From Leucoraja ocellata (taxonomy: Eukaryota): a stretch of 64,000 bases of DNA. Position 1 is the stretch's first letter, and the number at the start of each line of letters is the position of its first letter. A program made the position numbers and the translations under genes. The stretch spans positions 1,178,001 through 1,242,000 of the forward strand of contig JAWMAR010000246.1 of NCBI GenBank assembly GCA_036785375.1, read 5' to 3'. Positions 1 to 64,000 of this stretch are shown here, piece by piece. A model generated the notes under the pieces. It saw nothing but the letters and a program-made list of their open reading frames with translations. It ran no database searches and was not told where the DNA came from.

Positions 1-315
1 ACAAGGACAAATAGACTACAAAACAGTTTTTACCCCACTGCTATAAAAGCACTAAATGTGGCCGCCAAGGAACGCAGGGGCGATACAGACTAAGGGACTG
101 TGGTAACGGTGAAATCGACAGAAGGATGGAGGGTTGGGTGTGTATGCGTGCTTTGTCTGTGTTTTTTATTTATTGCTTATCTTTATTATTTTACCGTGGA
201 TGTTTCGTTAGCTTTAGAAATGTTTGAATGCTGCACTGACTGGCTGACATTTTAAATTTCGTTGTACATGGCCCATGTTACAATGACAATAAAGAAACTA
301 TTCTATTCTATTCTA
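1..315 (+). mobile_element. 3' end of Rex1/Babar-like LINE
   Basis: Ends aatttcgttgtac...atgacaataaag + (ctatt)n tail, the same architecture as the RT-bearing copy at 34975-35650. Confidence 0.6.
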
Positions 316-409
316 GCTTCTAATCTTTTTTGCAAAATATATTTCTGCTTCGGCTATGTTTTTTTTTAAAAACACATCTATTTGGTTTTCTTATCATCAA
401 AGCTCCTAC

Positions 410-548
410 TAATAGTGGCACAGTAGATGCCTGACAGTGCCAGAGACCCGGCTTTGATACTGACCATGGATGCTGTCTGTACAGTGTGTATGCTCTCTCT
501 GTAACCGTGTGGGTTTCCTCTGGGTGCTCTGGTTTCCTCCCACACTGT
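410..548 (+). mobile_element. HE1/V-SINE-type tRNA-derived SINE fragment
   Basis: tRNA-like head and gtgggtttcctctgggtgctctggtttcctcccaca V-domain motif. Confidence 0.7.
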
Positions 549-714
549 ATTTCTGACGTCTGAAGTCGAATAGTTTAGTTTATTGTGAACCGAGGTACAC
601 TGAAAAGCTTTTTGTTGCATGCTATCCAGTCAGCAAAATGACTATACTGGATTACAATAAAGCCATCCACAATGTACAGGTACAGGATAAAGTGTGTAAC
701 GTTTATAGTCACAG

Positions 715-3030
715 TGATAAAGTGTAGAAACAGGCCCTTTGCTCCAACTTGCCCACATCAGCCAACATGTCCCAGCTGCACTAGACCCACCCGCCCGCGT
801 TTGGTCCATATCGCTCCAACCCTGTCCTATCCATGTACCCATCTAATTGTTTCTTAAATGTTGGGATCGTCCCTACCTCAATCACCTTCTTTGGCAGCTT
901 GTTCCATACACCGACCACCCTTTGTGTGAAAAAGTTAACCCCTCAGATTCCTATTAAATCGTTTCCCCTTCACCTCAAAGCTATGTCCACTGGTCCTCGA
1001 TTCACCTACACTGGACAAAAGACTATCTATCCCATCTATTCCACTCATGATTTTATACACCTCAATAAGATCAGCCCTCGTCCTCCTGCGCTCCAAGAAA
1101 TAAGAGTCCCAGCTGACTCAACCCCCCTATAGCACAGACCCTCTAGCCCTGGCAACATCCTTGTAAATGTCTGTATCCTTTCCATCTTGACAACATCCTA
1201 CCTATAACGTGGTGCCCAGAACTGAACACAATACTCTAAATGCAGCCTCACCAACGTCTTATACAACTGCAACATGACCTCCCAACTTCTATACTCAATA
1301 CTCTGACTGATGAAGGCCAATGTGACACATGCCTTTTTGATCACCTTATTTACCAGCGACCCCACCTTCATGGAACCATGCACCTGCACTCCTAGATCCC
1401 TCAACTTCCCAGATCCCTACCATTCAGTGCAGGGTTCAACCCCCTAAAGGATCATCTGACGTCGGCCTCTGTGACTGTGACTGTAACACCGTCAGGGCTA
1501 ATGGGGGCTCGGGAAGTCACATCAGTGTTCACCCTATCGAGGATGTTAGGAGGTTGCAGGGTGACCTGGACAGGTTGAGTGAGTGGGCAGATGCGTGGAA
1601 GATGCAGTATAATATAGAAAAATGTGAGGTTATCCACTTTGACGGCAAAAACAAGGGGGCAGATTATTATCTCAATGGGGTTAAGTTAAGTAAGGGGGAG
1701 ATGCAGCGAGAACTGGGTGTCCTTGTACACCAGTCACTGAAAGTTGGCGTGCAGGTACAGCAGGCAGTGAAGAAAGCTAATGGAATGTTGGCCTTCATAA
1801 CAAGAGGATTTCAGTAAAGGAGTAAAGAGGTTCTTCTGCAGTTGTATAGGGCTCTGGTCAGACCACATCAGAAGTATTGTGTACAGTTTTGGTCTCCTAA
1901 CTTGAGGAAGGACATCCTTGTGATTGAGGCAGTGCAGCGTAGGTTCACGAGATTGATCCCTGGGATGGCGGGACTATCATATGAGAAAAGACTAGGCTTG
2001 TATTCACTGGAGTTTAGAAGTATGAGGGGGAATCTTATAGAAACATATAAAATTATAATAGGACTGGACAAGCTAGATGCAGGAAAAATGTTCCCAATGT
2101 TGGGCGAGTCCAGAACCAGGGGCCACAATCTTAGAATAAAGGGGAGGCCATTTAAGACTTAGGTAAGAAAAAACTTTTTCACCCAGAGTTGTGAATTTGT
2201 GGAATTCAAGGCCATTGAGGACCAGAGGACATAGGTTCAAAGTGAAGGGGAAAAGATTTAATAGGAATCCGAGGGGTAACATTTTCACACGAAAGATGGT
2301 GGGTGTATGGAACAAGCTGCTAGAAGAGGTAGTTGAGGCTGGGACTATCCTATCTTTAAAAAAAAAAAAAAAAATGTTAGACAGGTCAAGTACATGGATA
2401 GGACAGGTTAGGAGGGATATGGACCAAGCACAGGCAAGTGGGTCTAATATAGCTGGGACACTGTTGGCCGGTGTGGGCAAGTTGGGCCGAATAGCCAGTT
2501 TCCACACTGTATCACTCTATTACTCTACAAATGTAAAGCTCCCTGGCCTATAGTTCCCAGCATTTTCCAAGCAGCCCTAGAGGCACATTTGCCACCCTCC
2601 AGTTTTCCGGCACTTCTCCTGTATTTAAAGATGATTCGTAAATTTCAACCAAGGCTCCCGCAATTTCCTCTCTGGTTTCCCACAATGTGCTAGGATATAT
2701 CTGATTAGGCCCTGGAGGTTTGATTGCCTTCATACAATAGACAATAGGTGCAGGAGTAGACAATTCGGCCCTTCAAGGCAGAACCGCAATTCATTGTGAT
2801 CATGGCTGATCATCCACAATCAGTAGCCCATTCCTGCCTTCTCACCATATCCGTATCTTTAAGAGCTCTATCTAACTCTCTCTTGAAAGCATCCAGAGAA
2901 CCAGCCTCCACCGCCCTCTGAGGCAGAGAATTCCACTGTGCGACTCAAACTGTGTGAAAAAGTAATTCCTCATCTCCGTTCTAAATGGCTTACCCTTTAT
3001 TCTTAAACTGTGGCCCCTGGCTCTGGACTC
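715..3030. mobile_element. cluster of CR1/HER1 LINE 3' fragments (both strands)
   Basis: ORF fragments with LVRPHLEYCVQFWSP, QGDLDRL.EWA, RTRGH; degenerate. Confidence 0.9.
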
Positions 3031-5518
3031 CACACGATAGTACTTTCAGCACCTCTTCGACTGTACCACTAACTGCTCTCAAGACACTTCCATTGACTGC
3101 CCAAAGTTCCTCTGTCCTGTCTTTCTCCTCTGCACAGAGTTTAGTGGAAGTCCAATAAAATCGGATTAAAGATAGTTCCGAGGATGGGAGGTCAAGTCCC
3201 CTCTCTGGCTGGTGAAAGGACGATTCCGTTATCCGATAACATGTTTACAATAGCATGCACCTCCAGGAAGGTGTCTTAATCATGGTGCCATAAATGTCAC
3301 CCATTCCTTCTATCCAGAGATGCTGCCTGTCCCACTGAATTACCCCAGCATTTTGTGTCTATCTTCAGTGTAAACCAGCATATGCAGTTCCTTCCTGCAC
3401 TAATTCCACAGATTGGTGAGTTTTTATGGTACTTGAATGGGATGCTCTGTCATTTCCACTGAACCCACCCAACTTTCTTTTCATGGAACTTGACAATTTA
3501 GATTACATATATGGTGCCATAAACAATCTGCTGCAGGACCTCAGTAGGTCATGTCACGTCACATCTGTGGAGAAAACATAAATTGTCGATATTTTGGGCC
3601 AGGACCCTGCGTGGTTGCATTATCTTCCACCAATTACAAACCAGATTATGATCTTATACCATGGGAGATTCCATGACTACTAAAACTGAAACTTCATTTC
3701 AAATAATGGAAATACTATTTAATAAGCCTATGTCCCACCTGTGATAATCTGAACACTTTGCAGACTTCGTTATTTAGATTTGACATAGAGGGCTGACCAC
3801 CTTACTTCATCTAACCTGTCAACATCTATTTTTCTCTCACATATTCAAATGTTTTTTGTTAAAGGTATCCTTATTTTTTGCCTTAGACATTTCATGCAGC
3901 ATTTTAATAATTTTGCATTTCTTTAAAAAAAAATGTATCTTCTAAATTCTTGTGGATTATCCATAGGAGCAGAATTAGGCCATTCTGCCCATTGAGTCTG
4001 CTCCACCATTCGATCATGCCCGATCTATTTTTCCTTCTCAGCCCCACTTTCCTAGATTCTCCATGTAACCTTTGACGCCCTTACTAATCAAGAACCTGTC
4101 GGCCTACTGTAGCAATGAATTCCACAGATTCACTATCCTCTGGCTAAATACATTTCTCCTGCTCTCAATTCTAAAAGGTACGTGTTGTGGCCTCTAGCTT
4201 TGGTCTACCACAGAAATGGAAGCATGTTTAATAGCAAACATTACATAATTTGGAAGATTACCGTCAGGTTATTTTTGCCTTTCTCTGGAGAAAGCAAACA
4301 ACCCTGATTGCGGTATATTCTCATATTGATATCCCGATATAACTTGCTTGCATTTGCAACTGCATCACTTTGGTAAATTTGTAATAAGTCAGAACCGTAC
4401 CCAGTATTTTTATGTCACTCAACCAGACCCAAATCATTTAAATAATGTTTCCAAAATCTTACTCTCTAGTTATTTGAATCTTTTTGACATCAAGTTAAGC
4501 TGTTACATTTTGTGACTTTGACTGTGTGCCATGACCCAAATCTTCTTGCCAAGATGTAAATCCTGTTCATACATCTTCTACCAAAATGCAGACTGCTATG
4601 ATGAAACTAATTATTCGATTATACATCCACTCTGCTAGTTTGCTAACATCTTATATTTTGTCCTGGTGTACCTCAGTATTGATTATATTCCAAATTGGTA
4701 CCATACTTAAACTTTGACCATTTGGGGAAAAAGATAAACACATCCCACAAATGGATACATACACACTCCCACAAACCTCACTATAGCTGAAGTATACAAT
4801 TGTAGTTGAATTATAAAACATTGAAAAGATGAGACACACCACCACTCCATGTCCTCATTATAAACTTCATAGAAACACAATGGGAATTTCATCATAGGGT
4901 TGAATTACTAGAATCCCTTCTGTAACAGAATTATGAGTGCAGTCTCTATATAGACAGTAACAGTTCAACACAGCTCAGCGTCACCATCTCAACTGTATTT
5001 AAGGATGCGTATTAAGTTCTAAGAATGCAGACAGTGTATCCATCATGTGAAAAAATAAAAAAGTGGGGACTTTCCAAGATAACATTTTGCCAACCTAAGT
5101 TCCCATGTTAAGCAAGAAGTGTCACTGCACAGAAGTGTCAGGGCAACAGATTAATTTCTTAGTACCTCACCTCCACAAGGTGGAGAATAGATAATACAAA
5201 AAAAAGTGCACCAAATTATTCTCAAACAAAAAGGAACAAGAGAAGAATCTCTACAATTACAACAAAGAACAAAACCCAGCATCACACTTCATAGACAGAT
5301 GCTTGTATCAATCAGATACCTTTGGACAAAATAATCAAGTTAACAATTGGATTCATAGATTTCTCACTGTACCCAGCAGATTTAGCAACAATAATCTCTA
5401 ATTAATTCAGGCTTGAGGGTTTAAAAAAAACTTTAATGGTCATGTTCTTGAAGAAGTATTGTCCTTTTCTATATTCATGTAACAGTATTATATTAAAAAG
5501 CAAGCAATTATTATAAAA

Positions 5519-5675
5519 AGACACAAAGTGCTGGAGTGACTCAGTGGATTTAGCAGCATCTCTGGAGAACATAAATAGGTGACATTTCGGGTCAGACACT
5601 TCTTCAGACCCAAACGTTATCTATTCATGTTCTCCAGAGGTGCTGCTCAACCCGCAGTTACTCCAACACTTTGCA
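5519..5675. mobile_element. fold-back of Penelope-like terminal repeat
   Basis: ctggagtgactc...ctggagaacat and its reverse complement atgttctccagag...gttactcca. Confidence 0.75.
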
Positions 5676-5954
5676 CCTTTTTTTTGTAAACCAACATCTG
5701 CATTCAGATGTGTCCATGATTTCATTGCTGTTCACTTTTCAATTACTCAAGCCCTGTAAGGCTCAATTCCCAGCCACTATATTCAATTCATGACAACTTT
5801 TGTGCCTTGTGGTCCCCAACTCTATGTACGTTAAGATGTAGAAATAAGATGCTGGTAGATGCTATGTAGATGCTAGTTTACAAAAAAAGACAAAGTGCAA
5901 GAGTAACTTAGCAGGACAGACTGCATGTAGAAACAAGGAATTGCAAATGCTGGA

Positions 5955-6090
5955 AAAACACTAAGTGCTGGACCAATTCAGCGGGTCAGGCAGCATCTCT
6001 AGAGGACATAGACAAGTGAGTTTCAGTCACCTATCCACGTTCTCCAGAAATGCTGTCTGACCTGCTGAATTAGTCCAGCACTTCGTGGCT
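5955..6090. mobile_element. fold-back of Penelope-like terminal repeat
   Basis: aagtgctggaccaattcagcgggtcaggcagcat / atgctgtctgacctgctgaattagtccagcactt inverted arms. Confidence 0.75.
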
Positions 6091-6639
6091 TTGCAAAAAG
6101 ATATATATTAATTAAACACAGGGTTATGACAAATAACATGAAATATACATAACCAAAAATTAAGCTAGAAAATTCTCAATTTTTTAAAACTCAATCAATA
6201 AAACATTTTCAAGTATTCTTCAGATATCAGATGCCAAGAATAGAATGAATGGATATTCAATCTTAAAACTGCATTAAACACAAATAAGCATACTACGTAC
6301 AGCGTCAAACAGAGTGAATGTCACATCATACAAAACACGGGAGTCATGCAACATTTTCTACAACAATAGAATTTGATAGTTTGCTTATGGAAGTTACCTA
6401 TGAGGCAGAGGCATGGGATATGCACTCTGGTTCCTTTCTCTAAAAAACAGAAAAATGATCCACTTCAATGATGAAAAGTTTGTCAGAAAATTAAGGGTGC
6501 TACCTGCCAACTAACCTATTGCCATCATTTCTAGACGTTAGCTTAATAAGTAAATTGTAATACAAGACAGGAAAAAAAAGATTCACTGAAATGTAAAATT
6601 CACTCTTGGAATTTTGATGTTGAATGATGATTGATAAGG

Positions 6640-6645
6640 TTTATT
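6640..6645 (-). terminator. candidate RGP1 polyadenylation signal AATAAA
   Basis: tttatt on + strand ~570 nt downstream of the stop codon; no transcript evidence. Confidence 0.35.
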
Positions 6646-7211
6646 ATTGTGTTACAGCACAGTGAATAAAATGAACTTTTAGTAGAAAATGTACAACCGT
6701 CATAACAGCAAGCTATCTGTAAATGTGCTACATGTGTTTTTGGTTAAATATATAAAAATATGATGAGCACCAATGTGAAGTTGCAATTCTTCTCATTTGT
6801 GGAGTACCAAATTTGGACTATCTTCAGCAAAAACCAAAACAATAAAAATGCACTTCAGATCGACCAGATCCAAAAAGCTATAAACTGGCTACACATAATT
6901 GCTCTCCAGATAAAAATCTTCTGATCAGCTAGCAAGCAAGGCGTTTTCAGATCTGAATGTTTACAATAAAGGAAATTTTCTCTCAGTGTAGTTAATAGTA
7001 GAAATAGCAGTGACCATAAACACTGATCCTTACATAAAGTAATATTATGGACTTGCATTCTGTGGCGAGTGTCAGTAATTTTTGAAGTATAATACATCTG
7101 TAATATCTTGGGCAATATTTGTTGTGTTTTCCAATTTGATGCTGCTGTACCTCTCCTGTTTATCCAAAAATTCCATTGTTTAAAACTTTCCAATGCCTCT
7201 TAAAAAAAAAT

Positions 7212-7435
7212 TCAGATAGTAATGGAGTTAAAAGATGTTAACTGTGAAACATACGATGCGAGTACAGGATTGGTTGGAAGAACTTTTATGGGCAGATCCC
7301 AGCTGAATGTGTCCACATCTATTTTTCCTGCCCCAGTCCAAGTAATTATCTCTGATTGATTCTCAAGTACTGTAGGTGGTTCCATTGGTTCACGAGCAGT
7401 GACAAACTCAAAATGTAAGCGCCACTTTAAGGATA
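7212..7435 (-). CDS. RGP1: RGP1 last coding exon
   Basis: ttcag|TA TCC: [16 protein letters not shown]...[17 protein letters not shown]...SITI-stop; total CDS 1164 nt = 387 aa + stop. Confidence 0.96.
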
Positions 7436-8695
7436 CTGAAATTAAAATATGCAAGATATATTATGTTAATTCATTTGTTAAATTATGCAAATATTAAAGC
7501 ATTGTAAAACCTGAAATATTACAGTGATGCAAGGTTTAAAATGTTTTCACTGAGCTCACATAAAGTTCTTTATTCCTCCTCTGTGAAAACTACTTGCTAC
7601 AATATTGTTTAAAGTGACAAAATGCTCAAAAGGAGAAAAAAATCATCTGTAAAGAAAAATGTGGAAATAAAAGCCTATATCAGAAGGAAAAACAAGTTTG
7701 AAGTGAGAAGTTCTAAAGAATGGTCCTAAATAAATAAAGGCCATCGCACTGACAAAGCACCCTAAACCAAGTCTCGAACCGAAACTTCACCCGTTCCTTC
7801 TCTCCAGAGATGCTGCGTCCCGCTGAGTTATTCCAGCTTTTTGTGTCTATCCCCATCTTTATAGTCTTCTATTCACTAACTTAAATACATTGAATGCCAC
7901 AATTCTTACACTCGCCATTAATGGCAAATTAAGCATTGTGTGTCTATCTTTGGTTTAAACTAGCATCTGCTGTTCCTTCATACCCAAAACCAAGGGTAGG
8001 ATGAAAGGTTTTTCAAATTTTCATTTGAGATTCAGAATCATATATAGCAATGGAATAGATTTAGAAATTTATATAGCAAGATTTAAAAGTAAATTGACTG
8101 TGGATGGGGTCAACATAAGAGAATTTGGCATAAAATAGATTGCGAGTAATTGTTTTCGAATAGGTTCAAATGGATGTGTTGGAGCTGCGGAAGCAGATGT
8201 TTGACAGCTCAGCGAATAGTTAACATTCCTGATCAATTATCCAGTAATTTGTCCTTGGAAAATGTGCAAACTATCACATATTAGGTACAAAGACAAATAT
8301 ATATATTTTTTAATCAAATTAACACCAGAGAAGCAGGGATACTTCTTTTGGCAGAACGGTCTAGAACCAGGGGGTAAAAATTTCCAATGTGTTTGGGAAG
8401 GGAGTCATTCAGTACCGATGTTACATTTCAAACCATATGGAAAATTCAGGATGCCCATTTGCAACAAAAATGTATATTAAAGCATGAAGATGGATTGGAC
8501 CAGCAAAGATTAACCATGATCTTGACGAATGGCAGATCAGCCATGAGGGTTGAATACCCAACTCGCACTTCTATTTCTCATGTTGGAGTACACTGACAGA
8601 AACCAGTTGGCTGGCATTCCCCAGAATTGAGGTTGATGAGCTAAACCTCAATCCTACAGCTACCCAAGCTTCGGTAAGGGCAACAACACATTTAT

Positions 8696-8820
8696 CTGAA
8701 GAAGGGTTTTGGCCCGAAACGTTGCCTATTTCCTTCGCTCCATAGATGCTGCTGCACCCGCTGAGTTTCTCCAGCTTTTTTGTGTAACCTTCGATTCTCC
8801 AGCATCTGCAGTTCCTTCTT
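8696..8820 (+). mobile_element. Penelope-derived mini-element beginning at a hammerhead-like core
   Basis: Starts CTGAAGAAGGGTTTTGGCCCGAAAC; flanked by direct repeat acatttat (8688-8695, 8821-8828). Confidence 0.85.
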
Positions 8821-9060
8821 ACATTTATATAAATTGGGATTCTCACCTCTTTAAGTTTACGAGAAAAGGTAAACAAGGCCAATTCACATTTCATTCTCCT
8901 TTCCTATTTTAATGCTTTTATGATTGTTTTTAGCCAATATGGTTTTAAAAAACAACTTTTTACTGTTTTCTTAACTTTTTAAAGTGACTTAAAGGTCTCA
9001 GAATTTAAAAAATATTACAAAGTCTCTTCAACCCCAGTCTTGCCTCCCATCAAGGCATAA

Positions 9061-9362
9061 TGGCTCTGTCCCACGGTACGAATTTATTCCAACTCGGAGA
9101 TTTACGGTAATGGCCACTCGTCGGTACTCGGTGCTCTCGTGGACATTTTTCAACATGTTGAAAAATCTTCACGAGTCTTCCCGAGCTTACCTGCTGTTAG
9201 CGAGTCTTCCCGAGTACCTGTCATTAGCGTTACGAGCCGCTAAGAGACGTCCCCGAGCTCCGACATACCCGCTACGTTCATTCTCAGTGCTTACCACGAG
9301 TTTGATTTTTTTTTAAAGTCGGGAGAGCTCTTGGAATGAACTCGTACCGTGGGACAGGGCCA
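9061..9362. mobile_element. non-autonomous DNA transposon (PIF/Harbinger-like MITE)
   Basis: ~32-bp imperfect TIRs tggctctgtcccacggtacgaatttattccaa / ttggaatgaactcgtaccgtgggacagggcca; taa/tta flanks. Confidence 0.8.
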
Positions 9363-9829
9363 TTAGGATATTGTGGAGTATGCCAACTGAGGCTCACCCA
9401 CTGCTAAAGATTCACTGCAATGCTATCTATAAACCTTCAAGGTTAGTGACAAGTGGAACCTTATTTGCATTCAGACCACTTGGATAAGCACAGACAGAAG
9501 TGGTTGGGGACCCTGGATGGCATGTCAAATGCTTCAATTTGATGATAAACACAAAATGATGGAGTAACTCAGCGGGACATGCAGCATCGATGGGGAGAAG
9601 GAATGGGTGACATTTCGGGTCGAGACCCTTCTGAGAGTCAGGGGAGAGGGAAACAATAGAAATGGGCAGGTACAGTGTGAAAACGAGAAATCAAAGGTGA
9701 AGAAGTTCAAGGAACATGTAGAACAGATCATTGTTAGCTTGGGGAAGTTTACAACAGGGCCCACAATGTAAATTTTAATCAGGAGAAGTCAGACTGGTCG
9801 GAGAACTAGGATGGGGGAGGCTATAGGGT

Positions 9830-10435
9830 CATAAGTGATAGGAGCAGAGTTAAGCCGTTGGGCCCATCAAGTCTGCTCTGCCATTCAATCATGGCTGATC
9901 TATCTCCCCCCCCCCACCCCATTCTCCTGCCTTCTCCTCATAACCCCTAACACCCGTACTAATCAAGAATCTATCTCTGCCCTAAAAATATCCATTGACT
10001 TGGCCTCAACAGCCTTCTGTGGCAAAGAATTCCACAGATTCACTACCCTCTGACTAAAGAAATTTCTCCTCATCCAAAGGAGGGTCCTCTAATTCTGAGG
10101 CTTTGACCTCGACTCTCCCACTAGTGGAAACATCCCCTCCACATCCACTCCATCCAAGCCTTTCACTATATGGTACGTTTCAATGAGGTTCACCCCCCCA
10201 TTCTTCTAAACTCCTGAGAGTACAAGTCGAGTGTCGTCAAGCGCTCATCATATGTTAACCCACTCATTCCTGTGATCATTCTTGTAAACCTCCTCTGGAC
10301 CCTCTACAGAGCCAGCAAATCCATCCTCAGATATGGTGCCCAAAATTGCTCACAATACTCCAAATACGAGCAGACCAGCATCTTATAGAACATCAGCATT
10401 ACATTCCTGATTTTGTAGACTAGCCCTCTTGAAAT
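9830..10435 (-). mobile_element. CR1 LINE 3' fragment
   Basis: Antisense CR1 RT C-terminus and 3'UTR (gatcagccatgattgaatggc). Confidence 0.85.
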
Positions 10436-10978
10436 AAAGGGATGGAGAGAGAGAGAGAAAGCAAGTATTACTTGAAGATAGATACGTCAACACTCATATT
10501 GGTTGCGAGCTGCCCGAGCAAAATATGAGGTGTTGTTCCTCCAATTTGCGTTGGGCCTCACTCTGACAGTGGAGGATGCACTGGACAGAAAAGTCAGTAT
10601 GGGAATGGGAGGGAGAGTTTAAGTGTTCAGCAACCATGCATTAGGGTTAGCTTCACTGACGACAAGTCAATTCAAAAGGTTAAAATTCATTTCTTGTCCT
10701 TGGGTGTTACCTCACCAAGTGAGTGACCTGTGGTCATTACTGATTCACTTTTGAAGGAGTCAGTGAAGAATATTCATTGGAATTTTCTATTTGAAAGCTG
10801 GCTAAACAAAAAGCTGCTATGATTATGACAACTTGTACTACTGCCAATGAATGTAGTAATTTATTTTGAATTTTTCCAGAGGATATCAGGTTTTCCCAAG
10901 AACACAAGATGAGTTGATGTATATTGTTATTTAAATGGTTGTATACGTGAAGGATTATATATAAAATAGGATACTTAC

Positions 10979-11156
10979 CAACAGTGGTCATGAAGCTGGG
11001 TGTTGCACTAAGTGGAACTGGTAAACTGAAATGAGTTTTAGCAGTATGCAAGCATGACTCTTGATGCCGAGCATGTGTACTTAGTGAAACAGGTTGCCCT
11101 GGCTTTCTTTGATAGTCCTCTTGTATGTGCTCTTCAGTCTGCAAAGATACTGAGAA
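10979..11156 (-). CDS. RGP1: RGP1 coding exon 7
   Basis: ccag|TTC: [59 protein letters not shown]; donor G|gtaagt; 178 nt. Confidence 0.96.
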
Positions 11157-11184
11157 CTGGAAATAGAGAGTCATGGATTCAAAT

Positions 11185-13350
11185 TAGAACATAGAACAGT
11201 ATAGCAAGGAACTGTCCCTTCAGCCCACAATGTTTGTGCCGAACATGATACCTAGTTGAACTGATCTCACTACCTGTACACAACCCAGATCCCTCTACTC
11301 CCTGCACTTCCATGTCTTAAACACCACTTTCATATGTGCCCCCACTACCAACCCTGGTAATGGGTTCCAGGCCTCCACCACTCTGTGTAAAAAAAAAACT
11401 TTCTCCCTCTCACTTATAGCTACGCCCTCTAGTGTTGGACTGAGGTTCTGAATGTCTACCCTGTTGATGCCTCTCGTAATCTTATATAATTTCTATCAGG
11501 TCTCCCCTCAACCTCCGACTTTTCAGAGAAGAGTTTAAATATACACCATGGAAACAGGCCCTTCAGCCACCGAGTCCAGACCAACCATTCATAACCCCTT
11601 CACACTTGTTATGCCTCTGCACACCTGGAGTAATTTACAAAGGCCAATGAACCTACAAACTCAAGTCTTTTGGATGTTGGAGGAAACTAGAGAATCCAGA
11701 GAAAACCCACATAGTCACAGATCGAATGTGCAACCTCCACACAGACAGCACTCGAGGTCGGGATCAAACCCAGGTCTCTGGCCCGGTAAGGCAGCAGTTC
11801 AGCCATTGCGCCACTGTGACGCCCGATAACAATCCAAGGCTATCCAGCCTCGCCCTGTAGCTGAAACCCCACTAATCCAGGTAGCATTCTGATAAACTAC
11901 CTCTGCACCCTCTCCAAAGTCTCCACATCTTTCCTGTAAAATGGTAACCAGAACTGCACACAATACTCCAAATGCAGCCTAGCCAGTCTTATAGACACAT
12001 ATTCATTGCCCCAAGCAATGAAGGCAAGCATACCATTCACATTCTTTACCACCATATCTACTTGTGCTGCACCTTTAGTGAGCTATGAACTTGGGCTCCA
12101 AGATGCCACGGCACACATCACACTTGCTCAGTTTAAACTCCATCGGCCATTTCACTGCATATTTCTGCAGTTGATCTATATCCCAAAGTATCTTCTGACA
12201 GCATTCCTTATTGTCTGAGATTCCACTAATTTGGGTTTTGCATGTACATTAATATACAATAATCAATGTTCAAATTAGACAAAAAGTGAATATTTCATCT
12301 CACCGTTGATAATGGTAGAATTTCATATTGGAAAAGAAACGAGAAGCTATTTACCAAACTAAAGATCTAAAAATGATACAGTTCAATGTCAGAGTTTTGC
12401 ATGTGGAAATTAAACCATGAATTTACAATAGACAATAGGTGCAGAAGTAGGCCATTTGGCCCTTCGAGCCAACACCACCATTCAATGTGATCATGGTTGA
12501 TCATCCAAAATCAGTACCCCGTTCCTGCCTTCTCCCCATATCCCCTGACTCTGCTTTCTTTAAGAGCTCTATCTCTCTTGAAAGTATCCAGAGAACTGGC
12601 CTCTACCGCCCTCTGAGGCAGAGAATTCCACAGGCTCACAATTCTGTGTGAAAAATTATTTCCTCATCTCCGTTGTAAATGGCTTACCCCTTATTCTTAA
12701 ACTGTGGCCCCTAGTTCTGGACCCCCAACATCTGGAACATGTTTTCTGCCTCTAGCATGTCCAAACCCTTAATAATCTTATGTTTCAATAAGATCCCCTC
12801 TCATCCTTCTAAATTCCAGAGTATACAAGCCCAGCCGCTCCATTCTCTCAGTGTATGACAGTCCCGCCATCCCGGGAATTAACCTTGTGAACCTACGCTG
12901 CACTCCCTCAATAGCAAGAATGGCCTTCCTCAAATTAGGGGACCAAAACTGCACACAATACTCCAGGTGTGTTCTCACTAGGTCCCTGTACAACTGCAGA
13001 AGGACCACTTTGCTCCTATACTCAACTACTCTTATGAAGGCCAACATGCCATTCGCCTTCTTCACTGCCTGCTGTACCTGCATGCTTACTTTCATTGACT
13101 GATTAACAAGGACCCCCAGATCCTATTGTACTTTCCATTTACACAACTTGACACTATTTAGATAATCTGCCTTCCTGTTTTTGCTACGAAAGGGGATAAC
13201 CTCGCATTTATCCACATTAAACTGCATCTGCCATGCATCTGCCCACTCACCCAACCTGTCTAAGTCACCCTGCATTCTCACAGCATTCTCCTCACAGTTC
13301 ACACTGCCACCCTGCTTTGTGTCATCTGCAAATCCCATCTAAATCATTGA
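11185..13350 (-). mobile_element. CR1 fragments with nested HE1-type SINE (11625-11825)
   Basis: ORFs 12778-13338 carry FADDTK and HLEYCVQFWSP; V-SINE motif antisense. Confidence 0.85.
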
Positions 13351-13749
13351 TGTACAAATGTTACATCTATTATTCAGCAGGAAACAATTAAAAATTTATG
13401 TTGAATACTTAAAGAAGGGATTATCTAACAACAGAACAAAAATCATAACCCAAGACAAGCCAAACAAGTCACATTTGGAGAAATATTGTTTCCTTAAGTT
13501 AAAGCAAAAGATCCCGAGCTGTAAAAGGTAATTTATGCATTTTGATCAACTGTTGCACATTCATGGGAAACATAAACTACGTGTTCTGAACAAGCAGTAG
13601 GTGCTCACCTGAAGAAATGTATATAAAGATTGAATTGAGGGAACTGCATTGGGAGCATGGATTCTTCCAGTGTCTTTCCCAAAAGCTTGCTGAAAAAGCT
13701 TGTTCATGAAGGGCATCACAGTTAATCTCAACCTCACCTTCACCACCAT

Positions 13750-14589
13750 GGGCGCCACATTGACGGCAGCCTCTGCCTACAGCCTGTTCGTCTTTTCAAT
13801 CTTTTTTTTATTTTTAGTTAATTTATAGTCTGTTTTTAGGGGAAACTTTAACTTTTCTATGTGGGGGAGGGGGGGCAGGGTAAGGGAGAAACTATTTCCC
13901 AGTTGCTTCCTGGCGGGGACACAACTATTCTCCGAGTCGCGTCCTCGCCCCCCCCCTCCTCGCAGCCTACCACCTGGATCCGAGCGGCCTTTCCTGCCGG
14001 GGACCGGGAAGCGAACCAGAGCTACAACAGCGGCGGCGCAGCGCTGAAATCACCATGGAGTGGCCGATCCCTACCTGGATCGCCGTTTTGAGCTCCGGTG
14101 CATTGGGCCGCTGCTCCAATATCGTGGAGCTGCGGTTTGGGAGAGTTCCCAACACAGGCGATGCTGACCGTCCTCGCAGAGTCCTGGGACCCTTGGCCGA
14201 GGGCCACCAGTATTGCATCTCCGCCCAGCGAACTTTGGGAGCTGCGGACTCCAGTAGGAGGGGGCCGAATCTGATGTCCAGACCACTGAGGATGTCCCCC
14301 AGCCCCAACGTCGGACTTACATCACCCCAGCGAGAGGGCCTAAATATCGGGCCGCCCTTAGCAGCGACTGCGGAGGGCTCGGGGAAGACCCGACCACGGG
14401 TGAACATTGGGGAACATTAGAGGAAGAAGACTTTGGTGCCTTCCCGCACAGTGGGAAACTTCAATTCTGCTGTGTGGGGATGTTTTTATGTTGAACTCTA
14501 TCGTGTGTTGTGTTCTTTATTTTTATTGTATGGTAATCACATTTCACTGTGCCATCTGGCACATGTGACAAATAAATGTATATTGTATC
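13750..14589 (+). mobile_element. GC-rich non-coding retroposon (hairpin family copy A)
   Basis: GC/CpG-rich body, gccttcc-hairpin at 14438-14480, tail atttcactgtgcc...tgtgacaaataaa. Confidence 0.7.
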
Positions 14590-14897
14590 TTACATTGATA
14601 AGACACATTTTCAAAGTATGACAGTGCTGCAGAACAATGTGCACAGACTACAACTAAGTACTATTTTCTCGATTTCCTTTATTCAAAGGGACAAAAAATG
14701 CTGGCCTTAACATTTACACAAGCTACAATCAGAAAATGTATGCAATCATAAATTAAACACCTTTGCCCAGTTGGGCAAGAAATGTTTAGAGATAAAAACG
14801 TGAATTTGTAAAAGCTTTAATCACTACATATTTGGCAATGCAGGTTGCATTGCACCAGACAGATTATCACCAAGATTAAAGTATGAAATGTACTGAC

Positions 14898-15025
14898 CTG
14901 CAAACATGGAATATTTCCTTCAGAGAAATCGAATGTGCCCAATATATCCTCTCCAATTTTATAGATGGCTTTGAAAATGCAAAATTTTCCAACTTTCCCC
15001 CTGACATTACTAATGTTATACAAAT
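14898..15025 (-). CDS. RGP1: RGP1 coding exon 6
   Basis: gcag|AT TTG: HLYNISNVRGKVGKFCIFKAIYKIGEDILGTFDFSEGNIPCLQ; donor CAG|gtcagt; 128 nt. Confidence 0.95.
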
Positions 15026-15502
15026 CTGCACAAAATATACAGTGCAATATTAATCAGTTAATTTTCAAAGTTATACAGACAATATTTTTTTTAAATGACA
15101 ATATCTGTATTTACTTGTGAACAGCCTACCGCAATCGACTTTTGAAATTCTGTCCAACGCCATTAAAATTGTCCTAGCCCCAATTTCAGACTTCATTTGG
15201 GCAAATCCTGTCTTTTTCCATAATGATTTTAAAACAAATTAGAATGATGGTTATAAGTAGATAGAGTTGTAAAGATGGCATTTGGTATACATGCCTTCAT
15301 TGGTTGGGGCATTGTGCATACGAGTCGGGAAATCACACAGCAGCTTTGTAACATTCTAGTTAGGCCACCTTGTGAGTATTGTGGGCAGTTCAAGTTGCCT
15401 CATTACAGGAAGATTGTTGAAACTTTGGAGAAGGTGCAGAATATGGCATCAGACACATGACTTGTTTCTGTGCTGTACTTTTCTATGTTCTATGGTCCAA
15501 AT

Positions 15503-16036
15503 GGTCCTCAAACAACTTTACTGGCTTCCCATCTCCCACCGGATCACCTACAAAATCCTGATCCTCACCTACAAAGCCCTCCACCATCTGGCCCCCCCCA
15601 TATCTCACTGACCTCCTCTCCCCCTACCAACCCTCACGGTCCCTCAGATCCACATCAGCCAGTCTCCTCTCCATCCACGTCCAACCTCCGCAGTTTTGAG
15701 GACAGAGCCTTCTCCAGGGCAGCTCCCAGGTTCTGGAACTCCCTCCCCCAACTGATCCGCAATTCCGTGTCCCTCACCATCTTCCAGTCCCGCCTCAAGA
15801 CCCATCTCTTCACCTCTGCCTATCTTTAGCCCCACGTCGCCCTCCCTTTTCATCTGTGCATTAATTGCCTCATATTGTGTTTTGAATTGTATTCTGTCTT
15901 TACTTTGTGTACTAGTCATGTCTCTACTATTTATTTAATTCCCCTTACATGTTTTTCCTCTACCTGCTAAATTTTTGTAAGGTGTCCTTGAGACTCTTGA
16001 AAGGCGCCCATAAATAAAATTTATTATTATTATTAT
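15503..16036 (+). mobile_element. L2-clade LINE 3' end
   Basis: VLKQLYWLPISHRITYKILILTYKAL and DRAFSRAAPRFWNSLP motifs; tail gtaaggtgtccttgag...gaaaggcgcccataaat(tta)n; caaatg on both flanks. Confidence 0.9.
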
Positions 16037-16230
16037 TCAAATGCTCCCCTACCAACCCTACATTTTGTGAATACTGCCTCTTTCTTCTCGAATTTGGCAA
16101 AACATTTTTCACCCCAATATAAATGATGCAATTTTGTTAATAGTCAGAAGTTGGACATTTAATGGTTACAAAAGTTACCGGACTACAAGTCCTTTAATGC
16201 TGGCTATTGGTTTCATTAAGAAATACTCAC

Positions 16231-16377
16231 GAAGGCTGCGACGAGATGTGCTGGACATTAGCATTTCAGTTGCCAGATCTACTAATCTAGTGTCTTTTGT
16301 AATACTTTCATCTTCATCCAAAAATGGATTTGTAGGTGCCACGGCCTCATCTGGAGGAAATTGATAATTTTCCAATC
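16231..16377 (-). CDS. RGP1: RGP1 coding exon 5
   Basis: cag|GA TTG: GLENYQFPPDEAVAPTNPFLDEDESITKDTRLVDLATEMLMSSTSRRSL; donor C|gtgagt; 147 nt. Confidence 0.95.
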
Positions 16378-17398
16378 CTGATGCAAATAAAAATAGCATA
16401 ATTACCAAACACCATTGTGACTAGTGGATGAAATCTGGTCATTTACACATATACCCAAATGTAAATTTACATTTTCACCATCTTGCAGAAAACGGTCGCA
16501 ATGCCTAATGCTACACAGAAATGAAACTTGGGACAAATTACAAAATGGAGATGCATCTGCTACCACCCGACTTTTGCAGGAAATAAAAGTGGAATTTATT
16601 CAACTATCTCTAGAAAATACAATTGTTGCAAAATTTGCTATCATGGTCTACAATGTTGGAGGCATGATTAGTCAATTTGTAAGTGACGAAAAGATCAGTG
16701 GTGCTGTCAATAGTGAGGAAAATAGTCATAGGCTACAGTTAATAAATTAGGTAGTGTGACTGCAAGTTAAATTTAATCCTGATTAATATAAGGTCGAATA
16801 AGGTAGAGCATATATAATGAATGGTAGGACCTTCAGGGGGATTGAGGAACAGAAATGTACAAGTCCAAGGAATTCTCATGGTGACAGTAAAGTGAGATAA
16901 AATGTATTAAATACTTACCCGTTCGCCAGGACATAAAATATAAGGAGGTTATGATGTAATTTTAGAAATTATACTTTAGGCCACATCCAGAGTTCTATGT
17001 ACTGACCTGGACACCACACTACAGAAAATACATCATTGCACTGTAAAGCATACAAAGGAAATTCACCACAATCTTGCCAGGGAGGAGCATCTCATTAGAC
17101 GAGACTAAATAGGATGGGATTGTTTCCCTTGGAACAGAGGAAGTGGACAGGGAACCTGATAGTTTTTAATTTTAGTTTTCGAAATACAGTAAAGAAACAG
17201 GCCCTTCGGCCCACAGAGTCTGCACCGACTAGCGTTCACTCCGTAGACCAGTTCCATCCTACACTCTAGGAACAATTTACAGAAGACAATGAATCTTCAT
17301 TAATAAACATTGATGATAAAGAAATTAGCCATATGTCATCAGTACTTTTAGAATTCATTCCGAACAGTTAAACAGATAAATCTTTGTCACCAACTCAC

Positions 17399-17548
17399 CA
17401 TAGACAACAAAAACCCGAAAAGGAACTCTGAGAAGTTTGATTGGAGAATTAACCCTCTGGCAGCCAACTGTCAATTTATAGGCATATTTCACTGATAGGC
17501 CACGGAAGGATGGTGGACCATCAAGAGGCACAGTTTCACAGTAAGAAT
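17399..17548 (-). CDS. RGP1: RGP1 coding exon 4
   Basis: ttcag|AT TCT: [50 protein letters not shown]; donor G|gtgagt; 150 nt; not in ORF track. Confidence 0.95.
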
Positions 17549-18503
17549 CTGAAAATATCCAGCAAAACTAAGTCACACACGACTTTAGATAAATGAACTT
17601 CGTAAAATGAAATTAGATCAAAGACTGGTGTGAAGTACTTCATGACCATAATTACTGTGTTCCAAAATAATGCTTACATTTAAAAGAAAACAAAACAAAG
17701 GAGGGTCAAATTATTTTTGGTAGTCATTGTAAAAGTAGGAACTGTGTAGTTAAGCTAACAATAAAAACAACAGAACATAGACCATCATCCTCGACCTCGA
17801 GGGATAGCCACGACGAAACGGAGTTATTTTAGCTCATATATTTTGGTCAGCGTAAACAAATATTGTTTAGCATTCATTATGTTTTCAATATTCACAATAT
17901 TTCCATGAGCTTTTTACACTACGACCTCTCTGGATACTGGAGTTTGAGGGGAGACCTGACAGGTGTATAAAATTATGAGAGGTGTAGGTAGTGGAGACAA
18001 TCAGGATATTTTTCAGAGGATGGAAATAATGAAAAATTAAAAGACATAGCTTTAAGTTGAGAGGGGCAAAGTTTAAAGGAGAAGTGCAGTGCAAGTGTCT
18101 TTTCACACAGAGGATGGTGAGTGCCCGGAATGCGCTACTGGGTGTCGTGATTGAAACAGATACAATAGTGCATTTAAGGTACTTTTGGATAGGCATATGG
18201 ATATGCAAGGAATGGAGCGAAATGAATTATGTGCAGGCTGATAAAAGTTAGTCTTGGCACCATGTTCGGCACAGACATTGTGGGCCGAAAGGCCTGTTCC
18301 TCTGCTATGTTCCACATTAACAATTTATATACTGTTTAGCAGACATTAAACTCCTCAAGAAACACTCTCCAAAAAAAGGAACATAAACCAAGCTCATCCT
18401 ACCATAACGTATATAACTATTATTGAACAGTGAAACATTGTTTACTTACATAAAAATATACTTTACTTACTTTGTTTACTTATTTAAGAATATATTTACT
18501 TAC

Positions 18504-18587
18504 AGGACTTTGATTCACCAGGTTCAAGACGTAAATCACAGAACAGTATCTTGGGTGGAGTGGCTAGAATACATTTTCCTCGTTCTC
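18504..18587 (-). CDS. RGP1: RGP1 coding exon 3
   Basis: cag|GA GAA CGA: [28 protein letters not shown]; donor T|gtaagt; 84 nt; not in ORF track. Confidence 0.95.
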
Positions 18588-18744
18588 CTGTAAAACAAAA
18601 TGAGCAGTACAAATGATTCTACTGTATTTAATGTCAGATCAAATTAGATTATTTAATACTGAAAAATTTAACAATAGGAAACAAAATTAGGCAATGTACA
18701 TTCAAAGGCTTAAGAATGGAGGCTTGGATACAATTATTCAAAGG

Positions 18745-19168
18745 AATAAAAGTTCAAGTTTGTGTTTATGAGCCAATTAAGGTACATTGAAATTTGAGTT
18801 ACCATACAATCATACTAAGTGAAAAACACACAGCCACATAAAATAAAATTTAACATAAACATCCACCACAGTGGAATCCACAATCCTCACTGTGATGGAA
18901 GGCAATAAAGTTCAGTCCCCTTCCTCCTTTGTTCACCCATGGTCGGGGCTGAACCCTCCGCAATTGCCGCTGCCGACGTCCAAGCCCTCTCATCAGGATG
19001 ATCGAAACTCCGGTGTCGGGATGGATCGGAACACTCCACGGCATGGAGCTCCCGAGTCGGCCTCTTCTTACCGGAGAAGCGGCTTCCCGGTGTTAAAGTC
19101 ACAGGCCCCGCGGTCAGAGCACTTTCGCTGGCAATCCTCGGCAAAGAATCGCCAGCTCCAAGATGGTA
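18745..19168 (-). mobile_element. GC-rich non-coding retroposon (hairpin family copy C)
   Basis: Minus strand gccttccatcacagtgag...cactgtggtggatg at 18860-18903. Confidence 0.7.
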
Positions 19169-19454
19169 TTAAAGAGACTTTTGGATAGGCATATGGATAT
19201 GCAGAGAATGAAAGGATATACATTATGTACAGGCAGATGAGAGTTGGTCCTGGCACTATGTTCAGCACAGTCAATGTGAGCCAAATAGAACAGTACAGCA
19301 CAAGAAGAGGCTATGGTCCATGTTAACAGAAAGCAGCTGAATAGTGGATTAACCATGAAAGGCTCCAAAACTGGTCATTGTAAAAAAAAAACACACAAAG
19401 TTATGTGTGACTTTGGTTATTGTAATTTTGCTGTGATTTTAGAAGGGGAAATAA

Positions 19455-22360
19455 CTTTGAATAACTTTTTTGCATCAGTCTTCACAGTGGAATACACCAG
19501 CAGCATGCCTGCAATCCTAGAGTCAGGAGGTGGAAGTTGGTGGAGTGGAGATTAGTAAGGAGATGGTGGAGGAAATCTGATAAGTCTGAGGGTGGATAAG
19601 TCACCTGGACCGGATGGCATGCACCCCAGGGTTCTGAAGGACGTGGCCTCAGAGATTATGGATGCATTAGTTGTGATACTTCAAGGATCACTAGAGTTAG
19701 GAGTGGTTCCGGATGATTGGAAAATTGTGAATATCACCCCGCTGTGCAAGAAGGGAGCAAAGCAGAAGAGCGGAAACTATAGGCCGGTTAGCCTGACCGG
19801 TGGTTAGTAAGATTTGAGAGTCAATTATAAAGGATGAGGTCATGCAGTACTTGGAAGTTCATGATAAAATTGGCCAGACAGCATGGTTTTGTGAAGGAAA
19901 GATCTTGCCTTACAATCTGTTGGAGTTCTTTGAGGAAGTTAATAGCAGGACAGGCAGAGGGGAGGCTGTAGATGTTGTTTACCTAGATTTTCAGAAGGCC
20001 TTCGATAAGGTCCCGCACATCAGGCTGCTAGGGAAGATGAGAGCCCATGGTATTGAAGGGAAGGTACTAGCATGGATAGCAAGTTGACTGGATGGTAGCG
20101 TTGCAATAAAATGTGCTTTTTCAGGTTAGCATGGATAGAGTTGACTGGGTGGAAGAATTGCAAAAAAAATGTGCTTTTTCAGGTTGGCTGTCAGTGACTA
20201 GTGGAGTTCCGCAAGAGTCGGTGCTGGGGCCGCTTCTCTTCATGTTGTATATTAATGATTTGGATAAGGAGATTGAAGGCTTTGTGGTCAAGTTTGCAGA
20301 TAATGCTAAGATAGGTGGAGGGTCATGCAGTGTCGAGGAAGCAAGGACTCTGCTGAAGGACTTGGGCAGGATAGGAGGGTGGGCAGAGAAGTGGCAGATG
20401 AAATTCAGTATATCAAAGTGTGGAGTCATGGGTTTTGGTAATAAGAATAAAGGCATAGGTTATTTTCTAAATGGAGAGAGAATCCAGAAATCTAAGGTGC
20501 AAAGGAACTTGGGAGTGCTGGTGCAGGGCGAATCAGTGGTAAAGATGAAATACAAAAACAGAGATGTAATGCTGAGGCTCTATAAGGTGCTGGTCAGGCC
20601 GCATTTGGAGTACTGTGAGCAAATCTGGGTCCCATATCTGAGGAAGGATGTGCTGGCTCTGGAGAGGGTCCAGAGGAGGTTTACAAGCATGATCCAAGGA
20701 ATGAGAGGGTTAGCATATGATGAGCGTTTGACAGCACTGGGCCTCCATTCGCTGGAGTTTAGACTGTTGAGGGGGGACCTCATTGAAACTTACAGAATGA
20801 AAGACATGGATAGTGTGTATGTGGAAAGGATGTTTCCATTGGTGGGAGAGTCTAGTACCAGAGGTCATGGCCTCAAAATTAAATGGCACTTTTAAAAAGG
20901 AGGTGAGGAGGAACTTCTTTAGTCAGAGGGTAGGTCATCTATGCAACTCATTGCCACAGAGGGCAGTGGAGGCCAAGTCAGTGGATATTTCTAAGGCAGA
21001 GATAGACGTTCTTGATTAGAATTGGTGTCAAGGGTTATGGGGAGAAGGCAGGAAAATGGGATTAGGTGGCAGAGATCAGCCATGATTGAATGGCAGAGTA
21101 GACTCAATGGGCCGAATGGCCTAATTCTACTCCAAAACTTGTGAACTTCTGAAATATAACCAAAGAAATTCAAAATAGTTGTGAGATTAACTAACGCATT
21201 TAAGAAATTTGGAGAAGAATTACTTTGTACTAAATGCTATTCCCTTATCATACAAGGACCCAGAGAGGGGGTAGAACAAAGGAAGACCTGGTGCAGGATA
21301 CTTTGTAACTTTGTAAGTGCCCTTTATGTGGCGATTATTTGAATGCAGGGTATTTAGCTGCTGGAACATACTTAACGGTTAAATCATTTGGATGGGTATG
21401 CAGGCAAGAAATTTGTGACAATAAAGTATTCAATTCAATTCAACGTGTCTATACACTATAAATGATTCGAATGTAATCATGTATTGTCTTGCTGCTGACT
21501 GGAAACCACGCAACAAAAGCTTTTCATTGTAACCCGGTACACGTGACAATAAACTAAACTAAACAAGAAAAATACATAGGAAATGAAGTGGTAGTTTTCA
21601 TGATTATATGTGTATTTTGGAACAAGGACAACATAGGGGATTTAGAATCGTTATTTTGAAGTGGGAAATGTAAGCATGCAGGTACAGCAGAAATGAAAGT
21701 AATCGAACAGGTACAGCAGGCAGTGAAGAAAGCGAATGGCATGTTGGCCTTTATAACTAGAGACGTTGAGTATAGGAGCAAAGAGGTCCTTCAACAGTTG
21801 TATGGGCCCTAGTGAGACCACACCTGGAGTATTGTGTGCAGTTTTGGTCCCATAATTTGGTCCCAACATTCGAGGGAGTGCAACGTAGGTTTACAAGGTT
21901 AATTCCCGGGATGGCGGGACTGTCATATGCTGAGAGAATGGAGCAGCTGGGCTTGTACACTCTGGAGTTTAGAAGGATGAGACGGCATCTTATTGAAACA
22001 CATAAGATTATTAAGGGTTTGGAGGCAGACTAGAGGCAGGAAACATGTTTCCGATGTTGGGGAAGTCCAGAACCAGCGGCCACAGTTTAAGAATAAGGGG
22101 TAATCCATTTAGAACGGAGACGAGGAAACACTTTTTCTCAGAGATTTGTGAGTTTGTGGAATTCTCTGCCTCAGAGGATGGTGGAGGCCGGTTCTCTGGA
22201 TACTTTCAAGAGAGCTAGATAGGGCTCTTAAAGATAGCGGAGTCAGGGGATATGGGGAGAAGGCAGGAACGGGGTACTGATTGGGGATGATCAGCCATTG
22301 AATGGCGGTGCTGGCTCAAAGGGCCGAATGGCCTACTCCTGCACCTATTGTCTATTGTCT
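19455..22360 (+). mobile_element. CR1 LINE ORF2 fragments (two elements)
   Basis: [50 protein letters not shown], with stops and frameshifts. Confidence 0.93.
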
Positions 22361-22859
22361 AAAAAGGATCATTACTCAAAGACTTGGGTACCCTTTTTCG
22401 GTGATAGCCACCATAAGTTCCAAGAAGGAAAACTGGGTGATCATCAGAGCATTGGGACGATTCCAGAAAATTGGACTTGGGTCTCTGACAAAAGTGAAAG
22501 TGCGAAAAGTATATAGAAGCGAAACTAGAAAAGGGGCAGGTGCTTGGCAGGGTAGGAGAGGTGAGAAGAGTTTTGATGAGGTATGGAACTATTTGATTTG
22601 ACAAGATTAAAAATTGTTAAAATGTAGAAAAGATAAAAATAAATCAATGTATTCTTTCAGTAAGAGAGGTATCGAGTATAATTTCTCAAAGGGATCATTG
22701 TTGCGAGATCTTATGCACGATTTCAACATAAACATTTTAAATTATTAAAGTAATATTTTTTTAAATAATACATTTTCTTTATGTCATGCAATACAATGCT
22801 TTGAGAATAAATAATTGGACCCTGGCAATGTGAAAATAAACTCCAAGATAACATCCTAC

Positions 22860-22996
22860 CTCTGTTTGGAACAAACACGGTTTCATTTTCAGCCTGCACA
22901 TCATACTTTGTGTCTTCAGAGGGAGGAAGTGAAACACGACTCTCACTGGTATGAAACTGGCAATGAATCTGAGCACTTGCCCATGCCAACATTTCA
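22860..22996 (-). CDS. RGP1: RGP1 coding exon 2
   Basis: tcag|T GAA ATG: [45 protein letters not shown]; donor G|gtagga; 137 nt, phases consistent. Confidence 0.96.
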
Positions 22997-23179
22997 CTGA
23001 TAAAGAAGAGACAAGTTATGGCAAAATTCCAATGGCAACTCTGAATTTAAAAATCTTGTATGATTATTATTACGACTGGGCGCAAGGTAACCATCCAAAT
23101 GCTTCAACCGCTAAGAAGGTTCCAGCAGCTAAATACACTTGCACTTTTTACTCAGGAGAATAACGTAATCCTTTGAAAT

Positions 23180-24025
23180 TTCTACCACCTCCAACGGGAT
23201 CCCACCACTAGCCACATGTTTCCATCTATACCCCTTTCCCCCTTCCGCAGAGACCATTCCTTCCGCAACTCCTGGCTTCATTCCTTCCCACCCTAACCAC
23301 CTCCTCCCCAGGTGCCTTCCCCTGAAACCACAAAAGATGCAACTCCTCCCTCGACTATGTCCTTTCAGGTTAGGCAGTGGTTCACTTGCACCTCCTCCAA
23401 CCTCATCTACTGTATCCGTTGTTCAAGATGTAGACTCCTATACATCGGCGAGACCAAACGCAGACTGGGCGATCGTTTTGCAGAACACCTTCGCTCAGCC
23501 TACGTGAACCAACCTGATCTTCCTGTTGCTGGACACTTTAATTCTCCTTCCCATTCCTACACAGACCTTTCTGTCCTCGGTCTCCTCCATTGTCAGTGAG
23601 GATAAACGCAAATTGGAGGAACAGCATCTCATATTTCGCTTGAGCAGCTTACAGCCCAGTGGTATTAATATTGATTTCTCTCATTTCAGGTAGCCCTGGC
23701 ATTCCCTCTCGCTCTATCCCTCCCCCACCCAAGTTGCACTAGCTTCTAATTTTCACCCTATAAACAGCTTACAATGGCCTGTTTCCTTTATCATTGTTAC
23801 TTTTTTTGCATATCCTTCATTCATTGTTCTTTATCTCAACATCACCGTCTATATCTACCGTCTATATCTCTCGTTTCCCTTATCCCTAACCAATCTACAG
23901 AAAAGTCTCAACCCGAAATGTCACCCATTCCTTCTCTCCAGAGATGCTGCCTGTCCCACTGAGTTACTCCAGCTTTTTGTGTCTATCTTCGGTTTAAACC
24001 AGCATCTGCAGTTCCTTCTTACACA
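23180..24025 (+). mobile_element. Penelope-like element 3' part (GIY-YIG endonuclease)
   Basis: FTCTSSNLIYCIRCSRC..LYIGETKRRLGDRFAEHLRS followed by the terminal repeat. Confidence 0.9.
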
Positions 24026-24789
24026 TTACAACATTGTACCAATGTTCTGCTCTCTGATCTGATGACCAAGGCCATTTAATCTGCTTATCACCAAAAACTT
24101 ACACAGCTCTATGCAATTCATGAGAATTTTTAGAACTACTTTTTATATAACACTTATTGTATTCTCGTTCTTTGAATAAGGTGAAGGCTGGAAAAGAGGT
24201 GGGAGCAGAACAAAATAAGGCGAGTGATAGGTGGAAACGAGTGAAGGGGTTTGATGGGCAGATAAGTGGACAATGGTCAAAGGTGGGAAGACAACAAAAG
24301 GTTTTGAAATAACGAGAGAAGAGGCACCTATCTACCCCCTCCCCCTCTATCTTCCAACTACCCTACTACAATCAATCTGAAGGGTCCCGATCTGAATCAT
24401 TGTCTATCCATGTGTTCCAGAGATGCTGCCTGACTCCGAGTTACTCCAGCAGTTTATTTTTCTGTAAACCAGCATCTGCAGTTCCTTCCCTCCTCTGTCC
24501 TAGCCTTTAGACTACCTCAAATGTTCTATCTCCATTTTTTCAGAAGTAAATTCTATCTTCCACTTCTCTGCCCATCTTGCCAACTGATTAATATAATTCT
24601 GTAGCCCAAGACTAGCCTCTTTGCTATCAACGTTACAAACCTTTGGGTCATATATCACATCTCCAATATTCACATTCAGATCATGAATGTTCCTGACCAA
24701 AGGTATGGGTCCCTGTAGTGAACCCAGTGACAAACTACTAACCACAGTAATTTTTCTATGTACCACCCTAGATTCTATTATCCTCTATC

Positions 24790-25112
24790 CTGCGGAGGGC
24801 GCTCAGCATCGCCAAGGACTGCTCTCACCCCAACCATGGACTGTTTACCCTCCTACCATCCGGGAGGCGCTACAGGTCTCTCCGTTGCCGAACCAGCAGG
24901 TCGAGGAACAGCTTCTTTCCGGCGGCTGTCACTCTACTAAACAACGTACCTCGGTGACTGCCAATCACCCCCCCCCCCCCCGGACACTTATTATTTATTT
25001 TTTATTCAAATCGTTTGCTATGTCGCTCTTCAAGGGAGATGCTAAATGCATTTCGTTGTCTCTGTACTGTACACTGACAATGACAATTAAAATTGAATCT
25101 GAATCTGAATCT
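24790..25112 (+). mobile_element. Rex1/Babar-like LINE 3' end nested in antisense CR1
   Basis: LP...GRRYRS..SFFP motif; tail atttcgttgtc...atgacaattaaa(attgaatctg)n. Confidence 0.7.
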
Positions 25113-25777
25113 CTAGGGCCTATCCCATTTTCATTCCATAAATCTATCCAAAATTTATTTTTCCTAATCCAACCTATCACCTTGGATGATTTGTGCTAGT
25201 CATATGTAGACTTTGCAGCAAGTGCTGGTTCCAATCCATTTTTGCCAGATCCACTTATATTGAAATCATCCATTCTAATTCATAATTTTGATTTTCAATC
25301 TATTCTCACCCTTTTTCATAACAACCTTAAAATTTGTGATCAAGAGTCACAAGTGCTTAATTCTTACTTGCAGCAGCATAACAGGTGTGCAAACACAGTG
25401 GAGGAACAAATCACTGCACAAAAGGACACAAAAATGCAGGAGTATCTCAGTAGTTCAGACAGCATCTCTGGAGAACATGAATGAAGTTTTGGCTAGAGAC
25501 CCTTCTTCAGACAATGTGTGAAAACAGTATTCTATAAATAACATAATAAACAAACAAAAAAAAACAATAAATAAAAAACATTATTAGAAGAAAACAAAAA
25601 CAGCCCAAACCCCCTAGTGCAACCAATTATTAGTCATCGACAGAGTGATACAGTGTGGAAACAGGGCCTTCGGCCCAACTTGCTCACACCGGCCAACTTG
25701 TCTCAGCTACACGTGTCCCACCTGCCTGCGCTTGGTCCATATCCCTCAAAATCTGTCCTATCCACGTACCTGTCTAA

Positions 25778-25870
25778 GGTACACAAAAATGTTGGAGAAA
25801 CTCAGCGGGTGCAGCAGCATCTATGGAGTGAAGGAAATAGGCAACGTTTTGGGCCGAAACCCTTCTTCAT
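25778..25870 (-). mobile_element. Penelope-derived mini-element nested in CR1 3'UTR
   Basis: 12-bp TSD gtacctgtctaa (25766-25777, 25871-25882); 5' end within the TGAAGA core. Confidence 0.88.
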
Positions 25871-26540
25871 GTACCTGTCTAACTGTTTCTTAACCATTGG
25901 GATAGTCCCAGCCTCAACTACCTCCTCTGGCAACTTGTTCCATACACCCACCACCCTTTGTGTGAATATGTTACCCCTCAGATGCCTATCTTTCCCCCTT
26001 CACCTTGAACCTATGTCCTCTGGTCCTAGATTCCCCTACTCTGGGCAAGAGATTCTGTGCATCTTCCCGATCTATTCCTCTCATGTTTTTGTACACCCCT
26101 CATCCTCCTGCATTCCAAGGATATTAACCCCAAAACCATCTCCAACTGACAACCCCTCCAAATGTCCTGTTACATTCCCAAAGCTTAGATCAAATAATTC
26201 AGATATTCATATGAAATAAAAGCAGTAATTTTTTTACTGAAATTTAATTCTATTTCCCTCTATATGGATGCTGCCTGACCTACTGAGCATTTCTAACATT
26301 CTTTGTTTTTGTTTTTAGCTTCAAAAATATGGACACTGGTCAGTCAGTGGATTGAGATCACTGTGAGAAAGGGAGACACAACTACAAAGGCATTCGTGGT
26401 CAGAAGGATGGATAAAGTGGACGTTCATCTGGGATTATTAGTGCAGAAGGTAGACACAAAATGCTGGAGTAATTTAGCGCGACAGGCGGCATCTCTGGGG
26501 AGAAGGAATGGGTGAAGTTTCAGGTCGTGACCCTTCTTCT

Positions 26541-26720
26541 AGCCGGGCACGCGGGGGCGCGCGTGAGCCGGGGCGCGCATGAGCCGGGCACGCGGGGGCG
26601 CGCATGAGCCGGGCACGCGGGTGGCGCGCGCATGAGACGGGGCGCGCGTGAGCCGGGCACGCGGGGGCGCGCATGAGCCGGGCACGCGGGTGGCGCGCGC
26701 ATGAGTCGGGGCGCGCGCGC
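26541..26720. repeat. GC-rich minisatellite in RGP1 intron 1
   Basis: Tandem variants of gagccgggcacgcgggggcgcgc(a/g)t and shorter gagccggggcgcgcat units, ending 7 nt from the exon-1 boundary. Confidence 0.9.
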
Positions 26721-26727
26721 CCTTTAC

Positions 26728-26843
26728 CTGCCGGCCGAGGTGGAGTGAGCCGTTACGGGGTTGGTGAAAGCTATGACACATTCCAGCTCCTCGCCCGTCA
26801 GGAACACCGGGCCCCGGAGCAGCTTTGCCACCACCTCGATCAT
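26728..26843 (-). CDS. RGP1: RGP1 (RAB6A-GEF complex partner) coding exon 1
   Basis: ATG at 26843; [38 protein letters not shown] matches the RGP1 N-terminus (MIEVVAELSRGPVFLAGE...); donor AG|gtaaag; 116 nt. Confidence 0.95.
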
Positions 26844-27005
26844 GCCGGGTCGTCGCGTCGTCGCGTCGCGTCGTCACATCCCGCAACTTAATCCATCGCC
26901 GCTGTTTACATCAGCGCCCAACGGCCGGAAATAGTCTACTCGCTCGCTTCCGGTTTACGGTCTGGCCGCACCGCGCATGCGCCCTGGCAGCACCCAGAGT
27001 TGCGA
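26844..27005 (-). promoter_or_regulatory. RGP1 CpG-rich TATA-less promoter / 5'UTR
   Basis: High CpG density; NRF1-type palindrome GCGCATGCGC 26973-26982; ETS/GABP-type CCGGAA motifs at 26925-26932 (+) and 26946-26954 (-). Confidence 0.7.
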
Positions 27006-28270
27006 GGACATTGGTTCCACTCTTCAATCATAGATGTGGCTGTCCCTAGACCTGGGGTCTCCTCCATATCCTGCACCTCCGCTCTTGCACCCTCCTCCCC
27101 CTCCTCCCCCCCCTCCCCCTCCTCCCCCTCCTCCTCCTCCCCCTCCCAGACAGAGTCCACCTTGTCCTCACCTTCTACCCCATCAGACGTCGCATAATCC
27201 GTCGAAGGAGTTTCTTCCCAGAGGCCATTCGGACTGTACACGCCTATCTCACCAGGGACTAACTCTACTGAACATTTTTCCTTCCATTATTTATTATGTA
27301 AAAGAATATGTGTGTTATGATTGTGTTTATAGTTTGTTTGGTTGTTTGTCTTTTGCACAAAATTGCACAAGCATTGTCACTTTCATTTCATTGCACATCT
27401 TGGATGTGTATGTGACAAATAAACTTGACTATCCTCCAACATTTTCGCCACCAACGTGATCCCACCACTGGCCACATCTTCCCATCTCCACCCCGTTCTG
27501 CTGACCATCCCCTCCACAACTCCCTGGTCAACCCGTCCCGTCACACCCAAACCACCCCTTCCCCAGGTACTTTCCCCTGCAACCGCCAGCGAAGCAACAC
27601 CTGTCCCTTTTCCTCCCCCCTCGACTCAAGGAACCAAACAGTATTTTCAGGTGAGGCAGAGTTCACGCCCCTCCTCCAAACTCATCAACTGTATCTGCTG
27701 TTCCAGGTGTGGACATCTATATATCGGAAGCACCAAATGCAGGCTCGGCGATCGTTTCGCTGAACACCTCCGCTCAGTCTGCTTAAACGTACCAGATTTT
27801 CCAGTTGTAAACACTTTAACTCCCTCTCCCATTCCCACACTGAACTTTCTGTTGGGCCTCCTCCATTGTCAGAGTGAAGCCCAACACAAATTGGAGGAAC
27901 AGCACCTCATTTTGCTTGGGCAGCTTACACCACAAAGATATGAATGTTGACTTATCTAACTTCAAGTAATCCTTGCTTTCCCTCTCTCTCCATCCCTCAC
28001 CCTTCCCAGTTCTCCGACCAGTCTCACTGTTCCTGATTACATTTTATTTCTGTTTGCTTTGTTGTTTCCTTTTCCAAGCTAGCAATGATCTATTCAATAT
28101 TTTCCTTGAACTCCACCCCCTTTGATGTCTCACCTTACACTTCCTTATCTCTGTATCTCCTCCTCCCCTGACTCTCAGTCTGAAGAAGGGCCTCAACCTG
28201 AAACGTCACCCATTCCTTCTCTCCAGAGATGCTGCCTGTCCCGCTGAGTTACTCAGCATTTTATGTCTGT
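27005..28270 (+). mobile_element. Penelope-like element interrupted by a Rex-like 3' end (~27200-27430)
   Basis: 27005-27200 aligns by eye with 36850-37000; GIY-YIG ORF 27456-27950; insert nearly identical to 35390-35640. Confidence 0.85.
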
Positions 28271-28299
28271 CTTGTGTTTTATTGTCATATGCCCTGAAA

Positions 28300-28990
28300 G
28301 GGAGAGACGGAGAGTGCAGAGGACTGAGTTAGAGAAAGAGAGAGACCAGATACAGAGAGTGAGACATAGACACAGAGAGGGGGGAGGGGGGGGTGAGATA
28401 GAGCGAGACAGACTCGGAGAGAGAGAGGGAGAGACAGAAAGACAGATAGAAACAGAGAGAGATATAGGGAGAGACAGAGAGAGAGAGAGACAGAGGTTCA
28501 GAAAAAGAGAGAGGGAGACAGAGATGCGAGAGAGAGAGGGGGGCACAGAGAGAGAGGCAGATAGAGAGAGAGACAGACCGAGAGAGACAGTGAGAGGGAG
28601 AGAAACAGAGAAAAAGAGAGATGGAGTGGGAGAGACAGAGAGAGAGAGAGGGGAGAGAGAAAATGAGAGCGGCTGAGAGAGAAAGAGAGAAACACAGAGC
28701 GAGGGAGAGAGAGACCGAGAAAGAGAGAGTGAGATACAGGCAGAGGAGGCAGAGAGAGAGAGGCAGAGGTAGAGACATAGACAGAGAGACAGAGACAGAG
28801 TGGGACAGACAGAAAGAGTGGAACGGAGAGAGGGAGAGGGAGAGAATGGCAGAGGCAAACAGACAGAGTGAGAGATGGAGAGACAGAGAGAGTGAGAGAG
28901 ACACAGAGAGAGATAGAGAGAGACAGGGAGAGAGAGAGAGACAGAGAGGCCAGAGACAGAGAGTGGGAGAGAAACAGGGTGATGAAGGGG
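28300..28990. repeat. degenerate (GA)n/(GACA)n microsatellite
   Basis: Purine-rich simple repeat running into an N gap. Confidence 0.95.
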
Positions 28991-29144
28991 NNNNNNNNNN
29001 NNNNNNNNNNNNNNNNNNNNNNNNNNNNNNNNNNNNNNNNNNNNNNNNNNNNNNNNNNNNNNNNNNNNNNNNNNNNNNNNNNNNNNNNNNNNNNNNNNNN
29101 NNNNNNNNNNNNNNNNNNNNNNNNNNNNNNNNNNNNNNNNNNNN
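28991..29144. other. assembly gap (154 N)
   Basis: Run of N. Confidence 1.
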
Positions 29145-30529
29145 ACCTGAGAGACGGTGAATGACCACCATGCACATATGTGCGCACACACTAATTGACA
29201 TTAACTGACACTAAGAAATTAATATTGAATTGCTAAACTTGCTATGGTGTTGTACTGCTTACAGCTGCAAGAACGTGTAGCAATCAATAAAGGGCTAAAG
29301 GCCTATTGCGAGTTTATGTACAGGGACATATCTATCCATGCATTGTATACTTGTATTTATACATGCATCTTAAATGTGTATGTCATGTTTTATACTTTGG
29401 CAATATAACAATGTATTTTTTATCATGCCAATAAAGTTTTGAAATTGAATTGAAATTGAATTGAGAGAGAAAGAGTGTAGTGGGGCAGAGAGAGAGGGTG
29501 TAGGGGGCAGAGAGCGAGGGTGTAGGGGGAAGAGGTAGAGGGTGTAGGGAGCAAAGAGTGATGTATTCAAGAGAGAGTTAGATATAGCGCTTAGGGCCAA
29601 TGGAATCAAGGGATATGGGGAGAAAGCAGCAACGGGGTACTGATTTTGGATGATCAGCCATGATCATATTGAATGGTGGTGCTGGCTCAAAGGGCTGAAT
29701 GGCCTACTGCACCTGGTTTCTATGTTTGTATGAGAGAGTGTGTAGGGGGGCGGAGAGAGAAAGTGTAGGGGGAATAGAGAGAGAATGTAGGGGGGCAGAG
29801 GGAGAGTGTAGGGGCAGAGAGAGTGGGGGGGGGGGCAGTGGTGGCAGAGGGAGAGAGAGCACGGAGACAGGAGTGATAGCAGGGGGCAGATAGCGAGCGG
29901 ATGGGGAGAGGGGGAGTGAGTGCAATGGGGCAGAGAGAGCGAGCAGGGGAGTAAATGACATGATAAACATTCTTTCATTTTGTTCACCTCCACGTTTATC
30001 CATTGATTTTAATGTGTTCATTTGCTCTCTCAGGTTCGAGCTTCCAACAACTACTCTGACTGAACAAGTTCTTCTTCAGATCCTCCCTGACCTGAAACCC
30101 ATTCCCTCAAGTTTTAGATATCTATGCTAATGTTTCAAAGAAACATAGAAAATAGGTGCAGGAGGAGGCCATTTGGCCCTTCAAGCCAGCACCGCCATTC
30201 ATTGCGATCATGGCTGATCGTCCCCAATCAATAACCCGTGCCTGCCTTCTTCCCATATCCCTTGATTCCACTAGCCCCTAGAGCTCTATCTAACTCTCTC
30301 TTAAATCCATCCAGTGATTTGGCCTCCACTGCCCTCTGTGGCAGGGAATTCCACAAATTCACAACTCTCTGGATGAAAATGTTTTTTCTCACCTCAGTCT
30401 TAAATGGTCAGTCTTCCTACTATCTGCTCTAACTATGCCCCTCGTCATTTTGTATACCTCTTTATCTACATCTCTATCTGCATATCTCTACTGTTTATTA
30501 AACATTGTTAAACTGACAGTTGTTAATGC

Positions 30530-32620
30530 CTCAAAGTCAACATCATTGCAAATCAGCATGGATTTACGAAAGGTAAATCATGTCTGACGAATCTTATAGA
30601 ATTTTTCGAGGATGTAACTAGTAGCGTGGATAGGGGAGAACCAGTGGATGTGGTGTATCTGGACTTCCAGAAGGCTTTCGACAAGGTCCCACATAAGAGA
30701 TTAGTATACAAACTTAAAGTACACGGCATTGGGGGTTCAGTATTGATGTGGATAGAGAACTGGCTGGCAAACAGGAAGCAAAGAGTAGGAGTAAACGGGT
30801 CCTTTTCACAATGGCAGGCAGTGACTAGCGGGGTACCGCAAGGCTCAGTGCTGGGACCCCAGCTATTTACAATATATATTAATGATCTGGATGAGGGAAT
30901 TGAAGGCAATATCTCCAAGTTTGCAGATGACACTAAGCTGGGGGGCAGTGTTAGCTGTGAGGAGGATGCTAGGAGACTGCAAGGTGACTTGGATAGGCTG
31001 AGTGAGTGGGCAAATGTTTGGCAGATGCAGTATAATGTGGATAAATTATAGTCCGTCTGTTTTAAAAAAAATAGTCCGTCTGTTTTTTTTCTTTTGTTTT
31101 GTTCCTTGTCATGTTTTAGTTAATTTTGTTTTATTGTTGTGTATGTGGGTGGGGTGGGAGAAACAATGCTTTGGCCTCTTCCTTCGGGGGATGCGACTTT
31201 TTCTTCGGTCGTATCCCCCGTCTCCGTCTGCGCCGAGGCCTAATGGCGGAGCTGGCGGCAACGGAGCTGTAGCAGCGGCAGCAGCGGCGGAGACCTGACT
31301 CGGCCCTGGAGCTGTGGCGGCAGCAGCAGCAGCGGAGACCCGACTCGGCACCGAAGCTGTAGCGGCGGCGGCGGCAGCGGCAGCAGCAGCGGAGACCTGA
31401 CTCGGCACCGAAGCTGTAGTGGCGGCAGCAGCAGGGGAGACCCGACTCGGCACCGAAGCTGTAGTGGCGGCAGCAGCAGGGGAGACCTGACTCGGCCCTG
31501 GAGCTGTGGCGAGGCAGCGGCAGCGGAGACCCGACTCGGCCTCTGAGCTGTGACGAGGCAGCGACCACCCGCGGAGTTTGAACCGTCGCCTCGGCGCAGA
31601 GGAAGAACAAAGAGGGAAGAGCCAGAGACTTTAAGATTTTGCCTTCCACCACAGTGAGGAGGTGTTTGGTGAACTCACTGTGGTGGATGTTAAATTTGTG
31701 TTGACTATGTGTTTTGTCATTTTTTTTAATTATATGTATGACTGCAGGGAAACAGAATTTCGTTCAGACCGAAAGGTCTGAATGACAATAAACAAATCTA
31801 ATCTAATCTAATCTAATCTAAATGTGAGGTTATCCATTTTGGTGGCAAAAACAGGAAAGCAGACTATTATCTAAATGGTGGCCGATTAGGAAAAGGGGAG
31901 ATGCAGCGAGACCTGGGTGTCATAGTACACCTGTCATTGAAAGTAGGCATGCAAGTGCAGCAGGCAGTGAAGAAAGCGAATGGTATGTTAGCTTTCATAG
32001 CAAAAGGATTTGAGTATAGGAGCAGGGAGGTTCTACTGCAGTTGTACAGGGTCTTGGTGAGACCACACCTGGAGTATTGCGTACAGTTTTGGTCTCCAAA
32101 TCTGAGGAAGGACATTATTGCCATAGAGGGAGTGCAGAGAAGGTTCACCAGACTGATTCCTGGGATGTCAGGACTGTCTTATGAAGAAAGACTGGATACT
32201 TGGTTTATACTCTCTAGAATTTAGGAGATTGTGAGGGGATCTTATAGAAACTTACAAAATTCTTAAGGGGTTGGACAGGCTAGATGCAGGAAGATTGCTC
32301 CCGATGTTGGGGAAGTCAAGGGGTCACAGCTTAAGGATAAGGGGGAAATCCTTTAAAACCGAGATGAGAAGAACTTTTTTCACACGGAGAGTGGTGAATC
32401 TCTGGAACTCTCTGCCGCAGAGGGTAGTCGAGGCCAGTTCATTGGCTATATTTAAGAGGGAGTTAGATGTGGCCCTTGTGGCTAAGGGGATCAGAGGGTA
32501 TGGAGAGAAGGCAGGTACGGGATGCTGAGTTGGATGATCAGCCATGATCATATTGAATGGCGGTGCAGGCCCGAAGGGCCGAATGGCCTACTCCTGCACC
32601 TAATTTCTATGTTTCTATAA
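30530..32620 (+). mobile_element. young CR1 LINE 3' part, split by an insertion at 31047-31818
   Basis: [41 protein letters not shown]; reading resumes at CEVIHF after the insertion. Confidence 0.95.
31047..31818 (+). mobile_element. GC-rich non-coding retroposon (hairpin family copy B) with internal minisatellite
   Basis: TSD taaat; hairpin 31645-31687; tail aatttcgttcagaccgaaaggtctgaatgacaataaa(aatct)n. Confidence 0.85.
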
Positions 32621-34974
32621 TTGGAACATAGGCAGCAAGTGTATGCAGTGATAGCTTATGCTGACAAAAATCGGGGCAGCAACTAAAAATTGCCCTGCAG
32701 GTCAACTATATCTAGACAATAAGCTATCCTTAAAACACATGATTTCTGTTGCAATCTCAAATCAGATTATTGTTATGTTATCAACTTAAGGTGTTCATTG
32801 TATTAATGTCAAAAAGGCAGCTTAATGTCATCAAAAACCCTCACCAGCCTAGCCACACTTTCATCTTGCTACTACCATCAAGAGGAAGATACAGGAGCCT
32901 GAAAACCATGACCTCCAGATTCAAGAAGAGCTTTTTACCAACAACCACTAGACCTTTGAACACTGTGCTACACCAAACCCAGCTTAATCTCAAAAAGTAT
33001 GTCCTACCATGGACGTTGTTGTAGTTGCACTATCTACTTTGGTGTTCCATTATTATGATCCGGTTACTGAGGATTACTGATTATTACTTTACTGTATTAT
33101 TAATCTATTTGTGCATTATGATTGGTTTACTGTATTTTAACATTGTGTTTTTTACCTGCTTTTAACTATTTATACTGTTCCATCAGGGACTGGATTGTTT
33201 TTTTTTAGTGTTATTATGTGTGAAGTGTTTTTAAATTTCATGTGCGATGCTCCGCTATTCACTGGGAAACGTCTTTTCATTTTGCACTGTACAACTGTTG
33301 CTTGCAAGATGACAATAAAGGTTGATTGATTGATTGATTATTGCTTTAACGGGCCCAGAAAGCAGAAACAAATTAACATTTATTGTTTTGTGGATACACG
33401 TGACAATGAAACACACGACTCTTTAACAGCAGAAGGCGTAATGGGTCTTCATTTAATCTTAAAAGTGAACTACAGTTAATTGGAATCAAAATATATATTT
33501 CAATATAAAGAGGATAATAGGAGAGTTATTAACAAGAGCTGGGAAATTTACTAATAATTAATTGTTATTCAAGAAATTATGTAACTAAACTCTAGTTTAT
33601 TGGCTAATTCTGTGCTAAATCCATTTGAAAATCTTCCAGTGCTTACAGGAACATTTTAAACAATTGTTAAACACTCCAACAGTAGATAAAAGATGAATGG
33701 AAGTAATAATGTCCACCTCGTATTTATTTAAGAACAATAAGTGCTATAACAATACCAGTTCACTGCTGATTATTTTATTTATTTTGTAGATAGCACAGGA
33801 AATAAACTATATCAACAGATCAAAGGTCAAATAAAATGTTATATATTATTATTGTTTTAAATTAATATTAAGCGTTAATATTAAGCGTTCACACAGAGAG
33901 TGGTGAATCTCTGGAATTCCCTGCCACAGAAGGTAGGTGAGGCCAGTTCATTGGCTATATTTAAGAGGGAGTTAGATGTGGCCCTTGTGGCTAAAGGGAT
34001 CAGGGGGTATGGAGAGAAGGCAGGTACAGGATACTGAGTTGGTTGATCAGCCATGATCATATTGAGTGGCGGTGCAGGCTCGAAGGGCCGAATGGCCTAC
34101 TCCTGCACCTATTTTCTACGTTTCTATGTTATACTCAATCTCAAAGTCGAATCCACATCAAACCTATGGCCAAGAAAGCACACCAACACCTCGGATAGAC
34201 ACAAAATGCTGGAGTAACTCAGTGGGACAGGCAGCACCTCTGGAGAGAAGGAATGGGTGCCGATTTGGGTGGAGTTCTTCAGACTTCCTTCTTACACACG
34301 CCTTCTTCCTTCCTACACACACACCAACACCTCTAATTTCTTAAAAAGTTTAGGAAGTTCACATGTCCTCAAAAAGCTTTCACCAACTTCTACAGATGTG
34401 CCGTAGAAAGCATTTTATTGAGATGCATCACAACATGGTTTGGGAACAGCTCCTTCCAAGACCACAAGAAATTGCAGAGAGTTGTGGACGTAGACCATAC
34501 CACACAAACCAACCTCCCTTCTATTGACTCCATCTACATCAGGCTACCTCGGCAAGGGCACCAGCATAATCAAGGTCCAGTCTCTTCCCGGTCATTCCCC
34601 TTCTCCATCAGGCAAGACGTGCAGACATTTGAAAACACATACCTCCAGATCTGTTCAGTTCAGTTTATTGTCATGTGTATCAAAGTGAAAACAGTGAAAA
34701 GCTTTTTCTTGCGTGCTAACCAGTCAGCAGAAAGACAATACATGATTGCAATCAATCCATTTACAGTGTATCGATACATGATAAGGGAATAATGTTTAGT
34801 GCCAGGTAAAGCTAGTCAAGGATAGTCTGAGGGACATCAAAGAGGTAGTTCAGCACTGCTCTCTGGTTGTGGTAGGGTGATTCAGTTGCCAGATAAAGGT
34901 ACAGTTTCTTCCCAGCTGTTATCTGGCAACTGGACTGTCTTCCCACCAGCTAGAGTACAGTGCTGATTTCCCAT

Positions 34975-35650
34975 ATCTGGGAGTCCACATCTCTGAGGAT
35001 ATGACATGGGCATCACACGCCTCAGCACTCGTGAGTAAGGCAAGGCAGCGCCTTTACCACCTCAGGCAATTGAGGAAATTCAGAGTGTCTCCGAGGATCC
35101 TCCAGTGCTTCTACACAGCGGCGGTGGAAAGCATCTTGTCCGGGAACATTACCATCTGGTTTGGGAATTGCTCTGCCAAGGACAAGAAGGCTCTGCAGAG
35201 AGTAGTGCGTTCGGCCGAACGCACTATGGGAACTTCACTCACCCCCCTGCAGGAACTATACAACAGGAGGTGCAACTCCAGAGCAAACAAAATCATGGGG
35301 GACCCCTTCCACCCCTGCAACGGACTGTTCCAGCTGCTACGGTCAGGCAAACGCCTCCGTTGCCATGCGGTGAGAACGGAGAGGTTGAGAAGGAGTTTCT
35401 TCCCAGAGGCAATTCGAACTGTAAACGCCTATCTCACCAGGGACTCACTCTACAGAACGCTTTTCCTTCCATTATTTTTCCTTCCATAATTTATTATGTA
35501 AAAGAATATGTGTGGTATGATTGTGTTTATAAATTGTTTGGTTGTTTTGTTGTTTGTCTTTTGCACAAAAGTCCGCGAGCATTACCACTTTCATTTCACT
35601 GCACATCTCGTATGTGTATGTGACAAATAAACTTGACTTGACTTGACTTG
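34975..35650 (+). mobile_element. young Rex1/Babar-like LINE 3' fragment inserted in an older relative (~34340-35810)
   Basis: Open 162-aa ORF KARQRLYHLRQLRKF...ESILSGNITIWFG...SFFPEAIR; (gactt)n tail. Confidence 0.85.
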
Positions 35651-35859
35651 ATCTACCTTATTGGAGACGTTTGAACTATCTTTAATCAAACTTTATCTTG
35701 CACTAAATGTTGTACCCTTTATCTTTCATCTGTGGATAGCTTGATTGTAATCATGTACAGACTTGTCTTTGGATAGCATGCATGACAAAAGCCTTTCACT
35801 GCACTTCAAGCTTGTATTTTTTCATCTTGTTTCTGCTGTGGCCCTGAACCTACCCATGT

Positions 35860-36118
35860 TAGGGTGCACAATGGTGCAGCTGATACAGCTGCTGCCTCAC
35901 ATTGTCAGAGACCTGGGTTTGGTCCTGACCTTGGGTGCTCTCTGTATGGAGTCTGCACGTTTTCTCTGTGCCCGTGTAGATTTCCTCCAGGTGCCCCAGT
36001 TTCCTCAGATCACAAAAAAGGTTAATTGGCCTCCGTAAATTGCCCCTAGTGTGTACCGCATGGATGATTGATAGCATGGACTCGGTGGTTCGAAGGGCCT
36101 ATTTCCATACTCTATTTC
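35860..36118 (+). mobile_element. HE1/V-SINE
   Basis: tRNA-like head, V-domain, CR1-like 3' tail (gaagggcctatttcc). Confidence 0.8.
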
Positions 36119-36774
36119 TAAACGTTTTCCTGATCTTGCCACCCTCCCCACAGGTAGCCCGCATTATAAATCCTGCCTCACACTCCAAGCTAATGAGTGA
36201 CAGATGTAGAACCATTGGAAGTTCCAAATAGTCATTTACCAGATTATCTGGATTATTCTGTACTGCTACTTTATTGTATCCTTCTTCCTTCGTAAATACT
36301 GATACCAGGTATTTGTTCAGTTCTGAAAATTTCAGTGCTAGAAATACTCTGCAGTTCAGGCACAATGTGTGAATAGAGGAACAAATTTGAAGTTTCAAGT
36401 TAATCTTTAAGAATCATATTGCAGTGAATATTTGGCCCACCATGTTTATGCCAGCCATTAAGTACCTACATGTATACTAATCACTTTTCGCAACACTCAG
36501 TCCATAATCTTCTATGCCGATGCATTTCAAGTGCTCATCGTAATGTTTCTTAAATATTGTGGGAGTACTTGTTTGCTCTTTTCATCAGAATCTACAGAAT
36601 ATTTCAGCTTCTATTTGAGATTTGGAAAGTATGCACTTAGTGTAACACCATATGTTTGCCTCCATAAAATCTTGCCTTCCTTTTATGAGCCACATTTGCA
36701 TTATTTATAAACTTAACTACCTGCAACTCACATTCTCATTTTATTCCATCCCCTACTCCCAATTCCTCTGTCTA

Positions 36775-37730
36775 TGCCGCATCTGCTCCCAGGATGAGGT
36801 GTTCCACACCAGGGTATCGGAAATGTCCTAATTCTTCAGGGAACGGGGGTTACCTTCCCCTACTATAGATGAGGCTCTCACCAGGGTTTCTTCCTTACCC
36901 AGTAACACTGCTCTCTCTCCCCATCCCCCCCCCACTCGTAACAAGGGCAGAGTCCCCCTAGTCCTCACCTTTCACCCCACTAGTCGTCACATACAAATAA
37001 ATAATCCTCCGTTAGTTTCGCCACCTCCAACGTGACCCCATCACTCGCCACATCTTTCCATCTCCCTCCGTCTGCTTTCCGCAAAGACCGCTCCCTCCGT
37101 AACTCCCTGGTTAATTCTTCCCTTCCCTCCTACACCACCCCCTCCCCGGGCACTTTCCCTTGCAACCGCAAGAGATGCTACACTTGTCGCTTTACCTCCC
37201 CCCTCGACTCCATTCCAGGACCCAAGCAGTCGTTCCATGTGTGACAGAGGTTCACCTGCATCTCCTCCAACCTCATCTATTGCATCCGCTGCTCTAGATG
37301 TCAGCTGATCTACATCGGTGAGACCAAGCGTAGGCTTGACAATCGTTTCGCCGAACACCTCCGCTCGGTCCGCATTAACTAACCTGATCTTCCGGAGGCT
37401 CAGCACTTCAACTACCCCTCCCATTCCAAATCCGACCTCTCTGTCCTGGGCCACCGGAAATTGGAGGAGCAGCACCTCCTATTCCGTTTGGGCAGTCTGC
37501 ACCCTAGCGGCATAAACATTGAATTCTCCAATTTCCGGTAGCCCTTGCTGTCTCCTCCCCTTCTCAGCTTTCCCTCAGCCCTCGGGCTCCTCCTCTTCCT
37601 TTTTCCTTTCTTATCCCCGCCCCCCACCCTCCATCAGTCTGAAGAAGGGTTTCGGCCCGAAACGTTGCCTATTTCCTTCGCTCCATAGATGCTGCTGCAC
37701 CCGCTGAGTTTCTCCAGCACTTTTGTCTAA
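36775..37730 (+). mobile_element. Penelope-like element 3' part
   Basis: Degenerate RT thumb/linker, CNRKRC motif, YIGETKR GIY-YIG, terminal repeat with CTGAAGA core at 37639. Confidence 0.9.
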
Positions 37731-39269
37731 CCTCATTTTATTATATGTCATTTTCCCAATCAATAGCAATTGCTCCCATGCTGGATGTGCATATACTTTT
37801 CATGCAATGAGGTGTTCTGTCTCCTTCCAAGTTTTCTAATTACTTGCTACCAGATGCTAAATGTTAAGCAGAGGACAATTGCAGCAAAATTCAAAATTCG
37901 CAAATATTTTGTTGACACAGATCCCCCATTTGTACGTATGTGTCAGTTGATTGATATGCGAGATAACAATCTGAGCACGATCAGCAAGAGCTTTCACTCC
38001 CGACCCAAAACATTGTCTGTCCAGAGATGCTGCCTGATCCACTCAGTTCCTCACTTTAAAAGAAAATCCATTTCATGACCCTGTAAACAGGTGATTGGGC
38101 CTCCTCTGGTGGCTCCTTGAACAAATGTCACTATGCCATATATATTGGACTAGAATAACCTAGTTCAATTTATTGTCTGTGCTGATATTATTCAGTTTAG
38201 CAGTGTAGATATCATTCATAGCTATCAATTGTGGATAAACTCCAGAGTGTACAAGCCAGCTGCTTCATTCTCTCAGCATATGACAGTCCCGCCATCCCAG
38301 GAATTAACTTGTAAACCTACGCTGCACTCCCTCAAAAGCAAGAATGTCCTTCCTCAAATTAGGGGCCAAAAACTGCCCACAATACTCCAGATGTGATCTC
38401 ACTAGGGCTCTGTACAACTGCAGAAGGACCTCTTTGCTCCTATATTCGATTTCTCTTGTTATAATGGCCAACATGCATTCGCTTTCTTCACTGCCTGCTG
38501 TACCTGCATGCTTACTTTCATAGACCGATGTACAAGGACCCCCAGATCCCGTTGTACTTCCCCTTTTCCCAACTTGACGCCATTTAGATAGTAGTAATTA
38601 AATTATGCCACCTTTTTGTTCCCCTCTTGACCTTCTACGGATTACCTGTATTCCTCTTTCTCTTCAATAGACAATAGGTGCAGGAGTAGGCCATTCGGCC
38701 CTTCGAGCCAGCACCGCCATTCAATGTGATCATGGCTGATCATCCCCAATCAGTACTCCGTTCCTGCCTTCTCCCCATATCCCCTGACTGTGACTGAGAT
38801 GAGTCGCATCACATCAGAGATGAGTCATATCCATAACAATAACCACTACAATAACCATGAAACAGTAGCTTTTGGTTTAAAGTGATACCCAAAAGGTTCT
38901 TTGTTTAAAAAACTATAGGCCCTCCAGATGCGGAAACAGGAATGCAAAAATGCATCTGAGGCATAGATAGGGTAGACAGTCAGGATCTTTTTCCAAGAAT
39001 GGAAATATCAAATACTAGAGGGCATAGGTTTATGGTGAGTGGTGCAAAGTTTAAGGGAGGAATGAAGGTACGTTTTTTTACAGAGGGTGATGCGTCCCTG
39101 GAATGTGCTCCTGGTTGGGGTTGGTGGAGGCAGATATAATGGTGGCATTTAAGAAGCTTTTGGATAGGCATATAAATATGCAAGGAATTGAGCGGTATGG
39201 ATGATAACGGTGTGGTGGCAGATAAGAGCTGGTCTTGGCATTATGTTCGGTACAGGTATTGTAGGTAGA

Positions 39270-39365
39270 AGGTACACAAAATTGCTGGAGAAACTCAGCG
39301 GGTGCAGCAGCATCTATGGAGCGAAGGAAATAGGCGACGTTTCGGGCCGAAACCCTTCTTCAGAC
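39270..39365 (-). mobile_element. Penelope-derived mini-element
   Basis: Minus strand starts GTCTGAAGAAGGGTTTCGGCCCGAAACGTC; ggtagaagg repeated on both flanks. Confidence 0.85.
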
Positions 39366-40025
39366 CGGTAGAAGGTAGAAGGGCCTGTTACTGTGCTCAT
39401 TGCCTTCACTTGAGAAATTGCAATCAGCAAGCAAAGGATTACAGCCTCACATGCTAATCACCTGCCAAGTATGAGCAAAATGATTGATTTGGTTACAATT
39501 GGGATGGGGTGTGAAAAAAACAGGCACATTTCCTATCTATGTGCAAGTATTCAAGGTTTTTGATGCCTTTGTGGACAAATGGCCTGAAGCTATTTGGGCT
39601 GCTACTTGGAAACTTGCCACATAGGTGATGTTATGGAGATGTCTACGCCTGTGAAATGTATCTACAATCCATGCTAAATATGTGTCAGCGTCTTCTGAAA
39701 AGGAGCAACAATGAGGAGATTGCACTTCTGAGCCACAGAGGGTCGGAAGACAGTGCAAGAGATCTCTAGGGGCATATGACTCAGATTGCTTTCACTCTTT
39801 GATGCCAAAGTGTGACGTCATTTTAAAATGTGGACTGAGCACATCCCTGAAACTATTAGGAAAATGACTGGACAGAGAAGAGGAGATTGTAGAAATGTAG
39901 TTGTCATGAGAGAATAGGTAGGGGGGGGGGGGGGGGGAGGGGGGGGAATCAGATTTAGTGGTAATTTTCAAAGCATTGAGGAACACATAGATGATTTAAC
40001 AATAACAGATACTGGCATAAATAGA

Positions 40026-40031
40026 TTTATT
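40026..40031 (-). terminator. candidate EGF-CFC polyadenylation signal
   Basis: AATAAA ~490 nt after the stop, followed by T/GT-rich sequence; alternative AATAAA at 40159-40164. Confidence 0.4.
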
Positions 40032-40522
40032 AAAATTTTATATTATGAAATAACTTCATATAACAAAAATTACATACAATATTTAAACTATTATTGAAAA
40101 TATCATTCAACGGTATACAAGTTGTTTCCTTGAATAATTAAACTAAAAAAAGACTTGATTTATTTAACCAAACCATTAATATGTTCAATGCACAATTCCC
40201 TCCATTCAATATCACATGACTCAATCATTGCAACTCTCCCTTGCCTTTAACTGTTGCTAATCAATGAAAACAACATGAAAAACACCACTGTATATTTGTC
40301 CCAGTTACAGATCCACCCACGCCAAAGAATGGCATTTATGCATCACATATGTGCATTTAAAGTCTGTCACAAGTGTACCCTGTAGCTTTGCATGATTCTA
40401 TTTCATAATAGAACTGATGCAGTTCTCTGAAAAAGAATAGTAACGTTCCATTAGAAGTTGAACTATAATTAGTCTTATAGCAGCATCCTTTCATCGATGT
40501 GGATAAATTCTCTGGAACATAA

Positions 40523-40698
40523 TTAAAATGTTCTGCAGGGCCTTTCCAGTTTGCAAGACCATACATTCAAAGGTAAAAGTCCAAGTAGCACAATCGTTGC
40601 GAGTATCCCAGGCAGCAGTAAGTATCTAATTGGTAACAGCTGAGATCCATCTGAAATTAGCTGGTAATATCTGAGATAGTTTAAATCTCTTTTAATAT
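40523..40698 (-). CDS. TDGF1: EGF-CFC coding exon 6 (membrane-anchor segment)
   Basis: ttcag|AT ATT: DIKRDLNYLRYYQLISDGSQLLPIRYLLLPGILATIVLLGLLPLNVWSCKLERPCRTF-stop; total CDS 645 nt = 214 aa. Confidence 0.82.
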
Positions 40699-41984
40699 CT
40701 GAAGCATAAAAGAAATAGAAGGATAAGCACAGAGAAATTGATATTAACTGATTAAAAGCAAATCAGAAAATTATTTAGCTCCAAAGTTGACACCATTAAA
40801 CATTATTACACTGTTTTGAGATGGAGATACAGCATGGAAACATGCCCATTGCCCACCTAGTCCACACCAAACATCGATCACCCATCCACACTAGTTCAAT
40901 GTTATTCCACTTTTGCATCCAGACCCTGCACACTAAGGGCAATGTGGAGAGGCCAATTAACCTGCAAACCCATAGGTCTTTGGGATGTGGGAGTAAACCC
41001 ACACTGTCATAAGGAGATCATGCAAATTCCATACAGACAACACCCCAGGTCAGGATTGAACCCGGGTCTCTGGCACTGTGTGGCAGCTCTATCAGCTACC
41101 AGCACTGTGCTGCCCTTATTCTCCAGCTTACCTCAACCTACGGGCATATTGCATTGAACCTCCACATTTTTACTTGGGTTTCTTTCTATTGTCTCAATCA
41201 CCAACCTTCTCATTTGTTTATTTCACATCCTGAACTTCGGGTCATCTTACATGAAAAGTGTTTTATTCTCAAACATAAATAGTTCAATGTCACATTTTGT
41301 TTGATTATCCCCCATGTAATTGGGACATTTTACCATCTTAGTATCTGTATATAATTGTTGTTGTTAAAACCCATCGCCATTGTCTCCTCAAAAAGAAACA
41401 ATCATCTGTCCTTACAACTATTACTTCAAAAAGCTCTCTTAATGCATCACCTCCTCACAGCTTCAGGCCAGCCTTCCTAAAACTCAGTGCTCGTACTATT
41501 TTTATAATACTGAATTAGCCGTAGCCAGTTATGAATGATAGGCGAGATGGTTCTTGAAATTTCCACACCATATATAATTGACCAGGTAACAAACTCAAGC
41601 ACCACCTCCTTTCTGACCAATTATCACAATCCTGCATTTTTAAAGGTTCCTTGGATTAATACACTTATCAGGAAGGCTGGCTCCATCCTGGGGACGGAGT
41701 TGGATTCATGGGAGGTGGTCTTGGAGGGGAGGATGCTCTTCAAACTGCAGAGCATCTTGGACAAACAGCTCACCCCCTCCATGACACACTGGTCAACGTA
41801 CCTTCAGCACTTCTATGAAATGACAAAGTTACTAGTTATCAATGAAAAAAAATGTACTAATTTCATAGAGAGATCATATGTACTGAATATAATGATATAC
41901 AGTATTTTACAAATAAAAGATGAAAGGTCACTATGACAAAGTTTACATTAAGATTGAAATCACAAGAAACTCAATGTTTCTTAC

Positions 41985-42091
41985 CACAGTCATCCTGAGA
42001 TCCTTTGATACAGTGCAAAATCCCATAGCTGCACTTACACCATGTACAATTTTTAGACACCCATGCTCCTTCAGGAATGTAGCCACAGTTT
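41985..42091 (-). CDS. TDGF1: EGF-CFC coding exon 5 (CFC domain)
   Basis: RNCGYIPEGAWVSKNCTWCKCSYGILHCIKGSQDDC: six-Cys CFC pattern; acag/gtaag; 107 nt. Confidence 0.95.
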
Positions 42092-42339
42092 CTGTCACAG
42101 AGAAATAAAACACAGGTAACTCTTACACAAATGACCAATAGTCATGTATGAATATGGACAATAAAACAAAAAAAAAAGGATAACCAGTAATGGGGAATAT
42201 TCTTATTTTCTGATTTGATACTGATCTCTGTGATCGTTACCTGAATTGTGGACTCAGCCAGTTAAATGTAAATAATCGTTTCCATTTGATGCAATCATTA
42301 AATGGCATCCAAATGTGTGCTTGCATTAAGGGAAATACT

Positions 42340-43410
42340 GAATTGGTTTCAAAAACAAATATTTCTTCAAATTCCTTTTGACCATTTGGGGGGACTACAG
42401 TATAGTCCCAAGGTGATCATCTTTCTATGTCTCAGCTCCATCCATATAGCCTCACTGGACAAATCATCAGTAATATTGTCTCGAACTACTATGGTTGCAT
42501 TCTCATTAATCAATAAACCTACATCCCCTCCATTATCTCATCCGCAGCATCTGTACCTGGAACATTAAGCTGCCAGTCCTGTCCGCCTCTTAGCCAGGTT
42601 TCGGTATTGGCGACAACTTCCCAGTCACACATACTATCCACGTCCTGTTAATCCACCTTACTCATCAGACCACATTAAAATAAATGCAACCTATCCAACA
42701 TTCCTTCCTCGCTCCCTGCCATACTTCTGCCTATTCTGTCAACTGAACTTTCTTTCATCACTTTCCATACCAACTTATGACCTCTCACCCACCTACATTG
42801 GATCCCGTCCCTCTGTCAATCTAGTTTAAACCCACCCAAGTAACACTTGCAAACCTGTCTACCAGGGTTTTGGTTCCCATCCTGTTCAGGTGCAGCCCAT
42901 TTCTCTTCTACAGATTACCTCTGTGCCAGAAGAGATCCCAGTGTACTAAAAATCTGAATCTCTGTCTCCTGCACCAACTCATCAGCCACGCATTCATCTG
43001 TCCTATCTTCCTGCTCCTATCATCACTGGCATGTGGCACCAGGAGTAATCTGAAGATTACCTCCTTGGAGGACCTGCTTTTTAATCTTTTGACCGAACTA
43101 CCTACAGAACTTCATCCATTTTCCTGCCTATGCCATTTGTGCCCACATGCACAATTTCTGCCATGCATTTTCTCCAAGATATCCTGGACCCTGGCACCAG
43201 GGAGGCAATATGCCATCTTCGAGTCTCATTTACTGCCACAGAATCTCCTGTTTCCCCTAACTAACGAGTTTCCTACCACTATGGCTCTGCCTGACATTAC
43301 GCTTCCCTGCTGTGTCTCAGAGCGAGGCTAGGTGCCACAGACCTGACTGCTGATGCTGCTCTCCCCTGGCAGGTCATCTCCCTTAACAGTATCCACAAGA
43401 TTATACCTGT
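42340..43410 (-). mobile_element. old CR1 5' region (esterase-type ORF1 / endonuclease start)
   Basis: Antisense caccagggaggcaatatgccat resembles the CLPGA block of CR1 ORF1; highly degenerate. Confidence 0.55.
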
Positions 43411-43525
43411 TTTGATACAGATTTATAATGTCCACCATCCTGGTCTATATAATTCATATCTACCTCAACTATAACCAATTGAGAGGATTTAAATTCTTAA
43501 ATTTGAACGACCCAATTGATCATAC

Positions 43526-43640
43526 CTAATGCGTTCATCATATTCACAACTTCTTCCCACAAAGTGTTTTTGGCAAATGCAGAAACTGCCAAGTACACAT
43601 GTTCCTCCATTTTGACAACAACTCCTGTTCAGCCTGCTAC
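43526..43640 (-). CDS. TDGF1: EGF-CFC coding exon 4 (truncated EGF-like domain)
   Basis: [38 protein letters not shown]: diagnostic CCxNGGTCxLGSFCxC motif with O-fucose Thr and N-glycan NRS; ccag/gtatga; 115 nt. Confidence 0.96.
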
Positions 43641-43734
43641 CTGGGGAAAGAAAACAAATTGTAAACCTTCAGAAAAAATAGCATTGGCCATTTTGAGCCA
43701 TTTCCTTCAATATCTGTGACACAGTCAAAGTAAA

Positions 43735-44715
43735 GGCACACTGGTGCAGCTGTTAGAGCTGCTGCCTCAAAGCGTCGCAGACCCAGATTTTGGGTGCAGT
43801 CTGTGTGGAGTTTGCACGTTCTCCCTGTGACTATGTGGGTTTCCTCTGGATGCTCCGCTTTCTTCCCACATCCTTGCAGGATTGTAGCATAATTGCCCTC
43901 TGCAAATTGCCCCAAGTATGTAGGGAGCAGAGGCAAAAGTGGGTTAACAGGGAAGTGTGAAGTCAACGATGATTGGCATGGACCAAGGGGCTTGTTTCCA
44001 TGCTGCATCAATCATTGATCACGCACACTAATTCCATGTGATCACACCCACCCTTTGTCACCCTGCTGTAGGAAGGATGTTCTTAAGCTGGAAAGAGTGC
44101 AGAGAATATGTAGGAAGGTACTGCAGATGCTGGTTTAAAATGAATATACACGCGAAAAGCTGGAGTAACACAGCGGGTCAGGCACCATCTCTGGAGAAAA
44201 GGAATGGGTGACTAATGAAGGGTTTTGACCCAAAACGTCATGTATTCATTTTCGATGCTATCTGACCCGCTAAGTTACTCCAGCTTTCTATCTCAAGAGT
44301 GCAGAGAAGAGGATGTTGCCAGGACTTGAGGCCTTAAGCTACAGGGATATGTTGGGCAAGCTTGGACTTTATTGGAGTGCAGGAGGTTAAGGAGTGATCT
44401 TATAGATGTGTATAAAGTCCTGAGGGGTGTCGATAGGGTGAATGCACAATCTATCATCCAATGTTGGGGAATAAAGAATCATGGGTTTCAGGAGAGAGGG
44501 GAAAGATTTAATCGGTACCCAAGGGGCAACTTTTTCACAGAGGGTGGTGGGTACCTGGAATGAGCTGCCAGAGAAGGTAATTGAGGCAGCTACTATGACA
44601 ACATTTAGAAACATTTGGGCAGGTACATGAATAGGAAAGGTTTAGAGGGATATGGGCAAATTGCAAGCAGGTGGGACTATTGTAGATAGGGCATATTGTT
44701 CAGCATGGGCAAGTT
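43735..44715 (+). mobile_element. HE1 SINE followed by CR1 3' fragment with nested Penelope fold-back (~44110-44290)
   Basis: V-domain motif; ECRRLRSDLIDVYK; inverted terminal-repeat arms. Confidence 0.8.
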
Positions 44716-45149
44716 GTCTACCTTCGATTTTCCAGCATCTGTAGTTCCTTCTTAAATATATTAACGTTCATGTCATTTATATATATCACAAACACAAGCA
44801 GTAGATAGAAATGTTCAGTGAACTTTTGTAATTTTGTCGGTGCCAAAACATGGCAACATTTTGTGTACTGCCCAGATGGGGCCTGCTATATGATTTTACC
44901 TGGTCGTATGCAAAACAAAGCATTTCACTGTACCTAAATACATGTCACAATAAAATATCATTCAATCAGGTGACATTTTGGGTCAGAACCCTTCTTCAGA
45001 CTGAATATTTACTTTTGTTGGATTTCTCAGCATTTTCAATCAGGCAAATGCAAATTGAGGGACAATAAGTAAGAGATTATAACTATCAACCACCTGGTCC
45101 ACAAAGCACACTTAACTTGCTACATTTCATGGGTCTAGATATTTGTATT

Positions 45150-45425
45150 TATCAGCTCTGCCTTAGTGGCAGCACTAGTGCCCCTCAGTCAGAAGGTTAT
45201 GAATTCAAGTACACTTCAGAGAATTTGAAACATAATTCAGGCCAATTCCTCAGTTTAGTACTAAGGAAGGACTGTGTGATTAAAGATACTGTATTATCTT
45301 TCTATTGAGATGTTAAGATGAGACCCTCTTGGGTGAACATAAGAACTGGCTTTGCACTGTTGTAAGAAGAATTGAAGTGGTTAATCCTGAAGTCCTGCCA
45401 ACATTATTCATTCAACTAACATTGA
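45150..45425 (+). mobile_element. ancient Deu-domain SINE (SacSINE1/AmnSINE1-related), degenerate
   Basis: cagtcagaaggttatgaattcaagt head; tctttctattgagatgttaa...gaagaattgaagtgg...gtcctgccaacatt resembles the Deu core. Confidence 0.6.
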
Positions 45426-46399
45426 ATAAATTGGAATTTTGTCCTGAGCTCAACCTTAACCCTGTGCATCCATTTTGATGCCAAGTTGCATCCAACTCTC
45501 AATTTAATTTGAAAATCGCAAACTTAAAACTACAAACAAAACAAGCTCCAAAGAAATGCTGATACATTTATTTTGGTTTGAAAATCAAGACTCCAACCCT
45601 CTCATCATTCACAGGCTTGTTTTTCAAATGTTTATATTAGTTATGCCTTGCCTGAAAGTCATATGGTACAGGTTTCAGTGAAGATAAAGTTTGCAAATTG
45701 CAATACAGAGATCAGCAAAATAATTTTGCTTACTTACACTTGAAAATCTGGATACAAAGAAAATCCCCTCCCCCCCTTTCCCCCAACCCCCTCCTCTCCC
45801 TCCCAACACACTCACACATAGTCATGGAACATAAAATAGTGCAGCACAGGATGGGCCCTTCGGGCCACAATATTGATGCCGAACATTATGTCAATAATGA
45901 CATAATGTTCGGCATCAATAATGTGGCTGTCTGTACATGATCCATATCCCATCTGTCTGTACATGATCCATATCCCTCTATACCCTGCTCTTCCATGTGC
46001 CTATCTAAAAACGTATTAAACACCACTATCCTACCTGCTTCCACCACCATCCCGGCCAATGCTATCCAGGTCGCCACAACTCTGCCTAAAATATATTTGC
46101 CCAGCATACAGCATTCAACTTTCCCCCTCTCATTGTATACCCATGTTCTCTGTGTTGCACATTTCCTATGAAAAAAGGGTTCTGACTGTTTAACCTATCT
46201 ATATGCTCCTCGTCATTTTATATATTTCTATCAAGTCTTCCCTCAACTTCCCACGTTCCAGAGAAAACAATCCAAGTCTATCCCTGTAGATGAACCCTTC
46301 TAATCCGGGCAGCATTCTGGTAAACCTCTTCTGCGCCCTCTCCAACGCTTCCAAATCATTCCTGTAATGGGGCCAGGTGAACGGCATGCAATACAGCAA

Positions 46400-46495
46400 A
46401 GGTACACAAAAAAGCAGGATAAACTCAGCGGGTGCAGCAGCATCTATGGAGCGAAGGAAATAGGCAACGTTTCGGGCCGAAACCCTTCTTCAGAC
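46400..46495 (-). mobile_element. Penelope-derived mini-element nested in CR1
   Basis: Begins GTCTGAAGAAGGGTTTCGGCCCGAAAC on the minus strand; gcaaa on both flanks. Confidence 0.8.
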
Positions 46496-47113
46496 GGCAA
46501 ATGCGGCCTAACCAAAGTCTTTTTGAGTTGCATCATTTCGATTGACTAACATTTGTAATTCGGAACAGGGTCAGTTTCTTGGCCGAATCGTCCCTCGCAC
46601 CGAGGGTCCAACAAAAGGGTGTAAATTTTTGCGCATTTGGCATGGAAATTGAAGTGGGCTATTCATCCCTTCAAGGATGTTCTGCTATTCCACGAAGGAT
46701 CAAATATATTATTTTATGTCGATGTCCTTTTAGAGCCTAAAATGTAGTCAATAATTATGATTTTAAAGCGGTACTTTTTCCCCTCGAAAGCTTTTCCCAC
46801 CCAGCTGGTAGGATGATAATAAAACCAAGCGAGCGTGCTATGTTTACCTAGTTAAGACTAGTTTGTTTGGATAAGGATTAAAAAGCTAAAGAGAGATTAT
46901 TGAAGATGTGATTGATTGATTGGGGGGACGTGGCAATTGAAACGAAACTCGGATAAAGTTTACGACTTCTGTATAAATATTGCAACGTGAACTGTAACAT
47001 TTGTACATATTAAGCCATTACAGTGTCCCGCCGCCGTTATTTAACAGCTGAGCCACTATTAGGTTCTGCCCCTATTTGCAACAGTGGCTTTTTTTTAAAT
47101 TGAGCTAACTTAC

Positions 47114-47287
47114 TGTCCGTAATTCCAGTGAACGGTATGACCGCTTCATGGCTTCGAAATTTTCGGTCTTCCGCCTGTTTGTTAAATTGATTAAAACGTC
47201 TCAAAGAGGATCTGTGAGTTTTCTCTGTGTGTTTCTGAGCAGCGGATTCCAGAGTGTCTTTATCCTCACAATGTTGACCTTCACAGC
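47114..47287 (-). CDS. TDGF1: EGF-CFC coding exon 3
   Basis: ttcag|GC TGT: GCEGQHCEDK...SLRRFNQFNKQAEDRKFRSHEAVIPFTGITD, resembling the fish Oep N-terminal region (GCEG.EC...PFVGLT); donor A|gtaagt; 174 nt. Confidence 0.88.
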
Positions 47288-47380
47288 CTGAAACCGACCA
47301 TAGATAAACGGTGGGTATTACAAGATGTCACGAGAAATAGAGATGACTAGAACCGGCCCAGCTTCACTTAAATCACTCAC

Positions 47381-47430
47381 CGGCTTCAGTTCCCGCAGTT
47401 TGTAAGATGAAGATCACCGCAGAGAGGAAC
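47381..47430 (-). CDS. TDGF1: EGF-CFC coding exon 2 (signal peptide core)
   Basis: tttttag|G TTC...: FLSAVIFILQTAGTEA; donor G|gtgagt; 50 nt. Confidence 0.8.
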
Positions 47431-47513
47431 CTAAAAAACATATCAGATAGTGGTGAACACTGCGCCCAAACCCTACCCGAGGATCTTCCCCGTCATCCTT
47501 TCAGCAAACTTAC

Positions 47514-47536
47514 CGAGAAGCTCTTCCGAATTTCAT
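47514..47536 (-). CDS. TDGF1: EGF-CFC (Cripto/tdgf1/oep-like) coding exon 1
   Basis: ATG AAA TTC GGA AGA GCT TCT CG|gtaagt (MKFGRASR); phase matches the next exon; paralogue assignment uncertain. Confidence 0.75.
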
Positions 47537-49849
47537 TTTCTTTGCCAACCAAAGATTATAATTCATTCGTGCGTTGAAATCCAATGGATCCTCCGTCAGA
47601 GTAACCGGTGACAGACACTACACTGTTCGTGCGCTTTCTGACCCTTGTTAAACTGCAACGATTAACAGAAGTTCTCACCTCCTGCCTCCCGAACTCCCGA
47701 GTACACTACCTACCCTCAAAGCATGTCCCGCCTCCACATTCAAATCAGCATCTCCCCATCTCCCTTCGACTTTTACGTTTTTTCATCTGCCTTCATTTTA
47801 AATCTCAATATTCGCACCAACAGTTAGTAACAGTTTTACAGTGTTGCCCAGTTACAGCAATTCCCCACATTAACACATGAGAGCCAAACCATTAAGAAGT
47901 CCATTCACTTTAACGCCCTTCGTTTCTTATTTTCTCAAAACAAGGACGTGATCTTTTTTAGTTTACATTGATATTTATTTTAGATTGGGTTTTTTTGCGA
48001 ATTCCTGCCCTTCAAGTAGTATCTGAGGCCGCATCCTTGATCCCTGTTAACCGGTTTTGCTATTCGTGGCTAAAGGCGGCAGGTATCATCAATTGAGAAG
48101 AGATTTTACCGGTCCACGAAACAGCCCGATCTGATCAACTGTGCGGTGATTGATTTGAGATGGTTGTTGGATCCTTGTTATAGCAAACACAAATGGTCAT
48201 CTTAGCAGATCTCGCGGTAAAGTGTACCACGTTAAGCTACGTTAATTCCTTGTCAAATGTGCCACCATAACTCAATCTTTCCTTCCCAGATTCATTCATT
48301 CTTCCTTTCATAGATGTTCTCCCCTCTTTCTCTTTAAGACAATTTTATTTCCCATCGCCACCAAGTAAATATTCTTGGAGTGTGAGCCTGAATGGACAGT
48401 ATCAGCACTCCGAAACCACTATTCTCCCAGTCTTCATCCAGTGGCCAAGGAAAAGATATTTACAGCAGGGGGGCACTTGGATAGCAGTTGGAGGTGAGAA
48501 TCCTGGCTCTTTTCTACTTGTTAGCCCTGGGTCATCAAGGCCAAATGTCATGACGTGCGAGATCGGAAAACTCAGAGAAGATCCATGCTTCTTGCTCAGG
48601 TCTAATATCAAGTCGGTTTCTGGCCATGTAACTAATGTCTTAATCTAGACTTTAATTGTCTGAATATCTTAATTAGACATTTAGGTAACAATCTATTATG
48701 ATAAATTAAATGGAATGCCCTTTGGAACCTGGAAACGCAGTTTTATGTTTGGATTTAGAATTTCCTAAGTCATTAATAAATAGATTGTAAAAATCGAATG
48801 TGACTATGATACAAAAGCAAATAACATATTGATTATAATTGATTATAATTTATAGTTGACTTTGTTATGTCCCCAGAGGTAGTGTGGAATGCAGAAGAAA
48901 TGTATGCTTTAACCCTATACATTAAATCACAAAGTAATGACATTGATAAAATGCTATATACCATATATATTTTTAATATATTATTTTTCTTGGAGTGAGC
49001 AATATATAGCAAGCAATATATTATCACTGGCCCATAGTTATACCACATGGGGAGCTATAAATCATTAACTCCTCTATTGATTATCTTATCCTCACTCAAC
49101 ACAGTTGGGAAGAAAATGTGTTCTCGGAGGAGGTTTACATTCCACTGAATGCTATCTTGTTTATCGCAAAGTACTTGCTGGTTAGATAAAGTACATGGGA
49201 TGAATGCCATTCAGAGCTCTCATCCAAATGAGGCTTATTTAAATATTTTGGCTGAGGAAACATTTGTTCCACCTTTATTTGGGATTTAACTGCTCATTGA
49301 AGTAGAACTTTAAAGATGGTAATATTTGCACGTAAATTTAAATTATAACAGTCTGCACCAATAATTTGGAATTACAGACTATTAAAAAAAACAAAGAACT
49401 GCAGATGCCGGTTTTCAAAAAAATAGGTGAAGTGCTGGAGTAACTCAGTGGGTCGGGCAGCATCTCTAGAGAACATGTATAGGTGACATTTTATGTCGGG
49501 ACCCTTCTTCACACTTACATTGCGTATTTACTGGATCAAAATACCCCAAGGCACCACGGAAGGATTAAGTAAATGTGAATCACATTCACATTAACAGAGA
49601 CTATAGCAAGAGGCATGAGTTTGGTATTAAGTAGGAGAGAGGCACTGAGATGGGGAGATTCACAAAGGGATCATCCTTGTTCATAAGGTCATAAGTGATA
49701 GGAGTTAGGCCATTTGGCCCATCTAGTCTATGCCATTCAATCATGGCAGATCTATCTCTCCCTCCTTACCCCATTCTCTGCCTGTTGATAGAGTAATAAT
49801 TATTCCCAGGAAATAAACTTTATTTTAAAAATAAAAAAATAAAATATTG

Positions 49850-50160
49850 GACCTATCCTCTGTTCCCTTCACTGTCAGGTCTGACTACATGAAGTTGCCG
49901 GGGATTTGGTTTGGAGGAATCGGGTGTGCAGTAAAAATTGGCAGGAGCGGAGAGACAAATTCCAACAGAAATTGGACGTTGGAGCAAAGCTCCTTCTCGA
50001 TGGCGGGCAAGAATCTGATCATCCGATGTGAGGTGCTCTTGCTGTTGTTGCACATGGTGCACGTGTGACCCATATCCTGCTACTGTGTCATGGCAGATAC
50101 CCAAACTGTGTTCCCTTTCAGTGGGGATCCATGACGGAGCTTGTCCGACAGGTTGCATTA
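49850..50160 (+). mobile_element. Tx1/L1-clade ORF2 fragment
   Basis: VPFTVRSDYMKLPGIWFG...SMAGKNLIIRCEVL resembles the L1/Tx1 KYLGI...LS..GK region; frameshifted. Confidence 0.65.
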
Positions 50161-52379
50161 CACAAATCTCCAGGTGTGAGGTTTGTACATTATCCACTGT
50201 CACTAAGTGGCTTTCCTCCAGGTGCTCCATTTTTTTCCCACAGCTGAAAGACATGCGGGTTTCTCGGATAATTGGCCTTTGTTAATTGCATCTAGTATAT
50301 AGGGAATGGATGAGCAAGGGAGATACTATCCAACTACTGTGAATGGGTGATGCTGGTCAGTGTGGACTCGGTGGGTCAAAGGGCCTTTTCACACACTTTA
50401 TCACTAAACTAAACTCACTTCAGCCAATACAAAGGCTCTACAGAGAAGGACAATAGCAGAGGTCCTACCCCAACAATAGTTGGGAACACTGAAAGGCTGG
50501 ACCTGGGTAATGGCCTCCCAAATGTTTCATTGTGCATTGTTTAAGATGGAAATAGGAGTGACATTGAAATATTATAAGAGAACATACTAAATTGATGGTA
50601 CAATGAGTGTAAAGGAAGATGTGTAACAACTGTATTTTCTGTGTACATATTGTGAATGTGTTATATTTTTGAAATTAAAAATAGGAGTTTGCTTCGAGAT
50701 GAGTTACCAAATCATGTTTGTTAATAGAGATGGAAACCACCTTTGTCCCCTCAGGCTTCACTGATTCTGGCCTCAAATCTACTTTCTTCTTCAAAACCTA
50801 ATCTTTCCCTGATCCTAGCATCCAATTTCTCCCTTTGCTTTCAAGCTCTGCATCTCACTCCTGGCTTTTCTGATCTTTCTGTTTTCTCTGCTAGAGCTCA
50901 ATGCTAAATGTCTATCCTGCTCAGTAGCTAGCCAGCCAAAATTTCAACATGATGATATTTTTCATTCAGTATTCCGTAAGGAAAATGTAATTCAGATTCA
51001 GATTCAATCTTTATTGTCATTGTGCAGTGTACAATACAGAGACAACGAAATTGCATTGCAATGTGAGGATTCCTCTACATTGATGGCAGAAACAATTATC
51101 CAGTTACTGGACTGATGGTGGGAAGTAGATTTAGAGGAGAGTGAGCATAGAAGGTGAAGGGAGAACCTACCTTTTTTATGTTTTGTAGAGCTGGAAGATA
51201 AATCCTGCTCGTGGATTTGTAAAATATTATTACAAAAAATTGTGGCGGTCTCTTGAGCATAGCCTCACTAAATGCAGCAGTGAAATCATGTGTTCAATTT
51301 ATTTTAAACTGATCTATTGTGTTGCAAAGTTGATGAGAGAGTTCTATGCATTTTTGAAGATATTGGAAGATCATAAATGAAACAACTTTTGCGACATATA
51401 CAGAATCCGTATCCTCATGACGCAGTTATACCAAGTAATTTTCCAGCAAGCTTTCTTAATTATAGTCTAAGTTTTACTCATGTAAGATTTTTCATAATAG
51501 TTCTCGATAAGCAGGTACAGGTAGCACACATGTCATATGTAATGTGATGCATTACCATGGATAGCAGTTTTGGTTCCCAAGTCTGTCATTATAATTCTTC
51601 AGGATCAAGTGCATCTTCTGCCACTGCTCAGTAGCATATATTTTAAAATAAGTCTAACTCTGCTGCATTGAACCAAATTCTAGGTGGTTATGCAGGAATT
51701 GAATATTGTAAAATAAAAGAAAATAAAAGAAAATAAAAATATCTATAGACAATGGAAATCTGAAATAAATGCGAGAAACACTCAGCAGGGCAGACAGCAT
51801 CTGTGGAGAGAAAAACAGTCAATATTCCGATGAAGAGTAATTGATCTGAAATATTAACTCTGCTTCTCTCTCCAAAGGTGTTGCCTGGCTTGCTGAACAT
51901 CTGTTTCTATGCAAAACCACATATGCTGTTGGTTTTCTCACATCCTTTTGTTTTTCTGAAATCCACTTTAATGTAGTCTCTGTTAAGCCCCATCTGTGCA
52001 CTTTGTCCTTTAGAAAACATTGCTGTGCAAACATTGTCATCTTTTTTTCTTTTCTCTTGTAACCAAACTGTTTGCCTCAAAGAATAAACATTTCCCAACA
52101 TTTCAACTATTTTATTGACTAACACAGCAATCTAAGTTTTCCATGTTTACCTTGAAAGGTCGACAATTCTTCTACCTGTAAATTTTGTAATGTTTGGTGG
52201 GTACAATCAAGAAGACTCATGATTTAAGGTTAGGTTTATGATTGTAAAGTGTACAAAGCTATGGAGAAAAGTTTGGTATTTCCTGATATCTAATCAAATC
52301 AGAGGTAATTTCTGGTTTGTGCTGTACTGTTTAATCACTGCTGCTGCGCTGACAGGAGAGATGTAAGTCAGTGGATCTA

Positions 52380-53010
52380 CAGTGCCCTCCATAATGTTTG
52401 GGACAAAGGCCCATCATTTATTTATTTGCCTCTGTACTCCACAATTTGAGATTTGTAGGAGAACAAATCACATGTGGTTGAAGTGCACATTGTCAGATTT
52501 TAATAAAGGCCATTTTTATACATTTTGGTTTCACCATGTAGAAATTATAGCTGTGGTTATACCTAGTCCCCATCATTTCAGGGCACCATAATGTTTGGGA
52601 CACATGGCTTCACAGACTTTGTAATTGCTCAGGTGTGTGTAATTGCCTCCTTAATGCAGAGATAAGAGCTCTCAGCACCTAGTCTTTCTTCCAGTCTTTC
52701 CATCACCTTTGGAAACTTTTATTGCTGTTTATCAACATGAGGACCAAAGTTGTGTCAATGAAAGTCAAATAAGCCATTATGGGACTGAGAAACAATAATA
52801 AAACTGTTAGAGACATCAGCCAAACCTTAAGCTTACCAAAATATATAAACACAGCTGTAATTTCTACATGGTGAAACCAAAATGTATAAAAATGATAATG
52901 TGCACTTTAACCACATGGGATTTTTTTTCTATTACAAATCTGAAATTGTGGAGTGCAGAGGCAAATAAATAAATGATGGGTCTTTGTCCCAAACATTATG
53001 GAGGGCACTG
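52380..53010 (+). mobile_element. internally deleted Tc1-family transposon (IR/DR type)
   Basis: TA flanks; ~180-bp TIRs starting cagtgccctccataatgtttgggacaaag; inner repeat ccataatgtttgggaca at ~52586; transposase start MRTKVVSMKVK*AIMGLRNNNKTVRDISQTLSLPK. Confidence 0.93.
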
Positions 53011-54447
53011 TATGTTGGTCAGATTTCTGATTCTCAGTTGATGTTCAATGACTCATGACTGAGGTCCAGTTGTTGATATTTGGAGACGACAGTATCAAGC
53101 TCTGCCTTGATATAATCTGGAGAGACTCAAGTTCAGGCTTATACCTGAACAATCTCTTGCCACTGGAAGACGCCTACTGACCCCTATATCAAACACACCT
53201 TCAGCACACTCTAGAGGTTATCACTCTCTGCTAAAGAAGGAAGAAGAGAAACAAAACTGTAGAATGACAATAAGTAAAGAAAACAAGTCATTAAGTGTTG
53301 GCTGCTAACAACACATTTCTTACTACCTTGAATATTTTGACTATAAATGATTAGCCTACTTTCCTGAATCCAGAAAGATTTTTTCAATTCCTTTACCAAT
53401 GATTATCACATTGGAAAAGCAGTTAATCACATTTTGTGACTGTGGTATGTTTGTTTAGTTAAGGGTGAGATTGTTTAGTTAGGGATTTAAAAACCATGAC
53501 AAGATAATGGGTAATGATCCGATTGATCTGAATAGATCAATTCTGATAACCTGAAGCTAAAGTTAAAATCTCAGGCCAAGTTTACCACAATTATCTGAAG
53601 TGTTTAAAAAAAATCTTCAGCATCAATCTGCAATCTTAACTTGGATTGATTTTGTAAAATATTATATTCAACTATTGTTTTAGATCATAATTTTAGATCA
53701 TGCTAATTGGTCTCTTTGTTAACTGAGTTTTGTGAACCTCAGGGGTCTTAGCTCATTTAAATATGGAATGTGTTAGACGAAAGCCAATCCAATTTTCACC
53801 CGAATATCCGTTTTCCAGCAGGAGGGAACTGGATCAGGATTAGAGATGGGATTCTGGGTTGATTTCTTTATCTCCCTTAGTCCAAGAAGAATAAGGTTAA
53901 TTGTTGCTTCCATTGCTGCATTGGGTTGATTTAAGCAACTGAGGGAGATCAGATGTAAACCAAGTTACACAATACTTCAGTCAGTGTTATCAGAGTAATT
54001 ATTTTCTCTTTCAATTCTTGCTTTTTTTTCACTAAATTTGTTGTATTTTCTTCTTCTGATAGTTTTCATAGTAGATATGTAATCCCCCAAATTAGCAGTT
54101 TGGTACCTATTATTACAGCACAATGGATGTTATATCAATTCTAATATGATGACTATACTGTATCACAAATTATGTTAATTGTCATACATAGGCTTTTGCA
54201 GATGCATTGCACTGGCTGATATTGGGAATATTAGGCAATTATAACACCAGTTTTCATTCAACACTGATTTGATGCTATTGTTAATTCAAAGTACAAAGCT
54301 TCAAATAATGCTCTCTATTAAATACATGTACCAGGAAACATCCAACAACAGGAGGAAAACACCACCAACCTATTTAAAGGAATTGTCAACTTCTGTGTAA
54401 ATAAATTGTGCTGTACTTAAGACCACCTGACAGCATCATACCCTTGT

Positions 54448-54675
54448 GTAAGAAGGAACTGCAGATGCTGGTTTAAACTGAAGATAGACACAAAAAGCTG
54501 GAGTAACTCAGTGGGACAGGCAGCATCTCTGGAGAGAAGGAATGGGTGACATTTCGTGTCGAGACGTTTCAGGTCGAGTCTGAAGAAGGGTCTCGACCTG
54601 AAATGTCACCCATTCCTCTTCTCCAGAGATGCTGCCTGTCCCGTTGAGTTACTCCAGCTTTTTGTGTATATCTTC
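54448..54675. mobile_element. fold-back Penelope terminal repeat with TSD
   Basis: Inverted arms flanked by direct repeat cagcatcatacccttgt. Confidence 0.88.
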
Positions 54676-56029
54676 AGCATCATACCCTTGTCAGTTTGTG
54701 GTGGCATTCACTGGAATCAACCTTCTTCCAGGTTGAATCCATTGAATGTCACCATAGTCTGACAAAGGTATGATGCTGTCCGGTGATCTTAAGTACAACA
54801 TGACGTATTCACCCTCTGAGTACAGTGGGACTGGGACAATCAGAGATGGGCACTCAGAGCAGAGAAGAAACACAGGAGACTGCAGATATTGGAATCTGAA
54901 ACAAAAATATCCAGTTTATGTTTTGGCACCTAGAGCAGGACAAGCTGACAGATGAGAGGGAAGTGGAAAGAGAAGATGGGGAAGGCTCTGAGCAGGAGGT
55001 CATATCTGCTCAATAAGCTCTAAAAATGACTATTTTACCTGAACTTCAGTGAGAAACACTATGTTTGCTGGGGTTGGAGGTAACTACATTTCAGTGAGGA
55101 CAGCCTCAGACATGTTTTTTGCATTATCTATTCATTATCAGGACGTTGATATCAATCGCCTAGTTGACTCCCAGCAGTATGGCCCATTAACAAGTTAGAT
55201 TATTTCCTAGTCAACCACATTGTTAAATCTGGAGCCACAAAGTCAGATCAACAAAACAGATGGGTTTTCTTTTAACTTAAATCAGGCAATTGAGGTTATC
55301 AGGTAATCATAGAGAGACCTTTATATGAAGCATGGAAAAGGGTCCTTTGGCCCACTGAGTCCACACCAACCACCCATTTTACACTCATCTTACCCTTACT
55401 CATTTTATGCTCCCCACATTCCCATCAACCCTCCACAGATTCATTCATCTATACATAGATCCATCACTCATCCATACATGAACAACAATTTACAGTGGCC
55501 AATTAACATACTAACATGAACCTTTTTGAGATGTTGCATGATCCAGAGCACTCAAGGAAATCCATGAGGTCACAGGGAGGTCAAGCAAATGCCACACAGA
55601 ACACAGGGTGTTGTAGCTGCGAGGTAGCTGCTGACTGAAGTATCCATCAACGAAGAAAATGTGTTGAAAACCAAGTCCCTAAATATAGAAATAAGGAACT
55701 GCAGTTGCTGGATTATCAAGAAAACACACTAAATGTTGCAACTCAGTGGGTCAGGCAGCATCCTTGGGGACCATGGATGCGATGTTTCTGGTCGGGATCC
55801 TTCTCGAGATGATGGAAATATAGTGAAGGTGCAGATGTGTTTCTCGCAGGTTATTGGCAATGTTGAAGGATTTTTTGACAGCTTCTGATTGAACCCTTTA
55901 TAGTTGCCTTCATCTTCCTGGCCTTGACTGTTCCTCACTGCCCATCCTTCATTGGACAGTACCTGTGTGTAATTGCCAGGGACTGAGTCACTTGAATCCC
56001 AATGTCATTTTGTTTAATGTGCAGTGTTT

Positions 56030-57990
56030 AATCCCAGTGCCAAAGAAAAGCAAGCCCTCATGCCTAAATTACTTTCGTCCAGTGGCCTTGACCTCCACCA
56101 TCATGAAATGGTTTGAGAGGCTAGCAATGGAATACAGTCTACCCAGTGGCCTTGACCCACTGTAGTTCACCGACCGCCACAATAGATCCACGGACGATGC
56201 CATCATCCTAGCCCTACACTCATCCCTAGAATACATGGATAAGATATTCACCCACGTCAGGCTCCTATTCACAATCACAATAATACTTTAATAGCCAAGT
56301 ATGATTTGCAACACACTAGCAATTTCATTTGCCATGTCAGTCATACAAATATAAAGCAATGGAACACACAAAATACATTTTAACATAAACATCCACCACA
56401 GTGCTCCTCCACATTCCTCACTGTGATGGAAGGCGAAAAAAAGTTCAAATTTCTTCCCTTCTTTGTTCTCCCGTGGTTGAGGGCCTCGAGCCTTCCATTG
56501 ACGGGACGATCTTAACTCACGTAGCTGGCAGAGTTTATACCCTCCCCATCGGGGCAATTAGTTCCTGCATCGCAGGGATGTTAGCTCCACCGTGCCGGCG
56601 ATTGGATCCTGGTGTAGAGCTAACAACCTTTCTCTCAATGTCAGCATGACAAAGCAGATAGTGATCAACTTCAGGAAGCGAAGTGGTACACTTACCCATG
56701 TTTGCATTGACGGTGCTAAAGTAGAGATGGTTGAAAACCTCAAATTCTTAGGAGTGAATATCACCAACAACTTCTCCTGGACCACCCATATTGAAGCACA
56801 CCGATGCCTTTATTTCCTTAGAAGACTTAGGAAGTTTGGCATGTCCCCTACAACTCTCACCAACCTCTACAGACACACCATAGAAAGCATTTTATCGAGA
56901 TGCATCACATCTTGGTTTGGGAACAACATCCAAGACTGCAAAAAAATTGCAGTGAATTGTGGACACAACCTCCCTTCCATCTATGATGGTCCCTTTACCT
57001 CCCCCCTCGACTCCGTTCAAGGACCCAAGCAATCGTTCCAGGTGCGACAGAGGTTTACCTGCATCTCTTCCAACCTCATCTATTGCGTCCGCTGCTCTAG
57101 ATGTCAGCAGATCTATATCGGTGAGACCAAGCGGAGGTTGGGCGATCGTTTCGCCGAACACCTCCGCTCGGTCCGCAATAACCAAGCTGACCTCCCGGTG
57201 GCTCAGCACTTCAACTCCCCCTCCCACTCCGTCTCCGACCTCTCTGTCCTGGGTCTCCTCCATGGCCACAGCGAGCAGCACCGGAAATTGGAGGAACAGC
57301 ACCTCATATTCCGTTTGGGGAGTCTGCATCCCGGGGGCATGAACATCGAATTCTCCCAATTTTGTTAGTCCTTGCAGTCTCCTCCCCCTCCTCAGCCCCC
57401 CTGCTGTCTCCTCCCATCCCCCAGCCATCGGGCTCCTCCTCCTCCTTTTCCCTTTCTTGTCCCCGCCCACCCCCGTCCCCGATCAGTCTGAAGAAGGGTT
57501 TTGGCCCGAAACGTTGCCTATTTCCTTCGCTCCATAGATGCTGCTGCACCCGCTGAGTTTCTCCAGCTTTTTTGTGTAACCTCCCTTCCATCTACTCCAT
57601 TTAAATCTAACACTGCCTCTGCAAGGCCAATCAAGGATGAGTCACATCCTGGCCATTTCCTCTTCTCCCCACTCCCATCAGGCAGAAGGTATAGAAGTGT
57701 GAAAATGCACCACCACCAGATTCGGGAACAGTTTCTTCCCAGCTGATATCAGGCAACTGAATCATCCTACCACAAGCAGAGAGCAGTGCTGAACTACTAT
57801 CTACCTCTTTGATGACCCTCGGACAGTCCTTGATCAGACTTCGTTGGCTTTACCTTCCACTAAACGTTATTCCCTTATCGTGTATCTATACACTGTAAAT
57901 GGATCGATTGTAATCACGTATTGTCTTTCTGCTGACTGTTAGCAGACAACAAAAGCTTTTCACTGTACCTCGGTACACGTTACAATAAAC
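56030..57990 (+). mobile_element. Rex1/Babar-like LINE with nested hairpin-family copy D (~56270-56600, -) and Penelope fragment (56984-57577)
   Basis: [32 protein letters not shown] motifs; Penelope bounded by 17-bp TSD aacctcccttccatcta. Confidence 0.88.
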
Positions 57991-58192
57991 TAACTTACTG
58001 GTTAATACCCAGCAACAGTCTTTTATTCATTTGTTTCTTTGTACTTTTCATATCTCTTTTTTCCCTCTCCCCTGACTCTTAGTCTGAAAAAGGATCTCGA
58101 CCCAAAACATCCCCTATTCCTTTTCTCCAGAGATGCTACCTAACCCGCTGAGTTACTCCAGCTTTTTGTGTCTATCTTCGGTATAAACCAGC

Positions 58193-60093
58193 ATCTCCCT
58201 TAGTCCAAGAAGAATAAGGTTAATTGTTGCTTCCATTGCTGCATTGGGTTGATTTAAGCAACTGAGGGAGATCAGATGTAAACCAAGTTACACAATACTT
58301 CAGTCAGTGTTATCAGAGTAATTATTTTCTCTTTCAATTCTTGCTTTTTTTTCACTAAATTTGTTGTATTTTCTTCTTCTGATAGTTTTCATAGTAGATA
58401 TGTAATCCCCCAAATTAGCAGTTTGGTACCTATTATTACAGCACAATGGATGTTATATCAATTCTAATATGATGACTATACTGTATCACAAATTATGTTA
58501 ATTGTCATACATAGGCTTTTTGCAGATGCATTGCACTGGCTGATATTGGGAATACTAGGCAATTATAACACCAGTTTTCATTCAACACTGATTTGATGCT
58601 ATTGTTAATTCAAAGTACAAAGCTTCAAATAATGCTCTCTATTAAATACATGTACCAGGAAACATCCAACAACAGGAGGAAAACATCACCAACCTATTTA
58701 AAGGAATTGTCAACTTCTGTGTAAATAAATTGTGCTGTACTTAAGACCACCTGACAGCATCATACCCTTGTGTACGAAGGAACTGCAGATGCTGGTTTAA
58801 ACTGAAGATAGACACAAAAAGCTGGAGTAACTCAGTGGGACAGGCAGCATCTCTGGAGAGAAGGAATGGGTGACATTTCGTGTCGAGACGTTTCAGGTCG
58901 AGTCTGAAGAAGGGTCTCGACCTGAAATGTCACCCATTCCTCTTCTCCAGAGATGCTGCCTGTCCCGTTGAGTTACTCCAGCTTTTTGTGTATATCTTCA
59001 GCATCATACCCTTGTCAGCGAAGTGGTACACTTACCCATGTTTGCATTGACGGTGCTAAAGTAGAGATGGTTGAAAACCTCAAATTCTTAGGAGTGAATA
59101 TCACCAACAACTTCTCCTGGACCACCCATATTGAAGCACACCGATGCCTTTATTTCCTTAGAAGACTTAGGAAGTTTGGCATGTCCCCTACAACTCTCAC
59201 CAACCTCTACAGACACACCATAGAAAGCATTTTATCGAGATGCATCACATCTTGGTTTGGGAACAACATCCAAGACTGCAAAAAAATTGCAGTGAATTGT
59301 GGACACAACCTCCCTTCCATCTATGATGGTCCCTCCTCCTCCTTTTCCCTTTCTTGTCCCCGCCCACCCCCGTCCCCGATCAGTCTGAAGAAGGGTTTTG
59401 GCCCGAAACGTTGCCTATTTCCTTCGCTCCATAGATGCTGCTGCACCCGCTGAGTTTCTCCAGCTTTTTTGTGTAACCTCCCTTCCATCTACTCCATTTA
59501 AATCTAACACTGCCTCTGCAAGGCCAATCAAGGATGAGTCACATCCTGGCCATTTCCTCTTCTCCCCACTCCCATCAGGCAGAAGGTATAGAAGTGTGAA
59601 AATGCACCACCACCAGATTCGGGAACAGTTTCTTCCCAGCTGATATCAGGCAACTGAATCATCCTAGCACAAGCAGAGAGCAGTGCTGAACTACTATCTA
59701 CCTCTTTGATGACCCTCGGACAGTCCTTGATCAGACTTCGTTGGCTTTACCTTCCACTAAACGTTATTCCCTTATCGTGTATCTATACACTGTAAATGGA
59801 TCGATTGTAATCACGTATTGTCTTTCTGCTGACTGTTAGCAGACAACAAAAGCTTTTCACTGTACCTCGGTACACGTTACAATAAACTAACTTACTGGTT
59901 AATACCCAGCAACAGTCTTTTATTCATTTGTTTCTTTGTACTTTTCATATCTCTTTTTTCCCTCTCCCCTGACTCTTAGTCTGAAAAAGGATCTCGACCC
60001 AAAACATCCCCTATTCCTTTTCTCCAGAGATGCTACCTAACCCGCTGAGTTACTCCAGCTTTTTGTGTCTATCTTCGGTATAAACCAGCATCT
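58193..60093 (+). repeat. tandem duplicate of 53870-58196 with two internal deletions
   Basis: Near-identical copy lacking 54695-56678 and 56995-57437. Confidence 0.95.
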
Positions 60094-60171
60094 GCAGTTT
60101 CTTCCTACATATCAGTCTGTTGACTTCATTTAACTAAGACCTGAAGTCTAACTGTTGAGATTACATACATT

Positions 60172-60505
60172 GCGACAGATGCCGCAATGGGATAAGTGTT
60201 CGGCTGGTGACCGGAAGGTAGCCGGTTCGAATCCCGCTTGGAGTGCATACTGTTGTGTCCTTGGGCAAGACACTTCACCCACCTTTGCCTGCGTGTGAAT
60301 GTGTGTGTGATTGGTGGTGGTCGGAGGGGCCGTAGGCGCAGATTAGCAGCCACGCTTCCATCAGTCTGCCCCAGGGCAGCTGTGTCTACAGAAGTAGCTC
60401 ACCACCACCAAGTGTGACTGAGGAGTGAATGAATAATGCGATGTAAAGCGCCTTGAGTATCTAGAAAGGTGCTATATAAATCCCATCCATTATTATTATT
60501 ATTAT
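60172..60505 (+). mobile_element. tRNA-derived CORE-type SINE with L2-like tail
   Basis: B-box ggttcgaatccc, core gtgtccttgggcaagacactt, tail gtaaagcgccttgag...gaaaggtgctatataaat...(att)n. Confidence 0.85.
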
Positions 60506-61607
60506 CCATCCCACACCTGATAGATCTGGGAAAATCAAGAAGAATTCATAAGTGACTGGAGCAGAATTAGGTAATTCAGCCCATCAAGTCTACTCCACCA
60601 TTCAATCATGGCTGATCTTTCCCTCTTAACCTCATTCTCCGTCTTCTCCCCATAACCACTGACTCCAGCACCAATCAAAACTCTATCTATCTCTGCCTTA
60701 AAAATATCCATAGATGGCCTCTACAGCCTTTTGTGGCAATTAAATTCGCAGATTTAACTTCCTCTGACTAAAATTCCTTCTCATCTCCTTCCTAACGAAA
60801 CATTTTTAAATTCTGAGGCTGTGACCTCTGGTCCTAGACTCTCCAACTAGTGGATACAACCTCTCCACATCCACTCTATCCAGGCCTTTTACTATTCGGC
60901 AATGAGCTTCGGGAGATATGCAGAAGGTGGGTCCAGTTGTCCCAATTGCCTAAATATTTAAATGGTTTGCTCAAAAGTCAAGAGGACATTAGAAACAAAA
61001 ACACTTTACAAATTCCTCAATTCTGTAAGTTTTTTATCGAAAGGTTCGAATCATCTTATCATTTGAAAAGAACACAAGCCTCTCTTTAAGTAGTATGAGG
61101 ATAACGTGTTAGCTGTTGACTTGCTTAAAGAAACACTTTGTATCCCAAACATGAAAGGCAAATTCCTGCTGTTTCTAATAATTGGAAGACTAGATTATGC
61201 TGGTGAATGCTGGTGAAACAAGGTTGTGAGTTTCTTCAGAGCCACTCATACAAAACAGTGAAAGTAAATCTTTTCTACTGAAGCAGTTGATCCCATCTCA
61301 AGTGTTTGCAGACGATTAAAAAGTCAGAAAGAAACAATAGCAGTGAACCAAGGGATTTCTTAAGGATTTCCGAAGTGAAGCTTATTTACAGTTCAGACTT
61401 AAGCTTGCCAGAGACTTGTTTTATTTATTCAATTAATTACTAATTCGCCAGAAAGCCTTCAAACGATTTAGAGTTAAATTATGCTTAGAGAGTCACCTCC
61501 CGAGAAGCTCTTATTGTGTAACTATAATTGTGCATAATTTTATAAAAGGAGGATAGGTTAGATTTCAGCCATGATTCTCATTCCTAACAGTGGAATAAGC
61601 TTTATTT

Positions 61608-61915
61608 TGGAATGGAATGGAATAGAATACATTATTGTCACATGTGACAAGGCACAGTGAAATTCTTTGTTTGCATACCCAAGGTATCCAAATAGCGCCC
61701 ACCTACTGACAAAGTTATAAAGTAAGCCGGCTCCTCTTTTCACCACCCCCCTGATTCCCCCACACCGGCTCCTCCTTTGTTATTCCCCTCCCTCCGCTCC
61801 TCAGGGTGGTACTCCCAAAGAGGCTCCACCGCCAGTGAGGCCACACCGCCATCGAAGCTCCATTCGGCCCATGCAGGTTCCGCCACCTTCCTTTTCCGTA
61901 GGGCGACAAAGTGAG
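61608..61915 (-). mobile_element. GC-rich non-coding retroposon 3' part (relatives at ~21300-21440 and ~44820-44965)
   Basis: Shared acttt.taactttgt...gaatttcactgtg...tgtgacaataa + microsatellite tail. Confidence 0.6.
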
Positions 61916-62880
61916 GAGAGGAAAAGGTTGTGGGCTCAATGGTGCTCTCTCCGTCCATGATTGTAATTTTCCTGTGTTACATTCTGCAAAGAGCAATAGA
62001 TGTTGCTTGTATATTGGAGCCATTGTTTTATTTTGGTGTAGTCCTTCCACTGTAGCTGGAAACTATCATTTGCGATTCCTTAATATCATTTGCATTTAAC
62101 AAATACAAACATATGCTGAAATAGTGTATCTGACAATGTGCTAAGGAACGTATTCTAAAGCGAATGGCTGCTGGGGGTATCGATATTGACCTGCACAGTT
62201 TGTAAAAGAACTGCAAATGGTCAGGAGATACTTAGAAATAGTTATCCTCTTTGCAAAATAAATGCCTGCTAAAATACAGTTGACTGAAAATACTTGGCAG
62301 GTTAGACTGTATCTGTGAAGACAACATTTAGTTTAGTTTAGGTTAGTTTAATTTAGTTTAGAGATACTTCTGGTCAGTAGCATTTTATCACCAAAGCAAA
62401 AATTACCATCAAAAGGATCTATAGAAAGCGCTGCCCCATTAAGGCAGCCAAGGTAATTAAAGACCCACATCACCCTAGTCACGCTCTCATTTCATTCGTA
62501 TAATCGGGAAAAGGGTATAGAATTTTGAAAAGCATAACCATCAGGATAAAAATAGTTTCTTGTGAGCACACTACACAATACTAACCTCACTATGAACTTT
62601 GATGGACTGTTTTTGGTTACAGTAAGGTCTTTTGGTTTTCTTGCACTGGTATTGTTATTACTGTATTGATTTTTTGTTAGCAAAAGTAAAAATATTTTTA
62701 TTATCTACTGCTGCAAAATTGCATGCTTGACATAGAATTGACCTTCAAAGTGTGAATTATCATGTAGTATGTTTGTCTGTTTTATGCTCCTTTAATTTTC
62801 ACTCATTTTCTCTTGTCATTTTCTTACTGGACACTGGGAGTGGTGCAGTGGCACAGCTGGTGGGACTGCTTGCTACCTTA

Positions 62881-63517
62881 AGGGCCTGTCCCACTTGGGC
62901 CGTCATTTATGCGACAGGCCGGTAGTGACTGACGTGCGACGGTCACACGGGTCATCATGCATGCCGTCTGGACCGCGCGATGAAATTTGAAGATAAACAC
63001 AAAATGCAGGAGTAACTCAGTGGGACCGGCAGCATCTCTGGAGAGAAGAAATGGATGATGTTTCGTGTCGAGACTCTTCTTCAGTCTGAAGAAGGGTCTC
63101 GACCCGAAATGTCACCCATTGCTTCGCTCCAGAGATACTGCCGGTCCCACTGAGTTACTCCTGCATTTTGTGTCTATTTCCAATCATCTTGGCCCCGCTC
63201 TGGGAGTAGGAGTGGGGGCGGATCCAGATCCACTGTGAGCCCCAGGCTGAGTTCGGCGATCGTTTGCCTGCTTCTGGAGGTGAGACTTTGCGCCGCACCA
63301 GGGTCTTGGGCCTGTCTCACTTTGGCCATCAGTTATGCAACAGGCCTTAATTCAGGATGAAGTTCACACTGCTCCACGCCACTCCACACTCCTCCACACC
63401 ACTCCATGCACCCGTCCCGCGCTAATCACATGCTACCCACATGCTACCCACACGCTACCCACACGCTAGCAGGTCACGTAAATGGCGCGCGAATGACAGC
63501 TAAGTGGGACAGGCCCT
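62881..63517. mobile_element. PIF/Harbinger-like MITE carrying a Penelope fold-back, inserted into an HE1 SINE
   Basis: 16-bp perfect TIR agggcctgtcccactt / aagtgggacaggccct; palindrome 62989-63180; SINE head at 62840-62880 continues at ~63520. Confidence 0.85.
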
Positions 63518-64000
63518 TTGGACTCCAATGACTTGCAGTTTGATCCTGACCTCCAGTGTTGTCTGTGTGGAGTTTGCACACTCTCTATGTGTGCGTCGGT
63601 TTCCTTCAGTGCTTTGGCTTCCTCCTGCATCTCAAAAATGTGCTTGTCATTATGTTAATTGGCTACTGTAAATCACACCTAATATGTAGGCGGGGCCGGG
63701 GGTAGGATCTGCAGAGGATAGGTGAGTGAGAGGGAAGTTGATGGAAAAATTGAGTTAATAAAATGAATTAACGTAAGATTAGTGCAAAAAGGATGTTTGT
63801 GGATTTGTGTGGACTCATTTGGCTGAAGAACTATATGTCTTTACAACACTCTGACTTTCTATTTTCATCGCTGTATTACATATCCATAAAAGGCTCTCAA
63901 TCTGAAACGTCACCAATCCATGTTCTCTAGAGATGCTGACTGACCTGCTCAGTTACTCCAGTACTTTGTTTCCTTTTGTTTTTTTAATTATTTGATTCTT

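Follow-up and report, generated by a model that had tools for sequence, protein, structure and literature searches.

The 64,000-nt window analysed here, the RGP1 locus of Leucoraja ocellata, contains four copies (A–D) of an ORF-less family about 800 nt long that is probably made up of non-autonomous retrotransposons copied in trans by a Rex1 reverse transcriptase (RT): no copy has an ORF, the 3′ tails are of Rex1 type, and the one full-length copy also starts with a Rex1-type 5′ end. Their likely anatomy is a LINE head, a GC-rich body, a hairpin core and a Rex1 tail, with likely transcription by RNA polymerase II (Pol II). An earlier note had placed four elements here, and all were recovered where it put them (Table 1), a density of about one copy per 16 kb. 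Alignment and nhmmer both unite them in one family of repeats; A matches B with E = 1e-24 over 380 nt, and its match to C spans nearly the whole length. Their bodies had been called dissimilar, which holds for D, whose body aligns with no other, but not for A–B and A–C, which are partly homologous. With the core removed, A and B agree in 148 of 240 columns (score 93, against a maximum of 40 in 200 shuffles), and the 5′ parts of A and C in 164 of 286 (64 against a maximum of 45, partly through low-complexity sequence).

Table 1. Copies, component parts and related features, in window coordinates
Feature	Positions	Strand	Description
Copy A	13748..14589	+	Apparently full length, 842 nt; antisense in RGP1 intron
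A head	13748..13776	+	GGCGC, then GGCAGCCT six to seven bases on; a motif with which Rex1 LINEs (and some fish L2) typically begin
A T-rich tract	13783..13860	+	24% GC with runs of up to eight T, which would stop Pol III; Rex1 5′UTRs have such a tract behind the head
A body	13861..14400	+	GC-rich, 64% GC; 3′ half homologous to B body
A 5′ hairpin	13912..13949	+	Homologous to C 5′ hairpin; two mismatches in A
A core	14402..14485	+	GAACA, purine run, CTTT, GCCTTCC hairpin (stem 14442–14479)
A tail	14541..14589	+	Rex1-type: stem-loop, GACAAATAAA, decayed 5-nt repeat
Copy B	18751..19168 (start approximate)	-	5′-truncated; sense in RGP1 intron, within old CR1-type fragment
B hairpin	18862..18903	-	GCCTTCC hairpin
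B tail	18751..18793	-	Decayed, no significant fold
Copy C	31047..31821	+	Near full length, 775 nt; inside RT region of CR1-type LINE
C 5′ hairpin	31185..31220	+	13 pairs, z −5.7 (100-nt window)
C body	31256..31551	+	45-nt GC-rich tandem repeat, 6.3 copies
C hairpin	31641..31689	+	GCCTTCC hairpin, 14 pairs
C tail	31757..31821	+	Rex1-type: perfect 11-pair stem, GAAA loop, GACAATAAA, (AATCT)5.4
C left target-site duplication	31042..31046	+	TAAAT, 5 bp
C right target-site duplication	31819..31823	+	Overlaps tail repeat
Copy D	56271..56609 (approximate)	-	5′-truncated; antisense within Rex1-type RT fragment
D hairpin	56390..56434	-	GCCTTCC hairpin, stem same as B
D tail	56271..56323	-	Third type; stem-plus-signal layout kept
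Element E	61608..61960	-	Possible sister: GC-rich body, AACAAAG...ACTTT, A-type tail, without GCCTTCC hairpin
Truncated Rex1-type LINE	34920..35651	+	ORF end and 3′UTR, ending in an A-type tail; illustrates a possible partner lineage
Rex1-type LINE 3′ end	1..315	+	C-type tail; ORF end recognised by eye

All four copies share a hairpin core. GCCTTCC occurs 12 times in the window, and four of the 12 occurrences run into a stem of at least 11 pairs closing at (G)ATG, a combination absent from 100 block-wise dinucleotide shuffles of the window (mean 0, maximum 0). As the earlier note had described, all four copies keep GCCTTCC, stem and GATG near the 3′ end, GATG lying 114–136 nt from the ends used, which take in a few flanking bases. 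TCC of the motif and GA of GATG are themselves stem bases, and the long stem has a pair probability of about 0.9 in every copy. Searches with a profile and with a covariance model of the core brought up no fifth GCCTTCC copy; across 133 kb, model R1 recovered the four copies on both strands and otherwise nothing above chance level. The earlier note had the stems differ yet remain paired: 47 of 48 cells are paired, the B and D stems are identical, C is off by one base, and a two-sided change (A-U to C-G) occurs in A only. 'Covarying' is unsupported, since with four copies the test is not significant (one double change in 12 pairs; observed values reached by 114 of 500 column shuffles). Selection on the hairpin draws its support from arm sequence instead, with identities of 0.92 and 0.88 in the arms, 0.49 in the loop, 0.54 far upstream and 0.52 in the tail (0.42–0.58 when shuffled). 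In a post hoc simulation, six random substitutions kept all 12 pairs in 0.1% of cases.

Other identities for the core were considered. A conserved three-way junction around the hairpin looks good in MFE folds, but is well supported in B only, with C preferring another fold, and we therefore keep it as a lead. SECIS, IRE, hammerhead and HDV-like ribozyme were rejected for lack of an Rfam match; a pre-miRNA was rejected likewise and because the stem falls below the length that a pre-miRNA requires. The pyrimidine run may be complementary to the 3′ end of 18S rRNA, but such pairing is disfavoured, since half of the run is already paired. Scanning GTDB contigs for the motif gave no matches.

The tails point to Rex1. 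A, C and D, together with eight LINE ends, fold as ATT, a stem, a CAA(A)TAAA-like signal and a short repeat (three further LINE ends lie outside the tail search pattern), and the stem-plus-AATAAA layout of Rex1 ends is present in all four tails, decayed in B. The Rex1-type LINE of the window is assigned to Rex1 through its EN–RT–PF09004 relatives, whose N-terminus matches LeuEri_Rex1-6 by eye. At least three tail types occur within the family. C and D had been thought more degenerate than A and B, which the tail-hairpin z-scores contradict (C −5.7, A −3.3, D 0.0, B +0.5). Matching tails with LINE 3′ ends succeeded for A (identity 0.77–0.78) and C (0.74), which resemble one another at 0.58; B and D have no close LINE tail (best 0.65). 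The tail of element E is 0.83 identical to that of A. Judged by these sequences, mobilisation by several Rex1 lineages is plausible. Stringent LINEs require a 3′ stem-loop plus repeat (PMC5135761). Signs of retroposition are the 5-bp target duplication of C, recognised because both flanks match one other CR1 copy (13250–13169) with a 5-nt overlap, and the 5′ truncation of B and D with 3′ ends retained. The other three copies show no target duplication of at least 5 bp, and at the D junction the interrupted Rex1-type RT lacks about 110 codons.

At the other end, the head of A was compared by eye with published consensus 5′ ends. Among the 18 of 19 places listed, GGCAGCCT stands behind GGCGC within the first ~35 nt in at least six Rex1 consensus sequences, and ATGGCGCC is 5′-terminal in all listed matches (22 of 50; 17 Rex1 and five L2). 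ATGG(C/T)G opens 12 of the 19 Rex1 consensus sequences of the little skate, and 12 of the 13 that reach at least 2,869 nt. The A head has one additional G and lacks the leading AAG, which belongs to the YY1-type motif (PMC4871433). A near-full-length LINE in locus L006 matches it and then becomes T-rich. This LINE-type head, found also in some L2 lineages, is seen in A only; C starts ~30 nt past the motif. When A was aligned with the 5′ regions of four LINEs, 32–88 of 3,000 shuffles equalled or exceeded the observed score, and other parts of the window score equally; against all 15 loci its best match lies outside the head, with a score reached by 26 of 300 shuffles. nhmmer of the four copies against these loci gave just two weak matches, both in the C repeat region. 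GCCTTCCA agrees with one Rex1 head over 8 nt, no more than chance would give. Some 600 nt of body have no match among the window LINEs, the 15 loci and 120 proteins. CpG o/e in the A body is 0.73, against 0.41 in the window, and the 5′ hairpin of A and C shows one two-sided change (T-A in C, C-G in A). GGAGCT occurs nine times in the bodies where about one is expected, a post hoc count owed partly to the C tandem repeat.

No credible coding trace was found in the elements by Pfam or BLASTP, in agreement with the earlier note. Pfam, applied to 285 N-free stop-to-stop frames of at least 62 aa with the 28200–29300 microsatellite excluded, gave one weak element match below the cut-off (RSN1_7TM in D, E = 0.004), and BLASTP against 120 Rex-type proteins gave none; a 178-aa frame in A was rejected as a gene, having no homologue among 213 candidates. 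Pol III boxes are not evident, as the earlier note had said: the elements contain no properly placed A/B box pair, only weak one-mismatch words resembling these boxes, and no tRNA gene was found in them. T runs lie 45–105 nt into A and 13–82 nt into C, so close to the 5′ end that they argue against Pol III. Rfam 15 covariance models, at E up to 1, yielded five matches in the window and no credible one, that inside A being to a Streptomyces sRNA (E = 0.89). The missing ORF match, the missing tRNA and the tail layout support retroposons that are non-coding, not derived from tRNA and tailed like Rex1. 'SINE-like' is not supported as worded: both A and C run past 700 nt and show no Pol III features, and their starts lie at or just behind a LINE 5′ terminus. 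SINEBase defines SINEs as non-autonomous elements shorter than 700 bp, with an internal Pol III promoter (tRNA, 5S or 7SL head) and a tail that a partner LINE shares (PMC3531059); A (842 nt) and C (775 nt) are too long and have no Pol III head, and share with that definition the non-autonomous state and the partner tail.

We propose that Pol II would transcribe the elements, the head taken from a LINE and the CpG-rich body together acting as an internal promoter. A Rex1 protein would then settle on the terminal stem-loop and use the short 3′ repeat to start target-primed reverse transcription, with early stops common (B and D). Tails may have been exchanged between Rex1 lineages when the enzyme changed templates within the AT-rich spacer that follows the hairpin, a step that we marginally favour. 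The GCCTTCC hairpin RNA might conceivably serve as a tail-independent docking site that aids capture of the Rex1 protein, although we lean against this; its distance from the priming end is fixed at ~110–135 nt, and docking would account for a hairpin that outlasts turnover of body and tail.

The same family could keep its arms as a sequence-specific site, which in DNA would be a palindrome for a transcription factor and in RNA a signal for stability or export. Eight of 12 pairs are invariant, with one changed on both sides, and invariant unpaired GCCT, TGTT and GAACA flank the stem; yet the loop is free in length (14–19 nt) and sequence (identity 0.49), every change in A preserves pairing, G-U included, as suits RNA, and the hairpin holds its 114–136 nt from the 3′ end, which makes such a site rather unlikely. 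It is quite possible, if short of probable, that tails were never swapped and that one ancestral tail diverged with its subfamilies, Rex1 proteins reading shape alone. The lead-in TGTATG...GGNAA...AATT precedes the tail in all four copies, one tail fold is common to A, C and D, and the identity differences rest on ~35 nt. Against this, the outer-stem bases of A and C are those of two different LINE end types of the window, and A and C tails are less alike (0.58) than each is to LINE ends (0.74–0.78). Recent shuffling, in which older bodies and tails received a young core by recombination or conversion, would suit the identical stems of B and D on unalignable bodies, and module shuffling is common in SINEs (PMC5786205, PMC11481361); block conversion does not give the sharp drop within the module, from ~0.9 in the arms to 0.49 in the loop, and we judge such shuffling improbable.

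It is highly improbable that the copies descend from a coding LINE outside the sample whose UTR is long and GC-rich, whether as its 5′-truncated 3′UTRs or as what decay has left of it. The comparison covered 13 Rex-type 3′UTRs (seven from the window, six from the loci) and the first 400 nt of published consensus sequences, and short body words resemble by eye the GC-rich 5′ part of LeuEri_Rex1-15 (one 11-mer). However, none of the 13 UTRs (130–361 nt, 25–42% GC) has the hairpin (best score 22, against 39–71 among copies), and no RT ORF lies upstream in the same orientation, so that these are not the ordinary coding-LINE 3′UTRs that the earlier note had allowed for. A, which has no upstream RT ORF, begins with a LINE 5′-terminal motif, C begins just behind that motif and sits in a CR1 between the two copies of its target duplication, D interrupts a Rex1 fragment of opposite orientation, and coding traces are lacking throughout. 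To a Pol III SINE whose small-RNA head was lost from all four copies we give hardly any credence. RSg-1 is of the Rex1 type. tRNA SINEs with RSg-1 tails are on record (PMC3747384), B and D are truncated and box-like words are present; the multiple T4–T8 runs near the 5′ ends of A and C, the length above 700 nt and the absence of a tRNA or Rfam head all tell against it.

In the publications consulted, the ORF-less bipartite design is described only for other LINE groups. Full-text literature search with five 16-nt core words found no paper, and keyword search found no description of such a family in the text available to it; the core words are absent from the first 400 nt of the consensus sequences of PMC13343379, in whose available text 'non-autonomous' does not occur. 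Two long core words (11 and 14 nt) are absent from the supplement of Kojima 2018, where an 8-mer appears twice in unrelated RTE alignments, and the CORE 7-mer that Kojima names is absent from the elements. If copying by Rex1 is correct, the range of ORF-less bipartite parasites would come to include Rex1, and this in the vertebrates that carry most of it (batoids have the highest coverage, with 6.6% of the little-skate genome; PMC13343379). The family would also be a short, testable case of an internal domain surviving tail exchange, the domain being a simple hairpin; the role of conserved domains in SINE superfamilies is still unclear (PMC11481361). Skate and ray annotations may count the tails as Rex1 LINE and leave the CpG-rich bodies unclassified. 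It seems doubtful, though worth stating, that batoids hold an old and abundant superfamily, so far undescribed, of Pol II-transcribed, protein-less Rex1 parasites whose conserved RNA module lets them switch freely among Rex1 lineages; copy number would be on the order of 10^5 if the window density is typical, and the superfamily, a Pol II counterpart of the conserved-domain SINE superfamilies, would be the first case of a bipartite non-autonomous LINE in a clade other than RTE, Ingi, Vingi or R2. The A–D family does not indicate new chemistry or a new element class.

SVA elements contain a GC-rich tandem repeat, are likely transcribed by Pol II and are mobilised by L1, with poly(A); the tandem repeat of C and likely Pol II transcription make them an analogy only. 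CORE, V, Deu and Meta SINEs similarly keep an internal module while LINE-partner tails vary (PMC11481361, PMC5499810), whereas A–D have no tRNA, 5S or 7SL head, exceed 700 nt and carry T runs hostile to Pol III; known chondrichthyan SINEs (HE1, SacSINE1) end in L2 or CR1 tails (PMC3747384). Bird GC-rich-head retroposons also have a GC-rich non-coding body of unknown origin (PMC5786205, PMC7245038), but use RTE and have that body in front of their LINE sequences, whereas in A it is flanked by LINE-type sequence on both sides. With Rex1/Babar LINEs the family shares, at the 5′ end, the terminal motif with its T-rich tract and, at the 3′ end, a stem-loop followed by an AATAAA-like signal and a short tandem repeat (PMC13343379, PMC6274825), and differs in lacking an EN–RT ORF and in having the GC-rich body and GCCTTCC hairpin. 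Bipartite ORF-less non-autonomous LINEs are listed by Kojima 2018, in its available text, for RTE, Ingi, Vingi and R2 only (PMC5786205). RIME/Ingi, NARTc/L1Tc, the Vingi-1_EE derivatives, Bov-A, RTE-N and the R2 derivatives join LINE 5′ and 3′ ends without an ORF, as here, and are likewise probably transcribed by Pol II and mobilised in trans, as anatomy suggests for A–D (PMC5786205). Within our family a LINE 5′ start is seen in A only, on modest pairwise statistics, and a LINE 3′ end is clear in A and C, given by layout in D and decayed in B. The partner, Rex1, stands outside the four listed clades (PMC5786205), and A–D are set apart by a middle of 600 nt with no detectable LINE remnant, by conserved hairpins of their own and by at least three tail types.

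The four elements A–D lie where the earlier note placed them and form a real family. Of the 12 GCCTTCC words in the window, exactly four, one per copy, open a stem of at least 11 pairs that closes at GATG, a combination found in 0 of 100 shuffled windows. This hairpin sits in a conserved core, preceded by a GC-rich body and followed by a tail (a 3'-terminal stem-loop, an AATAAA-like signal and a short repeat). The bodies had been described as dissimilar, which holds for D, whose short body aligns with none, and not for A–B and A–C, which are homologous even with the core removed (A–B, 148/240 columns aligned, score 93 against a maximum of 40 in 200 shuffles; A–C, 164/286 columns aligned, score 64 against a shuffle maximum of 45). 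A second hairpin, close to the 5' end, is also common to A and C, and one of its pairs is changed on both sides. A–D contain no ORF or other coding trace, no tRNA is found in them and Rfam returns no credible match, which bears out their description as non-coding and not tRNA-derived. At four copies per 64 kb, a 2.2 Gb genome would hold ~10^5, an estimate with the wide error of a single gene-containing window. Three further copies possibly represent a sister group; the GCCTTCC hairpin is missing from all three, and after the ACTTT stretch stands a short word that by eye resembles the head of LeuEri_Rex1-15 and HypSab_Rex1-6.

Positions of family copies and of other features in the window
Feature	Position (nt)	Strand	Remark
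Copy A	13748–14589	+	RGP1 intron; head 13748–13776
Copy B	about 18751–19168	-	RGP1 intron; end ~160 nt from RGP1 exon; AATAAA lost
Copy C	31047–31821	+	
Copy D	about 56271–56609	-	
Possible sister copy E	61608–61960	-	AACAAAG...ACTTT as in A–D; A-type tail
Possible sister copy	21256–21444	+	AACAAAG...ACTTT as in A–D
Possible sister copy	44791–44966	+	A-type tail
RGP1, 8 coding exons found	26843 to 7215	-	GC-rich tandem repeat in intron 1
CpG island, RGP1	26400–27100		Rex1-type 3' fragment immediately upstream
LINE fragment	34977–35432		Highest identity (88%) to a relative in Leucoraja erinacea
Mosaic, adjoining copy D	58193–60093		Three pieces repeating 53870–54694, 56677–56994 and 57435–58196 at 99.5–100% identity
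Penelope-linked short repeat, examples	23893–23983, 54480–54668, 62989–63174		
MITE-like element, terminal inverted repeats	9063–9361		
MITE-like element, terminal inverted repeats	62892–63517		Penelope-type pair inserted within
CpG-enriched, apparently non-repetitive	46500–48250		Possibly promoter region of neighbouring gene
Run of 154 N	28991–29144		Inside long GA microsatellite

One RGP1 exon matches a stingray (Hemitrygon) cluster at 98% identity and shark proteins at 87–93%. Together with the Leucoraja erinacea relative of the LINE fragment at 34977–35432, this makes a batoid, probably a skate, the likely host of this vertebrate DNA. The remainder of the window is mostly repeats, with fragments of CR1-type RT, of GIY-YIG (Penelope-type) elements and of a third LINE group. 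In full length, relatives of this group are arranged as endonuclease, RT, PF09004; we call the group Rex1 because the N-terminus of these relatives matches, by eye, the published LeuEri_Rex1-6 consensus. A short repeat, present in about 20 copies, is tied to the GIY-YIG fragments, many copies forming inverted pairs, one of which accounts for a sub-threshold Rfam match to MIR2118. These repeats carry what we take to be words of a hammerhead core, and Rfam reports no hammerhead match in them. The mosaic beside copy D arose either by duplication in the very recent past or as an artefact of assembly.

Copy C interrupts a CR1 RT. The sequences on either side of C both match a single other CR1 copy, on which they overlap by 5 nt; this reveals a target duplication, TAAAT, partly coinciding with the (AATCT)n tail repeat. 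Copy B sits inside an old CR1-type fragment, and D is found in antisense orientation inside a Rex1 RT that lacks ~110 codons at the junction; a search for target duplications of at least 5 bp at A, B and D found none. Both B and D have lost their 5' part and kept the 3' end, the expected outcome of reverse transcription starting at the tail.

The tails resemble those of LINEs. Those of A, C and D share a layout with eight LINE ends (all six from the window and three of six from bacterial-assembly loci, less one weakly folding window end), namely ATT, a stem of 9–14 pairs, a CAA(A)TAAA-like signal and a 4–6 nt repeat. C and D had been ranked as more degenerate than A and B, and this order does not stand: C is perfect, A good, and B and D weak (fold z of -5.7, -3.3, +0.5 and 0.0, respectively). 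The nearest LINE ends to the A tail are 57982 (0.78), 35622 (0.77) and L001 (0.75), and to the C tail 285 (0.74) and L002 (0.73), while A and C tails are 0.58 identical to one another; none of the ends compared pairs clearly with B or D (best 0.65). These sequence comparisons favour the view that tails were acquired from more than one Rex1 lineage, and it is slightly more likely than not that they were exchanged, through template switches in the AT-rich spacer. Nor do the elements appear to be ordinary 3'UTRs of coding LINEs, as the earlier note had allowed they might prove: 0/13 Rex-type 3'UTRs carry the hairpin core, and these measure 130–361 nt at 25–42% GC, the body of A 540 nt at 64% GC.

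Fish LINEs of the Rex1 kind have a characteristic motif at their start, and copy A begins with it; C starts ~30 nt further in. Scanning GTDB with a Rex-type alignment yielded 15 loci, four of which reach the LINE 5' region (L001, L003, L004 and L006). The first 30 nt of A match L006, which then becomes T-rich; the score of the A head against LINE 5' regions is reached by 32–88 of 3,000 shuffles, the rest of the window scores equally high, and over all 15 loci the head match is not the best hit. Taken alone, the L006 match would be modest evidence. Stronger evidence comes from the consensus table of PMC13343379, compared by eye over the first 400 nt of each sequence: ATGG(C/T)G starts 12/19 little-skate Rex1 consensus sequences, GGCAGCCT follows GGCGC within the first ~35 nt in six Rex1 consensus sequences among the 18 of 19 places listed, and ATGGCGCC is 5'-terminal in all 22 listed of 50 places (17 Rex1, 5 L2). 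From these consensus 5' ends the A head is therefore a Rex1/L2-type LINE start, with the choice of Rex1 over L2 decided by the tail. One word within the LINE head motif has been reported as a site for YY1 (PMC4871433, in excerpt). A's copy of the motif has one extra G and lacks AAG. Runs of 4–8 T, which terminate Pol III transcripts, occur in both A and C within their first 110 nt, and A–D show no Pol III features. Separately, the GTDB contigs that carry Rex1 LINEs of fish type, some of them close to full length and with tails intact (L001, L003, L004, L006, L002, L009–L014, L005, L007 and L015), are probably host or foreign DNA in bacterial records.

Pairing of the GCCTTCC stem is conserved, with a pair probability of ~0.9 in each copy. 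It had been called covarying, a claim we abandon, the observed values being reached by 114/500 shuffles: of 12 pairs, 8 are invariant, 3 show one-sided changes and 1 a two-sided change, and all stem changes but one fall in copy A. An internal template switch within A could mimic compensatory change. A's hairpin loop and 3' arm (14453–14479) resemble its 5' region 13840–13866 at chance level (22/27, E=0.61). Identity among copies is 0.92 and 0.88 in the arms, 0.49 in the loop, 0.54 at 60–120 nt upstream and 0.52 in the tails (shuffled baselines 0.42–0.58), a profile that points to constraint on the hairpin. In post hoc simulations, six random substitutions keep all 12 pairs in 0.1% of cases and four in 1%; with five, three of them transversions, all 12 are kept in none and 11 in 3%. 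MFE folds place a three-way junction around the hairpin in 4/4 copies, well supported in B only. What such constraint would serve can be read in two ways. The hairpin may, tentatively, be a tail-independent docking site for borrowed Rex1 protein; the main alternative makes it a site recognized by its sequence, in DNA or RNA, that serves transcription, stability or export.

For the family as a whole, we consider it probable that A–D are ORF-less Rex1 parasites. Pol II transcription would start from the LINE-type head and CpG-rich body (CpG o/e 0.73–0.95 in the four bodies versus 0.41 in the window), and Rex1 protein would recognize the terminal stem-loop and repeat in trans. Such recognition by LINE protein is demonstrated for eel and zebrafish L2 (PMC5135761, in excerpt).

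The earlier note was a correct lead to a real family, whose label we change from 'SINE-like with covarying hairpin' to that of an ORF-less Rex1 parasite bearing a LINE-type head and a hairpin conserved in sequence. Against the SINEBase definition, as excerpted, the family fails on length and promoter. We found no description of the family in the open-access text searched, and an abundant skate repeat may well already have an entry in a library such as Dfam or Repbase. According to excerpts, the named chondrichthyan SINEs HE1, SacSINE1 and SINE2-1_CM (PMC3747384), and likewise CmiSINE (PMC5499810), have CR1 or L2 tails. The family bears a resemblance to conserved-domain SINE superfamilies, which likewise draw on several LINE partners (excerpt of PMC11481361), but A–D lack a small-RNA head. 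Its fit to the bipartite ORF-less derivatives of LINEs is partial, no LINE source being detected for the middle part, yet it works like them; the excerpt of Kojima 2018 (PMC5786205) reports such derivatives from RTE, Ingi, Vingi and R2 only, and expects them to be Pol II transcripts.
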